Shown here: one piece after another, positions 1 through 64,000 of the stretch
Layout: every line of letters begins with the position of its first letter
How positions within the stretch are numbered: position 1 is the stretch's first letter
Origin: Escherichia phage FL18
DNA length: 64,000 nucleotides
Direction: 5' to 3' (one strand)
Sequence record: PP400780
Made by a program: the position numbers and the translations under genes
The notes under the pieces: generated by a model
Told to the model about the DNA's origin: nothing
The model's database searches: none
Seen by the model: only the letters and a program-made list of their open reading frames with translations

Positions 1-232
1 AAACTCGTCCAGAAGTAGTATTAATTGCATAAGATTTACCCCAAGCAGCCTTAAGATTAAGACCATCAGCCGCGTCATAAGTTTTCCATGCGCCAGCGGC
101 ATAAGGAACTTCACCATCACCTAATTCATAATAGATTTCGTCAAAGTTCTCATTTATTTTTTCACCACCTCGACGAAGGTAATCGCCTTGTCCGTCATCA
201 ACGACGTTACCAATTTTAATATTTTGTTTCAT
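1..232 (-). CDS. 10: baseplate wedge/tail pin protein gp10, N-terminal part (continues beyond window)
   Basis: Minus-strand ATG at 230-232 overlapping gp9 stop; ORF open to window edge; synteny downstream of gene 9; N-terminus resembles gp9 N-terminus. Confidence 0.55.
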   Translation of the reverse strand, partial: MKQNIKIGNVVDDGQGDYLRRGGEKINENFDEIYYELGDGEVPYAAGAWKTYDAADGLNLKAAWGKSYAINTTSGRV

Positions 233-1104
233 TATTGAGCGACCCCAATTTTCTGAGTTGAGATAATTTTAACTGCCGAACGTAATCCAATAATATCGGA
301 TGTAATCGTCATAGTAGCAAAGTTGTTAATAATACTAAAGCTAATATTAGCAATCTCGTCGGTTTCATCTACATTACCAACTCGCATTACTGCAAATTCG
401 GTAGAAAGAACTTCTGAGTTAATTGTATCTATTAGAATATTTATTTCGCATGTTTTTATTTTTCTACCGTCCGCGGATTGGCATGTAACAAGCAATTTAG
501 CCATGTTATAATCTGTGCGATAAAACAGAGGAATAGAAACTGTGTTTCCTGTAAGACTCCAAGTCCCATCGACAGGAGATTCTTTCTGCCCAAACATGTT
601 ATCAGTAGAATAATTCCATACTGAAGTTGTCCCATTAAGTTCAACACAACGAAGAACAACATGTGTATAAGGGGTGGAAATAACAAGATTATTAAGAACA
701 CCTTTAATCGAACCATCGGTTACTTGGATACTTAAAGGATTGTTAACAGAAATAGACCCATTAGAGTTTATGAATTCTACAGAGTCACCTAATTCAGGAC
801 GGTCAATAATAACAATCACACCGCCATCAGAAGCATCAATATCATGCATAGTGCCTGGTTTAATAGGAGTTTGATAATCAACCGCCTTTCCTTTTTGATA
901 ATAACCTGTGGCATGAATAGTTTGACCTGTAGGTCCGGTTCCATCTGCTACAGCCATTTTACGTTGATCGCCAAATGCATTGTAAATAGCGTTGATATCG
1001 TCATTTATTTTATTACCACCGTCGAATAAGATATCACCTGTTGAGGCATTACCAATTTCGCCGGTATCGATTAATTGTTTAGGAGTTTGCTTAAAAAATG
1101 CCAT
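232..1104 (-). CDS. 9: baseplate wedge tail fiber connector gp9
   Basis: 290 aa ORF (T4 gp9 288 aa); position between gene 8 and gene 10. Confidence 0.7.
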   Translation of the reverse strand: MAFFKQTPKQLIDTGEIGNASTGDILFDGGNKINDDINAIYNAFGDQRKMAVADGTGPTGQTIHATGYYQKGKAVDYQTPIKPGTMHDIDASDGGVIVIIDRPELGDSVEFINSNGSISVNNPLSIQVTDGSIKGVLNNLVISTPYTHVVLRCVELNGTTSVWNYSTDNMFGQKESPVDGTWSLTGNTVSIPLFYRTDYNMAKLLVTCQSADGRKIKTCEINILIDTINSEVLSTEFAVMRVGNVDETDEIANISFSIINNFATMTITSDIIGLRSAVKIISTQKIGVAQ

Positions 1105-1139
1105 AATTCTGCCTTTTGTTGTCTGATATTATTATATTC

Positions 1140-1147
1140 TATTTATA
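1140..1147 (-). promoter_or_regulatory. T4-type late promoter TATAAATA upstream of gene 9
   Basis: tatttata on plus strand = TATAAATA on minus strand, intergenic 8-9. Confidence 0.4.
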
Positions 1148-1158
1148 GATACAAAAAT

Positions 1159-1176
1159 GGGAGCCCGAAGGCTCCC
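1159..1176 (-). terminator. stable hairpin (UUCG tetraloop on minus-strand transcript) after gene 8
   Basis: palindrome gggagcc-cgaa-ggctccc. Confidence 0.4.
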
Positions 1177-1179
1177 TAA

Positions 1180-2184
1180 TTAAAACATAAACAAAATGTT
1201 AATTTCTTCTGTTTGGTCCATTGCCATAATAACAGGTGGTCGGTTTTCCATATAAATCATTTCACCAGAATGACGTTGCAGATCTCTAGGGTCGTAATAA
1301 TCCTTTTCTGCTTTAACATTAGGGTCATTTGGATTTTTCTTAGCTTCTAACGGGTTTGCGATAATTGATATCTGTCTAAAACCCTTGTTACCAGGCAAAG
1401 CTGCCTCAGGGAAATAAACAGAATCAAAATATGCTTTAAACCGCATCGTATTAGCTTTAACACGGTAAATCAAACCGTAGTCATCTTGTTTCCAAGTTAA
1501 GTTATTTTCATATCCCCAACGGGTGGGGTCTTCTTTAATTTCTTCCGGCCATGGAACTACAAGATATTCATTAGTGCAACGGTTAATTGACACATCGGCA
1601 GGAATCTCATAAAGATATTCCCAAATATATCCATCACCGGTTTCGATAACCCCATTAGCATCGCCTCTGCCTTCAGGAGGAGACATAGAACGAACAGACG
1701 GAGTCCATTTACCACCCAATTTAAGACATTCATCTTTATTATCTAAAGATTCTATTGAACAGAGCCCTACGTCAGGGACATCTAAACAACGGTAAATTAA
1801 CCAACCAGCTCCAACTTCTGTCGCGTTGTACGGAGCAGTATTACATGCGACTATATCGTTAATTCTAAACGTGTAAGGGTCTGGATATCGCACATCTCCC
1901 CAATCACGTCTAGGAATAACAGAATCTAACATTGAAGGTAAAACTTTAACGGTACCCATCATATGGGTCCACATATCAGTAACACCAAGAATAGAATCTG
2001 TAGGATAAGGTGGGGCGAAGCCCACCTCATTTTCATTTGACGCCCAAGGCTCTGAACGTCCAAACGTAATATAAATGGAGTTCTTATCATCTCCATCCCC
2101 AACTGAATTGTAAAAATTCAGCATTTTCTCTGTTCTAAATTTTGATGTAACTATTGCACGATAGATAACACTTGAATCATTCAT
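1180..2184 (-). CDS. 8: baseplate wedge subunit gp8
   Basis: 334 aa ORF, same length as T4 gp8; synteny. Confidence 0.75.
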   Translation of the reverse strand: MNDSSVIYRAIVTSKFRTEKMLNFYNSVGDGDDKNSIYITFGRSEPWASNENEVGFAPPYPTDSILGVTDMWTHMMGTVKVLPSMLDSVIPRRDWGDVRYPDPYTFRINDIVACNTAPYNATEVGAGWLIYRCLDVPDVGLCSIESLDNKDECLKLGGKWTPSVRSMSPPEGRGDANGVIETGDGYIWEYLYEIPADVSINRCTNEYLVVPWPEEIKEDPTRWGYENNLTWKQDDYGLIYRVKANTMRFKAYFDSVYFPEAALPGNKGFRQISIIANPLEAKKNPNDPNVKAEKDYYDPRDLQRHSGEMIYMENRPPVIMAMDQTEEINILFMF

Positions 2185-5100
2185 CTAATTTAACCTGTGG
2201 TGGATTCACGGGGTCTCTTGGATTTCCTACATTATCGATTAACCGTTGTTCAACCAAATCTCTAAATCTAGAGAATGTTGTTCCGGACGCATCAAATAAT
2301 GGGCTCATCAGTTTACGTCGTTCCGATGGAAGTTGACCTTGAAATATGGAGTTATTGTTTTCAGCGTTATAATCTTCAGGCAATGGATAATCTTGATCAG
2401 CCATAGGGCCTATTTCATATATCGCTTTACCTGTAATAGGGTCAAACTCAACATTTCCTTGTGGGTCTAATTTAGCCACTCGGTCGGCATATTTAGTCGG
2501 TAATCCAGAATCCCACTTATAGTTTTTGTATTTATTAATAATGGTTTCAACATGTTTAAGTGTTAATCCGGTGTTAATAAACATTGTGAGAAGGGTAATT
2601 GCGATAAATCCAAATCCAACCGGATGAACAAAACGTAATACGTCTGATTTCCAACGAGATGATGGAAGTTTAGATTTAATCTTCATTACGTAGTATGCTC
2701 TACCACGATTTATGTAATCGATGTTGTTCTGAGAAAGCTCTTTACCTTTAATACCACGAACAATTTCACCTTCAAACCCAGGGAGTCTTTCAGCTTTAAC
2801 TTCCTGTCCTTGGATTAAACGTCCTAAGAGGTTGTGAATTGTTACAGTCCATTGTAATTTACCTTTAGAGTAACTTCTCTCGATATACGTCACATTACAA
2901 CGTCCTGTAGCGGTGTATATGGTTTGTCCGACCAAATCTTCTGTCAACGAATCAGATTCAATGATGATATCATATTCGGTCCCGGAACTAGATTCAATTT
3001 CAATTTCAACATCTTCATTATAAAGCACTTTAAACAAGAATTTATATGATGCTTCAGTTCCTTTAGTTGAATAGAAGTCATAACTTCTTGATTCAAAGAA
3101 ACGAGACACTAAATCGCGTTTTTCGGCGTTTAAGTAAATGTTTCGTTTATAAATCTCAGACCATAAATATTCCCACGCATGTTCTTCTCGCGGATATTGA
3201 TTTTTAATAAGATTCAAAAGGTTATTATAATGGGTCCCATAACCGTCAGAAAGATACTGAATATAAGCCTCGCAGAATGCTTCGAAGTTTGTATTATCTA
3301 AAAGATAAGACTCCGGCATCATTGTAGTGAGCAATGGTCGTAAATCTGGGTCTGCAATACCGTTCTCTTCTACAGGAGTCCATGTGGTATCTTTTTCTTG
3401 GTTTTGTAACGATGCTGTTAAGAATATATTAGTAGGCTTCCAAATTATAGAAACATTATCTCTAACACGATAACTAAAATCATAATAAGAAATAATCTCA
3501 CCTGATGATTTATAGAAAATCATGCCGGATGCATATTTTTTAAATCCGGTGAAATCTACGTTAGGCATCACTATTGTACAGTCACCGTCCTTCCAATATT
3601 CATGAACTTCACGGTCTGAAGAACTAAGTGGATGATTCTCAATAACCTTAGTGTAAAGTAAATCAGAATAAATTACAACGGCCTTGTCTGAGTTATTAAT
3701 CCAACATCGAGTACCAGACTTTCTAGAATAACTAAAGAATGGCTCAGCATAGTATTCCATCGGTTGAGGAGTGAACGATTCCCATTGAGAGTCTTCAGTT
3801 GAAATAAATGCCATCATATGATAATGTTTATCAGCCAACCATTCGCGAGGATACTCATATTTAACAGCCCCGATTAAACCGTACTTGACTTGTGTTTTTT
3901 GGTCATCAACAATATCTGATTCTAAAAATTTAAAATTACTAGATGAAATAGATAACTCAACACCATCAGTAGACATACTGGTGTACCCAGGTTCAATACG
4001 ACGGCGTTCTTCTTCAGTATTACCAAACACACGTTTAAATGTGCCGGCATCATGGTCTAGAACGTAAACACCCTTATCAGCAGAATCAACAATAGGAGTG
4101 GTCCTCGGGTCGTCATTAAGATTAACAACTTCACCGATAATCAGTGCAAATATTTTACCACCGACAGAATCCATTTTATAGCAAACTGCCTTAGGGTTAC
4201 CTGTGATGTTAAATGTTTCTTGTTCAAACAAACGTTCGGAATATGTCGGAGATAACGGGTCTGAATCAATAGGGGCATTACTAGTTTTAATAAAACGAAC
4301 TTTATCTCGAGCAGCAACGTATACATAATCGTCATTGCAAACGATAGCTTCTGCAATACGTGATACGTTAGCAGGTAATGATGCGTAGTTACCAAATATT
4401 TCTACATCAAATCCTAAATTTAATTGGTCACCAATTTTAGCAAATGTTATATCTTGAGAACTAAATCTCACATCATCAGCAGACCATCGAACGTCTGTTG
4501 ATTTACGACCGTAAAATAATTTATCGTACCCAAGAACATACGTGGTGTAATCTGTCTGGTAATACACTGTTCTTGATACAGGATACCCTACACGGTCATT
4601 AAACAATTTAACCGATTTCCAGGTTTGTCCCTTATCATTAGAGACTTTAACCACAGGCTGATACCGTTCAAACAAATAAAGAATTCCTTCGGATTCCATC
4701 AAATAAACACGGTTTATATCATGACACACTTGTTGAATCGAACCTTGAATTTCATGATACTCATTTTCGCCAATAATGAAATTTTTAATAGATGAAATAT
4801 CCGCATAAGCAGGGCTAAATTGGAACGATTCATTCATTAGAGCTGCCATTATAGTGTCGTTATTAAAATCGACATAAGCCATGTTGTTATTTGTAAATTT
4901 TTCTCTAATAAAAGTGTTAGCCAATTGCATTTCAATCATATGTTGAAATGTATACGCGTTAGTCTGAAATGATTCAAATATTTCGGTATATACCCAATCG
5001 GATCTCTCGAAGCCTTCGGCGGCAGTTGATACACGAATAATATAAGAAGTTAACGGGTCTAAGCTACTTTCGAACCAGTTGCTATTAGGAGTATATCCTA

Positions 5101-5275
5101 AATTTATCCATCTGTAGCTGGCAGTGGGAATAATTCCCCCATCTGCCGTTTTAGTCTCAGCGATTTCTACGAAATAGTAGAAATTAGCACCAACGTCATC
5201 CCAGCGTATTTGAACTTGGTTAGCGGACAACTTGGATATTCTGAGACTTGTGACTGCTGGCGCTTTTACTGTCAT
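2177..5275 (-). CDS. 7: baseplate wedge initiator gp7
   Basis: 1032 aa ORF, same length as T4 gp7; synteny. Confidence 0.8.
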   Translation of the reverse strand: MTVKAPAVTSLRISKLSANQVQIRWDDVGANFYYFVEIAETKTADGGIIPTASYRWINLGYTPNSNWFESSLDPLTSYIIRVSTAAEGFERSDWVYTEIFESFQTNAYTFQHMIEMQLANTFIREKFTNNNMAYVDFNNDTIMAALMNESFQFSPAYADISSIKNFIIGENEYHEIQGSIQQVCHDINRVYLMESEGILYLFERYQPVVKVSNDKGQTWKSVKLFNDRVGYPVSRTVYYQTDYTTYVLGYDKLFYGRKSTDVRWSADDVRFSSQDITFAKIGDQLNLGFDVEIFGNYASLPANVSRIAEAIVCNDDYVYVAARDKVRFIKTSNAPIDSDPLSPTYSERLFEQETFNITGNPKAVCYKMDSVGGKIFALIIGEVVNLNDDPRTTPIVDSADKGVYVLDHDAGTFKRVFGNTEEERRRIEPGYTSMSTDGVELSISSSNFKFLESDIVDDQKTQVKYGLIGAVKYEYPREWLADKHYHMMAFISTEDSQWESFTPQPMEYYAEPFFSYSRKSGTRCWINNSDKAVVIYSDLLYTKVIENHPLSSSDREVHEYWKDGDCTIVMPNVDFTGFKKYASGMIFYKSSGEIISYYDFSYRVRDNVSIIWKPTNIFLTASLQNQEKDTTWTPVEENGIADPDLRPLLTTMMPESYLLDNTNFEAFCEAYIQYLSDGYGTHYNNLLNLIKNQYPREEHAWEYLWSEIYKRNIYLNAEKRDLVSRFFESRSYDFYSTKGTEASYKFLFKVLYNEDVEIEIESSSGTEYDIIIESDSLTEDLVGQTIYTATGRCNVTYIERSYSKGKLQWTVTIHNLLGRLIQGQEVKAERLPGFEGEIVRGIKGKELSQNNIDYINRGRAYYVMKIKSKLPSSRWKSDVLRFVHPVGFGFIAITLLTMFINTGLTLKHVETIINKYKNYKWDSGLPTKYADRVAKLDPQGNVEFDPITGKAIYEIGPMADQDYPLPEDYNAENNNSIFQGQLPSERRKLMSPLFDASGTTFSRFRDLVEQRLIDNVGNPRDPVNPPQVKLDE

Positions 5276-7245
5276 TGTGAAATAGGCTCCAAATCTATAG
5301 TTAAGTACTGAGGACGTAAGTCATTTTCGAATACGATTAAAGAACCATCCTTTGTAAAAATAATATCATCTGCAGGGTCAGAATAAAGTTCAATTGTTTG
5401 AACTTCAAAACGGTCTGAAGTGAGGTCAATTTTAGCAATGTTCCAATAAATCGAATCGGCAGGATAATTCACTTCACCAATTGAATAGTATTTGTTTCGT
5501 CCGTCAGTAACAGTAAGTTTATTAAAATCATTACCTGTATAAGGTTGTATATTTTCGTTTTCAACAACATCACCGTCCGCAAATGGACCAATAATAACTT
5601 GACCTATACCACGGTCATTACGGTCAGAAGATACTATGCGAACACCGTATTTAATAGTTTCGTTTGCATTTTCTGGATTAGGTCTGTGCGAATCAAACGA
5701 GAATATATTAGATTCCATCGATCTATCTTTAATCTGATTATTGTATTTAATACCGGCCTCAGGCGTTTTATAGAAGTTTTGTACTTCGCGAACCATTTGA
5801 ATAGTAGCTGAAGAACCAATAATAGAAATATCTGCATCATCGACATAAGTTAGCATTTTAGATTTTGCAAACGATGAGTTAAAAATTTCTACATCTTCAA
5901 TATAATAACGGTCAATTTTATTAATAATTTGCCCTTCAAGATATTGTTCTGATTCTTGGAGTTTATTCAACGCGTATGTAACTTTGATATTCATTTTGAT
6001 AAACAAATAATCAGGCGAAATAACAACAGGTGTAATAGTCCCTAAGTTATAATCATTCAAATAGTTTTTGATATCATCGCGTTGGACAGAAGTCAAGTAC
6101 AATCCAGATTTAGGCTTAGCAGCAATATATGCGTACCCTGGTTTAGATGAATCTGTGAATGTTTGAACCGCTTGAATAATAGAACCAAACCGCTCAGAGA
6201 CGAATGTGTCATAGTCGGAAGCGGTTACACAACGTTGTTGAGTTTCGCGTTTAATTGTGCCTAATTCGCGGATACGTTCAATATCTTCAGGGTCACCACC
6301 GCCGTCGGCCCCAACAAAGTCTGGGTTATTGCTAGGGTTCTCGTTAATATCGATTACCGTGATATTAACTAATGTATCAGCATAAGAAAATCCTACAGCA
6401 CCGTTAGCATCTGCGCCATTAGTAGAAATATACTCAATTACGATTTTAGAACCCTGAACAGGTTTAAGGCCACCAATATAGTTAGATGTTAACGCACCTT
6501 CTGATGTGTTAATAGAGATTTCGCCTTCACCAAAATAAAATTCAGTGTTCCCATCAACTGTTTCACGCATATAATAGATTGTTGACGTAGAACCAGCGTG
6601 AACCATCGACTTACGAGTCCAGTTAATCCATTCTGCTCCGTCAACATACAACTTAACCAAATTACGGTCAATATTCTTATCACGAATAATGATAGGTTTT
6701 AATCTATCAAATGTTAATTCAGTGCGAACAATACGTCCTTGAGCTAATCGAAGACGTGGAAAATATTGGTTATTTTTGTCTTTAACTACAATGACATCTT
6801 CAGTAGAAACAAAGTTATACGGGTTAACAGAAGTATCTTTAGCGTATGCTAAGAAACGAGTGCCACGTGGAATGGTGATATAGTTTCTATTTAATGCATC
6901 CGTACATGTGAGCATAATTTCTGTTTGTGCTGCTGATTTAGATGAAGGCAGATATCCGTTATCTTGAGCCGCTTGTACAACAGAACTACGCAAGTTTGCA
7001 GTACGCATAAAACTTTCATACACTGCACTATTACTGAACTGTTGGATGTAAAGAGTGTTATATGCTAAAAGGTCGCACAATACGTTTAAACGCGAACCTT
7101 CAAAATCATAATCAAGAAATTCGTTCTGTCCATTGAGCCATTCAATAATGTTTTGTTTGATTTCGGCAAATGTACCCCCGATAAAAATCTCGGGAATAGC
7201 ATTCGCTGTTCGGGCTAATTGATAATTTACAGGAGTGTTTGCCAT
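5272..7245 (-). CDS. 6: baseplate wedge subunit gp6
   Basis: ORF track gives 676 aa; start moved to internal MANTPVNYQ (about 657 aa; T4 gp6 660 aa). Confidence 0.8.
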   Translation of the reverse strand: MANTPVNYQLARTANAIPEIFIGGTFAEIKQNIIEWLNGQNEFLDYDFEGSRLNVLCDLLAYNTLYIQQFSNSAVYESFMRTANLRSSVVQAAQDNGYLPSSKSAAQTEIMLTCTDALNRNYITIPRGTRFLAYAKDTSVNPYNFVSTEDVIVVKDKNNQYFPRLRLAQGRIVRTELTFDRLKPIIIRDKNIDRNLVKLYVDGAEWINWTRKSMVHAGSTSTIYYMRETVDGNTEFYFGEGEISINTSEGALTSNYIGGLKPVQGSKIVIEYISTNGADANGAVGFSYADTLVNITVIDINENPSNNPDFVGADGGGDPEDIERIRELGTIKRETQQRCVTASDYDTFVSERFGSIIQAVQTFTDSSKPGYAYIAAKPKSGLYLTSVQRDDIKNYLNDYNLGTITPVVISPDYLFIKMNIKVTYALNKLQESEQYLEGQIINKIDRYYIEDVEIFNSSFAKSKMLTYVDDADISIIGSSATIQMVREVQNFYKTPEAGIKYNNQIKDRSMESNIFSFDSHRPNPENANETIKYGVRIVSSDRNDRGIGQVIIGPFADGDVVENENIQPYTGNDFNKLTVTDGRNKYYSIGEVNYPADSIYWNIAKIDLTSDRFEVQTIELYSDPADDIIFTKDGSLIVFENDLRPQYLTIDLEPISQ

Positions 7246-7253
7246 TTTAATTC

Positions 7254-7553
7254 CTATTTTATAAAGACTTTTGACGAGGCCTGAGAAACAGTATCCCCGC
7301 ATGAAATTGGGTCAGCCATTTGAACGGCCTTTTTACCGGTGACGTATACTTTAGATGTACGAGGTTCAGTAACACCTCCATGAGTCTCGTATGGTTTTTT
7401 AATTTCTGTATGAGGTGTTATTTGGTCTCCTGCCACAAGAACAGGAATACCGCCGGTGAACACTTTAGATTGGGAAGCATTTATTACAGTAGGAGGCCAT
7501 GCTTCATGACCTGTTGTAACGCACTTGTCGTAACTTAAGCCAGACATTTTCAC
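7254..7553 (-). CDS. 5.4: PAAR-repeat baseplate spike tip protein (gp5.4-like)
   Basis: 99 aa ORF between gene 5.1 and gene 6 (T4 gp5.4 97 aa). Confidence 0.55.
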
Positions 7554-8065
7554 GGCCTCTCATAAACATAGTTTCGTAATTGATGAGCCCATTTGCTCCA
7601 ATTTCCTACTATAGTTTTTGTATAAACCTTAGTAAGAGTTTTTTGTACTGGAGCCGGTGGAGGTTCTGTACCAGAGTCACTTCTAGAACCGCCTGATGAA
7701 CTTTCTTCTTGGTGGTTATAAATCATTTCAACCGTATAACTAAACACTTTACGAAGATTCTGAGGAGCTCTCCACAAATATAACTGTGTGGATTCATCTT
7801 TTGGTAAATCATCCCATGAAGATGCGGTTTCAAAATCATCATTTAATCGGTACTTCAATGCATCTGAAGAAAAGCTAAACACACTTTCATATGTTCCATA
7901 TAAACGATTACCATCTACCGTAATGCCTTGTGTCGGTTCATAATCTGTTATATTTATTGACACTAAAGTTTCGGTTGTTTCTAACTGTGGAGTAAAAAGG
8001 ACGTCAATAGACGCCCCTTCCATGTCTTCTCCTAAGTCGGTATTTAAAGGAAGTATTTGTGCCAT
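7550..8065 (-). CDS. hypothetical protein, gene 5.1 position
   Basis: 171 aa ORF directly downstream of gene 5. Confidence 0.45.
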
Positions 8066-8068
8066 ATA

Positions 8069-9802
8069 TTACCCAATATCAATACGAGATCCGTCAACAG
8101 TGTATTGTCCTGAAGCTACTGAGCTCATTGTAGACATTGTTTCTGCCCAATCCCCGGCAACAGTCATATCAACATTACCATTAACAGTCCATTTAACGTT
8201 TCCGTTGACGGTGTAATCATGATTCCCTTCGACCTGAGTTTTAGCATCACCTTTAACAAGAATATCTGCATTTCCGTCAACAACTATTTTGATATTACCC
8301 TTAACGTAAAGAGTTCCATCGCCTTCAACAGTTTTAGATTGGTTACCACGAATAAAGATTGTGTCATTGCCGTCTATTTGATGGAGACGGTCTGCCATGT
8401 TATAATATATTTCATTAGCACCAACGTTAACAAGCTTATCGCCAGAAATCAAAAAGTTCCCATCGCCATTAGTGATGTCAAAAAGGTCTTCTACAGTTTT
8501 ACGAGTACGACGCCCGGATGGAGAAACTTCCTCATATGACCCTGTTGGATGAACTAAGCGATAACGTTCATTACCTGGAGTATCGTCAAATTCTTGGATA
8601 TGACCACTTTCTGTTTCCATAGCATGAACATATGGGTACTCACCACGATAACTTGATTCCGGTTCTTTAAAAAGGATGCGTGAATCTAATGGAACAGGAG
8701 GACCAGCCGGGTCTTCTGAATCGGTATTTCTAGTAACTAAATCGGCACCAACTCCTGGTGAAGGCGGTGTTTTAACAGGAACACCGTATGATTCCATGTT
8801 ACCGGTTAAAATAATTGTTGTTACGCGTGAAGCGCGTCCTTTAGTCTGTTGGAACCATAATGAATCGCGTCCAGATTTGTATGCAGTTTTCCAATCGCCT
8901 GTGGCCATTGCTTTAAGCATAGTATTGAATTTTGCTACACCGCCAACGCCCATCTGGAAGCACATGTTTTCTAATGCCATTTGGCGAGATCTGTTCATTT
9001 TAGCATAAACAGGACCCACTTTAGAATTAGAACGAATGTCTTTCTGCATCTTAGCAAGGTCTTTCTCAAATAATGCTGTTGCTTCTTCTAATGTAATAGT
9101 TCCCGGATTTCCTGTTACTTCACGCCCTACTTGATCAGATAACAATTTATTAATTCGAGACATATCTCTGGTCTTTTCCATTACGATAAGGTGTCCAATA
9201 CCTACTGTAGGATATCCGAGATGGTCCCAATACACTTTATCACGAAGACCTTCGTCACGACGTAACATTTCTGTTATTGTAAAATTAGGGTCATCATCTT
9301 CTGGAATATTTGCTAAATCTGTATCGTCTGGGTTTATACCATAATCCAAGTTGTTATCTTGAATTACGTTAGAGTTCGAATAATAACCAGCTTCACCACC
9401 TTGGTTTAATACGTTCGTATCATTACCTAAACGTCGCGGATACTGGCCTGTCGGGTCTGAAAAACCTTCAAGTCTATTAGGCTTTTCACGTACTATTCCG
9501 CCGTATGTACCAAGTACAATCCCGTTTGTTTTCCATTTGTCTAAGAAATGACCATATACTCGAGTTCCTTCAACAGGACCTGTAACAGAACCACCAATAC
9601 CTGACATTGATGCAGACGTAATAGGTTGAATAACAGTCATCCATGGAAGTTTTTCTGTAGGAATACCTTGTACGTCACCTTGTGCTCTCTGCGCCGGATG
9701 AAGACCAACGACTCGAACTCGAACTCGCCCTTGTTTTAATGGGTCCATTCTGTCCTCGACAACACCCACGAACCAATTAAGGCTACTGCTAATCATTTCC
9801 AT
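8069..9802 (-). CDS. 5: baseplate hub/central spike with tail lysozyme domain gp5
   Basis: 577 aa (T4 575); internal T4-lysozyme-like domain (GIGHL...TGNPG...MCFQMGVGGVAKF); C-terminal VxGN beta-helix repeats. Confidence 0.85.
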   Translation of the reverse strand: MEMISSSLNWFVGVVEDRMDPLKQGRVRVRVVGLHPAQRAQGDVQGIPTEKLPWMTVIQPITSASMSGIGGSVTGPVEGTRVYGHFLDKWKTNGIVLGTYGGIVREKPNRLEGFSDPTGQYPRRLGNDTNVLNQGGEAGYYSNSNVIQDNNLDYGINPDDTDLANIPEDDDPNFTITEMLRRDEGLRDKVYWDHLGYPTVGIGHLIVMEKTRDMSRINKLLSDQVGREVTGNPGTITLEEATALFEKDLAKMQKDIRSNSKVGPVYAKMNRSRQMALENMCFQMGVGGVAKFNTMLKAMATGDWKTAYKSGRDSLWFQQTKGRASRVTTIILTGNMESYGVPVKTPPSPGVGADLVTRNTDSEDPAGPPVPLDSRILFKEPESSYRGEYPYVHAMETESGHIQEFDDTPGNERYRLVHPTGSYEEVSPSGRRTRKTVEDLFDITNGDGNFLISGDKLVNVGANEIYYNMADRLHQIDGNDTIFIRGNQSKTVEGDGTLYVKGNIKIVVDGNADILVKGDAKTQVEGNHDYTVNGNVKWTVNGNVDMTVAGDWAETMSTMSSVASGQYTVDGSRIDIG

Positions 9803-10377
9803 TATGCAATCTCCATCTCACGAATCAAATCAGTAATAAACGAGTTTATATCTTCTTTTGCAACAATTTTTATTTTACGAAGTTTTTCGTTATCTAATAC
9901 AGCCGCTTCATAAATATCTACTGCAGCTAAAGGTCCTTTATATTGCGGATACTTACGAGCTTCATCACCTTTATCGTACCACACTAAAGGCTCGTCTGGA
10001 TATGAAACTAAATTGTAAAATTTCTCACGGTTCTCGTTAATATGATAAAGAATTTGGTCGCCGCCAGCATTAGCATATTTCTGAATAGAAGCTTGATACG
10101 CTGCTTCCTGAGATGTAATCCAACCATAATACGGATCATAGTTGTCATTACACATCAAAAGGACCCAGTATAATTGAGGGTTGCCATAAATGATATTCGC
10201 TAGTTCTTCAGGACGCGGAGAGCCTTTAATATAATAAGAACGTAATCTATAATTGGCAGCAACACGCTTAAAGTACTCTTTATAGTTACGAAATATGTCT
10301 GTCATAGGAATAGTAGGTGCATTCTTATCAACTGTTTTAGCACTATATCCTATTGGGTCGAAGAATGTAAATAACAA
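9802..10377 (-). CDS. 53: baseplate wedge subunit gp53
   Basis: 191 aa ORF upstream of gene 5; synteny. Confidence 0.6.
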   Translation of the reverse strand: MLFTFFDPIGYSAKTVDKNAPTIPMTDIFRNYKEYFKRVAANYRLRSYYIKGSPRPEELANIIYGNPQLYWVLLMCNDNYDPYYGWITSQEAAYQASIQKYANAGGDQILYHINENREKFYNLVSYPDEPLVWYDKGDEARKYPQYKGPLAAVDIYEAAVLDNEKLRKIKIVAKEDINSFITDLIREMEIA

Positions 10378-10404
10378 GATAGTCTCCTTCCAATATGAAA
10401 TTGG

Positions 10405-10412
10405 TATAAATA
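10405..10412 (+). promoter_or_regulatory. late promoter TATAAATA for gene 4
   Basis: exact TATAAATA 27 nt upstream of AAGGAGG-ATG of gene 4. Confidence 0.5.
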
Positions 10413-10419
10413 ATAATAC

Positions 10420-10427
10420 TATTTATA
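10420..10427 (-). promoter_or_regulatory. late promoter TATAAATA for gene 53 (divergent)
   Basis: tatttata on plus strand, upstream of minus-strand gp53 start. Confidence 0.45.
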
Positions 10428-10438
10428 AGGAGGACAAC

Positions 10439-10888
10439 ATGGCCTACTCTGGTAAATGGGTCCCAAAAAATTTAAAAAAATACCGTGGAGACCATACCAA
10501 AATAACGTATCGTTCAAACTGGGAAAAATTCTTTTTCGAATGGTTGGATAAAAATCCAGAAATTATTGCATGGGGTAGTGAAACAGCAGTAATTCCATAT
10601 TTCTGTAACGCAGAAGGTAAGAAACGTCGATACTATATGGACATATGGATGAAAGATGCATCAGGTCAAGAGTTCTTTGTAGAAATAAAACCAAAGAAAG
10701 AAACTCAGCCACCTATTAAACCGGTGAATCTTACAACTGCGGCTAAGAAACGTTATATGAATGAAATCTACACGTGGTCTGTGAACTGTGACAAATGGAA
10801 AGCTGCCTCAGCTGTTGCTGAAAAGAGAAATATAAAATTTCGAGTTCTAACCGAAGACGGACTTAGAAAACTCGGATACAAGGGGTAA
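10439..10888 (+). CDS. 4: head completion protein gp4
   Basis: ATG at 10439 after AAGGAGG; 149 aa (T4 150); ORF track start 10295 is an upstream extension. Confidence 0.6.
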
Positions 10889-10890
10889 TT

Positions 10891-11712
10891 ATGAGCATAT
10901 TCCAAATTATATCTGAAGGCGTACAAGCCCCTAAGATTGCTCAGTCTATGAATGAAAGAAAATGGATTGAGATAGGATTAGAATACAGGAAAGCTAAAGA
11001 GAAAGGAATCACTGCAAAAGCATTTGCAGAATCAAAAGGAATAAAATACTCGTCGTTTACATCTGCAATGTCTAGATATGCATCATCTATTAAGACTGCA
11101 CAGAAAATTGAAACGCTTGAATCTAAACCTAAAAATAAACTCAATAAGCAAGAACGTCAACTTCTGATGATAAACTCGTTTCGCAGTTCAATACGAGAAA
11201 AGATTAGAAATGAAGGCGCAGCAGTAAACAACAAATCATCTAAGTGGTTTGTTGAAACAATTAAAAAAAGTGTAAAAGGTCATAAAGTAGTCAAGCCTAC
11301 GCCAGGCAAAATTTATACTTACGTGTATGATGCTAAACACAAAGATACTCTACCATATTGGGACAGATATCCTTTGATTATTTATTTAGGATTAGGTAAA
11401 CATAATTTGATGTATGGGTTAAACTTGCACTATATCCCACCTAAAGCACGTCAACAGTTTCTTGAAGAATTGCTGAAGCAATATGCTAGCACAACTACTA
11501 TTACTAATAACACAAAGTTGAAGATAGACTGGAGCAAGGTGAAAGGATTTCAAGGTGCTGACAAAATGATTAAAGCATACCTGCCAGGCCACATTAGAGG
11601 AACAATAACAGAAATAGCTCCTAAAGACTGGGCTAACATAATCATGTTACCTACTCAGCAGTTTATGTCAAAAGGAAAACGTTTCTCTGCGAATACTGTT
11701 TGGAAATCTTAA
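10891..11712 (+). CDS. 2: DNA end protector protein gp2
   Basis: 273 aa (T4 274); synteny. Confidence 0.6.
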
Positions 11713-11814
11713 TTCTATTCTCTTCCGTTCTTCTGATATTCTGTTGAACCGGATTAATGGAAGAGACCTAAAACCATTATACTGCATTTTTATTAAAGCG
11801 TTTTTGAGGTGCTT

Positions 11815-12399
11815 ATGACTCGTCCAGCGAGACAGATTTTTAACCAAACAAATATAACAAACTTTGTTGTGGATATCCCGGATAGTACACGAACTTCAGG
11901 TTTTGTGCTCAATGCCCAAACGGCACCGTTGCCAGGTGTGAGAATTCCTGTTGTTGAAACTGTGACAGGCACAATGGGGTTAGGACGTGCAATGCGTGCA
12001 GGCACCACATTTGAATATGACCCTTTTGTTGTACGATTTATAGTTGATGAAGACATGACGTCCTGGATGAACATGTATAAATGGATGCTCAGCACTAATA
12101 ACTATATAACCGGACATAATACGGCCCACTCCGATGGTCCTGAGTTTGTTACTTTGCACATTTTAAACAACAATAAGACTGAAGTAGTTTTGACGGCAAA
12201 TTTCTATAAACCATGGATTTCTGATTTGAGTGAAATTGAATTTAGTTACACTGAAGACTCTGACCCTGCCGTTACGTGCGTAGCAACTATTCACTACGCG
12301 TATATGACGATAGAAAAGGATGGCGAAGTCATTGTGTCTCAACAACCACGTCAAGCAGTCGAATCTAAATCCATTTCTAGACACCCTTCCTTGCGTTAA
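11815..12399 (+). CDS. 3: tail completion/sheath stabilizer gp3
   Basis: ATG 11815 after GAGG; ORF track start 11809 is GTG; synteny between 2 and 1. Confidence 0.5.
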   Translation: MTRPARQIFNQTNITNFVVDIPDSTRTSGFVLNAQTAPLPGVRIPVVETVTGTMGLGRAMRAGTTFEYDPFVVRFIVDEDMTSWMNMYKWMLSTNNYITGHNTAHSDGPEFVTLHILNNNKTEVVLTANFYKPWISDLSEIEFSYTEDSDPAVTCVATIHYAYMTIEKDGEVIVSQQPRQAVESKSISRHPSLR

Positions 12400-12452
12400 T
12401 CGCTTCTAGCTCCGTATGTTATAATCACTCATAAATTATATGAGGAAAACCT

Positions 12453-13187
12453 ATGGAGCTAATCTTTTTAAGTGGCATCAAACGTAGTGGTAAAGACACT
12501 ACTGCTGATTACATCAATTCAAACTTTAAATCCGTAAAATACCAATTGGCATATCCGATTAAAGACGCTCTAGCAATAGCCTGGGGACGTAAACATGCTG
12601 AAGATCCTGATGTATTCACAGAGTTGAAATACGAATACTTTGAAGGCATTGGATATGACCGTGAAACACCATTAAATCTCAATAAGTTGGATGTTATTGA
12701 ATTATTGGAAGAAGCGCTAATTTATTTACAAAGTCAATATTTACCAATTAATAATGTTAAAGTATTATCATCATTAGAAGGTGGGTATTCATATCTAGAT
12801 ATTAAACCATATGAAGCCCTGCGTGAAGCTATAAATAATATCAACGACACATGGTCAATCCGCCGTCTTATGCAAGCCCTCGGTACGGATGTTGTCGTTA
12901 ATTTATTTGACCGTATGTATTGGGTTAAACTTTTTGCATTAAACTATATGGATTATATTGGAAGTGATTTCGATTACTATGTTGTAACCGATACACGCCA
13001 AGTCCATGAAATGGAAACCGCTAGAGCGATGGGTGCTACAGTTATTCATGTGGTTCGCTCTGGTACGGAATCCACTGATAAACATATTACAGAAGCTGGG
13101 TTGCCTATTGAAGAAGGCGATTTAGTTATTACAAACGACGGCTCTTTAGAAGAGCTTTATTCTAAAATTGAAACAATCTTAAGGTAA
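12453..13187 (+). CDS. 1: deoxynucleoside monophosphate kinase gp1
   Basis: 244 aa; N-terminal P-loop-like LSGIKRSGKDT; synteny. Confidence 0.75.
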   Translation: MELIFLSGIKRSGKDTTADYINSNFKSVKYQLAYPIKDALAIAWGRKHAEDPDVFTELKYEYFEGIGYDRETPLNLNKLDVIELLEEALIYLQSQYLPINNVKVLSSLEGGYSYLDIKPYEALREAINNINDTWSIRRLMQALGTDVVVNLFDRMYWVKLFALNYMDYIGSDFDYYVVTDTRQVHEMETARAMGATVIHVVRSGTESTDKHITEAGLPIEEGDLVITNDGSLEELYSKIETILR

Positions 13188-13191
13188 TAAA

Positions 13192-13877
<686 letters not shown>

Positions 13878-13890
13878 TTTTCACAAAACA

Positions 13891-13925
13891 GTTTACATAA
13901 GGATGATGGTGTGTTACTATCATCC
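13891..13925 (+). promoter_or_regulatory. PeSL: early promoter (GTTTACA ... TACTAT) inside inverted repeat ggatgat/atcatcc
   Basis: seen in sequence; recurring element. Confidence 0.55.
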
Positions 13926-13954
13926 TATCAAATAAACAACCTCAAGGAAATAAA

Positions 13955-14266
13955 ATGAAAACCTATCAAGAATTCATCGCGGAAGCTACTAAAGCAGATA
14001 AAAATTTTGTTATTAACACTAACGGCCCGTTAGATGATGAATACGCTAATGCTATTATTAAGTCAATTTCTAATCAAGGCGTTGAAGTATCAAATTTCGA
14101 ATATAAGAAAAATGATACTTATATGGTAATTAGTATCAAAAAAGGTTCAAAGGCTAAAATTAAATCTGCATTTGGTGTTATGCGAGTCGACCAAATCGAT
14201 AACCACGATTTTTCACAAACAGGGGTTAAACGCCAAAATACCATTTCTTCTAAAGGCATAAAATAA
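13955..14266 (+). CDS. internal protein with capsid targeting sequence (ipI position)
   Basis: N-terminus MKTYQEFIAEA; 103 aa. Confidence 0.65.
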   Translation: MKTYQEFIAEATKADKNFVINTNGPLDDEYANAIIKSISNQGVEVSNFEYKKNDTYMVISIKKGSKAKIKSAFGVMRVDQIDNHDFSQTGVKRQNTISSKGIK

Positions 14267-14300
14267 TTTACAACACGATAGGACTATGTTATAGTAGTCC
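14266..14300 (+). promoter_or_regulatory. PeSL (core ggactatgttatagtagtcc)
   Basis: -35-like ATTTACA plus stem-loop with -10-like TATAGT. Confidence 0.5.
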
Positions 14301-14327
14301 TATCAAAACAACCAAATGGAACCTAAA

Positions 14328-14591
14328 ATGAAAACTTTCAACGAATTCATCTCAGAATCATCTGGTGTGAAAATTAACAAAGCGGTCAATCAGGTTATTG
14401 CTGATATTCTTAATTTGTATAACATTGACTTAACTCCGCATATCACGCTTGGTAACAAACGAAACTTTTTCGTATTTGACACATCCGAACTTGATGAAAA
14501 TCAGTTCAATAATATTCAACGTTTTGCTAATGATAAAGGTCTTCGACACGAGCCTGGTGGCTATAAAAAATACGCAATATATTTGAAATAA
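14328..14591 (+). CDS. internal-protein-like, CTS MKTFNEFISE
   Basis: start taken at second ATG to match CTS; 87 aa. Confidence 0.55.
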   Translation: MKTFNEFISESSGVKINKAVNQVIADILNLYNIDLTPHITLGNKRNFFVFDTSELDENQFNNIQRFANDKGLRHEPGGYKKYAIYLK

Positions 14592-14593
14592 AG

Positions 14594-14630
14594 GTATACA
14601 AGCCTATAGGGATATGTTATAGTAGTCCTA
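14594..14630 (+). promoter_or_regulatory. PeSL variant
   Basis: gtataca ... gggatatgttatagtagtccta. Confidence 0.45.
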
Positions 14631-14660
14631 TCAAAACAAATGAGTAAATGGAGAAATAAA

Positions 14661-14846
14661 ATGAAACGCGCTGAACTGATTCGTAATGTTGCTGTAGTAA
14701 TTGCTTCAATGGCTTTTAGTTTTTCGATGTTTGTAGGATTCATTTGCGGACTACTGACAACAACTGAAAATTCTATCTCATTGGTAGTAGCATTTCTAAT
14801 CGGTTTAATCGCTATCGTTATGGATAAAATTGCAAAAGGCGAGTAA
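14661..14846 (+). CDS. small membrane protein
   Basis: 61 aa, hydrophobic core; SD TGGAG upstream. Confidence 0.45.
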   Translation: MKRAELIRNVAVVIASMAFSFSMFVGFICGLLTTTENSISLVVAFLIGLIAIVMDKIAKGE

Positions 14847-14847
14847 A

Positions 14848-15210
14848 ATGAAATATCACGTATATGCGGATTTTGAAGCAAATCCTTCTAAAGACCCCGA
14901 TTGTCGTTTGATACGCAGACCATTTGATTCAGCAGCTCAAGCCTGGGCCTGGATTAAAACTTGTACTCCTTCTTACACTTTCTTTGAAGTGGTAGACGAT
15001 AACGGTGTTCTGCATCCAGAACCTACAGAAACTATTAATTTCCTTCTGTTTGCTGGTTATGACTGTTATCCTCTTGGTGGTATTGACGACCTTGTTGCTA
15101 CAGGAAAAACTTTTGAAGCTCTTCGCGAAATTTATAAAAACGCGGAAGAAAATTTTGACTGGTATCATATTGTTGATGCTCATACCTTTGAAATGGTGGA
15201 ACATTCATGA
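14848..15210 (+). CDS. hypothetical protein
   Basis: 120 aa ORF, start adjusted to ATG 14848 just after upstream stop. Confidence 0.45.
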   Translation: MKYHVYADFEANPSKDPDCRLIRRPFDSAAQAWAWIKTCTPSYTFFEVVDDNGVLHPEPTETINFLLFAGYDCYPLGGIDDLVATGKTFEALREIYKNAEENFDWYHIVDAHTFEMVEHS

Positions 15211-15491
15211 TTCTTTATGCTAAAGTATCGTCCATTGAGAACGGATATGAAAGCGACCAACGTGCAGCTAAAGCACTAGTTAATGACTACGGTATTCTGA
15301 CTATCTTTGAGGTTGAAAAGGTTTATATCGACCGTTCATCTTCGCAAGTTAAATTACTCTGTGAAGACGATAAATTTAACACAGTTAACTTTGATTTCTT
15401 TATTGAAACAGAAAAAGGCCCTCTTGAATATGACATTTTCAAGAATCCTTTAGGACTTGATTGCATTCAGAACACATACACAATATGGTGA
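15207..15491 (+). CDS. hypothetical protein
   Basis: 94 aa ORF, ATGA overlap with upstream gene. Confidence 0.45.
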   Translation: MILYAKVSSIENGYESDQRAAKALVNDYGILTIFEVEKVYIDRSSSQVKLLCEDDKFNTVNFDFFIETEKGPLEYDIFKNPLGLDCIQNTYTIW

Positions 15492-15522
15492 GAAATCGTT
15501 TTGCCAACTGTTAAAATGATTG

Positions 15523-15550
15523 ATTTGCTTTAAGAATTATGTGTTATTAT
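15523..15550 (+). promoter_or_regulatory. candidate middle promoter (MotA box TGCTTTA + TATTAT) upstream of tRNAs
   Basis: tgcttta at 15526-15532, 12 nt spacer, tattat. Confidence 0.4.
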
Positions 15551-15611
15551 TAATTCATACCCTCTATTACCAAAGGTACTCTAAAGTGCCTTTCATAATA
15601 GAAAGTTATTT

Positions 15612-15685
15612 AGGCCCTGTAGCTCAATGGTTAGCAGCAGTCCCCTCATAAGGGAAAGGTTACCAGTTCGAATCTGGTCTGGGTC
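15612..15685 (+). tRNA. tRNA with anticodon CAT (Ile2/Met-type), no encoded CCA
   Basis: manual cloverleaf: anticodon loop ctCATaa, T-arm accag-ttcgaat-ctggt; acceptor stem has one mismatch and one G-U, D-stem weak. Confidence 0.5.
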
Positions 15686-15691
15686 ATATAT

Positions 15692-15768
15692 TCGAGGCAT
15701 AGCTCAATTGTATAGAGCAACGGATTTCTAATCCGTAGGTTGAAGGTTAGAATCCTTCTGCCTCGACC
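15692..15768 (+). tRNA. tRNA-Arg (anticodon TCT), CCA encoded
   Basis: manual cloverleaf with perfect 7-bp acceptor stem cgaggca/tgcctcg, D gctc/gagc, anticodon loop ttTCTaa, T-arm gaagg-ttagaat-ccttc, CCA. Confidence 0.85.
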
Positions 15769-15769
15769 A

Positions 15770-16084
15770 AATAAGAAGCCGGGTCGCTACCGGTAAGTCG
15801 TCGGACTGATGTTCCCTGAGTAAGGACTGGTCTTAATAAATCTTTACGATTTGTTAATATCCCCTTACATCACAGCAGAAACGGCGCACCGAATTATCGA
15901 TTCGAGGAAATATCTTTGCCGTAAGCCGAGTAGCGTTTTTGACGGAACGTTCGGATATGGTCGAGATATGGCCTTTTAAAAATATTGAGTAGCGTCAACT
16001 GCTTAATAACCGGGTTCGAATCCCGGCGTTTCGTACAAACACTTGCCTTAGCAGGTGGGACCCCGACAAGGTTGCCGCAAGGCT
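15770..16084 (+). ncRNA. possible small stable RNA(s) co-transcribed with tRNAs
   Basis: no ORF; contains T-arm-like ccggg-ttcgaat-cccgg at 16009-16025; ends at intrinsic terminator; T4 is reported to carry small stable RNAs in its tRNA cluster. Confidence 0.3.
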
Positions 16085-16114
16085 TAGCCCCTTCCGAAAG
16101 GTTGGGGCTTTTTT
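16085..16114 (+). terminator. intrinsic terminator (agcccc..ggggct + T7), cassette copy 1
   Basis: hairpin with GAAA loop followed by T-run. Confidence 0.6.
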
Positions 16115-16115
16115 T

Positions 16116-16123
16116 GTATAAAT
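16116..16123 (+). promoter_or_regulatory. late promoter TATAAATA immediately after terminator
   Basis: exact TATAAATA. Confidence 0.45.
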
Positions 16124-16159
16124 ATAGTAAACAATAAACCTACTTTCTAAGGACCATCA

Positions 16160-16786
16160 ATGTATACTTTTAATGAATTTTTAGCCGAAACGGAAGTAAT
16201 CACCGAAGCCGGTGTACGTATGACAAAAGAGAAATGGCAAGCTGCTTACGATGCTATTTCTGGTACAAAAACTAGTACAGAGTTTTTCAAAAACGTTCAA
16301 GCCATGTACGGTATCGACACTTCCAGCCAAAAAGAATATTACAGAGCTTCTAAAGCATTCAAAGATATTGTTAGTGGTGGCGTTTCTGCTAAATCGGGTT
16401 CGCCTAAAGTAAAACCTGCTCCTACCATTTCTAAACCTGCGACCCCTAAAGCAATAGCAAAACCTGAGCCTAAGCCGGAAGTAAAAGCAACTCCTAAAGC
16501 TCCTGCTCTTAAGTTTGATACTTCTAGCCTGGAAAAAAAATATAAACAACTATCTTCGCTTGTTCGTGATATTGAATCCGATACATCTTCACTCGTTCGT
16601 GAATTCAATAGTCTTCGTAATGGCCAACATATCAACAACCTTGATACCCCAGACCTTTATCGTCTTTATTTGACTATCGAAGGTTTGAAGTACACTCAAC
16701 CACTTCACGATGAGATTAAAGAAAAACTTCGTCAGGCAGGTCGTTTGGCTGCTGACGCTGCTCAGTATGCAAAAACTCGTAAGTAA
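16160..16786 (+). CDS. internal-protein-like with CTS-like N-terminus and Pro/Lys-rich repeat region
   Basis: N-terminus MYTFNEFLAE; repeats PKVKPAPTISKPATPKAIAKPEPKPEVKATPKAP; 208 aa. Confidence 0.55.
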   Translation: MYTFNEFLAETEVITEAGVRMTKEKWQAAYDAISGTKTSTEFFKNVQAMYGIDTSSQKEYYRASKAFKDIVSGGVSAKSGSPKVKPAPTISKPATPKAIAKPEPKPEVKATPKAPALKFDTSSLEKKYKQLSSLVRDIESDTSSLVREFNSLRNGQHINNLDTPDLYRLYLTIEGLKYTQPLHDEIKEKLRQAGRLAADAAQYAKTRK

Positions 16787-16791
16787 AGAAT

Positions 16792-16807
16792 GGGGACTTC
16801 GGTCCCC
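16792..16807 (+). terminator. UUCG-tetraloop hairpin after ORF
   Basis: ggggac-ttcg-gtcccc, no T-run. Confidence 0.35.
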
Positions 16808-16838
16808 ATTAGGGGGTCTATAACTTTCTGAAAAAGTT

Positions 16839-16880
16839 GTTTACTTCTTCCCTAGATGTGTTACTATAGACCTATAAAAA
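16839..16880 (+). promoter_or_regulatory. PeSL (GTTTAC ... TGTTACTATAGACC)
   Basis: seen in sequence. Confidence 0.5.
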
Positions 16881-16895
16881 CATGAGGAAAATATT

Positions 16896-17201
16896 ATGAG
16901 TCTTTATACTGAACTGAATAAAAAATCTGAAGAATCTGCTGAAACTATTTTTAAAAACGTGCAAAAGCGTATTTTAGAAAAGATGTATAACGCTGCAGCT
17001 AAAGGTGAAAAATCTTGCCAGTTTCCGATTAGGTGTTCTTCAGATTTATGCGCAAATACTATTGAATGGCTGGAAAGTGAAGGTCTTACGGTAAAGAAAA
17101 ACCCGGCGACTTCTATTGACGGTGAATCATATATTAGTATTTCTTGGGATAAACCACGTATGAATGAAGGATACTACAAGTTGTTAAGTTGGAAAAATTA
17201 A
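16896..17201 (+). CDS. hypothetical protein
   Basis: 101 aa ORF after PeSL with SD GAGGA. Confidence 0.5.
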   Translation: MSLYTELNKKSEESAETIFKNVQKRILEKMYNAAAKGEKSCQFPIRCSSDLCANTIEWLESEGLTVKKNPATSIDGESYISISWDKPRMNEGYYKLLSWKN

Positions 17202-17210
17202 AAATAATGA

Positions 17211-17240
17211 TGTACAAGCACCAAGGATGGTGATACTATA
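17211..17240 (+). promoter_or_regulatory. PeSL-like early promoter (TGTACA ... TACTAT)
   Basis: 17 nt spacing. Confidence 0.4.
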
Positions 17241-17269
17241 GACTTATCAACTACAGAGGAGTAAACAAA

Positions 17270-17434
17270 ATGACTACTTTAATTATTTGGTTCGATGAAA
17301 ATGAAGAAACATACTGTGTGAATATTGGTGAAAGTCCAATGCCTGAATTTGAATCCTCGGATAAAAACTCTGTTGTATCTTGGGCTGAAGGTTATAAAGC
17401 CGCTAAAGGTGACGTTGAAATAATTTACATCTAA
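17270..17434 (+). CDS. small hypothetical protein (54 aa, below ORF-track cutoff)
   Basis: ATG after SD GAGGAG; translated by eye. Confidence 0.35.
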   Translation: MTTLIIWFDENEETYCVNIGESPMPEFESSDKNSVVSWAEGYKAAKGDVEIIYI

Positions 17435-17453
17435 GTACGTTTATGTTATAGTA
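17424..17453 (+). promoter_or_regulatory. PeSL-like early promoter
   Basis: atttaca ... tatgttatagta. Confidence 0.4.
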
Positions 17454-17481
17454 ATCACATCAAATCAAGAGGAGAAACAAA

Positions 17482-17709
17482 ATGGCTACAGTTAGTATTG
17501 ATGTCGTTGATTATGAATACACTGAAGAAGTTATTCGCAACCGTCACCCTGAAGTTCGTATCGATTCAGTCCAAGATTCCAAGTTTTGGACAACTGAGCT
17601 TAATCTGAGCGGTCCTTATGAAGCTGTTAAGAAGTTCATGGTTGAAGAATACTGCGAAGGCATGCACCCCGAAGACACCAAGTTTTATGTCAATTTGATT
17701 AAAAAATAA
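17482..17709 (+). CDS. hypothetical protein
   Basis: 75 aa ORF, SD AGAGGAG. Confidence 0.5.
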   Translation: MATVSIDVVDYEYTEEVIRNRHPEVRIDSVQDSKFWTTELNLSGPYEAVKKFMVEEYCEGMHPEDTKFYVNLIKK

Positions 17710-17779
17710 TTTACAAACTCTTGAGAGCAGAGTATAATGCTCTCGTTGGATAATAAACCACCAATTGAAAGGTAATAAT

Positions 17780-18373
17780 ATGAACACACTGAAGAAACTT
17801 GTTGAATTCATCCGCACTAAACTGGGTACTGCTATGGCTAAAAATCTGACTGTCGAAGAACAGTATAACGCAGCTGCAGATAAGTTGATCACCCAAATCA
17901 AAGAACTAAAAACGGCTTCTGTTAAATCTATTAATGAAGAAAAACGTATTCGCGAACTTGTTAATGAAAAGAACAAGCAAGCCGCTTCTAAGGAACGTGA
18001 AATTCGTAAGCTCCTGGCTGAAGGACAAGATGTTACTATGCATGCTAAGCTTGGTCTTCTGTATCGTCGAACCGCCGAACAACTTAATACAAAAGCTGAC
18101 GGGTATGCCGCTATGCGAATTGAAATTGCTCGTAAGGTGGTTGAACTTGATGATGCTCGTCAGAATCTGGCAATCAAACTCGAATACATTCGTGAAACTC
18201 GAGCAGCCAATGCCCTTGGTATCTCTACGGCCGATGATGTAATTGAAATCGCTGCACTGACTAAGGTTGATATCGAAGACACTCTGACTCGTGTTGAAAC
18301 GTTCAATGGCACTCCAGCTGGTGTTGAAACCACTTCTGCTGATGTACAAGAATATATTAACTCTTTGAAATAA
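17780..18373 (+). CDS. hypothetical coiled-coil protein
   Basis: 197 aa from ATG 17780; charged/helical composition. Confidence 0.5.
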
Positions 18374-18382
18374 AATAATACG

Positions 18383-18405
18383 GAGGACTCCGGTCCTCCT
18401 TTTGG
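18383..18405 (+). terminator. intrinsic terminator (ggaggac-tccg-gtcctcc + TTTT)
   Basis: seen in sequence. Confidence 0.55.
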
Positions 18406-18422
18406 ATAATAAAGGAGTTAAC

Positions 18423-19025
18423 ATGCGAAACCAAAATAATGATATTGACTCAATGTTCGAAGAGTTCCGAGATAAGGTAAATCCACCTACGTCTTTAGTT
18501 GATTCATTACGATATGTTGCAACTGGACGTAAATGGTACTGGTCGTCTTCTTATGAGACCACCGAGAAAACGGCTAGCCATAGCAGAAAATCTTTATTAG
18601 CCCCAGGTATTATGATTCATGATATCGGAGCTATTGCTAAACTAGTTGCAGACCATGATATTAGATTCACTGATTTCGTTGCTACTACATGGTCTGTTTG
18701 TTGTTTAAACACCGAATTGGAATATATCAGTGAACGTTCAGATGATTACATAGGCTTTAGAGACAAGCTTTTAAGGTCTAACATGTTTTATATTGATACA
18801 GAAGTTCTAGTCAATAATAAAAAATACTACTTCACTTTAATCGTCGATTCTGAAACTATGTATGAAGGCAAGCCTTTGCTTAAGAGAGTTGATGCTTTAA
18901 GTGCTATTGATGCGCTTTATGAAACTATGGTTGTTAGTCCTAATTTCACTAACAATTTAATCCTTGAGCAATTTATTATGGAATGTAGAGAATATGTCAA
19001 AGCCAACCCTGTACATGCCAATTAA
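18423..19025 (+). CDS. hypothetical protein (C-terminus contains FIMECR)
   Basis: 200 aa from ATG 18423 after AAAGGAG. Confidence 0.5.
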   Translation: MRNQNNDIDSMFEEFRDKVNPPTSLVDSLRYVATGRKWYWSSSYETTEKTASHSRKSLLAPGIMIHDIGAIAKLVADHDIRFTDFVATTWSVCCLNTELEYISERSDDYIGFRDKLLRSNMFYIDTEVLVNNKKYYFTLIVDSETMYEGKPLLKRVDALSAIDALYETMVVSPNFTNNLILEQFIMECREYVKANPVHAN

Positions 19026-19389
19026 GCCCTGGGCATACGAATACAAACGTAAATTAATCCCAAATGAAGTACTATTTGGCCCTATTTTAGCTTTAGCATT
19101 TTTAATCTTTATGATTATAGGAGCCGTTTTAGATTCTAGTGAAGTTATATCTTCTGATGCGGTGTTTTTACTTATTATACCTGGGTCGTTTATTGTGCCA
19201 TTTTTATTAATGCCTATTAACTGGGTGGGATATTGGTATCAAGGCCGTCATCACAGAGCTCGAGTTCGTGAGTGGAAAGTTCAGTGCGCAAAAGCCCAAG
19301 CTCAGTATGATGAAGCTGTTAAAAAGTATGAATATGAAGAAGCTATGGAATTCGTTAAGGAAATAAGATGCAAAAGCCTCAACTCTTAA
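19015..19389 (+). CDS. membrane protein
   Basis: hydrophobic segments; start uncertain (18994 or 19015). Confidence 0.4.
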   Translation: MPIKPWAYEYKRKLIPNEVLFGPILALAFLIFMIIGAVLDSSEVISSDAVFLLIIPGSFIVPFLLMPINWVGYWYQGRHHRARVREWKVQCAKAQAQYDEAVKKYEYEEAMEFVKEIRCKSLNS

Positions 19390-19727
19390 CCATATGGCCT
19401 TCTCTTGGTGAGAACATTCTAATTTTTATTATGAGTATTGGCATGGGATTTGCCTTTGGATTAGTTGGATTTCTTATTGACGGCGTTGTGTTAGGATTTA
19501 TAGGGAACACTGGTGGATTCACAGACCAATGGCAGGACTTACGGTATACCAAAGCCTTTGCATCCATCGCATCATTTTGTACTGTAGTCTATTTTTACTA
19601 CGATTTTATAAACCATAACAAGAAAAATAAAAAGGTTTACGCTTCTCAAATGATTAGTTATAATGAACTCCTAGCTAGACGTGAAAATGAAACAATCGAA
19701 AACTTTATTAAGGAATGTAGAAAATGA
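19368..19727 (+). CDS. membrane protein ending NFIKECRK
   Basis: 119 aa; SD AAGGA 7 nt upstream. Confidence 0.5.
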   Translation: MQKPQLLTIWPSLGENILIFIMSIGMGFAFGLVGFLIDGVVLGFIGNTGGFTDQWQDLRYTKAFASIASFCTVVYFYYDFINHNKKNKKVYASQMISYNELLARRENETIENFIKECRK

Positions 19728-20029
19728 GTAAGATTATTGAAATTAAAGTACCAGAGTTTAATGATGCCAAATCCGCTTCAGATGCAATTTATAAACTTCT
19801 GAATCAAGCTGAACGTATCGAAGAAGAAGCAACAAAGATCGCAGACCAATATGCCGTATCATTTTCTGTAGGTGATTATGGTAGCGGTCGTACTTATTAT
19901 CCTAAGGGTGAAATCGTATCCCAGTGGATGAAAAATGAAATTGAAAATAACGGTGGCTATGTTAAGCGTGAAGGTAATGGTTACGTTATTACTGAAGGTG
20001 CTTGGGTTTCGTCTTCTGCGTTGTGCTAA
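19724..20029 (+). CDS. small protein, WVSSSxxC-terminus family member 1
   Basis: 101 aa; ends GAWVSSSALC. Confidence 0.5.
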   Translation: MSKIIEIKVPEFNDAKSASDAIYKLLNQAERIEEEATKIADQYAVSFSVGDYGSGRTYYPKGEIVSQWMKNEIENNGGYVKREGNGYVITEGAWVSSSALC

Positions 20030-20038
20030 GGAATCATT

Positions 20039-20311
20039 ATGTCTAAAGAACAAACCGAACTGGCTGAAGCTGTAGCAAAAATCTATGCAGCTATTGAGGC
20101 TGCCAAAGAAATTGCTGATAAACAAAACACAACATTCGATTTGTACCCAGCTTATGGTATGGGTGGAACCTATCATTCACCAGGACATCTTAAAGCCGAT
20201 CTTGAACGTTGTACAAAAAACGGCTATGCTGAATGGGCTGACGTTTACCAATACGACTACAACCTGAGCCTCGAAACTGGTGGTTGGGTCGCATCTTCTC
20301 ACACTTGCTAA
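20039..20311 (+). CDS. small protein, WVSSSxxC-terminus family member 2
   Basis: 90 aa; ends GGWVASSHTC. Confidence 0.5.
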   Translation: MSKEQTELAEAVAKIYAAIEAAKEIADKQNTTFDLYPAYGMGGTYHSPGHLKADLERCTKNGYAEWADVYQYDYNLSLETGGWVASSHTC

Positions 20312-20320
20312 GGAAACAAT

Positions 20321-20518
20321 ATGTCTCGTGAATTAGATTGTGCTGTACGTACGGCAGTAGCTGCCCTGGAAAACCTGTTCCAAATTGCAACAGAAGAACG
20401 CGAAGAAGTTACATTATGGATTGAAGATAACGCAGGTCTGAATCTCCAGAACGCAATCTCATTATCAAATAATAGTATTACTGTTCAAGGCTGGGTATCA
20501 TCTAGTTATTCTTGCTAA
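20321..20518 (+). CDS. small protein, WVSSSxxC-terminus family member 3
   Basis: 65 aa; ends QGWVSSSYSC. Confidence 0.5.
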   Translation: MSRELDCAVRTAVAALENLFQIATEEREEVTLWIEDNAGLNLQNAISLSNNSITVQGWVSSSYSC

Positions 20519-20522
20519 AACA

Positions 20523-20560
20523 GTTTACAACAAGATAGGGCTATGTTATAGTAGTCCTAT
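20523..20560 (+). promoter_or_regulatory. PeSL
   Basis: GTTTACA + stem-loop tagggctatgttatagtagtcctat. Confidence 0.55.
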
Positions 20561-20580
20561 CAAATTAAATGGAGTCCACA

Positions 20581-20820
20581 ATGATTTATTACGAAAGTAT
20601 TGGAACCAAAGTGGTTGCTAAAACCATTACTCGTGAAAAGTTTGCAAAGATATTTGATATGCGTTATAAAAAATCTGAACACAAAGGCATCCGATTCGAA
20701 GATGCGCACTGTACAATTTGCCCTTATAATGAAGACATAAACGGTACAATCGTTCCATTGGTAGAAGCTTCACATGATGACCTTTGGGATGAATATAATA
20801 TCGCATGTCGTGAAATTTAA
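20581..20820 (+). CDS. hypothetical protein
   Basis: 79 aa from ATG 20581 after TGGAG. Confidence 0.45.
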   Translation: MIYYESIGTKVVAKTITREKFAKIFDMRYKKSEHKGIRFEDAHCTICPYNEDINGTIVPLVEASHDDLWDEYNIACREI

Positions 20821-20848
20821 GTTAATGAATTAATCCGAGGAAAATATT

Positions 20849-21805
20849 ATGATGTTAGTTATTGGTTCTCGTGCACTTCACTATCACGGTCTTATTGATT
20901 CTAGCGCTATCAAAAATAGTGATTGGGACTTTATTGCGGACCAAGGTTCTTGGAATGCATTCAAAAATCAAATGATGGGTGTATATGTCCACCAAGATAA
21001 CCATGATGTCCAAGTTTTCAAATGCTTCCATAATGGACGCGAAACTCATTTTGAAGCATATATTGTTCCGGCAATCACTAATGTCCGTGAATTAGTCGGT
21101 GAACTCACTCCTGAAGATTTCACGTCTTCTTATGACCTTTTAAAATACGCCAAGAAAAATTTGACTAAAGACCGTTTGAACGGGTTTTACTGGGCAACTC
21201 CTGAGATATGTCTTGCAATTAAGATGTCTCATCGTTTCAAGAAAAATAATCCATTCTTTTTAAAGACTATGAACCATATTCAGTATCTTCGTGGTAAAGG
21301 TGTTACACTGAACGATGAACTTACTGAAATTATGCTGAAACGCCAGAAAGAAACCTTGAACTATGCTCACCCGGTTCTTGACACTTCTAAAAGTGCGTTC
21401 TTTAAAGATGACATCTATACATATGACCATGATACTATTCATGAAGCCATTGCACTAACAGACCGTCCAGCGTATACATTTTATATGAAAGACGGTTCTG
21501 AAGTCATGACCTCACGAGAGAAGTTCGAATCGTTACCAGAAATGGTCAAATTGGCCGGTGTATATGAAGAATCATGTGTACTAGCATTAGAACGTTCTCA
21601 GATTCCTAATGACTTTAAAATTAACCCTGAAGCCAGTTTCATGATGGCATTGGAAAAGGTCTGTACAAGCATCACCTCCGGTTGGTTCCGTGAATACGCC
21701 TGGGAAAGCTACAGCAAAGTAGTAAGTATGTACCAAAGTTTAGGACATGACGATTACGTCAAACGTTTCAAACAAAATTTCCATATGGTAAAACCTTTCA
21801 AATAA
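20849..21805 (+). CDS. hypothetical protein (318 aa)
   Basis: long ORF with SD GAGGA; no motif recognised. Confidence 0.5.
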   Translation: MMLVIGSRALHYHGLIDSSAIKNSDWDFIADQGSWNAFKNQMMGVYVHQDNHDVQVFKCFHNGRETHFEAYIVPAITNVRELVGELTPEDFTSSYDLLKYAKKNLTKDRLNGFYWATPEICLAIKMSHRFKKNNPFFLKTMNHIQYLRGKGVTLNDELTEIMLKRQKETLNYAHPVLDTSKSAFFKDDIYTYDHDTIHEAIALTDRPAYTFYMKDGSEVMTSREKFESLPEMVKLAGVYEESCVLALERSQIPNDFKINPEASFMMALEKVCTSITSGWFREYAWESYSKVVSMYQSLGHDDYVKRFKQNFHMVKPFK

Positions 21806-21817
21806 TTTCGCAAAACT

Positions 21818-21854
21818 GTTTACACAATTATAGGACTATGTTATAGTAGTCCTA
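21818..21854 (+). promoter_or_regulatory. PeSL
   Basis: GTTTACA + taggactatgttatagtagtccta. Confidence 0.55.
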
Positions 21855-21875
21855 TTAAAACATGAGGAGAATATT

Positions 21876-22181
21876 ATGAAATTAGGCGAAACCAATCGAA
21901 TCGGTCTTTTTACAATATTTGCATCACCTTTTTACGTAGCTCTTTCTGTTGCAGTATTACAAAAGGCTTACAGTATGGATGGTGTTCCTGGTTTTGTATT
22001 CTTATCACCGTTTTTATTATTCGTCGGAGCTTTGTTATTATATGCCACGACTAGTTTCGACCATAACGTCTGGGTTAATTATAAATGTAAATTGTCTGAA
22101 GAAGAACACGCAGAAGCTCGTAAAAAAGCTATTGAATCTACCAATCTAGAAAATTTCATTAAAGAATGCCGAGGAAAATAA
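21876..22181 (+). CDS. membrane protein ending NFIKECRGK
   Basis: 101 aa, two hydrophobic helices. Confidence 0.5.
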   Translation: MKLGETNRIGLFTIFASPFYVALSVAVLQKAYSMDGVPGFVFLSPFLLFVGALLLYATTSFDHNVWVNYKCKLSEEEHAEARKKAIESTNLENFIKECRGK

Positions 22182-22182
22182 T

Positions 22183-22869
22183 ATGAATAGTTCTAAAGTG
22201 TTTAATAGTCAAGCTCGTGCAGTAGGTGGTTTTGCTCATGCGATTAAAAACGACCAGATTAAAAACGAGCCTATGTTCTTTAACTGCGATTTGAATTTTG
22301 CTTTTGATAATGGCGGTCCAATTACTCGTAGCTTTATCCAAAATCTCCCTGACGATTGGAAAGACTCGGATGTAGTATTTGATTCACGAGTCCACATGCT
22401 GATGCCTGGTTGGTACCCTGCTATCCCAGGTTATCACCATGACGATGTACCACGCCCGGATATTCCGGTTGGTCAACACTTTATTACTGCAGGACAACCT
22501 GACTATGACAATCCTCGCTATTTGTCTGAACATATTCTTGGTCTTGTTAACGCTGATGTGTGTCCTACTCATTTTGCAACAGGAACTGCAGAGTTCAGTC
22601 AGATTCCTGATGGTGAACTTATCTATCGCCAGTGGCACAAAGAAGTCCTCGAAAAAATCGAAAAAGGCGAACTAGAGAAATGGGAAGCTCCAGATCGTAC
22701 TCTTCTTCAGTTTGATTGGCAAACATGGCACACTGGTTCTCGTGCAATTAGTAACGGATGGCGTTGGTTCGGGCGTGTATCTCGTAATACAGACCGAGTT
22801 AAAAAGATTACCAATGAAATTCGTGTCAATGCCCAAGTTTATCTGGAATTCCCTATGGAAGGCTGGTAA
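22183..22869 (+). CDS. hypothetical protein (228 aa)
   Basis: ORF with SD; no motif recognised. Confidence 0.5.
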   Translation: MNSSKVFNSQARAVGGFAHAIKNDQIKNEPMFFNCDLNFAFDNGGPITRSFIQNLPDDWKDSDVVFDSRVHMLMPGWYPAIPGYHHDDVPRPDIPVGQHFITAGQPDYDNPRYLSEHILGLVNADVCPTHFATGTAEFSQIPDGELIYRQWHKEVLEKIEKGELEKWEAPDRTLLQFDWQTWHTGSRAISNGWRWFGRVSRNTDRVKKITNEIRVNAQVYLEFPMEGW

Positions 22870-23348
22870 TGATTAACAATAATATAGACGATGGCAACGA
22901 AGGTATTTCGTATTATTCAGTAGATTGGACAGGATGTCCATCCTACTTAGTGAAACATATTTGCCAAGAATTTAAAATCAACCAGCCAGCAGGTATTATC
23001 GTGAACAGATACATTAATGGATATCAACCTATGGATGAAGTAATACGAACAACTCAAGCTGAGCTTGAAAAGTTTTTCAATAAGTGCCAATGGATAACAG
23101 GATGGATTATATTTGTACCGTCAGTGTGGTTTTTTAGTACTAAAGTAAGTGCCTTTGCTATACTAGATATTATCGCTATCTTATTAGCATCTACTATCGT
23201 AAGTATAATTGGCGGTATAATTGGTGGAGGTACTGTAGGCATCATTATTAATCTTGTTAAAAGTAGTTTACAAGAACGTAAAGACAAGATAAAGGCCAAG
23301 AATAATGAAGTTGAACGTTTTATTACCGAATGCAGGAATTTGAGATGA
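22869..23348 (+). CDS. membrane protein ending RFITECRNLR
   Basis: 159 aa; Gly-rich TM segment IIGGIIGGGTVGIII. Confidence 0.5.
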   Translation: MINNNIDDGNEGISYYSVDWTGCPSYLVKHICQEFKINQPAGIIVNRYINGYQPMDEVIRTTQAELEKFFNKCQWITGWIIFVPSVWFFSTKVSAFAILDIIAILLASTIVSIIGGIIGGGTVGIIINLVKSSLQERKDKIKAKNNEVERFITECRNLR

Positions 23349-23581
23349 GTATAGCAATTTACATTAAATCAGAATCATGTGATAGTTATCTGTACACATA
23401 CGATAAAGATGTGTCAGAAGAAAAAATCAAAGACGATCTTAATATGGACCTTGATATGTTCTGTCCTATTGCAGATTACAAACTTGCGGTCTCTAATAGT
23501 GAAAGTCCATCTAAAGAAACGCGCATTGAAGAATTTATATCTGAACTAATGGCCAAATCATGGGACCGAGATGATGAGTAA
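23345..23581 (+). CDS. hypothetical protein
   Basis: 78 aa from ATG 23345. Confidence 0.4.
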   Translation: MSIAIYIKSESCDSYLYTYDKDVSEEKIKDDLNMDLDMFCPIADYKLAVSNSESPSKETRIEEFISELMAKSWDRDDE

Positions 23582-24029
23582 GAAAAATAAAGTGAAAGAA
23601 CTATCAGCCGGTATTATTTTCCTTACCGAAGATAAAGAATTATTCATGGGGCGTGTAACTGGTTCTCGTCATAAAGGTGCATTAGCTCATCGGTGGGATA
23701 TTCCTAAAGGCCGTGTCGAACCTGGCGAATCTCCTATTGAAGCCGCTATTCGTGAATGCGAAGAAGAAACTGGGTTTACACAATATGACCCTGCCTTCCT
23801 GAAAGACCTAGGTGAACATCATTACTCAGACAATAAGAATATTCATCTGTTCCTATATACCATCCCTGTAGAGCACGAGCAATTCAGAAACAGTGTTTGT
23901 AATTCATATCATACATTCCCAGACGGACGACAGATTCCTGAATTTGATGCATTCGCTTTAATTAAACCTTCTCAATGGGAATATGTAATGGGCAAATCAT
24001 TATATAAGGTGCTCACTACACTCCTATAA
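23571..24029 (+). CDS. nudE: Nudix hydrolase
   Basis: Nudix box GRVEPGESPIEAAIRECEEETGF; 152 aa; adjacent to lysozyme gene as in T4. Confidence 0.75.
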   Translation: MMSKKNKVKELSAGIIFLTEDKELFMGRVTGSRHKGALAHRWDIPKGRVEPGESPIEAAIRECEEETGFTQYDPAFLKDLGEHHYSDNKNIHLFLYTIPVEHEQFRNSVCNSYHTFPDGRQIPEFDAFALIKPSQWEYVMGKSLYKVLTTLL

Positions 24030-24063
24030 GTAATAAATACCTCCTATAAACGTGGGAGGTATT

Positions 24064-24552
24064 ATGAATATATTTGAAATGCTTCGTAATGACGAAGGTC
24101 TTAGACTGACTTTATACAAAGACACTGAAGGCTTTTGGACGATTGGCATAGGCCATTTGGTAACAAAGAACCCGTCTTTAGCCATAGCTAAAGCTGAACT
24201 TGACAGAATTATCGGACGTAAATGCAACGGTACAATTACCCTTGATGAGGCTGAAAAGCTATTTAATGAAGACGTTGATAAAGCCGTTCGCGGAATCTTG
24301 GGTAATGCTAAACTTAAACCGGTATATGATTCTTTAGATGCGGTTCGTCGATGTGCATTGGTCAATATGGTCTTCCAAATGGGTGTAGCAGGCGTCGCCG
24401 GTTTTACTAATTCTCTTCGTATGCTTCAACAGAAACGTTGGGACGAAGCGGCAGTAAATCTAGCCCAATCTAAATGGTATCGTCAGACACCTAATCGCGC
24501 GAAACGCGTAATCTCAACATTTAAAACAGGAACTTGGAAAGCGTATATATGA
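24064..24552 (+). CDS. e: endolysin (T4 lysozyme family)
   Basis: [15 protein letters not shown]...TIGIGHL...; length about 162 aa. Confidence 0.9.
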
Positions 24553-24830
24553 AAACATACAATGAATTTTTATCAGAATCTATTCTTAACGAAGCTACTG
24601 ACACATTTGCAACTAAGCTAGGTGCAGCTTTGGTTGAAGCCGAAAGTCTATTAGCACGTATTTCTGAACTTGCTAGTAAGATAGATACTCGCAAATTTGA
24701 ACGTACCAGCGATATCGCTAAGCTTGAAGCCTTGTTACGTATGTGCGATAAACCGGAAGAAATCGCTAAGAACGGCTCGCTGATGAAACAACGTCTTGAA
24801 AAATATATTTCAGGCGCTTCAGAAAAATAG
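24549..24830 (+). CDS. internal-protein-like, [13 protein letters not shown]
   Basis: ATGA overlap with e; 93 aa. Confidence 0.6.
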
Positions 24831-24832
24831 TT

Positions 24833-24884
24833 GTTTACTTCCTCCAAGGGTTTTGATACTATACATTCATCAACTACTTGGAGG
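24833..24884 (+). promoter_or_regulatory. PeSL (inverted repeat cctccaag/cttggagg around GATACTATA)
   Basis: seen in sequence. Confidence 0.5.
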
Positions 24885-24889
24885 AAATT

Positions 24890-24993
24890 ATGACCCGTCC
24901 GAAGCGTCCATTGCGATAAATCAAGCACGCTTAGATGAAAAAATTGCTCAACGTCCGACTTGGTACAAATACTTTGGTAAATCAATTTACTAA
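24890..24993 (+). pseudogene. denV: denV (endonuclease V) remnant: start codon plus frameshifted C-terminal about 31 codons
   Basis: ATG ACC CGT (MTR) then out-of-frame ...[30 protein letters not shown], matching recalled T4 EndoV C-terminus; about 100 internal codons absent. Confidence 0.6.
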
Positions 24994-24999
24994 GGAAAA

Positions 25000-25260
25000 A
25001 TGAAAATGTATCAAGAATTTATCGTTGAAGCAGATGCCAAAGGTCCTAAATTTAAAGTTAAAGCTTTCATTGGTGATGCGGAAGACTTTGGCTCATTAAA
25101 ACGTAATGGGTATTCTTTCTTAGGTGGCAATGGTAAAGAAATCAACACCTATGCAAAACGTAGTGAAATTGCTTATGTTGTAGCAAGTCCTAAAGTAGAT
25201 GTTGACGATATTGGATACGATTTTAACAACTTCGGAATTATTTCTGGCGGTAAAGCTTAA
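25000..25260 (+). CDS. internal-protein-like, CTS MKMYQEFIVE
   Basis: 86 aa. Confidence 0.55.
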   Translation: MKMYQEFIVEADAKGPKFKVKAFIGDAEDFGSLKRNGYSFLGGNGKEINTYAKRSEIAYVVASPKVDVDDIGYDFNNFGIISGGKA

Positions 25261-25263
25261 ATT

Positions 25264-25295
25264 GTTTACGCTTAAGTATTAATATGGTATATAAT
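25264..25295 (+). promoter_or_regulatory. early-type promoter (GTTTAC ... TATAAT)
   Basis: spacing about 20 nt, weaker match. Confidence 0.3.
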
Positions 25296-25325
25296 TACTC
25301 TATCAAAACAAACAAGGAAACAAAA

Positions 25326-25628
25326 ATGAAAACATATCAAGAATTTATTACTGAAGCGCGAGTGAGTGCAGGTAAATTAGAAGCCGCTATAAATAAAAAG
25401 GCCCATTCATTTCATGATTTGTCCGATAAAGACCGTAAGAAACTTGTAAGCCTTTATATTGACAAAGAGCGTATTCTCGCTCTTCCTGGCGCTAATGAAG
25501 GTAAACAGGCCAAGCCTTTGAATGCTGTCGAAAAGAAAATTGATAACTTTGCTTCTAAATTCGGTATGTCTATGGATGACCTTCAGCAAGCGGCTATCGA
25601 AGCAGCTAAAGTAATTAAAGGTAAATAA
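25326..25628 (+). CDS. internal-protein-like, CTS MKTYQEFITE
   Basis: 100 aa; SD AAGGA. Confidence 0.6.
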   Translation: MKTYQEFITEARVSAGKLEAAINKKAHSFHDLSDKDRKKLVSLYIDKERILALPGANEGKQAKPLNAVEKKIDNFASKFGMSMDDLQQAAIEAAKVIKGK

Positions 25629-25630
25629 CA

Positions 25631-25676
25631 GTTTACTTCTCCTAGAATTGTGATAGTATATTCATAATTCTAGGAG
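25631..25676 (+). promoter_or_regulatory. PeSL (11-bp inverted repeat ctcctagaatt/aattctaggag)
   Basis: GTTTAC then stem-loop containing GATAGTATA. Confidence 0.55.
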
Positions 25677-25739
25677 GGGTAAATACAGAAATGGACAATT
25701 CATGTGCCACGGAATGGCCCAACATAAAAGAGAAACTAA

Positions 25740-26279
25740 ATGAGAACATTTTTAACTGGACCTTATCTATCCCTGATGAATGCTTTTACACACCATTCTG
25801 ATGCTAGAGTAGAAGAAATTTGTAAGAACGGTTACGTCCCACCATTTGAAGACGTACTCAAGCAGTACTGTACACTTCGTTTAGACGGCGGCAGACAATC
25901 AGGTAAATCGACCGCAGTAACTAATTTTGCTGTTAATTGGCTGTATGATGGTGGAACAGTTATTGTTCTTTCTAATACTTCAGCTTATGCTAAAATTTCT
26001 GCTGGCAACATTAAAAAAGAATTTTCTCGTTATTCTAGCGATGATATTCGATTCCGTTTATTTACTGATTCTGTTCGTAGTTTTATTGGCAATGAAGGTT
26101 CTAAATTCCGTGGATTAACGCTTTCTCGTATTCTGTACATAATTGACGAGCCTATTAAAGCTCCTGATATGGATAAGATTTACAATGTCCATATTAAAAC
26201 AGCCCAACACTGTTGCAAAAGCAAATATTGCATCGGCGGTATTGCTCGTCCTCAATTTTTTGTGATTGGAATGCAATGA
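25740..26279 (+). CDS. small P-loop NTPase-like protein
   Basis: Walker A-like GGRQSGKST, Walker B-like ILYIIDEP; 179 aa. Confidence 0.45.
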   Translation: MRTFLTGPYLSLMNAFTHHSDARVEEICKNGYVPPFEDVLKQYCTLRLDGGRQSGKSTAVTNFAVNWLYDGGTVIVLSNTSAYAKISAGNIKKEFSRYSSDDIRFRLFTDSVRSFIGNEGSKFRGLTLSRILYIIDEPIKAPDMDKIYNVHIKTAQHCCKSKYCIGGIARPQFFVIGMQ

Positions 26280-26584
26280 TGACCACTATTGAAGTTTTTG
26301 AGTATTGTTATAACAGCCCAGTATGCAATAAAAGGGCTCTTGTAGAAAATTATGAGATTTACCATTTTAAACCTAAACGATATCGTTTGACTAAAGGACC
26401 GTTCGCAGGGCAGCAGGTTCTTTGTACTGCTCCTAATGCACGGTTGATGACTAGTATTCCGCATTTCAAAATGGAATTTATTGATGGGCCATTTAAGGGA
26501 TTAATCACTCAAAGTTTAATGGCGTTTAATTCCGACCCATTTTTGATTAAAGAAAAAACTTGGATAAATTTATTTTCTAATTGA
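26276..26584 (+). CDS. hypothetical protein
   Basis: ATGA overlap; about 102 aa. Confidence 0.4.
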   Translation: MMTTIEVFEYCYNSPVCNKRALVENYEIYHFKPKRYRLTKGPFAGQQVLCTAPNARLMTSIPHFKMEFIDGPFKGLITQSLMAFNSDPFLIKEKTWINLFSN

Positions 26585-26590
26585 GGTTAT

Positions 26591-26953
26591 ATGAAAGCAT
26601 ATCAAATTCTTGAAGGTGCACATAAAGGCACTATTTATTTTGAAGACGGTACTCAAGCCAGGATTATTGTCTCTAAGACTTTTAAAGAAGACTCTATTGT
26701 AGACCCGGAAATTTTCTACGGTTTGAAGGCCCGTGAAATTGAAATTGAACATCAACCTAAAGTTAAAATTGAAGGTGGTCAACATCTGAACGTTAACGTT
26801 CTGCGTCGTGAAACTCTTGAAGATGCAGTTAAGCATCCGGAAAAATATCCGCAGCTGACCATCCGTGTATCTGGTTATGCAGTTCGCTTTAACTCTCTGA
26901 CTCAGGAACAGCAGCGCGACGTTATCGCTCGTACCTTTACTGAGAGTCTATAA
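26591..26953 (+). CDS. autonomous glycyl radical cofactor (GrcA/YfiD-like)
   Basis: C-terminal about 64 aa nearly identical to recalled E. coli GrcA incl. glycyl-radical motif [13 protein letters not shown]; a T4 homologue (Y06I) is described in the literature. Confidence 0.8.
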
Positions 26954-27177
26954 TGGCTAAATTGATTATAGAAGGGTCTGAAGATGTTTTAAAATGTTTT
27001 GCCGCCTGGTTTAGTTGCTCAGGCGAGCAATCATTCACTGAAACATTTAGAATGGGTGATATTACTGGGAACTATCCGACAACTGATATCACTGTACGTG
27101 GATATGGTATTAATGAGCCTATCCAATTGGTCGAATATGACCTTGCCACTGATGAGGAAATTCCTTATGTCGATTGA
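26953..27177 (+). CDS. hypothetical protein
   Basis: 74 aa ORF, ATGA-type overlap. Confidence 0.4.
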   Translation: MAKLIIEGSEDVLKCFAAWFSCSGEQSFTETFRMGDITGNYPTTDITVRGYGINEPIQLVEYDLATDEEIPYVD

Positions 27178-27433
27178 AGACATCAAAGGCCACAAGCCGC
27201 ATACCAATGATAAAATTGGTAAAGTGAACGCTATTAAAGATGCTGAAGTCCGTCTTGGATTGTTGTTTGATGCTCTGATTGAAGAAGCATATATCTTGAA
27301 AGAAAATGAAACAGAGCAACAAACCAAAGAAGATATGGATGCAGTGCAGGCTCTTAAGTACGCTAAGCAACATCTAAAAGAAGCCAGCATGTGGGCATGT
27401 CGTGCAGTATTTCGACCTGAGGAAAAATACTAA
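27167..27433 (+). CDS. hypothetical protein
   Basis: 88 aa from internal ATG of ORF 26999..27433. Confidence 0.4.
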   Translation: MSIEDIKGHKPHTNDKIGKVNAIKDAEVRLGLLFDALIEEAYILKENETEQQTKEDMDAVQALKYAKQHLKEASMWACRAVFRPEEKY

Positions 27434-27648
27434 TGGCTTCTACTATTACTGGGTTATTGGACTTCCAAGAAAAGGTCAACAAAATTTGTAGTGAATACTT
27501 AAAGTATCTTGAAGAAGACCTTGAAGATTGTAAGGAAGAAGGCGAAGAAGACTATGCTGATCAGCGTCGACGCCAAATCGAAGAGATGAGGCGTTTCGCC
27601 AATATAGTATCTAAAGAATCTTGGGCTTTAACTCCATTTTATCAATAA
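27433..27648 (+). CDS. hypothetical acidic protein
   Basis: 71 aa. Confidence 0.4.
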   Translation: MASTITGLLDFQEKVNKICSEYLKYLEEDLEDCKEEGEEDYADQRRRQIEEMRRFANIVSKESWALTPFYQ

Positions 27649-27652
27649 AGTA

Positions 27653-27701
27653 GTTTACTTCTCCTCTAGTTGTGTTACTATAGACCTGTCAACTAGAGGA
27701 G
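27653..27701 (+). promoter_or_regulatory. PeSL (perfect 12-bp inverted repeat ctcctctagttg/caactagaggag)
   Basis: GTTTAC + TGTTACTATAG in loop; 3' arm supplies SD GAGGAG. Confidence 0.6.
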
Positions 27702-27709
27702 AAATCAAA

Positions 27710-28168
27710 ATGACTATCAATTCAGACGTTTTTATCCGCCGTAATAAACTCCGTCGAATCTTTGAAACGGAGTTCCGCAAAATAAATGCCGGTATAAAAG
27801 ATGCTGCAAAGTCTCTTGGACTACCAGGCTTTCATATCAAGTATTCTCAACATCTCTTAGATCGTGCCATCCAGAGAGAAATAGATGAGAATTACGTTTT
27901 TGAATTATTTCATAAAGTAAAAAATCATGTTAAAGAAGTTGCAGAATTTTTATCAATGCCGGCACGTCCAGATGTTGATGAAGATTTTGTCGAAGGTGTC
28001 GAATATCGCCCAGGCCGTTTAGAAATAACTGATGGAAATCTTTGGTTAGGACTTACAGTTTGTCGCGAAAATCCAGCATTCAAAATGAAGACTCTTCAAT
28101 GCAGAATGGCTATTATTAACAGTAAACGACTACCAGGAAAAGCTTCTAAAGCAGTGATTAAAATCTAG
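27710..28168 (+). CDS. hypothetical protein, possibly RegB endoribonuclease (position and size)
   Basis: 152 aa; location in tk-e interval; identity not verified. Confidence 0.35.
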   Translation: MTINSDVFIRRNKLRRIFETEFRKINAGIKDAAKSLGLPGFHIKYSQHLLDRAIQREIDENYVFELFHKVKNHVKEVAEFLSMPARPDVDEDFVEGVEYRPGRLEITDGNLWLGLTVCRENPAFKMKTLQCRMAIINSKRLPGKASKAVIKI

Positions 28169-28176
28169 AGGTAAAC

Positions 28177-28719
28177 ATGAGAAAAGCACTACTCGCTGGT
28201 CTATTTGCTCTTTCGTTATCAGCATATAGCTCCGAGCATACTTTTAGTAATGTCCAACTCGATAACTTGAATTATGCTTATCAGTTCGGGGAACAGTTTT
28301 CTAAGGACGGAAAATTTAAAACGCATGAAAATATGCATAAGAAAGGACTTGGATACATAATGGCCGCAATACTATGGCAAGAATCGTCTGCCGGTATTAA
28401 TCTTAAAGATAAGAAAGGTCACCATGTGTATGGAATGTTCCAAAATTATCTACCAACAATGAGGGCAAGAATTAACCAGCTTGGTTATAATATGACTGAT
28501 GCCCAAATTAAGAAAATGCTATCTAAGCGGTCTAATTCAGCCAGATGGGCTTATATCGAATTTTCTTATTGGTTAAATATACATAATGGGGATATAAGAA
28601 AAGCTATATCCTCATATAATGCAGGATGTAAGACAAGTGCTGGAAGTAAATATGCTTCTGAAGTCCTAGAAAAGGCTAATTACCTTAAATCAAATAAACT
28701 ACTGGAAATAAAAGAATGA
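28177..28719 (+). CDS. secreted lytic-transglycosylase-like protein
   Basis: N-terminal signal peptide; SLT-like motifs WQESS, GMFQ, SYNAG. Confidence 0.5.
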   Translation: MRKALLAGLFALSLSAYSSEHTFSNVQLDNLNYAYQFGEQFSKDGKFKTHENMHKKGLGYIMAAILWQESSAGINLKDKKGHHVYGMFQNYLPTMRARINQLGYNMTDAQIKKMLSKRSNSARWAYIEFSYWLNIHNGDIRKAISSYNAGCKTSAGSKYASEVLEKANYLKSNKLLEIKE

Positions 28720-29063
28720 CCAAAATGTTGGCTTTAATAGTTGGCTTGGTTTCATTTAACGCTCTTGCTAATACTACATATACTGATGTAACGGAGTATA
28801 CAAACAGAACGGCGTCTGATTATTGTGGTAAAAGTCGAGAGTGTAAAGTAGATTTTTCACAAAAATTGTTATATGCGTATAAAGACGGAGAAAAAGATGG
28901 GGCGTCTAGTAGGTTCAAGGCGTCTACTTTAATTAAAAGATACTATAAAAAATGGCAAATATTAGAATGCTCGGTGGCGGAACCTAAAGATAAGGCAGCA
29001 TGCAATTCTATGGTGGACCGTCTAGTTGACTCTTATACTAGAGGACTTGCAGCAAGTGATTAA
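28716..29063 (+). CDS. secreted hypothetical protein (vs position/size)
   Basis: 115 aa with signal-peptide-like N-terminus. Confidence 0.4.
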   Translation: MTKMLALIVGLVSFNALANTTYTDVTEYTNRTASDYCGKSRECKVDFSQKLLYAYKDGEKDGASSRFKASTLIKRYYKKWQILECSVAEPKDKAACNSMVDRLVDSYTRGLAASD

Positions 29064-29520
29064 AAACTATATCAAGGGCGATATTGTCGCCCTGTTTTCT
29101 AAAGGTAATAATATTGCTCACGGGTGTAATTGTTTTCATACAATGGGCGCTGGTGTGGCAGGACAATTAGCAAAGGCTTATCCAAAAATTCTGGAAGCCG
29201 ATAAACTTCAAACCGAATTCGGAGACAAGTCTAAACTCGGGACTTATTCGGTTTATGAAAAATATTTTAAGACCCATAAAGCTTATTGCTTTAATCTTTA
29301 TACACAGTTTGGGCCGGGACCTAATTTTGAGTACTCTGCTTTAATGAATTGTATAATAGAATTAAATGAATTCGGAAAGAATAAGATAACAAAGCCTGTA
29401 ATTTATATGCCAAGAATTGGTGCAGGTATTGGTGGTGGAAACTGGGATGTCATCGAAGAGATTTTAGATACGTATTCCACTAAACTAGAAATTGTGATTG
29501 TTGATTGGGAACCTAAATGA
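29056..29520 (+). CDS. macro-domain protein (ADP-ribose binding/hydrolase fold)
   Basis: GDI...AHGCNCFHTMGAGVAGQL and IGAGIGGG motifs; start codon uncertain (GTG 29056 or TTG 29026). Confidence 0.55.
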   Translation: MIKNYIKGDIVALFSKGNNIAHGCNCFHTMGAGVAGQLAKAYPKILEADKLQTEFGDKSKLGTYSVYEKYFKTHKAYCFNLYTQFGPGPNFEYSALMNCIIELNEFGKNKITKPVIYMPRIGAGIGGGNWDVIEEILDTYSTKLEIVIVDWEPK

Positions 29521-29699
29521 AATTAACTAAAGAAGAGAAAGCTAAACTGTTCGAACTTATCCATGACCTATTGGATGAACAAGCAGCCACCAATGCGTAC
29601 GATGAATATGCTCCTTTAACAGATGAAGAATATCACGCATTGATGGAATCATTTGACAGGAAAGAACAAGAACTCATTGACTACGTGAATTCACTATAA
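29517..29699 (+). CDS. hypothetical protein
   Basis: 60 aa. Confidence 0.4.
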   Translation: MKLTKEEKAKLFELIHDLLDEQAATNAYDEYAPLTDEEYHALMESFDRKEQELIDYVNSL

Positions 29700-29708
29700 G
29701 GGACTCTT

Positions 29709-30290
29709 ATGGCTAGTTTAATTTTTACATATGCCGCTATGAACGCTGGTAAGTCTGCTTCATTACTTACTGCCGCACATAACTATAAAGAACGTGGCAT
29801 GGGTGTATTAGTTCTTAAACCGGCTATTGATACTCGTGATTCAAAAGGTGAAATAGTCTCTCGTATTGGTATTCGTCAGGACGCCAATATAATTACAAAA
29901 GACATGGATATCTTTGAATTCTATAAATGGGCTGCAGCACAAAAGGATATTCACTGCGTATTTGTTGACGAAGCTCAGTTCTTAACTACTGAAAAGGTGT
30001 ATCAACTTAGTCGTATTGTTGACGTATACAATGTGCCGGTAATGGCATATGGACTACGAACAGATTTTAAAGGTAATCTATTTGAAGGTTCTCAAGCATT
30101 AATGGCTATTGCCGATAAGCTTGTTGAACTTAAAGGTGTCTGTCATTGCGGTAAAAAGGCCACAATGGTAGCTAGAGTCACGGAAGACGGACTTCCAATT
30201 ACAGATGGCAGTCAAATTGAAATTGGTGATACCGATAGATATGTGTCATTATGCCGGAAGCATTGGAACGATTTGACAGGGTTGTTATAA
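29709..30290 (+). CDS. tk: thymidine kinase
   Basis: P-loop AMNAGKSASL, zinc ribbon CHCGKKA...C; 193 aa. Confidence 0.85.
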   Translation: MASLIFTYAAMNAGKSASLLTAAHNYKERGMGVLVLKPAIDTRDSKGEIVSRIGIRQDANIITKDMDIFEFYKWAAAQKDIHCVFVDEAQFLTTEKVYQLSRIVDVYNVPVMAYGLRTDFKGNLFEGSQALMAIADKLVELKGVCHCGKKATMVARVTEDGLPITDGSQIEIGDTDRYVSLCRKHWNDLTGLL

Positions 30291-30293
30291 ATA
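30286..30293 (+). promoter_or_regulatory. late promoter TATAAATA
   Basis: exact match overlapping tk stop. Confidence 0.35.
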
Positions 30294-30317
30294 CTAATAT
30301 CTAACCAAGAGGTATAT

Positions 30318-30530
30318 ATGCAGCAATTAAACGAAAGACAACTTCGTAATCTTACTGTAACCCAATTGGATGAAATCCGAAGAGAATTAGGACATTCTAT
30401 TTCTCATTTAAACGAGGATATCCGTCAAACTGGTTCTAAAGCTGATTATACACGCAAGCGCAAGCTGGAAAAATACCTCACAGATGTTAAGGCCGTCCAA
30501 AGGCGAAAAATAAATACTGGCCAAAATTAA
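30318..30530 (+). CDS. hypothetical protein
   Basis: 70 aa, SD GAGG. Confidence 0.45.
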
Positions 30531-30542
30531 CAGGAGGCCTAT

Positions 30543-30845
30543 ATGGCCTTAAGAGCGATAGCTGTCATGGCGAGGCTGGGGTTTTTTGCAGCAACAACTC
30601 CTATCGTTGGTACTGCATATATCGACCCATATTTTGATAACTTTATGGAATCAGGGATTAAAAACGTATATACTTTGTTTGAAATTCAAAATGTCGAGAA
30701 TTCTGAAAAATTCTATAAGTATATGGCAAAGCATTACAAAAATAGCCCCTGTGATGATGCATTTGAATGTCATGAACAAGGCATAAAAACTGCCAGACAA
30801 TTTGCCGAGTTCATGAAAATAAAATTAGAGCCTACGTCTATCTAA
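30543..30845 (+). CDS. rI: lysis inhibition regulator RI
   Basis: 100 aa; N-terminal hydrophobic segment, DPYFDNFMESGI...CDDAFEC similar to recalled T4 RI. Confidence 0.7.
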   Translation: MALRAIAVMARLGFFAATTPIVGTAYIDPYFDNFMESGIKNVYTLFEIQNVENSEKFYKYMAKHYKNSPCDDAFECHEQGIKTARQFAEFMKIKLEPTSI

Positions 30846-30851
30846 TTTACT

Positions 30852-30880
30852 AGCCCCTTCCGAAAGGTTGGGGCTTTTTT
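30852..30880 (+). terminator. intrinsic terminator, cassette copy 2
   Basis: agccccttccgaaaggttggggct + T-run. Confidence 0.6.
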
Positions 30881-30881
30881 G

Positions 30882-30889
30882 TATAAATA
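30882..30889 (+). promoter_or_regulatory. late promoter TATAAATA after terminator
   Basis: exact match. Confidence 0.45.
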
Positions 30890-30913
30890 TCCTTGTAAAC
30901 TAAGAGAGGATAT

Positions 30914-31471
30914 ATGAAATTTTTAAAATATGTAAGTTGGGTTGTTCTTGTTCCTATAGATTGGATCGCAGCGATTTTAGCAATTATTCTAGCACCATTT
31001 GTAGTTCCATTCCATAGTGAAAAAACCGGTAAACTACCTTATGGCTTTGACTGGATGATGACTTACGATAATCCTATCGATGGTGACCGCGGCCATGTTG
31101 AACGTTGGTCTAAAATACGTAAAATTCCTGTTATAGGTAAATATGCTCAACGCGTAGCTTGGCTATGGCGCAACAAAGCATATAATTTTTCTTATCATGT
31201 TTTAGGTCGCGAAGCTTCATCAGAATGGCACTATAAAGGCAACGCCGAAACTAAATCTGGATCTCCTGATCCGGCACATCATGGATATCTTTTAGTTTGG
31301 AACGAGTCTGCATGGGGATTATTCGCTGCTATACCTTATCTTAAGGTTGGTGGTATTACATTTTATCTGCGTGTTTACTGTGGTTGGAAACTTAAGAGTC
31401 TTTTGAGTCGTCCTATTCCACGCGCAATGCTTTCATTCCATATCAACCCTTTACGATATTACAAAAACTAA
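30914..31471 (+). CDS. membrane protein
   Basis: 185 aa, N-terminal TM helix. Confidence 0.5.
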   Translation: MKFLKYVSWVVLVPIDWIAAILAIILAPFVVPFHSEKTGKLPYGFDWMMTYDNPIDGDRGHVERWSKIRKIPVIGKYAQRVAWLWRNKAYNFSYHVLGREASSEWHYKGNAETKSGSPDPAHHGYLLVWNESAWGLFAAIPYLKVGGITFYLRVYCGWKLKSLLSRPIPRAMLSFHINPLRYYKN

Positions 31472-31475
31472 TCAA

Positions 31476-31504
31476 AGCCCCTTCCGAAAGGTTGGGGCTT
31501 TTTT
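31476..31504 (+). terminator. intrinsic terminator, cassette copy 3
   Basis: same hairpin sequence + T-run. Confidence 0.6.
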
Positions 31505-31514
31505 GCATTTAGCA

Positions 31515-31565
31515 GTTTACTTCTCCTCAGGTTGTGTTATAGTAGACCTTACTTACTAGAGGAGA
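31515..31565 (+). promoter_or_regulatory. PeSL
   Basis: GTTTAC + tctcctc ... gaggaga inverted repeat. Confidence 0.5.
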
Positions 31566-31570
31566 ACGTT

Positions 31571-31750
31571 ATGTCACGTAAAGAAAAAATTTCTAAGTTA
31601 ATGTTTTTTATTGAAGAGTACGCTAACGCTGTATCCGATTGGGAAAATGCCCACGGGTGTGAAGACGGTGATATCGATATCAATAAGGCAATGAAAAAGA
31701 TGGCTGATACGCACACTGAATTGCAAATGTATGTTAACGAGATTATGTGA
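31571..31750 (+). CDS. hypothetical protein
   Basis: 59 aa. Confidence 0.4.
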   Translation: MSRKEKISKLMFFIEEYANAVSDWENAHGCEDGDIDINKAMKKMADTHTELQMYVNEIM

Positions 31751-31757
31751 GGATATT

Positions 31758-31964
31758 ATGCTTTACGATTATACTGGAAAATCTGAAGACGGTGTACTTG
31801 AACTTTTACCTGAAAGCGCTGAAGATGATGATATAGTGGTGATGTTTTGTAAAAATGGTCCTGGGGATAAGGGATGGATTTATCTTCGCCAAGAAAATGA
31901 CTTAATTGTTTTGGACCCTAAACAAGTTGAAGAACTTTATCAACATTTAAAATACAATCGGTAG
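31758..31964 (+). CDS. hypothetical protein
   Basis: 68 aa, SD GAGGA. Confidence 0.4.
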   Translation: MLYDYTGKSEDGVLELLPESAEDDDIVVMFCKNGPGDKGWIYLRQENDLIVLDPKQVEELYQHLKYNR

Positions 31965-32003
31965 TTTACATCTTGGTAGGACTACTATAACATAGTCCTA
32001 CCA
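31964..32003 (+). promoter_or_regulatory. PeSL with inverted core (ggtaggactactataacatagtcctacc)
   Basis: same stem as other copies but loop sequence is the reverse complement. Confidence 0.45.
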
Positions 32004-32021
32004 AAACAAATGGAGAACAAA

Positions 32022-32132
32022 ATGAAACTTTTGCTTATTGCTTATGTTATAGTACAATACAATTATCCAATGTTTACGTATAACATGGTAAATGGTGTAA
32101 TGAATCTTATTGAAGCGAGTATGGTAAAATGA
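32022..32132 (+). CDS. very small hydrophobic ORF (36 aa)
   Basis: SD TGGAG; low confidence. Confidence 0.25.
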   Translation: MKLLLIAYVIVQYNYPMFTYNMVNGVMNLIEASMVK

Positions 32133-32308
32133 CACGTGAACAAGCTAATAAATTGATGGACCTTATCCGTGACTTACGTGAAGCCGATTCAGATTTGAAT
32201 GATGTAGCTTATCATGCGGTAAATGATAACGGAGACTTTTATGAAAATCAGGTTGATGCTTGTCAGAATGATTTGGTGAATTTTGTTGAAACTTTAATTG
32301 GTGAATAA
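32129..32308 (+). CDS. small acidic protein (59 aa)
   Basis: ATGA overlap. Confidence 0.35.
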   Translation: MTREQANKLMDLIRDLREADSDLNDVAYHAVNDNGDFYENQVDACQNDLVNFVETLIGE

Positions 32309-32309
32309 T

Positions 32310-32840
32310 ATGAAAACTGTAATTGAAACGACTGAGTTGTTTGGTGATTTATGTATCGAAAAACGTGGTTATGCTTACGTTCTGACACAAGAAGATGATG
32401 CGGTTACTATTCTTCCTATGGAACTGGACAAGATTTTGAAACTCAATCCATCAGGCCATGCATCTGTAATTAACATTGGTGAAGACCTTCAAGTTCGTTT
32501 TTATCACGGACTTTATAGTGGGGTTAATATCGAAACCGAAGATGAATGTTTTTCTATTAATAATTGGAAAACATTTGTCACTAAGGTGAAAGAATTCATG
32601 GAATCTGAAACAGCCAAAAAGGCCAAACTTCAATGGGCTAAATGCCGTAATGCTTTTATTACAAATCAGGACCGCCCTGACTATACAACAGTCCTAGGCG
32701 TTAATCCTTCTTATGAAGATGGTGATGTCATAGTTATTCGCCAAATTGATGACCTTCGTCAACATATCATTACATTAGACAAAGATGAGGCAGTTGCTCT
32801 TAAAGCTTATCTCGATTCTATTATCCCGACTTTGAAATAA
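32310..32840 (+). CDS. hypothetical protein
   Basis: 176 aa. Confidence 0.5.
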   Translation: MKTVIETTELFGDLCIEKRGYAYVLTQEDDAVTILPMELDKILKLNPSGHASVINIGEDLQVRFYHGLYSGVNIETEDECFSINNWKTFVTKVKEFMESETAKKAKLQWAKCRNAFITNQDRPDYTTVLGVNPSYEDGDVIVIRQIDDLRQHIITLDKDEAVALKAYLDSIIPTLK

Positions 32841-32849
32841 GGAATTATT

Positions 32850-33323
32850 ATGATTATCAATGAAAACTCTTGGCACTTTAAAATTTATACCGCGTTTAAT
32901 AGTACATGGAATCGTCCGAAAACGTTGTGTGCTTATTTTTGGAAAACGTTAATCCCAGTATTGGCTGCTTCAATTATTGGATTTGCGATTTTAGCAGCAG
33001 TCACAATCATTGGCCAGGAAATTTTAACTAAATTCTTTGTTTTTAGCAGTCTATGGACATTAGTTCCGGCTTCAATTGGTGTAGGCATTTTAATGGTAGC
33101 AGTCATGGCTTTTATTGCTACCGGGTTGGTAATTGGTCCGTCTTGGTTGTTAGACAAATATAACGACAGAAAATATTATAAAGAAATTGAGCTCATTGCG
33201 CAAAACCAAGAACGAATTAAAAATGGACTTGAGCCTATTGAACGTAAGAAATCATTAATAGGTGAATACCTTAAAGCTCGTAAAGAAAAAGTCTGTCCTA
33301 CTCTTGAATATAAGGCTAAATGA
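32850..33323 (+). CDS. membrane protein
   Basis: 157 aa, two TM segments. Confidence 0.5.
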   Translation: MIINENSWHFKIYTAFNSTWNRPKTLCAYFWKTLIPVLAASIIGFAILAAVTIIGQEILTKFFVFSSLWTLVPASIGVGILMVAVMAFIATGLVIGPSWLLDKYNDRKYYKEIELIAQNQERIKNGLEPIERKKSLIGEYLKARKEKVCPTLEYKAK

Positions 33324-34309
33324 TGAAAACGATTGTTAAGTCTTACTTTGGTAGCCACCTTTATGGAACGTCTACTCCTGAATCTGACGTCGATTTTAAA
33401 GAAATTTATGTCCCTCATGCTCGTGATATCTTGACCGGTAACGTTAAAGAACATATGAGCAAGAACACGAATAACACATCTTCTAAGAACACAAAAGACG
33501 ATGTGGATCATGAGTTGTATAGTCTCAAATATTTCTTTAAACTAGCTGCGGATGGTGAAACCGTCGCATTAGATATGCTTCACACTCCACCAAGTCTAGT
33601 AGTTAAATCTGATTTGCCTGATGTATGGAAGTATATTCAAGATAACAGGTCTCGTTTCTATACTACTAACATGAAATCTTATTTAGGGTATGTCCGTAAG
33701 CAAGCTTCTAAATACGGTGTCAAGGGTTCTCGACTGGCTGTTCTTCGTCAAGCCCTTAAACGTTCTAATGAATGGGGACAATACTTTGATAATGGTGCAG
33801 TAATTCGTTTATCACATATGAAGAATGTTCTGCCTGTAGGTGAATTTGCTTCGTGGGTTGAAACCGAAAACGAGAAAACAGGTAAGCAAACATTCTATAA
33901 TCTGTTAGACCGTAAATTCCAAGATACGTTAACCAATAAAGAGTTCAATGCCATCCTGGTTAAACTGGAAGAGAACTATGGCGAACGTGCTCGTAAGGCA
34001 GAAGCCAACGAAGGTATTGACTGGAAAGCATTGAGTCATGCATGTCGTGGTGGACTTCAATTATTGGAAATTTACAAAACCGGCGACCTGGTTTACCCAC
34101 TTCAGGATGCTCCATTTATTCTCGATGTTAAGCTTGGTAAACATACGTTTAAAACTGTACAAGAATTCCTAGAAGATATCGTTGACCAAGTTGAACATGC
34201 GTCAGAACAAGCCGCTAAGAACGGTATGCAACAAAAAGTAGATATGAGTTTCTGGGATGACTTCCTTGAACAAGTCTACTTAGAAAACCACAATTCGTAC
34301 TATAAATGA
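33320..34309 (+). CDS. nucleotidyltransferase-fold protein (Pol-beta superfamily)
   Basis: motif GSHLYGTSTPESDVDF (GS-x10-DxD) and downstream acidic DHE; 329 aa. Confidence 0.5.
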   Translation: MMKTIVKSYFGSHLYGTSTPESDVDFKEIYVPHARDILTGNVKEHMSKNTNNTSSKNTKDDVDHELYSLKYFFKLAADGETVALDMLHTPPSLVVKSDLPDVWKYIQDNRSRFYTTNMKSYLGYVRKQASKYGVKGSRLAVLRQALKRSNEWGQYFDNGAVIRLSHMKNVLPVGEFASWVETENEKTGKQTFYNLLDRKFQDTLTNKEFNAILVKLEENYGERARKAEANEGIDWKALSHACRGGLQLLEIYKTGDLVYPLQDAPFILDVKLGKHTFKTVQEFLEDIVDQVEHASEQAAKNGMQQKVDMSFWDDFLEQVYLENHNSYYK

Positions 34310-34312
34310 TAA

Positions 34313-34329
34313 GGGCCTTCGGGCCCTTT
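34313..34329 (+). terminator. UUCG hairpin (gggcc-ttcg-ggccc + TTT)
   Basis: seen in sequence. Confidence 0.45.
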
Positions 34330-34357
34330 AGGGGGTCAAAATATTTTTAAAAAGTAG

Positions 34358-34390
34358 TGTACACGCTTTTAGGATATGTTATTATAGACC
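34358..34390 (+). promoter_or_regulatory. PeSL-like early promoter
   Basis: TGTACA ... TATGTTATTATAGACC. Confidence 0.45.
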
Positions 34391-34415
34391 TATCAAAACA
34401 AGAGGAGAAAACAAA

Positions 34416-34634
34416 ATGAAAACCAAAATGTTAGAAATGATTCGTGAAGCAGGTGATAAAGGTCTTATGGTTAACACTCGTGATGCAGACCAACGTCAAG
34501 CATTCGGTGAACTGAAAGCTAAAGGTCTAGTTAAAGCATCCTTAGGAATTGGTAATGCATTACGAGTCACCTTAACCCCAGCCGGTAAAGCAGTGTTCTT
34601 TCAACCTCTTACCAAAAAATCTCGTCGCAAATAA
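34416..34634 (+). CDS. small basic protein
   Basis: 72 aa. Confidence 0.45.
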   Translation: MKTKMLEMIREAGDKGLMVNTRDADQRQAFGELKAKGLVKASLGIGNALRVTLTPAGKAVFFQPLTKKSRRK

Positions 34635-34636
34635 TT

Positions 34637-34673
34637 GTTTACTTTTGCTTTAAACATGTTATTATAGACCTAT
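34637..34673 (+). promoter_or_regulatory. PeSL-like early promoter
   Basis: GTTTAC + TGCTTTA + CATGTTATTATAGACC. Confidence 0.45.
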
Positions 34674-34703
34674 CGAAACGAAATGAGTAAATTGGAGAAT
34701 AAA

Positions 34704-35684
34704 ATGTTCAACGTTCAAATCAAAAAAGGTATCTATCGTAATAACGAAATCTCTGGTTCTTATGTTGCCACAAAGACCTGGTTCCCGGCAAAGCTTAATC
34801 CTGAATGTTCCCACTTAGGTGATGGTAAAATTTTCGTTATGATTGATGGTTCTGAACGTGGAGTATGGGTCTTCAAATCAGACATCATAATGGAAGGAGT
34901 TGAGACATCGCCAGTTGCAGTTGTTGAAAGCACTGAAGATATGAAAACTCGTATCAACAAACGCTTTAAAGTAATGAACATGATGACGAATGGCATTATC
35001 GATGGCAAAATTCGTTCACTCATTATTTCAGGTGCAGCTGGTATTGGTAAGACGTATTCTCTGGATAAAGCACTTAATAATGCTAATGATAACGGTTTCA
35101 TCAAATACAAAAGCATTAATGGTAAAATCTCTGGTATTGGCCTTTACGAACAACTTTGGCCCAACCGTGATGCAGACAGCGTTCTCTTAATCGACGACGT
35201 TGACGTATTCTCAGATATGGACATCTTGAACCTTCTTAAAGCAGCATTAGATACCGGAGATAAACGCAAAGTTTGTTGGAGCACTGCGTCATCTTATCTC
35301 GACGATAAGGGTATTGATAAAGAATTTGAGTTTGAAGGTACTATCGTTTTCATTACAAACGTTGATATCGATAAAGAGTTAGAACGCGGTTCTAAACTTG
35401 CTCCACACCTTCAAGCTTTAGTATCTCGTTCAGTGTATCTCGACCTTGGAGTACACTCTAATGAAGAGATTATGGTTCGAGTTGAAGATGTAATATTATC
35501 TACTGACATGATGCAGAAACGTGGTCTGACGGATGCAGAAACGTATAAAGCATTGTCCTGGATGAAGGCTAACGTATCTCGTCTTCGCAATGTATCATTA
35601 CGTACGGCTCTTTATGTAGCAGATTTTATTTCAACTGATAAAGATGGTTGGGAAGAAATCTCGGAAGTTACTTTACTGAAATAA
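34704..35684 (+). CDS. AAA+/P-loop ATPase
   Basis: Walker A GAAGIGKT, Walker B LLIDDVD; 326 aa. Confidence 0.55.
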   Translation: MFNVQIKKGIYRNNEISGSYVATKTWFPAKLNPECSHLGDGKIFVMIDGSERGVWVFKSDIIMEGVETSPVAVVESTEDMKTRINKRFKVMNMMTNGIIDGKIRSLIISGAAGIGKTYSLDKALNNANDNGFIKYKSINGKISGIGLYEQLWPNRDADSVLLIDDVDVFSDMDILNLLKAALDTGDKRKVCWSTASSYLDDKGIDKEFEFEGTIVFITNVDIDKELERGSKLAPHLQALVSRSVYLDLGVHSNEEIMVRVEDVILSTDMMQKRGLTDAETYKALSWMKANVSRLRNVSLRTALYVADFISTDKDGWEEISEVTLLK

Positions 35685-35822
35685 GCTTATAGGAAGTTCT
35701 GAGGTAACAAAAGCCATAAAGATGAATAATCATATGGCTTACCTCAAAGAAGGACACCAGGAACCTACTGAGGGCATAGAAATATTTAAAAATAATGATG
35801 TACAAATCAAAGAGGATATGTT

Positions 35823-36110
35823 ATGGATTTTATGCAAAAAATTAAAGCCGCAGTCGAACTCTATGCTCATCGTATGGTTAGTTCTACAATGCAATATAGC
35901 GAGGAGGTTCGCCAGGACTCTTCCTTGAAAGGAAAAACTAAAGCCTTAATTACCTTAGATCGTTTGCAAAAGAATGCTATAGAGATGCTCCAGTACGACA
36001 AGGGTGTATATAAGAAAGAGCAGGAAGAGAAACTTAAATCTGAAAAATTACAAAAAATCCCGAAGTCTGTTTGGTTCAGTGGAAAAAATACCGAAAAAAG
36101 TTTCTTTTAG
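35823..36110 (+). CDS. hypothetical protein
   Basis: 95 aa; preferred over overlapping ORF 35722..35928. Confidence 0.4.
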   Translation: MDFMQKIKAAVELYAHRMVSSTMQYSEEVRQDSSLKGKTKALITLDRLQKNAIEMLQYDKGVYKKEQEEKLKSEKLQKIPKSVWFSGKNTEKSFF

Positions 36111-36112
36111 TT

Positions 36113-36146
36113 GTTTACAAGGTCTATGGTTATGTTATTATAGACC
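36113..36146 (+). promoter_or_regulatory. PeSL (ggtctat ... atagacc)
   Basis: GTTTAC + stem-loop with TATGTTATTATAG. Confidence 0.5.
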
Positions 36147-36168
36147 TATCAACTACTGGAGGTAAAAC

Positions 36169-36696
36169 ATGAACGCTAAAGATATTTTCAACCTGGTAAA
36201 TTATAACGACGGTAAATTTAAATCTGAAGCACAAAGTAAGTTCTTTAATGACATTGCTTATGGTAATGAGATTACCGTGGACGGAGGTCAGATTTTCAAA
36301 TCTCGCTGGAATTGGATTGTTATCATAGATTCAGTTGGAATTGTTGAAGTCTACAAAAACACTAACAAAAAACGTACATTATTCTGGTCTCGTGAAACTA
36401 ACGAGCAGTACAAAAAGGATAAAGCATCTCGTTTATCCAAAGTAACCCAGGAAGATATCGAGTTTATCAAGAAAGATATCGAGATGTACGAAAATTTAAT
36501 TGCTGAAGACCAGGCAGTACTCGATAAGTTTGATGAAATTAAAGCTTCTCGTGAAATCCCTGACTTCATGAAAGAAACAGTAAACGAACGATACGCTCTC
36601 ACTTCAGAACGTATTGCAAACTATACAAAACAGAAAGCAGAACGTATTAGTACTCTTCGGAAATTTGAAGAACGTTTAAAGACGGTTCACGCATAA
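36169..36696 (+). CDS. hypothetical protein
   Basis: 175 aa. Confidence 0.5.
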   Translation: MNAKDIFNLVNYNDGKFKSEAQSKFFNDIAYGNEITVDGGQIFKSRWNWIVIIDSVGIVEVYKNTNKKRTLFWSRETNEQYKKDKASRLSKVTQEDIEFIKKDIEMYENLIAEDQAVLDKFDEIKASREIPDFMKETVNERYALTSERIANYTKQKAERISTLRKFEERLKTVHA

Positions 36697-36698
36697 AC

Positions 36699-36723
36699 GC
36701 TTTACCCAAGGACGGGTTATAAT
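36699..36723 (+). promoter_or_regulatory. candidate middle promoter (GCTTTA + 13 nt + TATAAT)
   Basis: seen in sequence. Confidence 0.35.
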
Positions 36724-36758
36724 GGTTTTGAGTTCCAATTCAATCTGAGGAAATAGTT

Positions 36759-37754
36759 ATGAGCATTACATCTTATGCGGTAAAACATGAAATTAACGGT
36801 TTATGTGCTTCACAGATTAAAGTGTGGTTTAAAGACCATAATGATCGCAGAGCACTTAATTATGAACAAATTGCTATCCAAGTTCATCAATTACTGGTTA
36901 GTAAATTTGATTTTCATATGCCGTCTGAAATCTATACTAATCTACCGCGAGCGCTTATTAAAGCGTGTAAAGGTTATGGAAAATCAATGGCTGATGGAAT
37001 CTTCAGCGCGCTGAATAAACTTAACGTTCTGTCGATGATTAACTCTAACAATATCCTGCGTAATTTAGGACGTACTGATTTGTTCGGTCGTGAACAGGGT
37101 AAAATGCCTTTGAAATGGATTGTTGCTCATCTTAACGAGAACCAAACACGTTTTCTGGCTGTATCAGCACGTTTACAAATGGGCCTAGATCGTCAGATGA
37201 ACTTTAAAACTCATCCACGTTATTCAGGTTCAACAGACTTTTATAAATGTGAGCTTCAAAAGGTCGGTGGCAAAACTGTCTTAGTAGTTCGTGTAACTTT
37301 TGAAGGACGACGTCAAGGATATTTTAACCTAATTGGCTCTGGTCTTAAACATTGCGGATTTATCGACGAAGTTGATATCAAGCGAGACGGCATTGGATAT
37401 CGTATTGGATATGTTTGTACTCTTAAAGAAGAGATTTTAGGCCCGATCCCAGGACTAAAAGACGTTAGATATAAAGACGAGCTCGTTGAAGAAATAAAAG
37501 AAGTTGAATATGATATCAACCAAGAAGATGCTCTTAAAGACCTTATTGATGAACTAAACCAAGACGTTATTCCGGTTCAGAAATTTGAATCAAAACATGC
37601 TGAGCAAATCAAATACTTTGAAGCTTTGATTAACGAACTTAATGTAACTATTCAACAGACTGACGATGAAATCTCACGATTAGCAGGCTTAAACGGTAAA
37701 AATAAAACAGAACGAGCTAATCTTATTCAAGTAGTAAAACTTCTTAAGGAATGA
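36759..37754 (+). CDS. hypothetical protein with C-terminal coiled coil
   Basis: 331 aa. Confidence 0.5.
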   Translation: MSITSYAVKHEINGLCASQIKVWFKDHNDRRALNYEQIAIQVHQLLVSKFDFHMPSEIYTNLPRALIKACKGYGKSMADGIFSALNKLNVLSMINSNNILRNLGRTDLFGREQGKMPLKWIVAHLNENQTRFLAVSARLQMGLDRQMNFKTHPRYSGSTDFYKCELQKVGGKTVLVVRVTFEGRRQGYFNLIGSGLKHCGFIDEVDIKRDGIGYRIGYVCTLKEEILGPIPGLKDVRYKDELVEEIKEVEYDINQEDALKDLIDELNQDVIPVQKFESKHAEQIKYFEALINELNVTIQQTDDEISRLAGLNGKNKTERANLIQVVKLLKE

Positions 37755-37783
37755 TGTACAACCAAGGATGGTTGGAGTATAAT
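37755..37783 (+). promoter_or_regulatory. early promoter (TGTACA 17 nt TATAAT)
   Basis: seen in sequence. Confidence 0.4.
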
Positions 37784-37811
37784 GAATCTATCTTAACGAG
37801 AGGAAAATATT

Positions 37812-38765
37812 ATGACACGTTCACATTACATTGATTATTTTGCAGGTCTTATCGCTAACGTTCATGCCCAACGTGCTTCTGGTTCATTAGGATTTGATGT
37901 TCCACACCGAGTTGTAGTAAGTGGTATTCTTCGCGATTTTGGTACATACACAGGCCAAGAAAATCATATCTGTAAAGATACTCAGAATGCGTATTCTCAT
38001 TCATTAGGGACACTGCTTCAATGGTTCAAACGTTCTCGTTTATTATCTTCGACTGTAGCTCGCGATAACATTAAAAACTTTATGAAGCCGAGCTTTATTA
38101 AATCTGCGACATCTAAAACCGATTTGGTTGAATTCACTATTGTTAATGATGTTAAAAAGACTCATTTGGCTGATTGGTTATCTACCATTCCTGAAACTAA
38201 ATTTGCTGATAAATTTGCTTGTGAATTCAATAACCAAGTGAATATGCTTTTTAAACATTCTCGTAAATTATTTACAGGTGGCGATGGTCGTACAAATAAA
38301 GTTCATGCTAAAGATTGGGTTACTGCAGTATTCAAACCAACCGGTAATGGTAACGCATCATTGTCAATTGATATCCAGGTTCCTTATTACTACTCACGTA
38401 ATCTCGGTACCATGAAAGCCGAAGAAATTAATAAGCGCAACAAAACCGTTCGTTCGCTGTCTTATAAACTTTGTACGATGTTACAGATTATGGATGTTGT
38501 TGAAATGTTCGACGAAACCGAAGATAACGGTTCAATGTTATTCAGTTCTAATATTCGAATTAAGCTGAAGAACCCTAATACATATAAACCTAAGCCTATT
38601 AAAGAACCTAAAGTAGAAAAAGTTGATAACTTAAGAGAAGAACGCGAATATCTCAAATCTCGTCTGAAAGAAGTCGAAGCCCAGATTGCAGAACAGACTA
38701 AATCGTTAAAAGCTCTGAATGCGAAAGCGGATGGTTTACGAAATGCCATTGAGGTATTGAAATGA
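37812..38765 (+). CDS. hypothetical protein with C-terminal coiled coil
   Basis: 317 aa. Confidence 0.5.
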   Translation: MTRSHYIDYFAGLIANVHAQRASGSLGFDVPHRVVVSGILRDFGTYTGQENHICKDTQNAYSHSLGTLLQWFKRSRLLSSTVARDNIKNFMKPSFIKSATSKTDLVEFTIVNDVKKTHLADWLSTIPETKFADKFACEFNNQVNMLFKHSRKLFTGGDGRTNKVHAKDWVTAVFKPTGNGNASLSIDIQVPYYYSRNLGTMKAEEINKRNKTVRSLSYKLCTMLQIMDVVEMFDETEDNGSMLFSSNIRIKLKNPNTYKPKPIKEPKVEKVDNLREEREYLKSRLKEVEAQIAEQTKSLKALNAKADGLRNAIEVLK

Positions 38766-39076
38766 AAAAGCGTCTATTAGAAGACATTGCAGCTTCAAGT
38801 AATTCCAGTTTAATTAAAATTATTATGGCCGGTGAAGAAGACGATCTGGAAATGCGCGGAAAGATTCATGGTTGTGATGATTATAGCAGCCCTATTAATT
38901 GGAATTCTGTAATGGTCATGGTTGAACGCCGCGAACGTGCTTCTAAAAACGTTCCTAATTGCCCTGAATGTGGAACTGAACAGGTGCAATTGGTCCATTG
39001 GCAGACTAATAATCTTCGTTATAAATGTCGCCATTGTAAACACCGATTTGACCGAGAAGAAAATGACCAAGCGTAA
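38762..39076 (+). CDS. zinc-ribbon protein
   Basis: CPECG...CRHCKH; 104 aa. Confidence 0.5.
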
Positions 39077-39221
39077 AGAATATATGGAGACTGCTGAAAA
39101 GGCAGTCCGTGAATTAGCAATAGCTTATTATAATGAACATGGTAAATTTCCTGATAGATACAGCGTGCTTAAATCAGCTTTAACTCGTTCATATAAAAAA
39201 TATGCTATCAGAAGTAAGTGA
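39063..39221 (+). CDS. small hypothetical protein (52 aa)
   Basis: ATG within end of previous gene. Confidence 0.3.
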
Positions 39222-39307
39222 TATTATATACAAACATAAAGAACAAACGGGCCAAAGTCTTGATTACGACGAGACTTTTAAACAAGTACTAGGAATTAAG
39301 GAATAAT

Positions 39308-39571
39308 ATGTTTAAAGTATATGGTTATGATAGCAACATCCATAAATGTGTGTATTGCGATAATGCAAAACGTCTTTTGACCGTGAAGAAACAGCCATTT
39401 GAATTTATCAATATTATGCCGGAAAAAGGTGTTTTTGATGATGAGAAAATTGCTGAGCTTCTGACTAAACTAGGTCGTGATACTCAAATCGGCTTGACAA
39501 TGCCTCAGGTATTTGCTCCTGATGGAAGTCATATTGGTGGATTTGACCAACTGCGAGAATATTTTAAATGA
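39308..39571 (+). CDS. nrdC: glutaredoxin/thioredoxin (NrdC)
   Basis: 87 aa; CVYC active site; sequence matches recalled T4 thioredoxin. Confidence 0.85.
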   Translation: MFKVYGYDSNIHKCVYCDNAKRLLTVKKQPFEFINIMPEKGVFDDEKIAELLTKLGRDTQIGLTMPQVFAPDGSHIGGFDQLREYFK

Positions 39572-39903
39572 ACGATATTGATTTTGCCAAAGCATATAAA
39601 TTTGTAGCAACTCTTCTCGGCCCTGACGCTCCTACTAAGCTTGAAGTTTTAAATTCGATTCCGACTTCATTGGTTCGAGATGCTGAAATATGGACATGGG
39701 ACGACCCAGCTGTTTGTGAAGACCTGTACATTCTGATGAATGACATGATGGTTAAAAAGCCTGAAACAATGGTTACTATTACTGTTGAAGAATATAATCG
39801 CCTACAAGCCATCGAAGAGCTTCTGTGGAATGTTGAATCTGATTTGCCATCTGGGCTAGAATCCTGGGTTGATTATGAAGAGCTCAATAAGCTCCGCGGT
39901 TAA
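39568..39903 (+). CDS. hypothetical protein
   Basis: 111 aa. Confidence 0.5.
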   Translation: MNDIDFAKAYKFVATLLGPDAPTKLEVLNSIPTSLVRDAEIWTWDDPAVCEDLYILMNDMMVKKPETMVTITVEEYNRLQAIEELLWNVESDLPSGLESWVDYEELNKLRG

Positions 39904-39952
39904 ACCGTGGTATTCGGCTCGACTGTCTCCCATCGAGCCAGACGTCGAAACA

Positions 39953-39982
39953 GTTTACAACGACGAAGAAACATGTTATGAT
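39953..39982 (+). promoter_or_regulatory. early-type promoter (GTTTACA ... TATGAT)
   Basis: seen in sequence. Confidence 0.35.
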
Positions 39983-40031
39983 GAGCCTTCAATAAATGAA
40001 TTAATTGATATGGAAATGGGAAGAGATTATT

Positions 40032-40202
40032 ATGCAAGTTAAATTATTGTACCGTTTATTAAAAAATGGCAAGCATGATTGGTATTTGCTTATTAAAACC
40101 GATCAGAATTTTTTCTCCGGACACCCATTTACAGTTCGTCCTACTAAACGTCAGCTTCGCAAAGCTAAACGTTCTCATCGTAACTTTTATAACGTTTACT
40201 AA
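40032..40202 (+). CDS. small basic protein
   Basis: 56 aa from ATG 40032. Confidence 0.35.
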   Translation: MQVKLLYRLLKNGKHDWYLLIKTDQNFFSGHPFTVRPTKRQLRKAKRSHRNFYNVY

Positions 40203-40204
40203 AT

Positions 40205-40212
40205 TATAAATA
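40205..40212 (+). promoter_or_regulatory. late promoter TATAAATA upstream of gene 49
   Basis: exact match 30 nt upstream of gene 49 ATG, followed by hairpin. Confidence 0.45.
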
Positions 40213-40241
40213 CCCTTATCTATTTAAGGTAAGGGTTTATC

Positions 40242-40715
40242 ATGTTATTATCAGGCGCAAAATATAAAGAAGAAAAACAAAAATTTTATGATGCACAGAA
40301 TGGTAAGTGTCCTATTTGCCACCGTGAATTAGACCCTGATGTTCAAGGTAACCATCTTGACCACGACCACGAATTAAACGGGCCAAAAGCCGGTAGAGTT
40401 CGTGGATTACTCTGTAATCTGTGCAACGCAGCAGAAGGTCAAATGAAGCATAAGTTCAACCGTTCCGGTCTTAAAGGACGTGGTGTCGACTACCTCGAAT
40501 GGCTTGAAGCTCTTCTTGTTTATTTGAAACAAGATTATTCTGATAATAATATCCATCCTAATTTTGTTCCAGACAAAACTAAAGAGTTCTCAAGACTAGG
40601 TAAAGAGGAAATGATGGCTGAGATGCTTCAAAGAGGATTTGAATATAATGAATCTGACACCAAAACACAGTTAATAACTTCATTTAAGAAGCAGCTTAGA
40701 AAGAGTTTAAAATGA
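40242..40715 (+). CDS. 49: endonuclease VII (Holliday junction resolvase)
   Basis: 157 aa; zinc motif CPIC...C..C and HLDHDHE; strong similarity to recalled T4 gp49. Confidence 0.85.
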   Translation: MLLSGAKYKEEKQKFYDAQNGKCPICHRELDPDVQGNHLDHDHELNGPKAGRVRGLLCNLCNAAEGQMKHKFNRSGLKGRGVDYLEWLEALLVYLKQDYSDNNIHPNFVPDKTKEFSRLGKEEMMAEMLQRGFEYNESDTKTQLITSFKKQLRKSLK

Positions 40716-41380
40716 ATGTAGTATATAAACTATCATTTATTAGTAGAATTAATGCTAAAACCCCGCCATATTATTATATTGGAAGTAAAACCAATTGCAC
40801 TTTTGACGGAACGAATATTATTGATAAAAATGGTAAATTTTATTATTCGTCTTCGTCATCTTCCGAATTTCAAAAAGCTTTGTTGAAAGAAACACCGAAA
40901 GTTGAAATATTATATTTTCAATTAGTCGGAGATGAACAAATAACTAGCATTGAAGCTGAATTTCAAAAGAATATAGAAAAAGATATATGGAATAAAGAGT
41001 ATTTTAATTTAGCATATGCTAATGGTCAATTTACAACGTACGGTGTTTCTCCTTCTAAAGAAACTAGAGAAAAGCAATCAATAACCATGATTAAAAGAAA
41101 TCGTAATAAAGGTAAAAATCATGGATTTTATGGAAAGCATCATACTAATTTAGCCAGAAAGAAAATATCAGAAGCTTCTAAAAAATACTGGAAAGAAAAT
41201 CCACATCATGGATTTTCGCACACAAAGGAAGCTAAAATTAAAATTGGAATTTCATCTTCTATCAGGCATAAAGGAAGTGGAAATCCGATGTACGGCGTAA
41301 AACCTTGGAAAACTCCTAGCGTTGTTCCATGGAATTTAGGTAAAATGAAAGAAATGGTAAAACGAGTAAAACATGCATAG
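40712..41380 (+). CDS. GIY-YIG family endonuclease (short form)
   Basis: VYKL...YYYIGSK plus NUMOD3-like GKNHGFYGKHHT motifs; 222 aa. Confidence 0.55.
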   Translation: MNVVYKLSFISRINAKTPPYYYIGSKTNCTFDGTNIIDKNGKFYYSSSSSSEFQKALLKETPKVEILYFQLVGDEQITSIEAEFQKNIEKDIWNKEYFNLAYANGQFTTYGVSPSKETREKQSITMIKRNRNKGKNHGFYGKHHTNLARKKISEASKKYWKENPHHGFSHTKEAKIKIGISSSIRHKGSGNPMYGVKPWKTPSVVPWNLGKMKEMVKRVKHA

Positions 41381-42203
41381 GTATTATATAATTTATAAAA
41401 TAACAAATATAATTAATTCAAAGGAATATATCGGTGCGCATAGCACCGATAACATAAATGATGGTTATATGGGATCAGGAACATTGATTCGTGCCGCTTT
41501 ATTAAAATATGGTAGAAAAAATTTTAATAAAGAAATTTTACATGTTTTTGATAATGAAAAACAAATGTATGATAAAGAAGCTGAACTCGTAACCGAAGAG
41601 TATTGTCTAAAAGAAAATACATATAATATTAAACCTGGTGGAAAAGGTGGAACTGCCTATGAACAGACACTTGAACATCGCCGCAAAAATAGTTTAGCAA
41701 ATAAAGGTAAAAAGAGAACAGAAGAAACTAAAATAGCTATTTCACGTGCTTTAAAGAAATATAAACGTACGCCAGAGCATCAAGCAAATTTAAATAAAGC
41801 CGTAAGCATAGCTATGAAGCGAAAAGATGTTAGAAGTAAATTAGCTGGAGAGCGGTCTGAGAAAGATAAATTACCTATATCAAACGGTGTTAAAAAATAT
41901 TACAATTCTTTGAGTGAAGAAGAACGCGAACTTCATCGCAAGCGAATTATTGAAGGTAAAAAGAATTCTCCCATGTCATTGGAATCTAGACAAAAGCTTT
42001 CAAAAGCTTTAAAAGGACTTCAAGTTGGTTCAAAAAATCCAATGTATGGAAAAATTTCTCCAACTAGCAAAACCGTTTCAGTTGACGGTATTAAATATGA
42101 TTCAATTAAAAAGTGCTCAAATGCCATAAAAGTTTCTAGACATCTTATACTAAAACGCTGTAATTCTACTGATGAAGCTTGGAAAAATTGGATATTATTA
42201 TGA
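41373..42203 (+). CDS. GIY-YIG homing endonuclease
   Basis: YIIYKITN...EYIGAH...GSG, three NUMOD3-like repeats, C-terminal HTH; 276 aa. Confidence 0.65.
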   Translation: MHRYYIIYKITNIINSKEYIGAHSTDNINDGYMGSGTLIRAALLKYGRKNFNKEILHVFDNEKQMYDKEAELVTEEYCLKENTYNIKPGGKGGTAYEQTLEHRRKNSLANKGKKRTEETKIAISRALKKYKRTPEHQANLNKAVSIAMKRKDVRSKLAGERSEKDKLPISNGVKKYYNSLSEEERELHRKRIIEGKKNSPMSLESRQKLSKALKGLQVGSKNPMYGKISPTSKTVSVDGIKYDSIKKCSNAIKVSRHLILKRCNSTDEAWKNWILL

Positions 42204-42670
42204 ATTATGACAGAATATACCCGTGTTGCTTTGTGAATGGCCCTGGATGCAGGGTCGTTCTTTTCGTTACAGGTTGTTTGCATAAATGCGAAGGGTGTTA
42301 TAATAAATCAACATGGAATGCTAGAAATGGTGTTCCATTCACTGGTGAAACACTAGAACAATTAATTGAATGTTTGAATAATGATTATATAGAAGGATTG
42401 ACTATAACCGGAGGTGACCCTCTTTATCCTGATAACAGAGACGTGATTCACTCTGTGGTTCAAACTATTAAAAATCTTTATCCCAATAAAAGCATTTGGT
42501 TGTGGACAGGATATAAGTTTGAAGATATTAAACAACTAGAAATGCTTAAATATGTTGATGTTATTATTGATGGGAAGTATGAGAAAAATCTTCCGACTAA
42601 AAAGCTGTGGCGAGGATCAGATAATCAGCGACTTTGGTCAAATACCGATGTGGTGTGGAAACATGATTAA
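42203..42670 (+). CDS. nrdG: anaerobic ribonucleotide reductase activating protein (radical SAM)
   Basis: CLHKCEGCYN cluster; 155 aa. Confidence 0.75.
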   Translation, partial: NYDRIYPCCFVNGPGCRVVLFVTGCLHKCEGCYNKSTWNARNGVPFTGETLEQLIECLNNDYIEGLTITGGDPLYPDNRDVIHSVVQTIKNLYPNKSIWLWTGYKFEDIKQLEMLKYVDVIIDGKYEKNLPTKKLWRGSDNQRLWSNTDVVWKHD

Positions 42671-42785
42671 ATTGAATTATATTATGGATACTATAAATGA
42701 TATGATTTTTCATTTTGGTCCAGAATTTTATTCGCAGTATAGTTTAGTGCTTATCAATGCTTGGTTAATCAATTAAGGGTAAAAT

Positions 42786-43001
42786 ATGTATAAATTTCGT
42801 AAAGGTTTAGCTGATTTTCTTACAACTGTAACATTCTTTCTGTTTATGGCAGTTGGAGCTATTTTCCTTATTCCTTTTATTGCTATATTTTTCGTGATTA
42901 GTTTGATTTCTCCAGAAAAAGGACTATCTTCTAGTGAGTTCAATGAGCGTCTGGATAAAATTACTAACAAGCTGAATGCGGTTCTTGATAAAAAGGATTA
43001 A
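42786..43001 (+). CDS. small membrane protein
   Basis: 71 aa, TM helix. Confidence 0.45.
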   Translation: MYKFRKGLADFLTTVTFFLFMAVGAIFLIPFIAIFFVISLISPEKGLSSSEFNERLDKITNKLNAVLDKKD

Positions 43002-43003
43002 TT

Positions 43004-43315
43004 ATGATTAGTTTTGAGCGGTATGTAGTAGAGAGTTGGAATGGTTTTGATATGTTCGGTAATGACTATTATTTCTATGAATGTAGTCTGAACCCAAGCT
43101 TCTGGGCTGGACGTGAACAAGACCTCGAAGAAATCAACGCTCGTGCCGATTTGTTAGGTGAACTGCCTACGGTTTATTTTACCTTTGATGAATCCGGCTT
43201 CGTTATCCAGGTTTATTTTCCTGAAGAAAACTCTGGTGAGGATTCTGTTAATCCTCCTTATTGGGCTTACCAAGGAATTATTTCTCGTGGAACAAAACTC
43301 GAACTTAAAGAATAA
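43004..43315 (+). CDS. hypothetical protein
   Basis: 103 aa. Confidence 0.45.
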   Translation: MISFERYVVESWNGFDMFGNDYYFYECSLNPSFWAGREQDLEEINARADLLGELPTVYFTFDESGFVIQVYFPEENSGEDSVNPPYWAYQGIISRGTKLELKE

Positions 43316-43610
43316 GATTGAAGTCTATGGAATTCCAGATGAAGTAGGTCGTTGTCCTGGATGTCAATCAGTTACAAAACTTCTAAAGGAGCTCAATGCT
43401 CCTTTTACTTTCTATAAAGTTCTTACAAATAATGGTAAGATTGAGTATGATCGTCCACTGATTGTATCTCTTGCTAAACGCGCTGGATTCACATCTCTTA
43501 ACATTCGTTATCCAGTCATTTTCATTAATGATTCTAGACAAAAGAATATTAAACACTTCAAAGAAACTCTCATTTCACTTGGATATGATAGAGATATCAT
43601 AGAAGATTAA
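43277..43610 (+). CDS. glutaredoxin-like protein (CPGC), start codon uncertain
   Basis: KIEVYGIPDEVGRCPGCQ resembles NrdC fold; no in-frame ATG near the domain start. Confidence 0.4.
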
Positions 43611-43614
43611 GACG

Positions 43615-43634
43615 GGCCCTCTGGGCCTTTCTTT
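43615..43634 (+). terminator. hairpin ggccc-tct-gggcc + T-rich
   Basis: seen in sequence. Confidence 0.4.
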
Positions 43635-43708
43635 CTCACATTCTGTATATTACCATTCTAAGCTATCGTTCCTTTCTTATCATTCCCTAAAATATTTTTC
43701 ACAAAGTT

Positions 43709-43738
43709 GTTTACAACGAGCTCAAACCGTGGTATTAT
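43709..43738 (+). promoter_or_regulatory. early promoter (GTTTACA 17 nt TATTAT)
   Basis: seen in sequence. Confidence 0.45.
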
Positions 43739-43768
43739 TAACATATGAATTGCCTTTGAGGATTTGAT

Positions 43769-43951
43769 ATGGTTGTGGTTGATAAAGAAATTAAAAAGGG
43801 ACAGTATTATCTTATTAATGGTAATGCTGTTCGCGTTACCTACGTAAATGGTTATGATGTTTATTATCTTATACTTAAGTTACATAAACACATGATTTGT
43901 GACCGTGCTGTATTTAGTTCAGTTGCTAAGGAAATTAAACTCCATGGGTAA
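43769..43951 (+). CDS. hypothetical protein
   Basis: 60 aa. Confidence 0.4.
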   Translation: MVVVDKEIKKGQYYLINGNAVRVTYVNGYDVYYLILKLHKHMICDRAVFSSVAKEIKLHG

Positions 43952-44237
43952 AACGTATCGTCGTAAAGACTTAAAAGTGCGTGATTATGACTATTTCGGA
44001 AAGCGTAAAGCTCCTGACGGTGTAAGTCATAAAGATATGGTTGAAAACATTTTTCGCTCAGATAAATGGCGTAGAATGAAAGGTATTGATTCAGAAGTTA
44101 AAGATGAGTTAAATCGTCAATTACGCGGTGAAGTAAGAAAGTTGAAAAAATCAGTTTACATTGACGATGATTTTGATTATAATACTTCTCAACGAGTTGC
44201 TAAACGTAAATCAAACGAGTGTTATCGTTACAGCTGA
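43944..44237 (+). CDS. basic hypothetical protein
   Basis: 97 aa from ATG 43944. Confidence 0.4.
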   Translation: MGKTYRRKDLKVRDYDYFGKRKAPDGVSHKDMVENIFRSDKWRRMKGIDSEVKDELNRQLRGEVRKLKKSVYIDDDFDYNTSQRVAKRKSNECYRYS

Positions 44238-44244
44238 GGAAAAT

Positions 44245-44376
44245 ATGAATATCAAACGCATGCTTTTTAAGCAAGGGCTATATACTTTAAATGTTACTCC
44301 AAAAGGCGATACAACTAAGTGGTCAGTAAATGACTGGATTAAATTTATTGATGAAAACGGTAATTGGGAAATTTAA
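44245..44376 (+). CDS. small hypothetical protein (43 aa)
   Basis: SD GAGGA. Confidence 0.3.
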   Translation: MNIKRMLFKQGLYTLNVTPKGDTTKWSVNDWIKFIDENGNWEI

Positions 44377-44577
44377 ATGAATCCTGAATCTAAATTATCG
44401 CAGCGAATTGCTGAAGAACGCGCCAAATTTTTCCAGAACATGAAACACAATGGTATTGAGGATGAAGTTTTTCTAAATTGGTTCTGGAATAATAAGTATG
44501 CAGCATGTGAAGGAGCTTTGTCATTGTCAGTCGCAATGATGTACGAAGGCTGGAAGGGTGCCAAAAAGTTTAGCTAA
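44377..44577 (+). CDS. hypothetical protein
   Basis: 66 aa. Confidence 0.4.
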   Translation: MNPESKLSQRIAEERAKFFQNMKHNGIEDEVFLNWFWNNKYAACEGALSLSVAMMYEGWKGAKKFS

Positions 44578-44595
44578 GGGCTTCGGCCCTTTTTG
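44578..44595 (+). terminator. intrinsic terminator (gggc-ttcg-gccc + TTTTT)
   Basis: seen in sequence. Confidence 0.55.
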
Positions 44596-44630
44596 GATAA
44601 TAAAATTTTTAACGTAATTGAGGATAATGT

Positions 44631-44957
44631 ATGACTATTCAAATTAAAAACGCCATCAATTCTTACGCATATGATAAAGTAGTTTCTTTGCTAGAAAAAG
44701 GCGATATTGTAACTCCTCAAATTTTGGATAAATGGGAAAAAGAGCTTCATCAAATGATGAAACAGAATGATCAGAAGATTGGACGCAACACTGTACGTGA
44801 ATTGTTGGTTCAATATATCTTGTCAGAATTTGATGTTAAAGCTTTTGGTGTAGAATCTAAAGCTTATCAAAAGCATGAAATTTCCGATAAAACTATTCGT
44901 CGCATGAAAAATCAACGCAAGAAAAAAATTGCAGACCTGAAAATTACTAAGGTATAA
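44631..44957 (+). CDS. hypothetical protein
   Basis: 108 aa. Confidence 0.5.
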   Translation: MTIQIKNAINSYAYDKVVSLLEKGDIVTPQILDKWEKELHQMMKQNDQKIGRNTVRELLVQYILSEFDVKAFGVESKAYQKHEISDKTIRRMKNQRKKKIADLKITKV

Positions 44958-44959
44958 TT

Positions 44960-45175
44960 ATGAACGAAGCTCTTATTAACGATTTGCGTCTTGCTGGATA
45001 TGAAGTAAATACAAATGGCATTGGTTTAACTCAAATTGAAGGAAACGGATTCATCCTTGAGTATGAATTTAGCCAATGGTGGTTATATGCCAATTACGGC
45101 GAATTGATTGAATATGTTGACCAATTTGATTCACTAGATGCAGCTCTTGAAGCGGCTAAGTTGATGAATGTATGA
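44960..45175 (+). CDS. hypothetical protein
   Basis: 71 aa. Confidence 0.45.
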   Translation: MNEALINDLRLAGYEVNTNGIGLTQIEGNGFILEYEFSQWWLYANYGELIEYVDQFDSLDAALEAAKLMNV

Positions 45176-45441
45176 AATTTATTAATATTTCTATTACTAT
45201 TGAAAATTATGGCATTTTCTATGTTGACCAATACATGAAAATTTCATTTTTCCCAAATAAGACTGGTGTTGGATATTGGGAAAGTCATGTTTCTGAATTA
45301 AATGAAAGTGAATATGTTAGCACACATGAAAAGTTTTTAGACTTTTTATATCATGCAGATTTAACTAGTCATTATATAGATATTCATGAATTTAAAAAGA
45401 TGATGGAGAAAGTGTTCCAAGCATACTGTTTACTTAGATAA
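45172..45441 (+). CDS. hypothetical protein
   Basis: 89 aa. Confidence 0.45.
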   Translation: MKFINISITIENYGIFYVDQYMKISFFPNKTGVGYWESHVSELNESEYVSTHEKFLDFLYHADLTSHYIDIHEFKKMMEKVFQAYCLLR

Positions 45442-45453
45442 CTGATATCCTCT

Positions 45454-45489
45454 ATGCTTTAAGATAGATCTTCAAATATTATGATATAA
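45454..45489 (+). promoter_or_regulatory. possible middle promoter (TGCTTTA, TATTAT/TATAAT) upstream of gene 55
   Basis: spacing non-ideal. Confidence 0.25.
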
Positions 45490-45519
45490 TAGATCTATGA
45501 ATTGAGCTAAGAGGTGAAA

Positions 45520-46077
45520 ATGTCAGAAACTAAGCCTAAATATAATTACGTAAACAATAAAGAGCTTTTACAAGCTATTATTGATTGGAAAACAGAATTA
45601 GCAAATAATAAAGACCCAAATAAAGTAGTTCGTCAGAATGATACTATCGGATTAGCCATTATGCTTATTGCAGAAGGCTTATCTAAACGTTTCAACTTTT
45701 CAGGATACACCCAGTCTTGGAAACAAGAGATGATTGCAGATGGGATTGAAGCCTCTATTAAGGGACTTCATAATTTCGACGAAACTAAGTACAATAACCC
45801 GCATGCATACATAACTCGAGCTTGTTTTAATGCTTTTGTCCAACGTATCAAAAAAGAACGTAAGGAAGTTGCAAAGAAATATAGTTACTTCGTTCATAAT
45901 GTCTACGACAGTCATGACGATGATATGGTAGCGTTGGTAGATGAAACGTTTATTCAAGACATCTACGATAAAATGACGCATTATGAAGAATCCGCTTATA
46001 AAGCTCCTGGGGCTGAAAAGAAGGAAGTTGTTAGCGATTCGCCTAGTTTGGATTTTTTATATGAGGACGACAATTGA
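45520..46077 (+). CDS. 55: late-transcription sigma factor gp55
   Basis: 185 aa, same length as T4 gp55; synteny. Confidence 0.75.
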
Positions 46078-46276
46078 CATCTCTAACTACTTAGAAGAAC
46101 CTTTTGACGAAGCAATCCCTTATTTGGTAAAACTGTTGGGTCGAGAATTTAAAATTAATTTTGACATCGACCCTTTGAACCCACATGACGTGTCATTTTC
46201 GATAAATGGGACTCCAGTTGAGTACGAGTTCCGTATTGAAGAGGACGGACGTTTTTATTTTAATTTAATGAGATAA
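46061..46276 (+). CDS. hypothetical protein
   Basis: 71 aa from internal ATG. Confidence 0.35.
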
Positions 46277-46277
46277 T

Positions 46278-46601
46278 ATGACTACCGAGATTATTGAAAA
46301 TAAAGAAGCAGAAGATGCAGTAGCTAAAATGCTACAAGAAATCCAAAAGAAAAATGAAGCTGAAGCACGTAAAAAATCCGAAAAGATTCTTAAAAAGAAT
46401 CGTTTTGAACTAAACCGTCTTTATGCTCATGCTCAAGAAGCAGCAATTCAAAACAACTTCGAAGCTTACGAATATGCTATTAAGAAATCTCGGGATATTC
46501 TACGACAACCATATAATGACAAGTTAATTAAAATCCAGTGGGTTACTACTCGTCAGGCTATTGAGGACATCATTAATGGCGCTAGTTCAAACAAAGTTTA
46601 A
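46278..46601 (+). CDS. hypothetical protein
   Basis: 107 aa. Confidence 0.45.
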   Translation: MTTEIIENKEAEDAVAKMLQEIQKKNEAEARKKSEKILKKNRFELNRLYAHAQEAAIQNNFEAYEYAIKKSRDILRQPYNDKLIKIQWVTTRQAIEDIINGASSNKV

Positions 46602-46782
46602 ACGTCTGAAGCTGAACGCAGGGTTCACCCTTAAATTGGGAGGTCCTCTTTGTGTTAAAATTTCTGAAAAGGAATATCACGACGGTTCTATTACAGAAAT
46701 TTGTCCGCCTATTGTAAAGGCACACCCAAAACAACTCGTGTGGGTTGATTCATTTCAAGTTAAGAAATGGTGGAAACGATGA
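46576..46782 (+). CDS. hypothetical protein
   Basis: 68 aa. Confidence 0.4.
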   Translation: MALVQTKFKRLKLNAGFTLKLGGPLCVKISEKEYHDGSITEICPPIVKAHPKQLVWVDSFQVKKWWKR

Positions 46783-46821
46783 GAGAAATTGATTTAGGCA
46801 TTTTCTGAGAGGTGCTTATGC

Positions 46822-46995
46822 ATGACGAACATCCCGACTTCTGAAAATTTCGATAAAATCCGTAAAGGCAAAGCAGAAAGAATGAGACGTTTTAAAGAGT
46901 CTTATGATAAAGCTAAAGCCGAAGGAACTATTACATACAAGCCCATTCGATTTAAAAGTTCAAATGAGCCTCTGTACGGTGTACTATGTGGATAG
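46822..46995 (+). CDS. small basic protein (57 aa)
   Basis: SD GAGGTG; below ORF-track cutoff. Confidence 0.35.
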   Translation: MTNIPTSENFDKIRKGKAERMRRFKESYDKAKAEGTITYKPIRFKSSNEPLYGVLCG

Positions 46996-47018
46996 GAACT
47001 CTTCGGAGTTCCTTTTTT
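46996..47018 (+). terminator. intrinsic terminator (aggaactc-ttcg-gagttcct + T6)
   Basis: seen in sequence. Confidence 0.6.
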
Positions 47019-47041
47019 GCTTTATAAACGGATGATAGAAT
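47018..47041 (+). promoter_or_regulatory. candidate middle promoter (TGCTTTA + 11 nt + TAGAAT) for gene 47
   Basis: seen in sequence. Confidence 0.4.
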
Positions 47042-47064
47042 GAATTAACTAATGAGGAAATAAT

Positions 47065-48084
47065 ATGAAAATTTTGCACTTAGGCGACTTCCATATCGGA
47101 GTCAAACAAGACGACCCATGGGTTCAAGATATTCAACGTGATGGTATTCGACAAGCAATTGAATACTCTAAGAAACACGGGATTAAAACTTGGATTCAGT
47201 ACGGTGATTGGTTTGACGTCCGTAAAGCAATAACACATCGTACAATGGAATTCAATCGTGAAATCGTTGATATGATTTCTAAAGCAGGCATTCACGTTCA
47301 TGTCACGATAGGAAACCATGACATGGCGTTTAAGAATACAATAACACCTAACACTGTTTCTGAATTGTTAACTCAATTTGAAAACTTTACTATTTACGAG
47401 CATCCGACTACTGTAGATTTTGACGGATGTCTGATTGATATCGTTCCATGGATGTGTGAAGAAAATACAGGTGAAATCTTAGAGCACATCAAGACTTCTT
47501 CTGCCGCATATTGTGTTGGGCACTGGGAACTGAATGGCTTTTATTTCTATAAAGGGATGAAGTCTCATGGGCTTGAACCTGATTTCTTAAAGACCTATAA
47601 ACAAGTCTGGTCTGGCCACTTCCATACAATCTCTGAAGCTGCTAACGTCAAATATATTGGGACACCATGGACCCTTACTGCAGGTGATGAGAACGACCCT
47701 CGCGGATTCTGGGTATTTGACACTGATGTTGAACGTATGGAATTTATTCCTAATGAAACAACATGGCATCGACGAATCACTTATCCATTTAAAGGCAAAA
47801 TCAATTATTCTGATTATACTAATCTAGCCGTACGTGTTATAGTATCAGAAATTGATTCAGAGTTGACTAAGTTTGAATCTGAACTTGAAAAAGTAGTTCA
47901 CTCTCTTCGTATGGTTTCTAAAGTTGATAACAGTGTTGAATCTGATGACGACCAGGAAATCGAGATTAAATCACTTCAAGATATCATTAAAGAATATATT
48001 GACGCGATTCCAGATATCTCAGACGAAGACAGAGAAGCGCTGGTCAAATATTCCAACGAACTTTATATTGAGGCGACACAATGA
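47065..48084 (+). CDS. 47: recombination endonuclease subunit gp47 (Mre11-like)
   Basis: 339 aa; phosphoesterase motifs HLGDFH, GNHD. Confidence 0.85.
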   Translation: MKILHLGDFHIGVKQDDPWVQDIQRDGIRQAIEYSKKHGIKTWIQYGDWFDVRKAITHRTMEFNREIVDMISKAGIHVHVTIGNHDMAFKNTITPNTVSELLTQFENFTIYEHPTTVDFDGCLIDIVPWMCEENTGEILEHIKTSSAAYCVGHWELNGFYFYKGMKSHGLEPDFLKTYKQVWSGHFHTISEAANVKYIGTPWTLTAGDENDPRGFWVFDTDVERMEFIPNETTWHRRITYPFKGKINYSDYTNLAVRVIVSEIDSELTKFESELEKVVHSLRMVSKVDNSVESDDDQEIEIKSLQDIIKEYIDAIPDISDEDREALVKYSNELYIEATQ

Positions 48085-48338
48085 CTTTAGATGAATTTAA
48101 TAATGCTGGTCTTGGGCTTGAAGTTGAAATAGACGTTAAAGATGATGATGGATTCGAGAACACTATCAAGTATTGGATTGAACCATTACGTGTTGAAGGC
48201 AATGAAGTTAAAGCAGTTCATGTCTGCACCGACTGGGCTATTGAATTTAGCTTTAATATAATGGACAACGATACTCCCGGCTCTATTCTTAAAATGGCTG
48301 AAGCGTGTATTGAGGATGCGTATAATGACGAAGACTGA
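48081..48338 (+). CDS. hypothetical protein
   Basis: 85 aa. Confidence 0.45.
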   Translation: MTLDEFNNAGLGLEVEIDVKDDDGFENTIKYWIEPLRVEGNEVKAVHVCTDWAIEFSFNIMDNDTPGSILKMAEACIEDAYNDED

Positions 48339-48564
48339 TTATGAAATCCATCGTCATGAATTTAGTATTGGTGACGGTTATATTGGTATCGTTGAATGGA
48401 CTGAGAATTACGAGGAATCAACTCCTCGTTTCTTTGGAACAATGTATGTTACCTGTGAGTACGCACCAGGTGTTGTTATGTATGCAGAACTAGATGAATA
48501 TTTTGCTGATAGGGATGACATGTTAAAATATGTAGAGGACTTCATTCGAAGAGAATACATATGA
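48310..48564 (+). CDS. hypothetical protein
   Basis: 84 aa. Confidence 0.45.
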   Translation: MRMRIMTKTDYEIHRHEFSIGDGYIGIVEWTENYEESTPRFFGTMYVTCEYAPGVVMYAELDEYFADRDDMLKYVEDFIRREYI

Positions 48565-50249
48565 AATCATTTAAATTAAATCGTGTTCGTTATCAAAACA
48601 TCATGTCGGTAGGTGGGAATCCTATTGATATCCAATTAGATAAAGTCCAAAAGACATTAATCACCGGTAAAAATGGCGGCGGTAAATCTACGATGTTAGA
48701 AGCCGTTACTTTCGGACTTTTCGGTAAACCATTTCGTGATGTTAAGAAAGGACAAATCATTAATAGCACGAACAAGAAAGAGCTCTTAGTTGAGCTTTGG
48801 ATGGAATTCGATGATAAAAAATACTTCATTAAACGTGGCCAAAAGCCCAATATTTTCGAAATCTCCGTTGACGGTGTTCGTCTCGATGAATCTGCCAGCA
48901 GTCGTGACTTCCAAGAAGAATTTGAACGTAGCATCGGAATGTCATACGCGTCTTTTAAACAGATCGTTGTGCTTGGGACGGCAGGGTATACCCCTTTCAT
49001 GGCTCTTAGCACCCCTGCTCGTAGAAAACTTGTCGAAGACCTTTTAGAAGTCGGCACACTCGCTGAAATGGATAAAATCAATAAGTCTCAAGTTCGCGAA
49101 CTTAATTCTCAGGGACAAGTTCTTGATGCCAAGAAAGATGGTGTTATCCAACAAATTAAGATTTATAACGAGAATATCGAACGTCAAAAGAAATTATCTG
49201 GTGATAATGTAGCGCGTCTACAGAATATGTATGACGACCTAGCCAAAGAAGCTCGTTCATTAAAAGCAGAAATCGAAGAAGCTAATGAGCGACTACTTAA
49301 TATCGTTCTTGATGAAGACCCTACTGAGGCATTCAACAAGATAGGACAAGAAGCATTCTTGATTAAATCTAAAATCGACTCATACAACAAAGTTATTAAG
49401 ATGTATCATGACGGTGGCACATGTCCTACTTGTGCATCACAATTGCACCAGGGTGACCCTATTGTCTCTAAGATTACCGATAAGCTTCATGAATGTAATC
49501 ACTCATTCGAGCAACTTACCTGTCACAGAGATAATCTGAGTGTCCTAGTTGATGAATATAGAGCTAATGTTAAGACTAAGCAGGACCTTGCATCTGATAT
49601 TCGTACCAAGAAACAAGCAATGATTGCCACTATTGATAAAGCTAAGAAAGTTAAAGCTGCAATAGAACAAGCCTCGGCGGAATTTATCGACCATGCTGAT
49701 GAGGTAGCTTTGCTTCAAAAAGAACTTGATAAAATCATTAAAACAAAATCAGATATCGTTCTTGAAAAATATCATCGTGGTATTATCACAGATATGTTAA
49801 AAGATTCTGGTATTAAAGGTGCTATCATTAAAAAATATGTGCCTCTGTTTAATAAGCAGATTAACCATTATCTTAAAATCATGGAAGCCGATTACGTGTT
49901 TTCTATTGACGAAGAATTCAATGAATCTATAAAATCACGTGGCCGTGAAGAGTTCAGTTATGCTTCATTTAGTCAAGGTGAAAAGGCACGTATCGATATC
50001 GCATTGTTGTTTACATGGCGAGATATTGCTGAAAAGGTTTCTGGTGTTAAAATCAACACTCTAATTCTTGATGAGGTTTTTGATGGTGCTGTCGATTCTG
50101 AGGCTGTTAAGGCTATAGATACCATCCTTGGTAGTTTACAAAATACTAACGTGTTCATTATCTCTCATCGAGACCATGACCCTCAACGTTATGGACAACA
50201 TCTTCAAATGAGCAAAGTTGGACGATTTACTGTGATGACTGTCTCATAA
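48561..50249 (+). CDS. 46: recombination endonuclease subunit gp46 (Rad50-like ATPase)
   Basis: 562 aa; Walker A GKNGGGKST, central coiled coil, CPTC zinc hook, C-terminal signature region. Confidence 0.85.
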   Translation: MKSFKLNRVRYQNIMSVGGNPIDIQLDKVQKTLITGKNGGGKSTMLEAVTFGLFGKPFRDVKKGQIINSTNKKELLVELWMEFDDKKYFIKRGQKPNIFEISVDGVRLDESASSRDFQEEFERSIGMSYASFKQIVVLGTAGYTPFMALSTPARRKLVEDLLEVGTLAEMDKINKSQVRELNSQGQVLDAKKDGVIQQIKIYNENIERQKKLSGDNVARLQNMYDDLAKEARSLKAEIEEANERLLNIVLDEDPTEAFNKIGQEAFLIKSKIDSYNKVIKMYHDGGTCPTCASQLHQGDPIVSKITDKLHECNHSFEQLTCHRDNLSVLVDEYRANVKTKQDLASDIRTKKQAMIATIDKAKKVKAAIEQASAEFIDHADEVALLQKELDKIIKTKSDIVLEKYHRGIITDMLKDSGIKGAIIKKYVPLFNKQINHYLKIMEADYVFSIDEEFNESIKSRGREEFSYASFSQGEKARIDIALLFTWRDIAEKVSGVKINTLILDEVFDGAVDSEAVKAIDTILGSLQNTNVFIISHRDHDPQRYGQHLQMSKVGRFTVMTVS

Positions 50250-50251
50250 AC

Positions 50252-50284
50252 GCTTTAACATGATGTGGTTATAATGACCACATC
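50252..50284 (+). promoter_or_regulatory. PeSL-like promoter (GCTTTA, TATAAT in loop of gatgtggt/accacatc)
   Basis: seen in sequence. Confidence 0.45.
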
Positions 50285-50303
50285 AAATTAAATGGAGAAC
50301 AAC

Positions 50304-50492
50304 ATGGAGTATTCAACCGGTCAACATCTTCTTGTTGTCCCTGAAATTAAAAAATATGTTTTGACCAATACGTTTTCAGGTGAAGAACATATTGTTACTG
50401 AACAAATGCTCAAATCTGCTTTTAAAGATGAGTATAATAAAATAATGTCTAATCGCAATTCCGCATGGACAGTTACCGACTTCTACGAATAA
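50304..50492 (+). CDS. hypothetical protein
   Basis: 62 aa. Confidence 0.45.
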   Translation: MEYSTGQHLLVVPEIKKYVLTNTFSGEEHIVTEQMLKSAFKDEYNKIMSNRNSAWTVTDFYE

Positions 50493-50504
50493 GAGAGAAA
50501 TAAT

Positions 50505-50921
50505 ATGTTTACTACTGTTAAAGGTTTCACTGCTGCTGATCTGAAAGTTACTTCTATCCGTACTGACGCTAACCCACATAACCATAATCGTGTTCGTAAA
50601 GCATGGGTCCTGCATTGTGATGAAGCAAGTGCTAAAAAACTCCAATCTTTGCCACAAGAAACTCGTTTTATGATTTATGGTTTTATTGATAACGATGTAT
50701 CTGATATGTGGATTCATCTGATGCGTAAGCACTATAAAGATTCTATCGAAGCAGGTGCTAAAATCGTTCTTGATAAAGACGGTTCTGAGCGTCTGGAAGA
50801 TTTCTACTGTGTTGATGCCGACGAACAACTAATTGCAGCTGGCGAAATTGTTGCTTCTAAAATTCCAGAATATATTGAATCACTGCCTGAAGCTATTAAA
50901 AAGCAGATGGTTGCTGCTTGA
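50505..50921 (+). CDS. hypothetical protein (rpbA position)
   Basis: 138 aa between 46 and 45. Confidence 0.4.
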   Translation: MFTTVKGFTAADLKVTSIRTDANPHNHNRVRKAWVLHCDEASAKKLQSLPQETRFMIYGFIDNDVSDMWIHLMRKHYKDSIEAGAKIVLDKDGSERLEDFYCVDADEQLIAAGEIVASKIPEYIESLPEAIKKQMVAA

Positions 50922-51451
50922 TAATTATGAATTTAATATATCTTATAACCTTTTATAATCGTGAGATTAAAAATGAATACCCGTGTTATTATATAGGTTC
51001 TAAAGTTTCGTGTCATTTTAATGGAAAGGATATTATTGAAGATTCTACCGGTAAAATATATACCGGTAGTGTTAATTCCTCGTATTCTCCTTTATATAAC
51101 AGATTAATAGACCAAGGCGAATATTCTGTAAAAATTTTAGGCGAAACCACATTAGACCCTAGAAGAATAGAAAGACTATTCCAACTCAATGTTAAAGCCG
51201 TTTCAAATGAAAAATATTTTAATAAGGCTTATGCTAACGAGAAGTCTAGAATATCAGCTAAAGGATATGCACCGTATAAAAATTTAAAAACAGGCAAAAT
51301 AGTAAAACTTTCTAAAAACGAAATAAACGAAGATTACGTCGGTGTTAGAAAAAATTGCAAATTGTCGGAGAATCATTTAAACGCAATTAGAGAATTTCAA
51401 AAAAACATATTGGACCAAAGAACGAAGAGAGAAAGTTTCTATTCGTTCTAA
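50918..51451 (+). CDS. GIY-YIG-like endonuclease N-terminal fragment
   Basis: IYLITF...YYIGSK; paralogous to ORF 40712. Confidence 0.45.
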   Translation: MIIMNLIYLITFYNREIKNEYPCYYIGSKVSCHFNGKDIIEDSTGKIYTGSVNSSYSPLYNRLIDQGEYSVKILGETTLDPRRIERLFQLNVKAVSNEKYFNKAYANEKSRISAKGYAPYKNLKTGKIVKLSKNEINEDYVGVRKNCKLSENHLNAIREFQKNILDQRTKRESFYSF

Positions 51452-51455
51452 AAAA

Positions 51456-51818
51456 ATGTTTAACGATAGAGATTTTGCTTTAAAATTTAAAGATATAATG
51501 AATTCTCCTAATGTTAAAGATAAAATAAAAATATCTAAAACATTGTATTGGTCTAAACCTGAAAATAGAGCAAAGGCCTCTATCGCAGCTTCGAAAAGAA
51601 ATGCAACCAAAGAATTTAAGGATAAATTCAGAAAATCTAAAGCTAGAGGTACATGGATATTTCATGAACAAAAATTAAAGGAATTGTGGATTGCTTTAGG
51701 AAAACCAAGTTATATTACATTTAGAAAACATGCAATTCAGCATGGTTTTAATGATGAATCATACCAAGGTGCTATCCGGTCTTGGACAAATTATTATGCT
51801 AATAGGAAACCTAAATGA
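51456..51818 (+). CDS. endonuclease C-terminal DNA-binding-like fragment
   Basis: basic NUMOD-like region in a different frame directly after the 50918 ORF; possible split or decaying homing endonuclease gene. Confidence 0.35.
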   Translation: MFNDRDFALKFKDIMNSPNVKDKIKISKTLYWSKPENRAKASIAASKRNATKEFKDKFRKSKARGTWIFHEQKLKELWIALGKPSYITFRKHAIQHGFNDESYQGAIRSWTNYYANRKPK

Positions 51819-52501
51819 AACTTAGCCGTGAAACCGTAAATATTCTGAAAAACTTCGCTTCTATTAACTCTGGCATTCTGCTGAGTCAAGGTAAATTTAT
51901 TATGACTCGTGCAGTTAATGGCACCACTTATGCGGAAGCAAATATCTCTGATGAAATTGATTTTGACGTAGCACTTTATGATTTGAATAGCTTCTTAAGC
52001 ATTTTGAGTCTAGTGTCTGATGATGCTGAAATTTCAATGCACACTGATGGCAATATTAAAATTGCAGATACACGTTCCACAGTTTATTGGCCTGCCGCTG
52101 ACAAGAGCACCATTGTTTTTCCTAATAAGCCAATTCAATTCCCAGTGGCTTCTGTGATTACTGAAATTAAAGCTGAAGACCTTCAACAATTGCTTCGAGT
52201 TTCACGTGGACTTCAGATTGATACAATTGCTATTACAAATAAAGATGGTAAAATTGTTATCAATGGCTATAATAAAGTTGAAGATTCCGGACTAACTCGT
52301 CCTAAGTATTCTTTGACTCTTACTGATTATGACGGTTCTAATAACTTTAACTTCGTAATCAATATGGCTAATATGAAAATCCAGCCAGGTAACTATAAAG
52401 TAATGTTGTGGGGAGCTGGTGATAAAGTTGCAGCTAAGTTTGAAAGCTCTCAAGTAAGTTATGTTATTGCGATGGAAGCCGATTCTACTCACGACTTCTA
52501 A
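51815..52501 (+). CDS. 45: sliding clamp gp45
   Basis: 228 aa, same length as T4 gp45; synteny with 44/62. Confidence 0.85.
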   Translation: MKLSRETVNILKNFASINSGILLSQGKFIMTRAVNGTTYAEANISDEIDFDVALYDLNSFLSILSLVSDDAEISMHTDGNIKIADTRSTVYWPAADKSTIVFPNKPIQFPVASVITEIKAEDLQQLLRVSRGLQIDTIAITNKDGKIVINGYNKVEDSGLTRPKYSLTLTDYDGSNNFNFVINMANMKIQPGNYKVMLWGAGDKVAAKFESSQVSYVIAMEADSTHDF

Positions 52502-52507
52502 GTCAAA

Positions 52508-52531
52508 GCTTTACGTTTATTGTGATACGAT
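52508..52531 (+). promoter_or_regulatory. candidate middle promoter (GCTTTA + 12 nt + TACGAT) for gene 44
   Basis: seen in sequence. Confidence 0.3.
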
Positions 52532-52576
52532 TATGGAGGAGAAATCCTCCAGTTTAATGATAATGAGGAAAATTAC

Positions 52577-53539
52577 ATGATTACTATCAATTCCAAAGAA
52601 CACATTCTAGAACAGAAATATCGTCCTTCTTCCATTGACGAATGTATTCTGCCTGCGTATGACCATGAAACATTCAAGTCTTTAGTATCTAAAGGAAAAC
52701 TTCCTCATATTATTTTGCACTCTCCATCTCCTGGTACCGGTAAAACAACCGTAGCAAAAGCATTATGTAATGATATCAATGCCGAAATGATGTTCGTCAA
52801 CGGTTCTGATTGTAAGATTGATTTTGTGCGTGGTCCATTAACTGCATTCGCTCGTTCAGTCTCAATGGAAGGCAAGCCTAAAGTTATTGTTATTGATGAA
52901 TTTGACCGTAGTGGCCTCGCCGAATCACAACGGCACCTTCGTACATTCATGGAAGAATTCTCTAGTAACTGTTCTATTATTATTACTGCCAACAACATCG
53001 ATGGAATTATTGAACCATTACGTAGTCGTTGTCGAGTTATCGAATTCGGACGTCCAACCGAAGAAGATAAAATCTCAATGATGAAGAAAATGATTCATCG
53101 TATGGTTGAAATCTGTAAGAACGAAAATATCGAAATCGCTGATATGAAAGTTGTTGCAGCTCTGGTTAAAAAGAACTTCCCAGACTTTCGTCGTACAATT
53201 GGTCAATTAGACCAGTACTCGTCTAAAGGTGTTCTTGATGCGGGTATTTTGTCTATCGTAACTAATGACCGTGGCACAGTCTCTGATGTTATCGAAGCAA
53301 TGAAGAACAAAGATATCAAACAGCTTCGTGCATTAGCTCCAAAATATGCCGCTGATTATTCATGGTTCATCGATAAATTAGTTTCAGAATGTTATGACCA
53401 AGTTGCGCCTGGTAAAAGTATTATTTCGCTTTACGAAATTGCAGGTGAAAATAATAAGTTTCATGGACTAGCTAGTAATATTGAATTACATGTTATGTAT
53501 ATGCTTCTTCAACTGACTTGTGAATTGACTTGGAAATAA
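52577..53539 (+). CDS. 44: clamp loader large subunit gp44 (AAA+)
   Basis: 320 aa; Walker [11 protein letters not shown], Walker B VIVIDEFD. Confidence 0.85.
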
Positions 53540-53540
53540 T

Positions 53541-54104
53541 ATGAACTTATTTGATGATGACGTCCAGCTTAACGAGCACCAAATTGCATGGAAGTCTAAC
53601 GACGCTGATGCGATTCAAAAATGTGCTGACATGTTTAAAGAAAAACCTGAGAATGAATTCTTTAAAATCATTAATGCTATTAATGAAAAGAAATCTATGT
53701 CAATTGCTCAGGTCGACTACTCAAAATTTATGGTTGAGAACTCATTATCCCAGTTCCCAGAATGTATGCCAGCCGTTTACATGATGAACTTAGTCGGTTC
53801 TGAATTAAGTGATGAAGCGCACTTCAACTATATGATGGCGGCAATTCCACGTGGCCGACGATTCTCTAAATGGGCTAAACTAGTCGAAGACACTTCAGAG
53901 TTACTAGTTATCAAACTGTTGATGAAACATTACACAATCAACATGAATGATGCTACCGAGTATAAGCGGCTCCTTGAAAAAAATAACAAGTTGCCAATAG
54001 TCCTTAAAGAACTGAAGGCCATGGTCACTGATGAGTTTCTCAAAGAAGTTACAAAAAATGTGAAAGAACAAAAACAATTTAAAAAATTAGCATTGGAATG
54101 GTAA
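53541..54104 (+). CDS. 62: clamp loader small subunit gp62
   Basis: 187 aa, same length as T4 gp62. Confidence 0.8.
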
Positions 54105-54106
54105 AA

Positions 54107-54475
54107 ATGATCGAAATTAAATTGAAGAACCCCGAAGATTTTCTGAAAGTCAAAGAGACTCTGACCCGTATGGGCATCGCTAATAACAAGGATAAAGTTC
54201 TTTATCAGTCCTGTCATATCCTCCAAAAGCAAGGTAAATATTACATCGTCCACTTTAAAGAAATGCTGCGTATGGACGGACGTCAGGTTGATATTGATGG
54301 TGAAGACTATCAGCGACGTGATTCGATTGCTCAGTTGCTTGAAGACTGGGGCTTGATTGTTATTGAAGACTCTGCTCGTGAAGATCTGTTTGGCCTGACT
54401 AATAACTTCCGTGTTATCTCTTTTAAACAGAAAGATGACTGGACTTTGAAAGCAAAATATACAATTGGTAATTAA
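54107..54475 (+). CDS. regA: translational repressor RegA
   Basis: 122 aa; MIEIKLKNPEDFLKVKETLTRMGIANNKDKVLYQSCHILQK similar to recalled T4 RegA. Confidence 0.85.
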   Translation: MIEIKLKNPEDFLKVKETLTRMGIANNKDKVLYQSCHILQKQGKYYIVHFKEMLRMDGRQVDIDGEDYQRRDSIAQLLEDWGLIVIEDSAREDLFGLTNNFRVISFKQKDDWTLKAKYTIGN

Positions 54476-54481
54476 AGCAAT

Positions 54482-54495
54482 GGGACTTCGGTCCC
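54482..54495 (+). terminator. UUCG hairpin (gggac-ttcg-gtccc) between regA and 43
   Basis: no T-run; could be stabiliser or part of a gene 43 translational operator. Confidence 0.35.
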
Positions 54496-54556
54496 ATTTG
54501 GAGTATAATAAGTTCATCAACAAACAAAAGACAATAACTCGTCTAAAGGAAATTAA

Positions 54557-57268
54557 ATGAAAGAATTTTACTTAACGGTTGAACAGATTGGTGATTCAAT
54601 TTTTGAACGTTACATCGATTCTAATGGCCGTGAACGTACTCGTGAAGTAGAATATAAACCATCACTGTTTGCTCATTGTCCAGAAAGTCAGGCTACGAAA
54701 TATTTCGATATCTACGGTAAGCCGTGTACTCGTAAGTTGTTCGCTAATATGCGTGATGCCTCCCAATGGATTAAACGCATGGAAGATATCGGACTTGAAG
54801 CACTTGGCATGGACGATTTCAAATTGGCGTATTTGTCTGACACTTATAACTATGAAATCAAATACGACCATACAAAAATTCGTGTGGCTAACTTCGACAT
54901 CGAAGTAACATCTCCGGATGGGTTCCCTGAGCCATCACAAGCAAAACATCCGATTGATGCTATCACCCATTATGACTCAATTGACGACAGGTTCTACGTA
55001 TTTGATCTATTGAATTCTCCATATGGTAATGTAGAAGAATGGTCTATTGAAATCGCTGCTAAGCTTCAAGAACAAGGCGGTGATGAAGTTCCATCTGAAA
55101 TTATCGATAAAATCATTTATATGCCGTTCGATAACGAAAAAGAATTGTTGATGGAATATCTCAACTTCTGGCAACAGAAAACTCCTGTCATTTTGACTGG
55201 ATGGAACGTTGAGTCATTCGATATTCCATATGTGTATAACCGAATCAAGAATATTTTTGGCGAATCTACTGCGAAACGTTTATCACCGCATCGTAAAACT
55301 CGTGTTAAAGTTATCGAAAACATGTATGGTTCTCGTGAAATCATTACATTGTTCGGTATCTCTGTTCTTGATTACATTGACCTTTACAAAAAATTCTCTT
55401 TTACCAATCAACCGTCGTATTCTCTGGATTACATTTCAGAATTTGAATTGAACGTTGGTAAACTGAAATATGATGGCCCTATTTCTAAGCTTCGTGAAAG
55501 CAATCACCAACGATATATAAGCTATAACATCATCGACGTGTATCGTGTATTGCAAATTGATGCTAAGCGTCAGTTCATCAACTTGAGTTTGGACATGGGT
55601 TATTATGCTAAGATACAGATTCAATCTGTGTTTAGCCCAATTAAAACATGGGATGCTATTATTTTTAATAGCCTTAAAGAGCAGAACAAGGTGATTCCAC
55701 AAGGTCGTTCTCACCCGGTTCAACCTTATCCCGGCGCTTTTGTTAAGGAACCTATTCCAAATCGATACAAATATGTAATGAGTTTCGACCTTACATCTCT
55801 GTATCCAAGTATTATTCGCCAAGTGAATATTAGCCCGGAAACAATAGCAGGAACGTTTAAAGTAGCTCCATTGCATGATTATATTAACGCAATCGCTGAA
55901 CGTCCTTCAGATGTGTACAGTTGCTCTCCTAACGGCATGATGTATTATAAAGACCGTGATGGTGTAGTTCCAACTGAAATCACTAAGGTCTTTAATCAAC
56001 GTAAAGAACATAAAGGTTACATGCTTGCAGCTCAACGTAATGGTGAAATAATTAAAGAGGCATTGCATAATCCTAATCTTTCTGTTGACGAACCATTAGA
56101 TGTTGATTATCGTTTCGACTTCAGCGATGAGATTAAAGAAAAGATTAAAAAGTTGTCTGCTAAATCTCTTAATGAAATGTTGTTTAGAGCTCAACGTACT
56201 GAAGTTGCAGGTATGACTGCACAAATTAACCGTAAATTGCTTATCAACTCGCTTTATGGTGCACTTGGAAACGTTTGGTTCCGTTATTACGATTTGCGTA
56301 ATGCAACTGCAATCACAACATTCGGGCAAATGGCTTTACAGTGGATTGAACGTAAAGTTAATGAATATCTGAATGAAGTTTGTGGTACAGAAGGTGAAGC
56401 TTTCGTTCTATATGGTGATACAGACTCCATTTATGTATCTGCAGATAAAATTATTGATAAGGTTGGTGAATCTAAATTCCGTGATACCAACCATTGGGTA
56501 GACTTCTTAGATAAGTTTGCACGTGAACGTATGGAACCTGCTATTGATAGAGGTTTCCGTGAAATGTGCGAATACATGAACAATAAACAACACTTAATGT
56601 TCATGGACCGAGAAGCTATCGCTGGGCCTCCGCTTGGTTCTAAAGGTATTGGCGGATTTTGGACTGGTAAGAAACGTTATGCATTAAACGTGTGGGATAT
56701 GGAAGGTACTCGTTACGCTGAGCCTAAACTCAAAATCATGGGTCTAGAAACTCAGAAATCTTCGACCCCTAAAGCAGTACAGAAAGCTCTTAAAGAATGT
56801 ATTCGTCGTATGCTTCAAGAAGGTGAAGAATCATTACAAGAATATTTTAAAGAGTTTGAAAAAGAATTCCGTCAATTGAATTATATTAGCATCGCGTCGG
56901 TATCTTCTGCGAATAACATTGCTAAATATGACGTAGGTGGATTCCCTGGTCCTAAATGCCCGTTCCATATTCGTGGAATTCTGACATATAACCGAGCTAT
57001 CAAAGGTAATATCGATGCACCACAAGTTGTAGAAGGTGAAAAAGTATATGTTCTGCCTTTACGTGAAGGAAACCCATTCGGTGATAAATGTATCGCATGG
57101 CCTTCTGGTACTGAAATCACAGATTTAATTAAAGACGATGTACTTCATTGGATGGACTACACTGTTCTCCTTGAGAAGACATTTATTAAACCACTTGAAG
57201 GATTCACATCAGCAGCGAAACTCGATTATGAGAAGAAAGCATCTCTGTTCGATATGTTCGATTTTTGA
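54557..57268 (+). CDS. 43: DNA polymerase gp43 (family B)
   Basis: 903 aa; exonuclease FDIE, polymerase YGDTDS and KxxxNSxYG motifs; length and N-terminus as recalled for RB69 gp43. Confidence 0.95.
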   Translation: MKEFYLTVEQIGDSIFERYIDSNGRERTREVEYKPSLFAHCPESQATKYFDIYGKPCTRKLFANMRDASQWIKRMEDIGLEALGMDDFKLAYLSDTYNYEIKYDHTKIRVANFDIEVTSPDGFPEPSQAKHPIDAITHYDSIDDRFYVFDLLNSPYGNVEEWSIEIAAKLQEQGGDEVPSEIIDKIIYMPFDNEKELLMEYLNFWQQKTPVILTGWNVESFDIPYVYNRIKNIFGESTAKRLSPHRKTRVKVIENMYGSREIITLFGISVLDYIDLYKKFSFTNQPSYSLDYISEFELNVGKLKYDGPISKLRESNHQRYISYNIIDVYRVLQIDAKRQFINLSLDMGYYAKIQIQSVFSPIKTWDAIIFNSLKEQNKVIPQGRSHPVQPYPGAFVKEPIPNRYKYVMSFDLTSLYPSIIRQVNISPETIAGTFKVAPLHDYINAIAERPSDVYSCSPNGMMYYKDRDGVVPTEITKVFNQRKEHKGYMLAAQRNGEIIKEALHNPNLSVDEPLDVDYRFDFSDEIKEKIKKLSAKSLNEMLFRAQRTEVAGMTAQINRKLLINSLYGALGNVWFRYYDLRNATAITTFGQMALQWIERKVNEYLNEVCGTEGEAFVLYGDTDSIYVSADKIIDKVGESKFRDTNHWVDFLDKFARERMEPAIDRGFREMCEYMNNKQHLMFMDREAIAGPPLGSKGIGGFWTGKKRYALNVWDMEGTRYAEPKLKIMGLETQKSSTPKAVQKALKECIRRMLQEGEESLQEYFKEFEKEFRQLNYISIASVSSANNIAKYDVGGFPGPKCPFHIRGILTYNRAIKGNIDAPQVVEGEKVYVLPLREGNPFGDKCIAWPSGTEITDLIKDDVLHWMDYTVLLEKTFIKPLEGFTSAAKLDYEKKASLFDMFDF

Positions 57269-57308
57269 TATAATGTCATGGACGGTAAACTAATTAAATG
57301 AGAGAAAT

Positions 57309-57944
57309 ATGAAAACTACTCCTATTACTATCGCTATTGACGCAATCATAAAACAAGCTTCTTCTTTGGCCGCTATGGCCAAAGTAATTAGTCAAAACCC
57401 TGCTCGTTATAATGCTATTCTAGAAACTCTTCGACGCCCTGGACTTAGTAATTATGAAAGCCGGGTAATTATTACAGGTGTTGGTAAGAATGCTAATATC
57501 GCAACTAAAGCTTCCGAGACATTTGCTTCACTAGGTATTCCTAGCATGTATTTGAACACTGGGCATTATTCTCACGGTGATGCAGGATTCATTGCGCCTA
57601 ATGATGTGTTGATTCATATTAGTCGTTCTGGTAAGACTGAAGAAATGATAGGTGTTGCTAAACATCTTCGTATGATTCGTCCTCAGGTTAAACAGATTCT
57701 GTTACATTGTAACCCAGACATTCCACAAGAATACGAAGCTCTTTTTGATTATACGTTCTGTACTGGCATCGCGGTAGAGGTTGATGAGAATTCTCTGGCT
57801 CCGACTATGTCCACTACATTGTTGTTAGCGCTTATCGATACGTTTGCTATCAACCTTTCGTCTGAACGTGGATTTACCTCTAATGATTTCCTTAAGTTCC
57901 ATCCAGGCGGTGCACTAGGTGCCATGTTACGAGGCGAACAATGA
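57309..57944 (+). CDS. SIS-domain sugar-phosphate isomerase (arabinose-5-phosphate isomerase KdsD/GutQ-like, no CBS domains)
   Basis: ITGVGKN, HGDAGF, SRSGKTEE, LAPTMSTT, FHPGGALG motifs; 211 aa. Confidence 0.7.
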   Translation: MKTTPITIAIDAIIKQASSLAAMAKVISQNPARYNAILETLRRPGLSNYESRVIITGVGKNANIATKASETFASLGIPSMYLNTGHYSHGDAGFIAPNDVLIHISRSGKTEEMIGVAKHLRMIRPQVKQILLHCNPDIPQEYEALFDYTFCTGIAVEVDENSLAPTMSTTLLLALIDTFAINLSSERGFTSNDFLKFHPGGALGAMLRGEQ

Positions 57945-58084
57945 AAGCAATAACAATAGGACTTTTACTATTGATGCTTGTCATGACTATCTACTGGAGC
58001 TTAACGGCTCCGGTAATGATTCCAACACTTGTAATTGGATGGATTATGATTGGACTACAAGCAAAGTATGAATGCTTTAACTAG
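57941..58084 (+). CDS. small membrane protein (47 aa)
   Basis: ATGA overlap; hydrophobic. Confidence 0.3.
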   Translation: MKAITIGLLLLMLVMTIYWSLTAPVMIPTLVIGWIMIGLQAKYECFN

Positions 58085-58125
58085 AATAGTGTACAATACT
58101 CCTACTTACCAATGAGGACTTTAAC

Positions 58126-59811
58126 ATGAAAAAAGCTGTTATTCTTGGTGCTGGACTGGCAACTCGTTTGTATCCAATAACGCATCATATTCCTAAGGTG
58201 CTTGTTAACTATAAACAAGATACTATTCTGAGCAATTTGTATACAATTTATTCTGACCTTGGCGCAGATGAAATTATTGTAGTAGTTCATTCAAAATTTG
58301 CTGAAACTGTTCGAGCTTATTGTGAACAAGAAGGGTTCAATGTGACTATTCGTACAGTTGATGAAGCGTATGGTTCTGCTTATGCTCTTGCTAAATTACA
58401 CAAAGATTTAGACGGCCATAATGTAATTGTTAACTGGTGTGATATTATTCCTGATTTTGGTTCATGGTCTTGGAATGTTAACGCAATCTATGTTAAGGGT
58501 GACGAATGTCGATATAATTTCGACGGTGAAAATATCACTAACGTAGGTTCAACAGGTGGTAATGTTGTAGGAATTTATCAGTTCAAAGACTGGGAATTCT
58601 ATATGGGTTCTACTGATGAGGAAATTCATGAATACTGCAAAGGACGTGATTTCGTAGAATTCCTTTACGGCAGCGCATTCAATAAATCAGAGCTTATGAA
58701 TCTAATTGATTTAGGTGATATGCCTAAACTTGAAAAAGCTCATGAAGTTCGTGAACTTAATCGTAGTTTTAATGCAGTTGAAATTGGTGAAGAAACTGTA
58801 ACTAAATTCGCATTAACCGAACAGGGTCGAGCTCTTCAGAAAGATGAGATTTCGTGGTATCTTAAAGTGAAATCAGATTCAGTTCCTCAGTTAGTTTCTG
58901 TTAATGAAAATAACTTTGAAATGGAACGCATTAAAGGTAAGCCTGCATTTGAATATATTAAATCCAAATCAAGTCTTGCTCGTCCACAAATTGTTGATGC
59001 AATTTTAGATGCACTGAAATTCAGCACAGACACTTATTTTGTAAGTCCTGAAACTGTTCGTCGTGATTTCACTAAAGAATTCTATACGAAAGTTATTGAT
59101 CGTTGTGAAAGCATTCAACCATTGATTGATTCATTTGGTAAAATCACACATGTGAACTACACTAAGATTGGACGTCTGAAGCCAATGCTGAAACAAGCTT
59201 TAGAACACCTCATTCGTTATCATAACCGTTCTCAGGGACAGTACTCTGTTATTCACGGTGACCCGAACTTCAGTAATACTATGATTACTGATAATGGCGA
59301 AGTCAAGTTTATCGACCCTCGTGGATATTTTGGTGAAACCAAGATTTACGGGCCAAAATTGTACGATGAAGCTAAAGTGCTTTATGCTGTTTCAGGTTAT
59401 GATGAATTCAATGCTAATCCGACCTGGGGGCAGTTTACTATTGATGAAACAACTTGTAATGTGACTATTAACATCAATCCATTAGTTTACAAATATAGAA
59501 AGATGAGTTCGTTTAACGAGTATCATCATTTGGCAGTGGCAATTATCTGGATTGCATTAGGCGGTTATTTCAAGAATAATCCACTTAAAGCGGTAGCCGC
59601 ATATTATAAAGGTATGGAACTTCTGACTAAGCAATTACGTAACATGGGCCGTGTACTTCAGGACGGCTCTATTAGTTATGACGTAGCAGAACCTGTAACG
59701 GCTACTCTGATTACAAAAAATCCTGGTAAATGGGTACTAACTGATAAAGAAACTGGTGTTTCCTATCGTCCAATCGGTGGCGATATCACTCATCAATGGG
59801 AACGAATCTAA
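58126..59811 (+). CDS. bifunctional sugar-1-phosphate nucleotidyltransferase / sugar kinase
   Basis: N-terminal GAGLATRLYPITHHIPKVLV (NTP-transferase signature); C-terminal HGDPNFSN and FIDPRG (APH/choline-kinase-like catalytic motifs); 561 aa. Confidence 0.65.
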   Translation: MKKAVILGAGLATRLYPITHHIPKVLVNYKQDTILSNLYTIYSDLGADEIIVVVHSKFAETVRAYCEQEGFNVTIRTVDEAYGSAYALAKLHKDLDGHNVIVNWCDIIPDFGSWSWNVNAIYVKGDECRYNFDGENITNVGSTGGNVVGIYQFKDWEFYMGSTDEEIHEYCKGRDFVEFLYGSAFNKSELMNLIDLGDMPKLEKAHEVRELNRSFNAVEIGEETVTKFALTEQGRALQKDEISWYLKVKSDSVPQLVSVNENNFEMERIKGKPAFEYIKSKSSLARPQIVDAILDALKFSTDTYFVSPETVRRDFTKEFYTKVIDRCESIQPLIDSFGKITHVNYTKIGRLKPMLKQALEHLIRYHNRSQGQYSVIHGDPNFSNTMITDNGEVKFIDPRGYFGETKIYGPKLYDEAKVLYAVSGYDEFNANPTWGQFTIDETTCNVTININPLVYKYRKMSSFNEYHHLAVAIIWIALGGYFKNNPLKAVAAYYKGMELLTKQLRNMGRVLQDGSISYDVAEPVTATLITKNPGKWVLTDKETGVSYRPIGGDITHQWERI

Positions 59812-60197
59812 TGCACCGTGTAGAAAACATGCTTAATCTTTGTTTTGATGTCGATGATTGTATAACAGAGTGGAATAACAATCGTGATTACGTGAACTTC
59901 AAACCTGACGTCGAAATGGTGTCTGCCATTAATGCCCTGTATGATGCAGGGCATACCATAACGCTTTACACTGCTCGCGGTATGAAGTCAGTAGGTCCTG
60001 GACGTATAGCAATTGACATTCTCCCAAGTCTGATTCAGAACTTGGAAAACATTGGTTTGAAGTACCATAATTTGCTAACACATAAACCAGTATATGATTG
60101 GATTATCGACGACAAAGCTATGCGTCCTGACGAATTCAAAGCTCTTATGAATAAAGGCGAATTCGAAACATTTAAATCGTATAAACCGAATCTATAA
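59811..60197 (+). CDS. HAD-superfamily phosphatase-like protein
   Basis: motif I FDVDDCIT; 128 aa. Confidence 0.5.
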   Translation: MHRVENMLNLCFDVDDCITEWNNNRDYVNFKPDVEMVSAINALYDAGHTITLYTARGMKSVGPGRIAIDILPSLIQNLENIGLKYHNLLTHKPVYDWIIDDKAMRPDEFKALMNKGEFETFKSYKPNL

Positions 60198-60253
60198 TAA
60201 TTTAAGTAAGACCTGCAAAAACCATCGCGTCAATTAACGTGAGATGCAAAAAA

Positions 60254-61414
60254 ATGAATACTTTTAAAATTGGAACGAATTTTGATTTAGCTCTTCTTGA
60301 TAAAATCGTAGAGCTCAATAAAACTTATCCTAATAGCTTGATAAACGAAGTATACGGCTCTACAAGAGAAATGGCTTTTGTAGCAGCCAGACCTGATTTT
60401 AGGCTTCCTGACGTTGACAAAAAGATGTTAGAAGATTACGTTAAACGTTGTAACGAATTAGGTATTTGCTTTAACTATACACTCAACACGATAAATCCTG
60501 GTTCAAAAAGAGAACTAGTTGAGTGGAAGAAGAAAGCTATTCAGGATTATGTTCAGTATCTTTGGTCAATAGGTGTATGGCGTATTACTATCGCTAACCC
60601 TGTTGTTATGGAAATTGTTCGTGAAGTCAATAAAGACATTGAGATTGAAGTTTCAACAATTCTACATGTCGATGCTGTAACTCAAATCAAATACTTGCAT
60701 GACCAGTATAATATCAAAAAGGTCTGCTGTGGAATTCATAAGAACCGTTCAGTTTCTTTCCTGAAGCGTGCAGCAGAGTTTTGCAATAAGAACAATATAA
60801 TATTTGAAGTTCTTGTAAATGAGTTCTGTTCTAATGCTGGTAAAGGGTATACAACACATTGTAGCTATCGTGACTCTTGCTATATTTTCCATAGTACTGA
60901 TGTTACAGCTGATGATGCTAAATCCTTAAACGGATATCCTATGCAGCACTGTATTAAAGCTCGTGATACAGACCCATTTAACTGGTTGAGAACTCGTTTT
61001 GTTCGTCCTCAAGATTTGAAACTTTATAATGATATTGGTATCACTCAATTCAAAGTTTCAGGACGTACAGGTAGCACAGACTACATTTTGAAAGTTCTTG
61101 AAGCATACGCTTCTGAAAAGTTTGAAGGTAATTTGTTAGAACTGTGGAAGCCTTTAGAGACTATTTTCACTCTTGAAAACGAAACTGAGTTTTCACATAC
61201 AGTAAATATTGAAACCTCTTTGTTAGATGGCTTTTTAGAAAAAAGGTGGTTCAGACATCCAGATTTCGATTGTGCTAATGAAATCTGCGGGACGACGTGT
61301 ACATATTGTGAAAGATATTATAAACGTCAATTATCTAAAAACGGGTTAGCAGAAAACTCTATATCTATTATTGATATAACTAACTCTGATGACGCTTTGA
61401 GGTACCCGGAATGA
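60254..61414 (+). CDS. cysteine-rich hypothetical protein
   Basis: 386 aa; C-terminal CANEICGTTCTYCERYY cluster; function not recognised. Confidence 0.5.
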   Translation: MNTFKIGTNFDLALLDKIVELNKTYPNSLINEVYGSTREMAFVAARPDFRLPDVDKKMLEDYVKRCNELGICFNYTLNTINPGSKRELVEWKKKAIQDYVQYLWSIGVWRITIANPVVMEIVREVNKDIEIEVSTILHVDAVTQIKYLHDQYNIKKVCCGIHKNRSVSFLKRAAEFCNKNNIIFEVLVNEFCSNAGKGYTTHCSYRDSCYIFHSTDVTADDAKSLNGYPMQHCIKARDTDPFNWLRTRFVRPQDLKLYNDIGITQFKVSGRTGSTDYILKVLEAYASEKFEGNLLELWKPLETIFTLENETEFSHTVNIETSLLDGFLEKRWFRHPDFDCANEICGTTCTYCERYYKRQLSKNGLAENSISIIDITNSDDALRYPE

Positions 61415-61650
61415 TTTCTAGAAAAACTTTTAATCACCAACTTAATGAAGAGATTTTGACTACGAAACTGAACACTAACGAACAAATTCTTAAAAAGGCC
61501 CTTATGGGCCTGTTTGAAACCAAAGCGGCTAAAGTGATTAAAGGACCTGTTCAATTAGAATATTACGCTGATACATTTCTTCATAGTGTTCTTGGAAGTA
61601 TCGATGCTGAAGCTTTACGTTATATCAACATTGCCAAGAAATTCAAATAA
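61411..61650 (+). CDS. hypothetical protein
   Basis: 79 aa. Confidence 0.45.
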   Translation: MISRKTFNHQLNEEILTTKLNTNEQILKKALMGLFETKAAKVIKGPVQLEYYADTFLHSVLGSIDAEALRYINIAKKFK

Positions 61651-61673
61651 GCTTTACGAATTGAGTATATAAT
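61651..61673 (+). promoter_or_regulatory. candidate middle promoter (GCTTTA + 11 nt + TATAAT)
   Basis: seen in sequence. Confidence 0.35.
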
Positions 61674-61692
61674 AAATTGTATTGAGGTAAAC

Positions 61693-62409
61693 ATGGGGAA
61701 ACATAACACAATGAAATATATCAAAGCCGCAGATTTTCAAACCGCATTTAAAGCAGTCAATCGTGAAATTTTAGAAAACCCGGAATTCGTAACTGATTCT
61801 CGTATTGGACGTTGTAATGAAATTGGGTCTATGACAGTAGTTGTTGACACTCCATCATCATTCAAAATGACTGACCCACGTATTAACCGCATCTCTTATG
61901 AATATGCCGAAGACTTCTGGAAGTTTATGATTTCTGGTGGTACCAACGCAGAAGAAGCGTTTAAGGCATATCCTAATGTCGCTAAATTTATTTCTAAACC
62001 AAAATCAGATGTTTTGCCGGCGAACTTCAATACTTTCTATGGTCCTCGCATTGCGGCCCAATTACCAGCTCTTCTAAAAGAACTTAAAGAGAAGCCTAAC
62101 TCTCGAAGAGTTGTGTTCCAAATTCTAGAAAGTTCTGATCAGGCTTTGCTTGATTCGGATGAAACGCTTGAATATCCATGTACTGACTCAGTGACTTATT
62201 ATATTCGTGATGGTAAGCTTTATACCCACTGTCATATGCGTTCTCAGAACTGTGCTGTTGTTATGCAGTTGGATTTTTATCTCCAAGGAAAATTACTTCA
62301 TTATATCGCTAACGAATGCGGTGTAGAAGTTGGTGATTATACTCATACCATGGTAAGTGCCCATGTGTTTGAACGTGATTTTGATTATGTTAAAGGATTC
62401 CTTGACTAA
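61693..62409 (+). CDS. 42: thymidylate-synthase-family pyrimidine hydroxymethylase (gene 42-like dCMP hydroxymethylase, divergent)
   Basis: NSRRVVF, YPCTDSV (catalytic Cys), HMRSQN...QLDFY; synteny before uvsX; 238 aa. Confidence 0.55.
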   Translation: MGKHNTMKYIKAADFQTAFKAVNREILENPEFVTDSRIGRCNEIGSMTVVVDTPSSFKMTDPRINRISYEYAEDFWKFMISGGTNAEEAFKAYPNVAKFISKPKSDVLPANFNTFYGPRIAAQLPALLKELKEKPNSRRVVFQILESSDQALLDSDETLEYPCTDSVTYYIRDGKLYTHCHMRSQNCAVVMQLDFYLQGKLLHYIANECGVEVGDYTHTMVSAHVFERDFDYVKGFLD

Positions 62410-63308
62410 TGGCTATTTTCCGCGTACCAATCTTGAGTATGCGGTCTTATGAAACTGGACAGTATGCTATCCTTAAGGATGGCAACTTCCAACTTCATTT
62501 GCACCGTGCTAATCCGGGTGATGTGATTACATATCCACGTAATGCATCTGATATTAAAGAATGCGAACGTCTTTTCCCAGAATTTAAGTTTGTTCCATTA
62601 TGGTATAAAGATAACGCTTATAACACTCGTAAATATTTCTGGTCTGAAAATGAATTTGTGGTTGATTCATTAATTGCTTATTATGATTGCGATTTTCTAA
62701 TCACAGATATAACTGGATATGACGGCGCTTTTGATGTAGAATTCAATTTCAATATCACTGCAGACCCTAATAAACCACGTTTTTATATTGACGAATTCTT
62801 AAAAACCGACATGTTGTCGGTTAATCGTTCAATCCAAACAACTGTGTTGAATGAACGTCAAAAAGAAGTGCTGGTTAACGCAGGTGCAGATGGTAATAAG
62901 ATTATCGTAACGCAGAAAGTTATACGTCCTTCCATCATGCAGCGTCTTGTAGGTGATTTGGCTCCTATTTATCTAGATGGTATTTTTCATCCATTTCGAA
63001 TTAGTGACCCGTGCTATCGTTTTGAACAAGTGGTTGAATGTGCAATTCAATTAGGTCAACCGCTTTATATAACCGATCCAAATAATAGCTTTGACAGAAA
63101 TAAGTATCCTGAAGAAGCGTTGATTCGAATTTTTAAACCAACTAAAACTGAGTACTATCAAATTCTTAAAGGACGTCCGAAGATTCAATATTTCGAAAAT
63201 CCTGAAGAGGTATTTCATCCAGGTCTTGGTGAGTTCATCTACTTTAATGCTTTAATTTCTTCACCGTATAATATACCTAAATATGAAGATGTCGTAATCG
63301 AGGAATAA
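62409..63308 (+). CDS. hypothetical protein at beta-glucosyltransferase position
   Basis: 299 aa; no resemblance to recalled T4 beta-gt. Confidence 0.45.
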   Translation: MAIFRVPILSMRSYETGQYAILKDGNFQLHLHRANPGDVITYPRNASDIKECERLFPEFKFVPLWYKDNAYNTRKYFWSENEFVVDSLIAYYDCDFLITDITGYDGAFDVEFNFNITADPNKPRFYIDEFLKTDMLSVNRSIQTTVLNERQKEVLVNAGADGNKIIVTQKVIRPSIMQRLVGDLAPIYLDGIFHPFRISDPCYRFEQVVECAIQLGQPLYITDPNNSFDRNKYPEEALIRIFKPTKTEYYQILKGRPKIQYFENPEEVFHPGLGEFIYFNALISSPYNIPKYEDVVIEE

Positions 63309-63309
63309 A

Positions 63310-63858
63310 ATGGCTAAAATTATTTTAGTAGATGGCCCGGATAATGCTGGTAAAACAACTTTCATTAATGACATAATGGAAATTAGTGAAAGATATGTAA
63401 AAATTGATTTCCCTAAACGAACAGTTGATGGACGTTTCGATGTTAAGTCTCGAAATGAAGTTGGCTGTTTTGAAACGATGTTGAATTATTTAGACCCTAC
63501 TAAGATTTATCTGTTAGACCGTGGATATATTAGTAACTGGGTTTACGGACGTATTCGACAAGATGCGGACTCGGTTCTTGACGTTTATGAACAGGATTAT
63601 ATTCGTCTTTGCCAAAACCATGATGTGTTCACAATTATTTTAACACGTAACGAAATGACTGAAAGTTTTGAAGACGACCTTATTACTTTGTCTTCATTCG
63701 GTTTTAATACAGTCATTTCACATTTTGAAGAGTTTGCAATTCATAACAAAATCCAAACGTATCAATTACTTAATCATGATGGTGCTAACAAAGTTATAGG
63801 ATTTAATGCAAGCGAACGTAATGGTTTGATTACAGAAATCATCAAATGGGCTCGTTAA
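63310..63858 (+). CDS. P-loop nucleotide kinase (thymidylate/dNMP kinase-like)
   Basis: LVDGPDNAGKTT and DRGYIS motifs; 182 aa. Confidence 0.55.
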   Translation: MAKIILVDGPDNAGKTTFINDIMEISERYVKIDFPKRTVDGRFDVKSRNEVGCFETMLNYLDPTKIYLLDRGYISNWVYGRIRQDADSVLDVYEQDYIRLCQNHDVFTIILTRNEMTESFEDDLITLSSFGFNTVISHFEEFAIHNKIQTYQLLNHDGANKVIGFNASERNGLITEIIKWAR

Positions 63859-63956
63859 GAGCCATTTAAAGTTTTAAATGCTGTATAACCCTTAGTATAT
63901 AATCATCTTATCTTTTAAACATGAGTAAAATATAATGATGCCTATGGAAAAAATAC

Positions 63957-64000
63957 AATGTCTGATTTAAAATCTCGTCTGATTAAAGCTTCTACTTCTA
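63957..64000 (+). CDS. uvsX: recombinase UvsX, first codons (continues beyond window)
   Basis: MSDLKSRLIKASTS matches recalled T4 UvsX N-terminus. Confidence 0.7.

Follow-up and report, generated by a model that had tools for sequence, protein, structure and literature searches.

The repeated elements upstream of small early open reading frames (ORFs) in Escherichia phage FL18 are, with a probability of roughly 70%, early-transcription cassettes whose hairpins would form in read-through RNA only, one class of them (class II) gating the Shine-Dalgarno sequence (SD), and whose shuffling would rest on shared homology. The window analysed (64,000 nucleotides, record PP400780) is that of a Mosigvirus, an RB69/JM17-like coliphage of the T4 family, and its cassettes are further members of the published promoter-early stem-loop (PeSL) element.

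Early promoters and cassette anatomy

The window was scanned with a two-block weight matrix (UP/-35, then TGn/-10/discriminator; spacer of 16-17; threshold of at least 14 bits), and 21 T4-type early promoters (UP element, GTTTAC, TGn, -10) were retrieved, every one on the + strand. On the - strand of the whole window nothing reached this threshold, and 0-1 matches were obtained in ten Markov shuffles (chance expectation approx. 0.1, versus 21 observed). The matrix was trained on these same sites; the independent evidence is the strand exclusivity, together with four promoters (17709, 39953, 43709 and 44154) beyond those listed originally. The cassette families D1-D8 were also recovered separately by a repeat search.

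The original prediction of about 20 PeSL cassettes upstream of small early ORFs is confirmed in that an element of this sort is present at each of its 18 sites; 17 are early promoters, the remaining one (50252) being of the MotA-box middle type. The cassettes precede small early ORFs in the 57B-nrdC hyperplastic region of RB69-like phages. Each occupies a gap of 50-110 nt, starting at or overlapping the stop codon of the preceding gene, and follows a single order: A-rich UP element, GTTTAC -35, TGn, -10, AGNCCTATC, short A-rich leader, SD and ATG. The start region AGNCCTATC is conserved among cassettes and, since copies without a 5' arm have it too, is counted here as a promoter feature.

Both the consensus and the downstream genes are as in T4 and RB69. 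T4 early promoters are of the same UP/-35/TGn/-10 type, with GTTTAC at -36 to -31 (Hinton 2010, PMC2988021), and RB69, for which 57 early promoters were predicted, shares with T4 and FL18 a preference for C at -3 to -1 and a location ahead of early and novel ORFs (Nolan et al. 2006, PMC1524935). Judging from this consensus and from T4 homology, the cassettes probably act as very strong sigma70 early promoters, with putative +1 positions set by the spacing from the -10.

Two classes of hairpin are distinguished in the list below: in class I the promoter spacer is complementary to the -10/start region, and in class II to the SD.

13876-13957, + strand: early cassette with the G of GTTTAC at 13891, after gene 57B, an IP-like ORF next; class I hairpin at 13900-13926 (12 bp, loop of 3), -10 TACTAT within the 3' arm
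14251-14330, + strand: early cassette 14266; class I hairpin at 14277-14304, GATAGGACTAT/GTAGTCCTATC
14579-14664, + strand: early cassette 14594; degenerate class I hairpin at approx. 14606-14631 (6+3 bp)
16789-16898, + strand: early cassette 16839, upstream stem-loop type without internal hairpin; GC-rich UUCG hairpin at 16789-16810, then TTAGGGGGTC
17195-17272, + strand: early cassette 17210; small spacer hairpin CACCAaggaTGGTG at 17219-17232
17408-17484, + strand: early cassette 17423, without hairpin, overlapping the end of the upstream ORF
17694-17782, + strand: early cassette 17709; class I hairpin at approx. 17719-17750, loop holding the -10 TATAAT
20508-20583, + strand: early cassette 20523; class I hairpin at 20534-20561
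21803-21878, + strand: early cassette 21818; class I hairpin at 21830-21855
24818-24891, + strand: early cassette 24833, before a denV remnant; class II hairpin at approx. 24839-24886, TTCCTCCAAG/CTTGGAGGAA, SD as 3' arm
25616-25693, + strand: early cassette 25631; 23-bp stem at 25631-25684, 5' arm taking in the -35 and 3' arm GGAGG
27638-27712, + strand: early cassette 27653, of regB; class II hairpin at 27659-27703, TTCTCCTCTAGTTG/CAACTAGAGGAGAA, SD as 3' arm
30852-30884, + strand: intrinsic terminator AGCCCCTTCCGAAAGGTTGGGGCTTTTTT, direct repeat of 31476-31508; third copy at 16086-16118
31476-31573, + strand: intrinsic terminator (31476-31508) directly upstream of early cassette 31515, mobD.2a homologue next; partial class II hairpin at approx. 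31519-31569, TTCTCCTC/GAGGAGAA
31949-32024, + strand: cassette 31964; 12-bp hairpin at 31973-32004, 8-nt loop
34298-34418, + strand: early cassette 34357, without internal hairpin; GC-rich UUCG hairpin upstream at approx. 34298-34315, then TTAGGGGGTC
34622-34708, + strand: early cassette 34637, without hairpin
36098-36171, + strand: early cassette 36113, before nrdC.8; class I hairpin at 36120-36147, AGGTCTATGGT/ATTATAGACCT
37739-37814, + strand: chimeric early cassette 37754, at the nrdC.5 deletion; spacer hairpin AACCAaggaTGGTT at 37759-37774
39938-40034, + strand: early cassette 39953, without internal hairpin; GC-rich hairpins upstream
43694-43771, + strand: early cassette 43709; spacer partly complementary to the SD region
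44139-44247, + strand: early cassette 44154, without hairpin
50240-50306, + strand: MotA-box middle-type promoter 50252 (cGCTTTA-N12-TATAAT), preceding small ORFs, then gene 47; hairpin at 50261-50285, TGATGTGGTTA/TGACCACATCA, enclosing part of the -10

Hairpins within the cassettes

A stem-loop had been claimed for each copy. This is true of approximately 60%: a cognate inverted repeat lies inside 13 of the 22 cassettes (the 21 early ones and 50252). Strong internal hairpins occur at 13891, 14266, 17709, 20523, 21818, 24833, 25631, 27653, 31964, 36113 and 50252, partial ones at 14594, 31515 and 43709, and small spacer hairpins at 17210 and 37754. When the 22 cassettes were folded and inspected for arm pairing, however, no internal hairpin was found in six (16839, 17423, 34357, 34637, 39953 and 44154). 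As about one-third of the cassettes have none, neither promoter function nor the cassette as such requires the hairpin. GC-rich hairpins or a terminator stand 25-50 nt upstream at 16839, 34357, 39953 and 31515.

The class II cassettes are those of regB, denV and mobD.2a (partial), and 25631. The same architecture is found at orthologous early-promoter positions of T4, as class I at P-ipI, P-trna.4 and P-ipIII and as class II at P-denV and P-regB; at P-ipI (73939), the counterpart of 13891, the hairpin is present with different arms.

Several observations show that the hairpins are under selection. Native 5'/3' arm duplexes average -12.6 kcal versus -8.2 for chimeric arm pairings, a value reached by none of 20,000 permutations, and of the window's 33 stems that reach 11 bp or more, 8 sit in the promoter zone, i.e. 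1.6% of the sequence (P = 4e-8). Arm sequences are alike within a copy and unlike between copies (at least six unrelated types, in differing registers). Phages of the genus differ at one pair of the 31964 stem, which is G-C, G.T or A-T, a path also followed by the relatives L022 and L023. Loops measure 3-17 nt, their register relative to the -10 differs between copies, and every 5' arm is placed upstream of the predicted start site.

The pairing also bears the mark of the sense strand. In 13 hairpins, several of them paralogous, sense folds contain 20 G.U pairs versus 6 in antisense folds (P = 0.009), and the sense fold is the more stable in 10 of the 13 (Wilcoxon P = 0.03), whereas an earlier strand-bias test over whole regions was not significant. 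The sole clear exception is 31964, where the 8-nt loop is exactly inverted between the arms and TGn/-10 is ruined, a state unique among 91 database relatives; the inverted repeat thus took part in a DNA event.

Could the repeats be operators, bound by a dimeric protein such as a factor that shuts off early promoters minutes after infection? They do overlap the -10/start region, as expected of a repressor site, five copies (repeat family D1) share TAGGACTA/TAGTCCTA, and PMC3014915 leaves it unsettled how T4 early promoters are shut off. Yet what is conserved is pairing, not sequence: arms are unrelated between copies (to which some 12 types among regB orthologues can be added), arm spacing and register vary, G.U pairs are biased to one strand and AGNCCTATC, present without a 5' arm, belongs to the promoter. 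We find this reading barely credible.

T4 is a textbook case of imperfect palindromes undergoing templated correction. The hairpins could have no function and be left behind by gene conversion or by mutation templated on quasipalindromes, in a phage prone to recombination, or by the copies' shared ancestry; the inversion at 31964 shows that such events happen, one-third of the cassettes do without a hairpin and some hairpins are degenerate (14594). Independent arms at one functional position in many copies and genera, stepwise G-C/G.U/A-U paths, the placing of every 5' arm before the start site and of class II 3' arms exactly on the SD nevertheless make this highly improbable, as does the strand-specific G.U bias, unexpected from DNA-templated correction, which yields Watson-Crick complements.

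Pairing at regB and predicted masking of the ribosome-binding site

The original prediction held that the hairpin would hide the ribosome-binding site in read-through transcripts, with caactagaggag at 27690 as its example; this sequence is the 3' arm and SD of regB. Covariation at regB across T4-like genera and predicted folding both lend the claim strong support. Among 14 distinct lineages, including T4, 83% of cells in the stem upstream of regB are paired versus 68% when shuffled, in an alignment anchored on CTCC/GGAG and thereby partly fitted to the structure; shuffle and slide controls argue against an artefact, pairing falling to 43-50% when the stem is slid out of register. Double (compensatory) changes affect 11 of the 14 pairs, the covariation score is 0.41 versus 0.15 in shuffles (0 of 500 reaching the native score), and contiguous pairing past CTCC:GGAG extends over 4.9 pairs on average versus 1.7 in chimeras (0 of 20,000).

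The predicted probability that the SD is unpaired, in the read-through and in the own transcript, respectively, is 0.00 and 0.73 for 25631, 0.00 and 0.47 for regB, and 0.00 and 0.54 for 31515; for T4, the same prediction gives 0.00 and 0.67 (denV) and 0.00 and 0.57 (regB). With class I hairpins, predicted SD accessibility shifts only slightly, so that an SD gate fails to account for this commonest class.

These results also bear on the possibility that the stem-loops are terminators or attenuators halting RNA polymerase from upstream, each cassette being a terminator-promoter unit. Their location directly past the upstream stop codon is fitting, an RB49 PeSL stem-loop cut a downstream lacZ as strongly as rrnB T1 (PMC2839356), and GC-rich hairpins or a true terminator lie just upstream of four cassettes. 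However, no internal hairpin has a U-run after its stem, where ATCAAAACAA stands instead, and none scored as terminator-like in a terminator scan; they have AT-rich stems of -13 to -17 kcal/mol, whereas the genuine terminators of the window are separate, GC-rich elements with T-runs. The class II 3' arm is moreover the SD, and covariation following the SD points to translation, while SD masking or polarity would produce an RB49-like reporter drop as well. Termination by the internal hairpins is thus unlikely.

Gene shuffling at the cassettes

The suggestion that these elements are recombination hot spots was only partly borne out by comparison with related phages. Several gene gains or losses do have their junctions inside cassettes, which take up 22 of the 55 gene-content breakpoints in 9.2% of the sequence (a fourfold enrichment, P = 9e-10; counts over five relatives, not over phylogenetic events). 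Relative to other intergenic regions, however, no enrichment was detected (14 of 19 cassettes versus 7 of 14 regions with breakpoints, P = 0.27), and breakpoints are unlinked to the hairpin (10 of 14 cassettes with, 5 of 7 without).

Individual junctions can be traced. In RB69 and JS09, nrdC.5 stands between two cassettes, of which cassette 37754 is a chimera that crossed over within a shared 27 nt; JS09 has an additional gene (JS09_048) at 21818, with one cassette on either side; L022 and L023 lack the IP genes and contain a hybrid of cassettes 13891 and 14594; at 16839, the replacement junction versus JM17 falls at -6 of the -35. Between the P-denV cassette of T4 and the regB cassette of L079-type phages there are 2 differences in 52 nt. 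Crossovers map to common -35, -10 or 27-nt blocks, not to hairpin bases. Terminator copies (30852-30884 and 31476-31508) flank an inserted gene, so a non-promoter repeat also works as a module junction, and recent junctions lie in repeated terminators and plain coding DNA too. Repeated terminators being equally good junctions, recombination looks homology-driven rather than hairpin-driven.

A stronger form of the PeSL hypothesis would place the signal in DNA: an extruded hairpin or cruciform would be the substrate of structure-specific recombination (e.g. by endonuclease VII or an unknown recombinase), and gene cassettes would be excised and inserted as mini-circles. Such circles were found by inverse PCR in RB49/phi1, where the stem-loop was speculated to be a protein target (Arbiol et al. 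2010, PMC2839356), and the many junctions in cassettes and the loop inversion at 31964 are in keeping with it. But breakpoints are as common without a hairpin as with one, crossovers avoid hairpin bases, and recent junctions use other DNA as well. A duplex-symmetric cruciform, besides, would not produce the strand-specific bias or the need for G.T pairs. Loops of 3-17 nt with AT-rich stems of 10-12 bp are poor at cruciform extrusion, which adds to these objections. We regard this reading as quite improbable.

Comparison with known elements

The cassettes share with PeSLs (Arbiol et al. 2010, PMC2839356; Comeau et al. 2014, PMC4122927) their intergenic position in hyperplastic regions, an AT-rich upstream part with the upstream stop codon, a sigma70-type early promoter followed by SD and ATG, the AGNA-loop-TCNT flavour (AGGA...TCCT), a high copy number and indel junctions between close relatives. 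The T-even form TTTACW-N17-TAYWAT fits most FL18 copies. FL18 has stem-loops that lie, as in RB49/phi1, between or over -35 and -10, and 16839, 34357, 39953 and 31515 have the stem-loop just upstream, as in PST/T4; 50252 matches PmSL, the middle-promoter version of nt-1. Unlike PeSL stems (GGGG/CCCC), those of FL18 are AT-rich and without U-runs, and about one-third of the copies have no stem-loop. Terminator activity was reported for RB49, and mini-circles for RB49/phi1. The subclass whose arms enclose the whole -10 as well as the start site, the 3' arm being the SD, falls outside the five positional subclasses of these two papers, in which neither the RB69 group (Mosigvirus) is analysed nor translation discussed. 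Inverted repeats in early promoters are likewise unmentioned in PMC2988021 and PMC1524935, to which our analysis adds a spacer complementary to downstream elements, with covariation.

The closest parallel to class II is found in T4 genes e, soc, 49 and I-TevI, with ribosome-binding-site-sequestering hairpins and an internal late promoter (Uzan and Miller 2010, PMC3014915). In both, the internal promoter starts transcription past the 5' arm, long transcripts mask the SD/AUG and internal-promoter transcripts are open (in class II, all by prediction); regB and denV are not listed among the genes with such hairpins in that review. The gene e hairpin is itself present in the window (24036-24063). 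The internal promoter is a sigma70 early one in class II, and a gp55 late one in the T4 genes; by analogy, the class II gate would confine translation to the earliest minutes, whereas the late-promoter gate delays it.

Morons, discussed in Arbiol 2010 (PMC2839356), resemble the cassettes as self-contained units of a gene and its promoter. The regulatory sequences of morons are not known to serve as recombination linkers. The stabiliser hairpins found between cistrons of polycistronic mRNAs stand, as in FL18, directly after a cistron and could block 3' exonucleases; class I hairpins are candidate mRNA stabilisers by this analogy.

Proposed mechanism and significance

The promoter spacer would be the sole sequence-free part of the cassette, and in most copies it may have evolved complementarity to the constrained downstream segment. 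RNA from the cassette's own promoter would start 3' of the 5' arm and have an open leader; RNA read through from an upstream promoter would carry both arms and fold. The hairpin would thus be possible in read-through RNA only, the 5' arm lying upstream of the predicted start site. In class II, this fold would bury the SD and restrict translation to transcripts of the gene's own early promoter, i.e. to the first minutes. Untranslated read-through RNA may then undergo Rho-dependent termination and decay, insulating neighbouring units; in T4, read-through of early transcripts and polarity of untranslated RNA are both documented (PMC2988021). Class I hairpins would leave the SD uncovered and may be attenuators, or barriers at the 3' end or in the processing of the upstream cistron.

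Hairpin or not, the approximately 30-60 bp common to copies would be enough homology for the phage recombination system, and genes would be gained, lost and swapped via junctions within cassettes, in line with the PeSL shuffling model; repeated terminators would be used in the same way. What is new is good evidence that one PeSL subclass hides the ribosome-binding site. This SD-masking subclass would carry the logic of T4 genes e, soc, 49 and I-TevI over to early promoters.

Early promoter cassettes in the variable region

The cassettes originally noted lie in a 24.9-kb stretch with 96–99% identity to the Mosigvirus genomes RB69, JS09, p000v, AV118 and JM17, the last being the closest relative among those matched. 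Its counterpart in RB69 begins with genes 1/57A/57B and extends past the tRNAs, e, denV, vs, regB and tk up to nrdC.x, all genes of the 57B–nrdC.x region lying on the + strand of the window. In T4-type genomes, this early region is classically the variable one. Within this 57B–nrdC hyperplastic (non-core) region, a repeated intergenic element of approximately 50–100 bp is present in 21 copies between 13.9 and 44.2 kb, and a repeat search independently recovered its families (D1–D8). A two-block weight matrix retrieved 21 sites on the + strand and none on the − strand (0–1 in Markov shuffles); a generic sigma70 consensus scan of the window was uninformative (77 sites versus 65.5 expected).

The order within a cassette is an A-rich block, GTTTAC(A/T), a spacer of 16–17 nt, TGT-TAnnnT, AGNCCTATC, an A-rich leader, GAGGAG or GGAG, and ATG. 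The A-rich block is found upstream of the −35 in every copy, with the stop codon of the upstream gene within or beside it (e.g. ataaaataATTTACA at 14266), and GAGGA or GGAG stands 5–9 nt ahead of the ATG in 20 of the 22 cassettes. With TTTACA/T, a 16–17 nt spacer and a −10 reading TACTAT, TATTAT, TATAAT or TATAGT, these promoters fit the form TTTACW-N17-TAYWAT of T-even promoter-early stem-loops (PeSLs) and are predicted to be sigma70-like early promoters. As putative T4-type early promoters they possess a UP element, GTTTAC, TGn and the −10, and show orthology to early promoters mapped in T4; 57 such promoters were predicted in RB69 (Nolan 2006, PMC1524935).

All 18 copies listed in the original prediction display the string described there, and the observation is thus confirmed. 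The weight matrix adds four cassettes (17709, 39953, 43709 and 44154) but rejects 50252. This last site, upstream of the small ORFs preceding gene 47, reads cGCTTTA-N12-TATAAT, which identifies it as a predicted MotA-box, middle-type promoter with a hairpin.

Occurrence and geometry of the hairpins

Hairpins were called by folding from the −35 to the ATG against dinucleotide shuffles, those with a z of −2 or lower being considered strong. Three geometries were distinguished. In class I, the 5' arm lies in the spacer and the loop surrounds TGTTAT; the 3' arm begins inside the −10 or just past it and ends somewhere from −1 to +5. In class II, an anti-Shine–Dalgarno (anti-SD) sequence (CTTCTCCTC...) immediately after the −35 forms the 5' arm, the 3' arm is the SD itself, and the loop contains the −10 and the start region. 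Class III is a small 5–6 bp CCAAGGATGG hairpin inside the spacer.

Cassettes of the window, named by the position of the G of GTTTAC. All except 50252 are putative early promoters on the + strand.
13891: class I, strong
14266: class I, strong; family of 14594, 20523, 21818 and 31964
14594: class I, weak (vestigial); same family
16839: no internal hairpin; GC-rich hairpin 25–50 nt upstream
17210: class III
17423: neither internal nor upstream stem-loop
17709: class I, strong
20523: class I, strong; 14266 family
21818: class I, strong; 14266 family
24833: class II, strong; denV remnant
25631: class II, strong; 23 bp
27653: class II, strong; regB
31515: class II, weak or partial; mobD.2a homologue; directly preceded by a true terminator
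31964: class I, strong; 14266 family
34357: no internal hairpin; GC-rich hairpin 25–50 nt upstream
34637: neither internal nor upstream stem-loop
36113: class I, strong; also partial class II
37754: class III
39953: no internal hairpin; GC-rich hairpin 25–50 nt upstream
43709: partial class II, weak or partial
44154: neither internal nor upstream stem-loop
50252: class I, strong; predicted middle-type promoter

A stem-loop is internal in 13 of the 22 cassettes and upstream in three to four more. The interpretation originally offered is largely right but overstated on two points, as some copies have no stem-loop and gene exchange does not appear to be driven by the hairpin (see below). The upstream arrangement (16839, 34357, 39953 and 31515) is like that of PST/T4 PeSLs (Comeau et al., PMC4122927). 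Two of these GC-rich hairpins, at 16789–16825 (GGGGACTTCGGTCCCC) and 34298–34330 (GGGCCTTCGGGCCC), 25–50 nt upstream of 16839 and 34357, carry UUCG tetraloops, are each followed by TTAGGGGGTC and form a small repeated motif; no T-run follows either of them on the + strand.

Perfect stems of at least 11 bp are concentrated at the promoters: 8 of the 33 in the whole window fall in the promoter zone, which represents 1.6% of it (P = 4e-8). Moreover, the 5' and 3' segments of the same cassette pair at −12.6 kcal/mol on average, versus −8.2 kcal/mol for chimeric combinations, the native value being reached in 0 of 20000 permutations. Since native arms outpair chimeric ones, the promoter consensus does not account for the internal hairpins. 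In most copies, the arm sequences are mutually unrelated and their register relative to the −10 differs: the 3' arm begins at −12, −8, −6 or beyond +5, and loops span 3–17 nt. A single covariance model of all copies, as originally suggested, was judged inappropriate because of this varying register. Instead, the pairing of arms was tested by permutation, and regB orthologues were compared in an anchored alignment. The Rfam gathering scan returned two tRNAs only, and Pfam searches of the cassette-flanked ORFs returned DUF families only. The intergenic gaps are just 50–110 nt long and wholly taken up by promoter, leader and SD; on the most parsimonious reading, only the spacer is left free to become complementary to a constrained element further downstream.

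Two local features may be mentioned here. Upstream of vs.8, RB69 and JS09 have a noncoding stretch of approximately 150–200 nt, CCAACCTGTAATAAGGTCGAGC...GCGGTAATGGGT (comparison loci L001, 14640–14825, and L018, 14560–14715). At 25629–25740 of the window, cassette 25631, whose stem is 23 bp long, takes the place of most of it; the GGAGG of the 3' arm lies 14 nt from the next ATG, that of a short ORF out of frame with vs.8. Within the regB coding sequence, an 18-bp stem rich in G.U with a 14-nt loop (27941–27990) may be a chance product; shuffled sequences contain stems of at least 9 bp about as often.

A probable structure of sense RNA rather than DNA

The 13 hairpins include 20 G.U pairs in the sense folds versus 6 in the antisense folds (P = 0.009), and 10 of them fold more stably on the sense strand (Wilcoxon P = 0.03); over whole 70-nt regions, the same comparison is not significant (9 of 16, P = 0.19). 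This sense bias, together with freely varying arms and variable loop length and register, points to a structure in sense RNA and argues against a protein operator or a cruciform.

The internal cassette hairpins do not look like intrinsic (Rho-independent) terminators, for which a GC-rich stem with a U-run immediately after it is expected: no U-run follows any of them, the sequences after their stems reading ATCAAAAC, and none was terminator-like in a terminator scan. The true terminators are separate GC-rich elements at 16086, 30852 and 31476 (family D14).

The clear exception to the sense-strand bias is 31964, whose hairpin is inverted. The 8-nt loop of this hairpin (31973–32004) reads CTATAACA, which exactly reverse-complements the TGTTATAG at the corresponding place in RB69, JS09, p000v, AV118, JM17 and all 91 full-length database matches (best identity 91.7%), which indicates a loop inversion between the inverted-repeat arms, unique to this phage. 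The inversion ruins the TGn/−10 of the promoter.

Conservation in T4 and other relatives

T4 shares the hairpin architecture of the cassettes. Over 58.0–76.5 kb of its genome, the same matrix found nine promoters, all of them on the coding strand, with class I hairpins at P-ipI, P-trna.4, P-e.7 and P-ipIII and class II hairpins at P-denV and P-regB.

The regB hairpin is conserved among relatives by compensatory change. Approximately 14 distinct versions of the upstream region exist among 59 IMG/VR loci, and the variable part of the stem is altered on both sides (TCTAGTTG/CAACTAGA, TCTTGACTG/CAGTTAAGA, TTTATG/CATAAA, TGTAAG/CTTACA, TTTTAGT/ACTAAAA, TGTAG/CTACA, ATTTG/CAAAT and TCTTG/CAAGA). In an alignment of orthologues anchored at CTCC and GGAG, 83% of cells are paired (68% shuffled; 43–50% with the partner slid), double changes affect 11 of 14 pairs, and the covariation score is 0.41, versus 0.15 shuffled (0 of 500) and at most 0.09 slid. 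Contiguous pairing past the CTCC:GGAG core averages 4.9 bp, versus 1.7 bp in chimeras (0 of 20000). The hairpin is absent in the most distant relatives (40–43% RegB identity) and in a few others.

Class I hairpins display similar variation. Downstream of 57B, hairpins with differing arms stand at the same place in different phages, reading GGTAGG/CCTACC, GGTAGG/CCTATC (a G.U intermediate) and GATAGG/CCTATC in comparison loci L022 and L023 and the window family. At 31964, one stem pair is G-C in the window, JS09 and p000v, G.T in RB69 and JM17, and A-T in AV118, and the remaining single stem substitutions among relatives are compatible with wobble pairing on the sense strand.

Cassettes as sites of module exchange

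The cassettes had also been proposed as recombination hot spots. Breakpoints were mapped between the window and RB69, JS09, p000v and AV118 over 13.5–45.8 kb, the cassette zone being taken as −50 to +90. Of 55 distinct breakpoints, 22 fall in cassette zones, which make up 9.2% of the sequence (P = 9e-10).

Several junctions inside cassettes are textbook cases of the Arbiol model, and answer to the definition of PeSLs by indel or replacement junctions within the element between close relatives. First, the window is without nrdC.5, and cassette 37754 is a chimera: its 5' half, to TATAAT, is that of the cassette upstream of nrdC.5 in RB69 and JS09, and its 3' half that of the cassette upstream of nrdC.3, with the crossover within a shared 27 nt. 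Second, JS09 has an additional gene (JS09_048) between two cassettes at 21818, where homology stops at the −35. Third, two IP genes are absent from L022 and L023, which carry a hybrid of cassettes 13891 and 14594. Whole cassettes are also exchanged between loci, as the P-denV cassette of T4 (65413) differs from the regB cassette of another lineage (locus L079) at only 2 of 52 positions, although the downstream genes are unlike.

However, cassettes do not significantly exceed other intergenic DNA in this respect: among intergenic regions of at least 40 nt, breakpoints occur in 14 of 19 with a promoter and 7 of 14 without (P = 0.27). Nor do they depend on the hairpin (10 of 14 cassettes with, 5 of 7 without). 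Terminators are used as well. The DUF7338 gene (185 aa; 30914–31471) is framed by direct 33-bp copies of terminator AGCCCCTTCCGAAAGGTTGGGGCTTTTTT at 30852 and 31476, a third copy lying at 16086; the five relatives examined have a single terminator copy and no DUF7338 gene, which indicates an insertion or deletion mediated by the repeated terminator. Besides this DUF7338 insertion, three recent events distinguish the window from JM17: a gene replacement has its left end in a terminator loop and its right end at the −35 of 16839, JM17 has a 298-nt insertion just upstream of cassette 34357, and a 710-nt indel lies in coding DNA. The simplest reading is that homologous recombination of the phage can use short repeated regulatory sequences of any kind as linkers, the hairpin not being required. 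Recombination within a cassette separates cognate arms, as in the broken chimeric cassette of comparison locus L041, and this may explain the one third of copies lacking a good stem.

Several neighbouring features concern gene content. Four small ORFs (13955–14591 and 25000–25628) share the N-terminus MKT(Y/F)(Q/N)EFI and its DNA (D9, D10); they resemble genes for internal proteins (IPs) that share one targeting/cleavage leader, and this conserved 5' coding stretch lengthens the homology of the cassettes ahead of them. The endonuclease V gene denV is a 34-codon remnant at 24886–24993, approximately 300 bp being missing between 12-nt microhomologies (ATGACyCGTCC...); it is intact in RB69, JS09, p000v and AV118, the deletion being common to the window and JM17. 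At 15613–15769 the window has just two tRNA genes (Met-CAT and Arg-TCT), compared with eight plus rnaC and rnaD in T4, and several breakpoints with relatives cluster around them (15451–15770).

At the level of sequence, the cassettes satisfy the definitions of PeSLs (Arbiol 2010, PMC2839356; Comeau 2014, PMC4122927) and of T4-type early promoters (Hinton 2010; Nolan 2006), and are further instances of this already known kind, here extended to the RB69 group, which the PeSL papers did not cover. They nevertheless differ in several respects. Published stems are G/C tracts, whereas those of the window are AT-rich and have no U-run after them, and the positional subclasses of the PeSL papers do not include an SD-masking one. 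Action of the stem-loop as a terminator or attenuator, and mini-circles between neighbouring copies, also belong to the PeSL model and would be candidate properties of the cassettes of the window. For annotation of T4-like genomes, the weight matrix and the hairpin pattern mark early transcription units and likely module boundaries. The nrdC.5 deletion, JS09_048 insertion and IP gene loss represent clean, base-resolved cases of cassette-mediated gene loss or gain. The PeSL model is also tempered: a repeated regulatory signal of any sort, even a terminator, seems to offer enough homology for exchange, and the hairpin is not needed.

A possible translational gate

The predicted start site (approx. 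7 nt after the −10) is downstream of the 5' arm in every hairpin cassette, so that a transcript begun at the cassette's own promoter cannot fold the hairpin and only RNA coming from upstream can. The hairpins look like selected RNA structures by which transcripts begun locally differ from read-through RNA.

A direct effect is predicted for class II. At 24833, 25631, 27653 and 31515, and at T4 denV and regB, the SD is paired to a segment upstream of the internal promoter's start. The predicted probability of an unpaired SD, in read-through versus own transcript, is 0.00 versus 0.73 at 25631, 0.00 versus 0.47 at regB and 0.00 versus 0.54 at 31515, and in T4 0.00 versus 0.67 for denV and 0.00 versus 0.57 for regB. 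Class I hairpins are predicted to alter SD accessibility only slightly; candidate roles include a barrier to 3' exonucleases after processing, an attenuator or some other function.

A comparable logic is known from T4 e, soc, 49 and I-TevI, where a late promoter lies inside a hairpin masking the ribosome-binding site (PMC3014915). In class II cassettes the internal promoter is early instead of late, so that translation would be limited to the first minutes. The window has the T4 gene e structure as well: a 12-bp hairpin, AATACCTCCTATAAACGTGGGAGGTATT, at 24036–24063, with a late-promoter-like TATAAAC in its loop, just before the lysozyme start codon at 24064. As a positive control for the accessibility calculation it failed, its SD having an unpaired probability of 0.00 in both transcripts with a guessed late start site, and it is not counted as evidence for the gate.

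Tevenvirinae, T4 included, may possess a conserved ‘promoter-of-origin’ gate, by which early genes would be silent in read-through RNA and translated from transcripts of their own promoter; we give this reading a probability of roughly 40%. The early promoter of each such gene would carry the anti-SD arm in its spacer, RegB, DenV and a few other, small early proteins would be made solely from transcripts begun there, and read-through RNA from upstream early or middle promoters would be translationally silent and short-lived through polarity. Early transcripts of T4 do reach downstream genes, and untranslated RNA is open to Rho-dependent polarity or decay (PMC2988021), so that an SD-masking hairpin could also insulate transcription units.

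SD masking at early promoters is not mentioned in the T4 reviews consulted or in the PeSL papers (Arbiol 2010; Comeau 2014), and the conserved, covarying anti-SD hairpin at the regB and denV early promoters might be the single point new to a T4 specialist. The simple translational gate that these hairpins predict, in T4 too, is absent from those reviews and is relevant to the question of what limits early gene expression to the opening minutes of infection. If true, it would explain why promoter spacers covary with downstream elements, would convert promoter shut-off directly into a shut-off of protein synthesis, and would constitute an undescribed part of the poorly understood early-to-middle switch.

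Follow-up and report, generated by a model that had tools for sequence, protein, structure and literature searches.

What kind of proteins are encoded by six genes of a T4-like phage that all start with a variant of the same ten residues, and what might these proteins do during infection? The genes, here called A to F (Table 1), lie in a window of 64,000 nucleotides from Escherichia phage FL18 (sequence record PP400780), a T4-like Mosigvirus of the JS09/JS98 group. A sequence-only reading had recognized the capsid targeting sequence (CTS) of the T4 internal proteins (IPs) at the start of the ORFs at 13955, 14328, 16160, 24549, 25000 and 25326, and all six starts were confirmed. Experiments in T4 have established that the CTS is sufficient for packaging and that it is processed by the protease gp21. 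The best explanation as a whole, which we hold to be probable, is that all six genes encode T4-type internal proteins. The two hypervariable IP loci, the PeSL-like elements, more than 30 IP variants and an anti-restriction role are already in the literature, and the anti-defence reading of IPs has been published before (Repoila 1994; Arbiol 2010; Silas 2025; HIDEN-SEQ 2025). The new part is gene C, which represents an unannotated CTS family at a third genomic site and under a late promoter.

Table 1 Coordinates of the CTS genes and of the elements around them in the 64-kb window
Feature	Position	Strand	Description
Promoter of A cassette	13892-13920	+	PeSL-like; early-type, TTTACA-N17-TACTAT
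Hairpin of A cassette	13900-13926	+	12 bp, overlaps promoter, -15.4 kcal/mol (element 13892..13926)
Gene A	13955..14266	+	103 aa, Ip7-family internal head protein; CTS MKTYQEFIAE; adjoins 57B; mature part 93 aa, pI 9.5; phrog_2667, E = 7e-39; 'internal head protein 7' in mogra
Promoter of B cassette	14267-14295	+	PeSL-like; early-type, TTTACA-N17-TATAGT
Hairpin of B cassette	14278-14303	+	-16.6 kcal/mol (element 14267..14303)
Gene B	14328..14591	+	87 aa, Ip9-family internal head protein; CTS MKTFNEFISE; mature part 77 aa, pI 9.0; phrog_7673, E = 5e-49; 'Ip9 putative internal head protein' in mogra
Terminator	16086-16109	+	hairpin and T-tract, homologous to end of T4 rnaC
Late promoter of C	16117-16124	+	TATAAATA; directly 3' of terminator, 43 nt 5' of C
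Gene C	16160..16786	+	208 aa; phrog_2280, 'unknown function'; CTS MYTFNEFLAE
Gene D	24549..24830	+	93 aa, internal head protein, phrog_3499
denV remnant region	24834..24993	+	alignment against mogra and LF82-1; intact DenV translation from mogra
denV promoter	24834-24862
denV hairpin	24841-24884		arms CCTCCAAG/CTTGGAGG
denV start codon	24890
Gene E	25000..25260	+	86 aa; CTS MKMYQEFIVE; mature part pI 8.2
Promoter of F	25264..25295	+	early-type; GTTTACG, then TGGTATATAAT extended -10
Gene F	25326..25628	+	100 aa, ipII orthologue; CTS MKTYQEFITE; mature part pI 9.7

The tag is specific to these genes. Their common N-terminus reads M-[KY]-[TM]-[YF]-[QN]-E-F-[IL]-x-E, and in a six-frame scan of the whole window this strict motif occurred six times, always on the + strand and at the six ORF starts, and nowhere else. 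The loose motif M..[YFW].[ED]F[ILVM].E and a 7-residue CTS core each returned exactly the same six starts, while the chance expectation per window (200 shuffles) is 0 for the strict motif, 0.005 for the loose motif and 0.015 for the core. The conservation is at the level of the protein, not of the DNA, as the 30 nucleotides that code for the CTS share an average pairwise identity of only about 0.67-0.73 across genes A to F. Specifically, positions 4 (F or Y, four codons), 7 (F), 8 (I or L, three codons) and 10 (E) are fixed, and positions 2, 3, 5 and 9 vary. Mutagenesis of the T4 IPIII CTS showed that residues 4 and 7 matter for targeting and residues 8 and 10 for processing (PMC9026906); the coincidence with this mutational map indicates that the functional residues of the tag have been kept in all six genes. 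An AAGGA/GGAA-type ribosome-binding site lies 5-10 nt 5' of every CTS gene except D. The mature parts had been described as unrelated to each other, which holds at the available sensitivity: BLAST found no significant similarity for any pair among the six, and an hhalign comparison of the A family with E returned a probability of 0.5%.

Five of the six genes match PHROG families annotated as internal head or virion proteins (E = about 1e-21 to 1e-55), and relatives carry the labels Ip7, Ip9, 'putative internal head protein' and ipII for them. Their layout matches that of the T4 ipI and ipIII/ipII loci, with A and B in the classical hypervariable IP locus 1 (57B–tRNA; the ipI locus of T4) and D, E and F in locus 2 (e–denV; the ipIII/ipII locus in T4). 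Gene F is 94% identical to T4 IPII (phrog_7857, E = 5e-55). Gene E matches phrog_35655 (3e-26) and phrog_2667 (7e-21) and is annotated as 'internal head protein' in LF82-1 and as 'hypothetical' in mogra. The idea of a shuffled set was borne out by the A family, which occurs in locus 2 of Dhakavirus UP19, and by the D family, which occurs in locus 1 of Bas37 (bas37_0261, 48% identical to D). A, B, D, E and F all belong to IP families that are known and horizontally shuffled. The suggestion that the arsenal is expanded stands relative to T4, which has three IPs, but not within the genus: Mosigvirus relatives have 6-7, and six internal proteins are ordinary for Mosigvirus (UP19 has 5 and Clarke_MM3 has 6).

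Within locus 2, gene D is translationally coupled to the lysozyme gene e, with the D start codon overlapping the e stop (ATGA, 24549-24552), and lacks a separate promoter. In mogra, LF82-1, UP19 and PG7, too, the end of e overlaps with a CTS gene. Gene E, likewise lacking its own promoter, starts 6 nt past what is left of denV, from which ~310 bp have been deleted to leave a 3' remnant of roughly 100 nt; the denV promoter is the nearest one 5' of E.

The sequence-only reading placed each gene behind its own PeSL promoter, which fails for three of the six (C, D and E). Only A and B show a clear TTTACA-N17-TAnnnT promoter together with a strong hairpin, and the version at F is weaker, with an AT-rich stem of -5.3 kcal/mol. 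The only promoters at genes A, B and F are early-type ones, as at T4 ipI, ipII and ipIII, and the architecture of early promoter plus hairpin is that of the T4 ip loci: the region upstream of A has the same layout as that of T4 ipI, the region upstream of F aligns with that of T4 ipII, and a promoter-hairpin-'CTATCAAAA' leader is common to all three genes and the T4 ip genes. These elements resemble the PeSL and PeSL-like cassettes (Arbiol et al. 2010; Comeau et al. 2014) in that A, B and, weakly, F have TTTACW-N17-TAYWAT-type promoters with an overlapping stem-loop, and in that near-identical copies are repeated across the hyperplastic region. Unlike those cassettes, they are found here at only three of the six CTS genes and, in addition, at non-IP ORFs. 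Specifically, near-identical copies of the B cassette at 20524 and 21819 precede the non-IP ORFs 20569 and 21876. As such, the PeSL-like cassette is a general shuffling and regulatory element and not a feature specific to IP genes.

Gene C occupies a third CTS-gene location, with the tRNA/rnaC region on one side and the e.8-like genes on the other. T4 has no member of the family and, at that position, only a 284-nt non-coding gap. The order of terminator, (T/G/C/A)ATAAATA box and CTS gene is kept in LF82-1, UP19, CHI14, Kosakonia 305, PG7, KaAlpha, Clarke_MM3, Entb_45, mogra and Bas37. Homologues of C with as little as ~30% identity still have the CTS and, 35-45 nt upstream, a late-promoter box, beyond Mosigvirus in five further genera of the Tevenvirinae (Dhakavirus, Winklervirus, Kanagawavirus, Karamvirus and that of a Klebsiella phage), and both are also present in two other phrog_2280 subtypes (mogra and Bas37). 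Across the three subtypes and 13 representative clusters, the CTS is the most conserved feature, and most members have a second [LIV]xE site after it. In gene C, this second cleavage-type site is ITE (residues 14-16), followed by a helical N-domain (23-72), a disordered Pro/Ala/Lys-rich linker (74-113) and a helical C-domain (122-206); the mature part has a pI of 9.6. In distant representatives the tag is retained and the C-terminal domain is one of at least three unrelated types, and even a single genus is polymorphic for the family (C type versus mogra_134 type). Members occur in roughly 500–800 phage records and are called 'hypothetical protein' in every listed record. Fold and domain searches with gene C found no match indicating a function, and no similarity to IpIII was found. 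In Yersinia phage fD1, LC-MS/MS of purified virions detected the family member Gp140, but such association with particles is weak evidence, since the preparations also held 113-137 phage proteins and 672 host proteins.

Might the N-terminal motif of C be a chance or convergent match in an ordinary late cytoplasmic protein that is never packaged? The uninformative annotation of the family, the Tyr or Leu at residue 2 in place of the Lys of the classical tag, and a position away from the two loci to which all IP genes are said to belong (Arbiol 2010) would fit, but this is the least probable of the alternatives, and its chance appears slight, given the low expectation for even the loose motif, the conservation of the CTS across subtypes and clusters, the recurrent second [LIV]xE site (compare the 19-residue propeptide of T4 IPI) and the presence of fD1 Gp140 in virions. 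The tag could also be a by-product of recombination, with promoter, leader and first codons serving as a homology patch for gene swaps, such that C or E, for example, inherited it without being targeted to the head. PeSL-like elements have been proposed as recombination sites (Arbiol 2010), IP families do change loci, and the leader of A, B and F recurs in T4. However, the same cassette stands before the CTS-less ORFs 20569 and 21876, so the CTS is not simply part of it, and C, D and E, in turn, carry the CTS without the cassette. Together with functional residues that are kept via different codons, a tag that the C family retains at ~30% overall identity, and the detection of Gp140, this makes such an origin very improbable.

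More weight can be given to a reading in which the other five genes are as in the best explanation and the C family assembles heads or condenses DNA (IPIII-like or histone-like) and has no anti-defence role. Gene C has its own late promoter, like structural genes, and a syntenic position that is fixed across genera; it is basic and close in size to IPIII (22 kDa mature), its 40-residue linker resembles histone-H1-like DNA-binding tails, and T4 IPIII mutants are slower in head assembly (PMC9026906). Nevertheless, we consider this reading unlikely. As T4 lacks the family, heads of the T4 type can be assembled without it. Within a single genus the family is polymorphic, and its exchange of C-terminal domains is a pattern typical of arms-race effectors. 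Moreover, C shows no similarity to IpIII, and T4 Ip3 itself, formerly thought to be structural, is a GmrSD inhibitor (PMC12373910).

The favored explanation, that all six are T4-type internal proteins, is compatible with a model in which the 10-residue CTS would bind each protein to the scaffolding core during prohead assembly. The prohead protease gp21, whose gene is located outside the window, would then cleave after Glu10 and probably cut C and D again at the second [LI]xE site, after residue 16 in C and after residue 15 in D (LNE, residues 13-15). The released mature proteins, mostly basic (that of D, with a pI of 6.3, is not), would remain with the packaged DNA and enter the next host along with it, and could thereby act ahead of any phage gene expression. 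We infer processing, packaging and targets in this phage by analogy with T4. With its own late promoter, CTS, helical N-domain, Pro/Ala/Lys-rich linker and exchangeable C-terminal domain, the product of C would likewise be packaged and injected, as a DNA-associated internal protein or effector.

As to function, T4 Ip1, Ip2 and Ip3 were each shown experimentally to block a distinct GmrSD, with Ip2 inhibiting the GmrSD type IV restriction enzyme of ECOR21 (PMC12373910). The proposed anti-defence role is supported for gene F by its 94% identity to IPII, and the most likely target of F is a type IV restriction enzyme of the GmrSD/BrxU type. The products of A, B, D and E would most likely inhibit other type IV or modification-dependent nucleases relevant to the probably arabinosyl-hmC DNA of this phage. 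As A to E showed no resemblance to Ip1, Ip3 or Bas37_0260 beyond the tag, their targets are guesses.

The six genes share with the T4 internal proteins (1994; Black laboratory) the CTS and its critical residues, the loci 57B-tRNA and e-denV, the early promoter and hairpin 5' of A, B and F, and small, mostly basic, mutually unrelated mature parts, including the IPII orthologue. In contrast to T4, this phage has Ip7, Ip9, D and E in place of ipI and ipIII, its gene D is translationally coupled to gene e, and C is larger, modular, located at a third site and under a late, not an early, promoter. Phage P1 Dar and phiKZ/SPN3US-type ejection proteins are also packaged in the head and injected together with the DNA, some of them processed by a prohead protease and some acting against restriction, but their sequences are unrelated and their packaging signals different; the large Dar proteins depend on each other, while T-even IPs are small and independent and have a common, transferable 10-residue tag. 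A further parallel is Bas37_0260 of phage KarlGJung, a small CTS-tagged protein from the ipI locus that blocks McrBC and is a proven type IV restriction inhibitor (HIDEN-SEQ preprint, 2025; bioRxiv 10.1101/2025.11.20.689424). Although it belongs to phrog_8111 and its likeness to the six proteins is limited to the tag, it backs the general model for uncharacterized internal proteins.

The new analysis confirms that six plus-strand ORFs, genes A to F, begin with variants of the capsid targeting sequence (CTS, or tag) of T4-type internal head proteins (IPs), each at the start that the sequence-only reading had proposed. Specifically, a six-frame scan of the 64 kb with strict, loose and core CTS motifs returned six matches each, all at these starts, against 0-0.015 chance matches expected from shuffles. 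The 30 nucleotides that encode the tag share a mean identity of just 73% among the six genes, and tag positions 4 (F/Y), 7 (F), 8 (I/L) and 10 (E) are class-invariant despite the use of several codons. All six genes thus carry the residues that define an IP tag (aromatic 4, Phe 7, Ile/Leu 8, Glu 10), a definition taken from T4 IPIII mutagenesis as summarised in PMC9026906, in which amber suppressors revealed that positions 4 and 7 govern head targeting and positions 8 and 10 proteolytic processing. According to the same source, the 10-residue tag alone is enough to load GFP, beta-galactosidase or a nuclease into T4 heads. A consensus (L/I)xE cleavage site is present at residues 8-10 in six of six proteins, with second cleavage-type sites in C (ITE, 14-16) and D (LNE, 13-15). 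The gene for the prohead protease gp21 lies outside the 64-kb window and belongs to the T4-like core genome (PMC9026906).

CTS-tagged genes of phage FL18 (all on the + strand). Loci were assigned by synteny with T4; matches of A, B, D and F have E = 7e-39 to 5e-55; names are those in deposited relatives.
Gene	Position	N-terminus	Locus	PHROG match	Name
A	13955-14266	MKTYQEFIAE	1 (ipI, after 57B)	phrog_2667	internal head protein 7
B	14328-14591	MKTFNEFISE	1 (ipI, after 57B)	phrog_7673	Ip9
C	16160-16786	MYTFNEFLAE	third site	phrog_2280	hypothetical protein
D	24549-24830	CTS variant	2 (e/denV)	phrog_3499	putative internal head protein
E	25000-25260	MKMYQEFIVE	2 (e/denV)	phrog_35655, phrog_2667 (7e-21)	
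F	25326-25628	MKTYQEFITE	2 (e/denV)	phrog_7857	ipII

Five of the six genes are catalogued IPs in the two known hypervariable loci and add nothing new. The 11.8-kb region is 96-97% identical to E. coli Mosigvirus phages including vB_Eco_F27, mogra, JS09 and the LF82 series, and its gene order is that of T4, read counter-clockwise: 1, 57A, 57B, the ipI locus, trna.x ORFs, tRNAs, an rnaC-like terminator, e.8 to nudE, e, the ipIII/ipII locus and denV. The PHROG families matched by A, B, D and F are annotated as internal head or virion proteins; homology to proteins classed in this way is present for A, B, D, E and F and absent for C, which also lies outside both hypervariable loci. The literature search on Ip7 and Ip9 returned only unrelated papers.

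The mature parts of the six proteins, proposed to be unrelated, indeed have no significant similarity to one another in pairwise comparisons. The common phrog_2667 match of A and E raised the possibility that the two are paralogues; hhalign on their mature parts gave 0.5% probability, and they have in common a 12-residue KGxKxKxK motif and nothing more. A derivation of B from the neighbouring gp57B was likewise considered and rejected, as the common 'TPHITL' amounts to a 9-residue match only: 'DLTPHITLG' of B (14397-14423) resembles the 2H-phosphoesterase motif 'DYTPHITLS' of gp57B (13743-13769), and this resemblance (E = 0.005, single comparison) is probably due to chance.

The description of the set as "expanded" holds against the three genes of T4 and not against the relatives, among which a set of six does not stand out. 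The corresponding interval holds 7 CTS genes in mogra (including an IpIII absent from the window), 6 in LF82-1, 5 in UP19, 6 in Clarke_MM3, 3 in PG7 and 2 in CHI14. Sequence comparisons furthermore indicate mobility of IP families between loci 1 and 2: that of A (Ip7) is found in locus 2 of Dhakavirus UP19 (hhalign 99.3%) and the D family in locus 1 of Tequatrovirus Bas37 (48% identity). Presence/absence polymorphism of CTS genes is seen within and between genera; mogra (4168-4632, 13694-14272) carries an IpIII and a 154-aa third-site allele that replaces C, and Bas37 (6029-7191) has two CTS genes in tandem at the third site plus a gene of the D family that is labelled 'ipI', and lacks ipII and ipIII.

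The suggestion that each gene sits behind its own PeSL promoter, that is, an early promoter combined with a stem-loop, is borne out clearly for A and B, more weakly for F, and fails for C, D and E, which have no stem-loop of their own. Compared with the early promoter consensus TTTACW-N17-TAYWAT (PMC4122927), A has TTTACA-N17-TACTAT and B has TTTACA-N17-TATAGT, each overlapped by a hairpin (-15.4 and -16.6 kcal/mol, respectively) that is followed by a common leader, CTATCAAAA. The F promoter (GTTTACG...TGGTATATAAT) has an off-consensus spacing to TATAAT and a weak stem (-5.3 kcal/mol). D has no intergenic space at all, its ATG overlapping the stop of lysozyme gene e (ATGA, 24549-24552) as in mogra, LF82-1, UP19 and PG7, and E starts 6 nt past the denV remnant. 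The regions upstream of T4 ipI, ipII and ipIII have the same design as those of A, B and F, with no late-promoter box within 130 nt upstream. The cassette is not specific to IP genes: the non-IP ORFs at 20569 and 21876 are preceded by near-identical 40-bp cassettes, and others, equally strong, stand before the non-IP ORFs at 17780 and 36169. Three near-identical copies of about 40 bp (TTTACA...ATAGGACTATGTTATAGTAGTCCTATCAAA) lie at 14267-14303, 20524-20560 and 21819-21855, and further strong promoter-hairpin cassettes at 13892, 17710 and 36114. Cassettes are scattered over this hyperplastic region before small, unrelated ORFs, which is the distribution that PeSL-like shuffling elements should have. 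Additionally, a late-promoter box, TATAAATA, is located within gene 1, upstream of 57A (12830-12837), and read-through from it could yield late transcripts covering 57A, 57B, A and B, which on their own have early-type promoters.

Gene C is organised differently. It directly follows the terminator hairpin (16086-16109) that ends an rnaC-like RNA; the corresponding position in T4 is a non-coding gap of 284 nt. A TATAAATA box at 16117-16124 lies 43 nt before its ATG, which is accompanied by an AAGGA ribosome-binding site; this distance falls in the range (about 30-45 nt before the start codon) that identifies putative late genes, and the + strand of the window holds seven such boxes only. The same arrangement, (T/G/C/A)ATAAATA 35-45 nt upstream and after the terminator, is found in all loci of the C family examined. 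Between tRNA-Arg (15693-15769) and C, the region at about 15780-16112 can be aligned to T4 rnaC (species 1 RNA), over the 3' part and terminator of that RNA, and matches no Rfam family at gathering score; the short ORFs listed at 15851-16137 are probably spurious.

The 208-aa product of C has a sole PHROG match, phrog_2280 of 'unknown function' (8e-58). Its homologues occur in 143 phage records (tblastn) and in 18 clusters of a large protein database, and every name given, among the matches listed, is 'hypothetical protein'. Homologues examined in Dhakavirus, Winklervirus, Kanagawavirus, Karamvirus and a Klebsiella phage, with identities down to about 30%, retain the tag (for example MLNFNEFLLE), and in the majority a second [LIVM]xE site directly precedes a conserved AG(E/V)RMTK block. 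The third site is occupied by a different 154-aa CTS gene (MKSYAEFLTE...) in mogra and by two CTS genes, bas37_0244 and bas37_0243, in Bas37; all three sit behind late-promoter-like boxes and match phrog_2280 (1e-53, 7e-59 and 5e-52, respectively). The direct hhalign comparison of C with mogra_134 alone is weak (25.9% probability), and the two are placed in one family because of their phrog_2280 matches. These two other subtypes, of mogra and Bas37, are found in 512 and 165 phage records, respectively, including most Tequatrovirus matches, and are called 'hypothetical' only, among the matches listed. The three sets of records overlap, with Bas37 and ime09 among the phages that have two subtypes, and the total for the family comes to roughly 500-800 records of sequenced T-even phages. 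When 1.84 billion representatives were searched exhaustively with a profile, 13 clusters only were returned, all T-even-like and tagged, with at least three unrelated C-terminal domains. The AlphaFold2 model of C (pLDDT 71.5) predicts a helical N-domain (23-72) and a helical C-domain (122-206) joined by a disordered linker rich in Pro, Ala and Lys (74-113). Foldseek of this model against the PDB gave generic helical-hairpin (WXG100-like) matches only, at E > 1; PDB sequence searches with C, A and F gave nothing at E < 0.8, a Pfam search of the six proteins nothing above threshold, and a PADLOC search nothing meaningful.

Could C simply be a diverged IpIII? The two proteins do resemble each other in the tag, and the similarity is restricted to it, which led us to reject this origin. 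The available data are compatible with a model, to which we give somewhat better than even credence, in which T-even phages encode capsid-targeted proteins at a third locus, hitherto unrecognised, just past the tRNA/rnaC terminator. The phrog_2280 proteins of this locus would be transcribed late and be modular, with a tag, a conserved helical domain, a linker rich in Pro, Ala and Lys and an exchangeable C-terminal domain; packaged in the head and injected, they would make up a separate class of effectors delivered by the virion, or of DNA-associated proteins. Packaging of C, taken by itself, we consider fairly probable. Evidence from virions is indirect and comes from relatives: a T4 head contains about 360 copies of IPII, to which F is orthologous (PMC9026906), and in Yersinia phage fD1 both the phrog_2280 member Gp140 (MKSYTQFLNEAVLNE...) and the IPI-like Gp146 were flagged as particle-associated by LC-MS/MS. 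This flag is soft, as the preparations held 113-137 phage proteins and 672 host proteins; it is a yes/no call without per-protein abundances. The literature search turned up no further virion proteome that includes a member of phrog_2280. Cleavage of Gp140 after Glu10 would be expected to yield the peptide AVLNEASSTEIQAVAK, and cleavage after Glu15 ASSTEIQAVAK.

In the proposed mechanism, all six proteins would bind the prohead core via the tag and be trimmed by gp21 after Glu10, and probably again after Glu16 in C and Glu15 in D, second cuts that would be comparable to the 19-residue propeptide of T4 IPI, which ends in ITE. The mature proteins, predicted to begin with ATKADK in A, SSGVK in B, TEVITEAGVR or AGVR in C, ADAKGPK in E and ARVSAGK in F, and with ATDTF in D if the second site is cut, would then stay with the DNA and be injected together with it. 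The anti-defence role that the sequence-only reading considered plausible goes back, as a published working model, to 1994, and experiments reported in 2025 confirmed it for T4 Ip1-3. According to Arbiol et al. (2010), over 30 variants of IPs are known, and IPs are injected to serve defensive or adaptive functions. Silas et al. (2025; PMC12373910) found T4 Ip1, Ip2 and Ip3 to be inhibitors of three different GmrSD type IV restriction enzymes, without cross-protection, and proposed that variants of one and the same system are the targets of every protein from 'the two Ip loci'. McrBC is inhibited by Bas37_0260, which carries a CTS and is encoded in the ipI locus (2025 preprint, bioRxiv 10.1101/2025.11.20.689424), and in vivo inhibition of a cognate restriction enzyme has been published only for this protein and T4 Ip1-3. 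Gene F, 94% identical to T4 IPII, is the only one of the six whose mature part is homologous to a proven restriction inhibitor, and by this homology most likely blocks a GmrSD/BrxU-type enzyme. A to E resemble Ip1-like, IpIII and Bas37_0260 sequences in the tag only, which also rules out Bas37_0260 as a homologue of A or B. By analogy with their class, and not from their sequences, A, B, D and E probably inhibit other modification-dependent nucleases; C may act as an effector whose C-terminal domain is exchangeable, or as an internal protein associated with the DNA. For Mosigvirus DNA the reported modification is arabinosyl-hmC, so the relevant nucleases may differ from those that attack glucosyl-hmC DNA.

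Other features of the region deserve mention. The denV gene (endonuclease V, 138 aa in mogra and LF82-1) has an internal deletion of about 310 bp (window 24862-24993) between two AATTATG(A/T)C microhomologies; its promoter, hairpin and ATG (24890) are kept, the frame yields MTRPKRPLR* followed by an out-of-frame 3' remnant, and the phage therefore probably has no pyrimidine-dimer glycosylase. No gene corresponds to the 65-aa ORF at 24796-24993. Four predicted small membrane proteins (18964-19389, 19368-19727, 21876-22181 and 22869-23348) have a common C-terminal motif in the forms ...ENFIKECR(K/GK), ...ERFITECRNLR and ...EFVKEIRCK, pointing to a family of paralogues whose cytoplasmic tail is conserved. 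Three tandem small ORFs (19724-20029, 20039-20311 and 20321-20518) end in G(A)WV(S/A)SS..C (WVSSSALC, WVASSHTC and WVSSSYSC) and look like a tandemly duplicated family, the first two being placed in one pVOG in mogra.

Taken together, what is new is modest: an unannotated family of CTS proteins, encoded at a third and presumably late-transcribed site that is not listed among the IP loci in the literature. This reading contradicts the published statement that confines IP genes to two loci, and the absence of phrog_2280 from T4 would explain why the family was missed. If phrog_2280 proteins are injected, anti-restriction and anti-defence screens of therapeutic T-even phages miss a candidate class, and the combination of a constant N-domain with a variable C-domain would offer a natural scaffold for the delivery of cargo into cells via the phage head.

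Follow-up and report, generated by a model that had tools for sequence, protein, structure and literature searches.

Comparison of a predicted terminator hairpin with its counterparts in related phages suggests that it probably doubles as a recombination joint at which small late genes are inserted and lost. The hairpin is repeated in the 64,000-nt stretch of DNA analysed here (the window), which derives from a Mosigvirus, an RB69/JS09-like T-even phage. The apparent mobile entity is a gene cassette bounded by two hairpin copies, not the regulatory module alone.

Anatomy of the hairpin repeat

Exactly three copies of the 24-mer AGCCCCTTCCGAAAGGTTGGGGCT lie in the window, all on the + strand (copy 1, 16086-16109; copy 2, 30852-30875; copy 3, 31476-31499), with no fourth copy in the window even when 3 mismatches are tolerated, and 100 dinucleotide shuffles yielded 0 matches (chance expectation 0). 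The threefold identical cassette described in the initial annotation is thus confirmed, as are its starts at 30852 and 31476, and the remaining start, given there as 16085, is one base low. Counted from GGGGC, the T-tract comprises 7 T in copy 1 and 6 T each in copies 2 and 3. In copies 1 and 2 it runs into GTATAAATAT, the bases beyond it being G, the octamer TATAAATA and T, and these two copies are identical over 40-41 nt when the one-base difference in the T-tract is allowed for. Copies 2 and 3 share an ungapped identity of 30 nt, after which the T-tract of copy 3 leads into GCATTTAGCA and GTTTAC-N17-TATAGT.

The repeat is a predicted intrinsic-terminator hairpin with a U-tract behind it; a UU/UU internal loop separates a GC stem of 6 bp from a further 2 bp that carry a GAAA tetraloop. 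The minimum free energy of the hairpin is about -16 kcal/mol, and the 60-nt contexts range from -16.0 to -20.6 kcal/mol with z from -2.4 to -4.0 (copy 1, -20.6, z -2.4; copy 2, -16.0, z -3.1; copy 3, -19.7 kcal/mol, z -4.0). A simple scan for perfect-stem terminators misses the Mosigvirus hairpin because of the internal loop. The copies are placed as terminators on the same strand as the upstream genes, copy 1 after the rnaC homologue, copy 2 starting 6 nt beyond the stop codon of rI and copy 3 starting 4 nt beyond that of ORF185. Between genera, the stem is highly conserved; in a set of only 10 variants, stem cells are paired in 85% versus 31-67% for slid registers, and one compensatory pair is present (C3:G22 to G3:C22 in Dhakavirus). 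A limited literature search found no transcript-end mapping for T4 or Mosigvirus.

The octamer matches the T4 late-promoter consensus (PMC1524935), as had been proposed for the sequence behind the T-runs of copies 1 and 2, and lies at -13 to -6 of the predicted late starts. It is absent after copy 3, and copies 1 and 2 carry it instead of a -35/-10 pair. Late-promoter octamers alone are not diagnostic in AT-rich DNA. In the window, TATAAATA is not enriched (9 found versus 8.8 expected); therefore, the octamer by itself provides no evidence, and what counts is where it lies and that relatives conserve it. It is kept behind homologous hairpins despite diverging flanks (GGTATAAATATTAG, GATATAAATAGATG, AGTATAAATACAGT, TTATAAATATAACG and TGTATAAATATGTAG), and phiC120 carries the variant AATAAATA. 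Between copy 2 and Dhakavirus phage MX01 the octamer is fully conserved and the leader behind it has diverged. The window also encodes a gp55 homologue (45514-46077; phrog_234, 3e-68), gp45 (51815-52501) and gp46/47; gp33 is expected to be encoded outside it. The earlier reading as terminator plus late promoter is consistent with the predicted structure, with the octamer conservation, with the gp55 and gp45 genes and with the independent annotation of Yersinia phage fPS-65, which places a "terminator" and a "predicted late promoter" at the position of copy 1.

The rnaC and rI sites

Copy 1 lies at the end of the tRNA-rnaD-rnaC unit, with the following features:

15613-15686, tRNA-Met (ARAGORN and Rfam)
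15693-15769, tRNA-Arg (ARAGORN and Rfam)
~15771-15890, + strand, rnaD homologue, by near-identical alignment with annotated T4 rnaD
~15897-16035, + strand, rnaC homologue, by near-identical alignment with annotated T4 rnaC
16086-16115, + strand, hairpin copy 1 and T-tract, predicted terminator of the tRNA/rnaD/rnaC unit
16117-16124, + strand, late-promoter octamer TATAAATA fused to copy 1, predicted late start near 16130
16160-16786, + strand, ORF208 (phrog_2280), candidate internal head protein with a leader-like N-terminus

The stable RNAs rnaD and rnaC have no matching Rfam family; both, together with the trailer before copy 1, are nearly identical to T4. Copy 1 is the positional and sequence homologue of the hairpin downstream of T4 rnaC, matching it at 22/24 positions. 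The T4 hairpin, AGCCCCGACCGAAAGGTTGGGGCT, differs in having GA at positions 7-8, where this phage has TT, and thus a perfect 10-bp stem, and no late promoter stands behind it (TTTTTGGTATCTAAG). T4 carries this hairpin once in the two regions examined (66.0-74.0 kb and 57.5-61.0 kb), and T4 rI.-1 is terminated by an unrelated UUCG hairpin. We take the hairpin after T4 rnaC to be the tRNA-operon terminator of the older T4 literature. As read from these homologies, the ancestral home of the hairpin is the end of the T-even tRNA-rnaD-rnaC unit.

The rnaC site was matched in 786 phage records, only 72 of which extend into ORF208. Among 60 of these T-even records, sampled across the set, 31 alignments stop 5-8 nt past TATAAATA and a further 12 stop within the T-tract, as happens in T4, T6, RB14 and RB55. 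About half of the sampled records thus keep hairpin and octamer, with homology stopping directly beyond, and this clustering of alignment ends after the octamer marks the hairpin-promoter block as a conserved linker before variable genes. The variable genes behind copy 1 and its homologues begin, like internal proteins, with MKSYTQFLNE, MKTYAEFLTE or MYTFNEFLAE, the last being the N-terminus of ORF208, which resembles the T-even capsid-targeting leader MKTYQEFIAE. At this site, T4 corresponds to LF82-9 or fPS-65 minus a unit of late promoter, internal-protein (IP) gene and hairpin.

The second site lies behind the antiholin gene rI and comprises copies 2 and 3:

30286-30293, + strand, TATAAATA at the tk/rI.1 junction, at the position of the known T4 rI.1-rI late promoter
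30543-30845, + strand, rI antiholin gene (Pfam Antiholin 4e-23, phrog_1246; so annotated in relatives)
30852-30880, + strand, hairpin copy 2 and T-tract, predicted rI terminator and left cassette boundary
30882-30889, + strand, late-promoter octamer TATAAATA fused to copy 2, predicted late start near 30895
30914-31471, + strand, ORF185, DUF7338 membrane protein (Pfam DUF7338 6.7e-62, phrog_2143), the cassette cargo
31476-31504, + strand, hairpin copy 3 and T-tract, predicted ORF185 terminator and right cassette boundary
31515-31543, + strand, early-type promoter GTTTAC-N17-TATAGT, read from the sequence, directly after copy 3

Transcripts of the rI.1-rI operon, which has been described in T4 (PMC2962797), would end at copy 2 when started from the promoter at 30286-30293, and a DUF7438 gene (31571-31750) lies downstream of the early-type promoter. 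Between them, copies 2 and 3 bound a unit of late promoter, DUF7338 gene and hairpin, which measures 624 bp when counted as one repeat period (30876-31499). ORF185 begins with MKFLKYVSWV and has no internal-protein leader. It occurs at an identity of at least 95% in only 22 phage records, where the unit sits after rI, and is missing from SF, JS09 and AV117. Empty sites occur in other Mosigviruses; those of these three phages read rI, a single hairpin and an early promoter, with outer flanks equal to those of copies 2 and 3. Complete genomes contain three hairpin copies with ORF185 and two without it, and copy numbers overall stay within 2-4 per genome. In the 10 contexts shown, out of 23 contigs, the exact ORF185 protein always follows rI, which gives no hint that hopping continues, and no donor of >80% identity was found for the unit at another locus.

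In the Dhakavirus phages MX01 and QL01, a counterpart occupies the rnaC site, in the order hairpin, T6, GTATAAATAT, DUF7338 gene and hairpin. It shares ~75% identity with 30852-31505 of the window, the homology reaching from the hairpin to the 3' T-tract, and both MX01 hairpins carry the compensatory variant AGGCCC...GGGCCT. The loops of the rI hairpins vary as well. Empty rI sites show GAAA (4), TTAC (2) or TTAT (4), and at filled sites the upstream loop is GAAA, TAAA, TTAC or TTAT and the downstream loop is GAAA in every locus showing the downstream hairpin. The pattern comes from roughly two dozen loci that do not represent independent lineages, and it agrees with what a single crossover 3' of the loop should produce; the empty sites with GAAA might be ancestral and not the result of excision.

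The mobility proposed in the initial annotation is supported for the rI unit by the filled and empty sites, the unit at another locus in Dhakavirus and the loop footprints. It does not extend to copy 1, which is not an inserted element but the ancestral rnaC hairpin, common to T4 and hundreds of T-even genomes.

Proposed insertion and loss of late genes at the hairpin

To account for the directly observed anatomy, conservation, hairpin-bounded indels, presence of the cassette at a second locus in another genus and loop footprints, we infer termination, late initiation, and a recombination pathway with its intermediates. Read-through from the upstream unit, whether early, middle or late, would be halted by each hairpin, and since the U-tract of copies 1 and 2 abuts a gp55-type late promoter, the next gene would restart only late. 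Such a late restart would suit ORF208 as a capsid-packaged internal protein and would place ORF185 in a monocistronic late unit. Hairpin, T-tract and octamer share 30-41 nt of identity between separate sites, and so would also act as short homology patches for phage recombination. The unit of late promoter, ORF185 and hairpin probably integrated at the resident rI terminator hairpin through a crossover within the hairpin or T-tract; in the simplest case its source was a cassette at an rnaC-type site, whose copy was circular or paired ectopically. Recombination between copies 2 and 3 could remove the unit again. Precedents are the PeSL/PmSL cassettes and mini-circles, T4 recombination on patches of <50 bp, and T4 deletions that end at GGGC/GCCC inverted repeats (PMC2839356, PMC4122927).

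The signals could instead be purely regulatory, the hairpin being a good terminator, inherited or copied, that merely marks gene ends, with ORF185 and IP genes gained and lost through homologous exchange within the long flanking genes, with differing donors, or through illegitimate events. We regard this as rather unlikely, although an unrelated element of the same kind lies between the core baseplate genes 8 and 9:

1159-1176, - strand, unrelated hairpin GGGAGCC-TTCG-GGCTCCC between baseplate genes 8 and 9
1140-1176, - strand, whole element, in which ATTTTTGTATC and then TATAAATA (1140-1147) stand behind this hairpin

Hairpin plus late promoter is therefore also a general T-even arrangement. 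In addition, close relatives have mosaic boundaries that miss copy 3 (the block of divergence begins near 31600), and only one genomic context is seen for the exact ORF185 allele. However, flank exchange explains the spread of an insertion and not a unit between two hairpin copies at two loci in different genera. It also leaves unexplained why downstream loops are always GAAA whereas upstream loops equal the resident alleles, and why homology breaks pile up at most 20 nt from the T-tract and octamer. That the triple occurrence reflects chance or an assembly artefact is practically negligible, given the shuffling result and the recurrence of the same three copies in independently sequenced phages and metagenome contigs.

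A dedicated activity acting on the hairpin (for example a nuclease recognising structure or sequence, a homing-type enzyme, or endonuclease VII cleaving a cruciform) would imply integron- or homing-like movement. The same option was raised by Arbiol et al. for PeSLs and their GGGG...CCCC stems (PMC2839356), and for the T4 deletions at inverted repeats Mosig et al., as far as Arbiol et al. relate their work, suggest a possible sequence-specific protein; the conservation of the stem across genera points the same way. Such an activity is nevertheless very unlikely here, as the cassettes carry no nuclease or recombinase gene (the cargo being a DUF7338 membrane protein and internal-protein-like ORFs), copy numbers are just 2-4 per genome, and plain homologous crossovers explain the footprints. 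Recombination at the hairpin remains the preferred explanation. A bolder extension of it, which we consider quite unlikely, is that the hairpin-bounded late units are true mobile cassettes that are excised as circles, packaged and integrated at any hairpin copy, perhaps with the aid of a structure-specific nuclease that acts on the hairpin once extruded. If so, the cassettes would let T-even genera with otherwise poor mutual recombination share late accessory genes, such as injected anti-defence internal proteins and the DUF7338 membrane protein, and would form an integron-like exchange system without an integrase.

Relation to known exchange systems

The closest likeness is to the PeSL/PmSL elements (PMC2839356, PMC4122927), in which a terminator stem-loop directly precedes a promoter; near-identical copies recur in plastic regions, where they mark the edges of sequence inserted, deleted or replaced between close relatives. 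For these, inter-copy recombination, possibly through mini-circles, has been proposed to yield transcriptionally insulated single-gene units (PMC2839356, PMC4122927). All three copies in the window share the PeSL layout of stem-loop, promoter, Shine-Dalgarno and ATG, and they lie at indel or replacement boundaries at the rI and rnaC sites. PeSLs number dozens per genome, in contrast to the 2-4 hairpin copies. Copies 1 and 2 further differ in carrying the gp55-type TATAAATA and not an early sigma-70-like or MotA-type middle promoter; since an early sigma-70-like promoter follows only copy 3, copies 1 and 2 are not filed as PeSLs. The term "late promoter" is absent from both PeSL papers (PMC2839356, PMC4122927), and a limited literature search found no paper on a late-promoter stem-loop cassette. 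The initial annotation had regarded the repeat as distinct from the PeSL, a separation that is not clean, as copy 3, with the same hairpin and GTTTAC-N17-TATAGT, has the PeSL architecture itself. The repeat is therefore best viewed, on present sequence comparisons, as a probable late-promoter variant of the PeSL/PmSL principle.

The T-even IP loci also hold variable leader-bearing genes between conserved blocks that contain transcription signals, and Repoila et al. (1994), as recounted in PMC2839356 and PMC4122927, proposed that these blocks mediate shuffling. Arbiol et al. describe the elements of these loci as consisting of early promoters and weak AT-rich stem-loops (PMC2839356). The elements described here instead combine a GC-rich stem with a late promoter, and ORF185 does not belong to the internal proteins. 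The ipI-locus genes of the window have early-type promoters and no TATAAATA.

Integron cassettes (attC) resemble the units in being promoter-proximal single genes bounded by imperfect hairpins, with presumed circular intermediates, but neither an integrase nor an attI site is found here, and the likeness is an analogy only. Lambdoid morons are likewise single accessory ORFs with their own promoter and terminator between two genes. Unlike morons, the cargo here matches the GC content of the window (ORF185, 38.7%; ORF208, 39.9%; window, 36.8%), the signals are phage-specific late ones, and the boundaries are direct repeats of the resident terminator.

Anatomy of the repeated hairpin

The window comes from a Mosigvirus, an RB69/JS09-like T-even phage whose closest records are 96-99% identical. 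Its plus strand is the early-gene direction, and the gene order is 9, 8, 7 (baseplate, minus strand), 57B, the ipI locus, tRNAs, tk, rI, 55, 47, 46, 45, 44 and 43. The late sigma factor gp55 and the clamp gp45, both required by promoters with the T4-type late consensus octamer TATAAATA, are thus encoded in the window. A scan of the window found the 24-base hairpin AGCCCCTTCCGAAAGGTTGGGGCT exactly three times on the plus strand, in the following settings.

16086-16109 (+): copy 1, at the junction after the tRNA/rnaD/rnaC unit (rnaC site)
16160-16786 (+): ORF208
30852-30875 (+): copy 2, at the junction after rI (rI site)
30914-31471 (+): ORF185, a DUF7338 gene, cargo of a 624-bp cassette at the rI site
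31476-31499 (+): copy 3

No fourth copy was present in the window at three or fewer mismatches, and none occurred in shuffled sequence; the three identical copies described in the initial annotation are therefore confirmed, although the start of copy 1 had been placed one base too low, at 16085. Chance as the origin of the triple occurrence is ruled out by the shuffles together with recurrence in independent genomes. After GGGGC, copy 1 has seven T and copies 2 and 3 have six. In copies 1 and 2 the T-tract leads into G-TATAAATA-T, so that 40-41 nt are identical when the one-base T-tract difference is allowed, and the reported fusion of these copies to the late-promoter consensus holds in the sequence. 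In copy 3 the T-tract is followed by GCATTTAGCA-GTTTAC-N17-TATAGT, an early-type promoter.

In the RNA fold, a UU/UU internal loop separates a 6-bp GC stem from a further 2 bp capped by a GAAA tetraloop, with an energy of about -16 kcal/mol for the hairpin and z-scores of -2.4 to -4.0 for the 60-nt contexts; covariation in the set of hairpin variants lends the stem thin support. The internal loop hid all three hairpins from a consensus terminator scan of 13001-33000, an interval with no clear excess of terminator-like sites (19 versus 12.6 ± 3.5). The octamer alone occurs in the window at chance frequency (9 copies against 8.8 expected), and therefore the case for promoters rests on position and conservation rather than on the motif. 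The window also has a second kind of terminator-late-promoter junction, at 1140-1176 on the minus strand: between baseplate genes 8 and 9, ATTTTTGTATC and TATAAATA come after a UUCG-loop hairpin that is unrelated to the repeat. The architecture itself is therefore ordinary, and what sets the hairpin-promoter module apart is its repetition and its association with indels.

The rnaC junction and its variable genes

Upstream of copy 1 lie tRNA-Met, tRNA-Arg and a stretch of about 265 nt that matches T4 rnaD and rnaC at nearly every base. These near-identical homologues of the T4 stable RNAs (15771-16035) match no Rfam family at the gathering threshold or at E<=1, and only the two tRNAs were recovered from the region. 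Dhakavirus MX01 retains rnaD and the 3' trailer and lacks rnaC. At the copy 1 position T4 has AGCCCCGACCGAAAGGTTGGGGCT, the same hairpin with GA for TT, which yields a perfect 10-bp stem, followed by TTTTTGGTATCTAAG without a late promoter. Yersinia phage fPS-65 has GGTATAAATA behind the same hairpin, a pairing annotated in the record as a terminator plus a predicted late promoter. A 280-nt query centered on copy 1 matched 786 phage records, and in only 72 of them does the match extend through ORF208. Among 60 records sampled at even spacing, the alignment ended 5-8 nt past the octamer in 31 and within the T-tract in 12, including T4, T6, RB14 and RB55; a conserved linker, the hairpin-promoter block, thus stands before changing genes. 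Copy 1 is an ancestral junction.

Genes located behind copy 1-type hairpins begin with N-termini close to the internal-protein capsid-targeting leader MKTYQEFIAE.

N-termini of genes behind copy 1-type hairpins
Window ORF208: MYTFNEFLAE
fPS-65 g136c: MKSYTQFLNE
fPS-65 g135c: MKTYAEFLTE
QL01_137: leader-like, 10 residues
LF82-9 ORF157: MKSYAQFLNE

Late-only expression fits proteins packaged into proheads. Unlike ORF208, the internal-protein genes at the window's ipI locus are preceded by early-type promoters and lack TATAAATA. Besides its leader, ORF208 contains a central Pro/Lys/Ala-rich stretch, KPAPTISKPATPKAIAKPEPKPEVKATPKAP. It is a candidate injected protein; Pfam assigned no function to ORF208, the fPS-65 cassette genes or the extra ORF of JK42. 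Injected internal proteins are a class able to block GmrSD-type restriction (PMC12373910). Directly after ORF208, at 16789-16870, a hairpin without a T-tract (GGGGAC-TTCG-GTCCCC) is followed by GTTTAC-N17-TATAGA, a PeSL-like stem-loop and early promoter that closes the ORF208 unit on the right.

The tRNA region varies further among relatives. In JK42 (L002, 2789-3133), LF82-1 and fPS-65 a 345-351-nt ORF (114-116 aa) separates tRNA-Arg from rnaD; the window lacks it (insertion point 15769/15770), another presence/absence polymorphism. The Mosigvirus isolates LF82-9 (L135) and LF82-1 (L136) are otherwise 99.9% identical, yet at ~144-148 kb of the record the tRNA region is replaced: LF82-1 has two tRNAs, whereas in LF82-9 the block is Tequatrovirus-like, with T4-type hairpins and 10 tRNAs, and LF82-9 looks like an intergeneric recombinant there.

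Beyond these phages, a degenerate IMG/VR scan with AGCCCCNNCCGAAAGGNNGGGGCT returned mostly unrelated phages with generic GAAA-loop terminators, and exact-pattern scans gave only 9 and 5 loci. Many podovirus-sized (~40 kb) contigs of uncultivated phages (L007-L126) carry a small hairpin with loop CCGACAAGG, then AGCCCCTGCCGAAAGGTGGGGGCT. Its location was checked in one contig (L056, 1441-1464, minus strand), where it lies directly after the major capsid gene. The same motif, CCCCGACAAGG, lies ~20 nt upstream of the rnaC hairpin in T-even phages; the resemblance may be coincidental or may reflect a shared 3' module of two hairpins.

The ORF185 cassette and known stem-loop cassettes

Much of the gene turnover in T4-type phages is, on the accepted view, due to stem-loop cassettes with early (PeSL) or middle (PmSL) promoters, and the hairpin element works like either of them. 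Copy 2 starts 6 nt past the stop codon of rI (Antiholin family) and is followed by the late promoter, ORF185 (a predicted membrane protein), copy 3, the early promoter and a DUF7438 gene. Phage SF, by comparison, reads rI-hairpin-TTTTTTGCATTTAGCA, a single hairpin whose left flank is that of copy 2 and whose right flank is that of copy 3, and JS09 and AV117 share this arrangement; filled (with ORF185) and empty sites therefore differ by one repeat period, 624 bp. ORF185 at >=95% identity was found in only 22 phage records, and complete genomes hold three copies of the module with ORF185 and two in other Mosigviruses. The exact protein occurred only in the rI context among the matches listed (10 of 23 contigs), and no close donor for the cassette was found at another locus.

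The next-closest DUF7338 genes belong to Dhakavirus (75-78% amino-acid identity). In MX01 the rnaC site reads hairpin-T6-GTATAAATAT-DUF7338-hairpin-early promoter-e.8, and homology to window 30852-31505 extends from the first hairpin base to the 3' T-tract, with unrelated flanks; both MX01 hairpins share the compensatory variant AGGCCC...GGGCCT. QL01 places an extra internal-protein-like gene within the same hairpin-bounded frame, and LF82-9 and fPS-65 equal T4 plus a unit of late promoter, internal-protein gene and hairpin. The DUF7338 genes of Slopekvirus and Felixounavirus lack the hairpin-late-promoter module. Genes of this family lie in or beside tRNA clusters in Felixounavirus, Slopekvirus and Dhakavirus, which are unrelated groups; that of the window instead follows the antiholin gene rI. 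The Felixounavirus gene is mid-cluster, on the opposite strand and annotated as holin in some records.

Positions of DUF7338 genes in the loci compared
Salmonella phage Mushroom (L130): 1501-2058
KP15 (L129): 1501-2067
MX01 (L128): 2501-3055

The initial annotation proposed a second mobile regulatory cassette, distinct from the PeSL. The idea is right in outline, but it does not extend to the ancestral copy 1, and what appears to move is a gene cassette bounded by hairpins rather than the regulatory module. The distinction applies to copies 1 and 2, which lack the PeSL-defining early promoter, whereas copy 3 has it and shares its hairpin with the PeSL-type arrangement. Late promoters are unmentioned in the PeSL papers (PMC2839356, PMC4122927), and a late-promoter stem-loop cassette was not described in the literature searched. 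Nolan et al. found late promoters only before conserved late genes, with novel ORFs early-expressed and not moron-like (PMC1524935); a moron reading of the present cassette was rejected on GC content. Variable accessory genes here, candidate injected internal proteins among them, appear set up to be expressed only late and are delimited by a portable terminator.

Mechanistically, the hairpin would terminate the upstream unit, which is the strongly transcribed tRNA/rnaC unit in one case and the rI.1-rI operon in the other, and the abutting octamer would restart transcription only late. ORF208 and ORF185 would thereby each have a short, insulated message made only late. In T4 the rI operon is served by an early promoter and by a late one at the tk/rI.1 junction (PMC2962797), the latter corresponding to 30286 in the window; the literature search found no transcript-end mapping for T4. 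The phage recombination system may use the identical 30-41-nt blocks as patches of homology. For PeSLs the same recombination has been proposed, and partly demonstrated, via mini-circles and patches <50 bp, and T4 deletions ending at GGGC/GCCC inverted repeats are reported (PMC2839356, PMC4122927).

Loop alleles at the rI site

Hairpin loops at the rI site were surveyed in phage records, assemblies and metagenome contigs, a small sample whose loci are not independent lineages.

Hairpin loops at empty and filled rI sites
Empty, single hairpin: GAAA (4 loci), TTAC (2), TTAT (4)
Filled, upstream hairpin: mostly GAAA; TAAA (AV114), TTAC (1 locus), TTAT (2)
Filled, downstream hairpin: GAAA in every locus showing a downstream hairpin

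All rnaC-site hairpins seen have the GAAA loop; therefore TTAC and TTAT look like resident rI-site alleles, and GAAA like the allele brought in by the cassette. A resident loop upstream with GAAA downstream would be the expected product of a single crossover 3' of the loop, whereas GAAA/GAAA, the state of the window, would require either a crossover on the 5' side of the loop or conversion afterwards; this evidence is indirect. The alleles provide natural markers by which the crossover point could be located in simple phage crosses, which would make the recombination model directly testable.

A similarity break between relatives exactly at copy 3 was rejected, as divergence starts at ~31600, inside the next gene. 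There, a short block of the DUF7438 gene (31601-31700) has two sharply different alleles, with 15-18 differences per 100 nt against AV114, LF82-1, TH58, JS09 and AV117 and 1 against SF. The TAAA loop of the AV114 upstream hairpin (L138/L139) can be read as a TTAC/GAAA chimera. The stem variant GGTCGGGG is shared by the rnaC-site hairpin of JK42 (L002) and the downstream hairpin, at the copy 3 position, of other genomes (L145-L147), which inter-locus exchange or recurrent mutation would explain.
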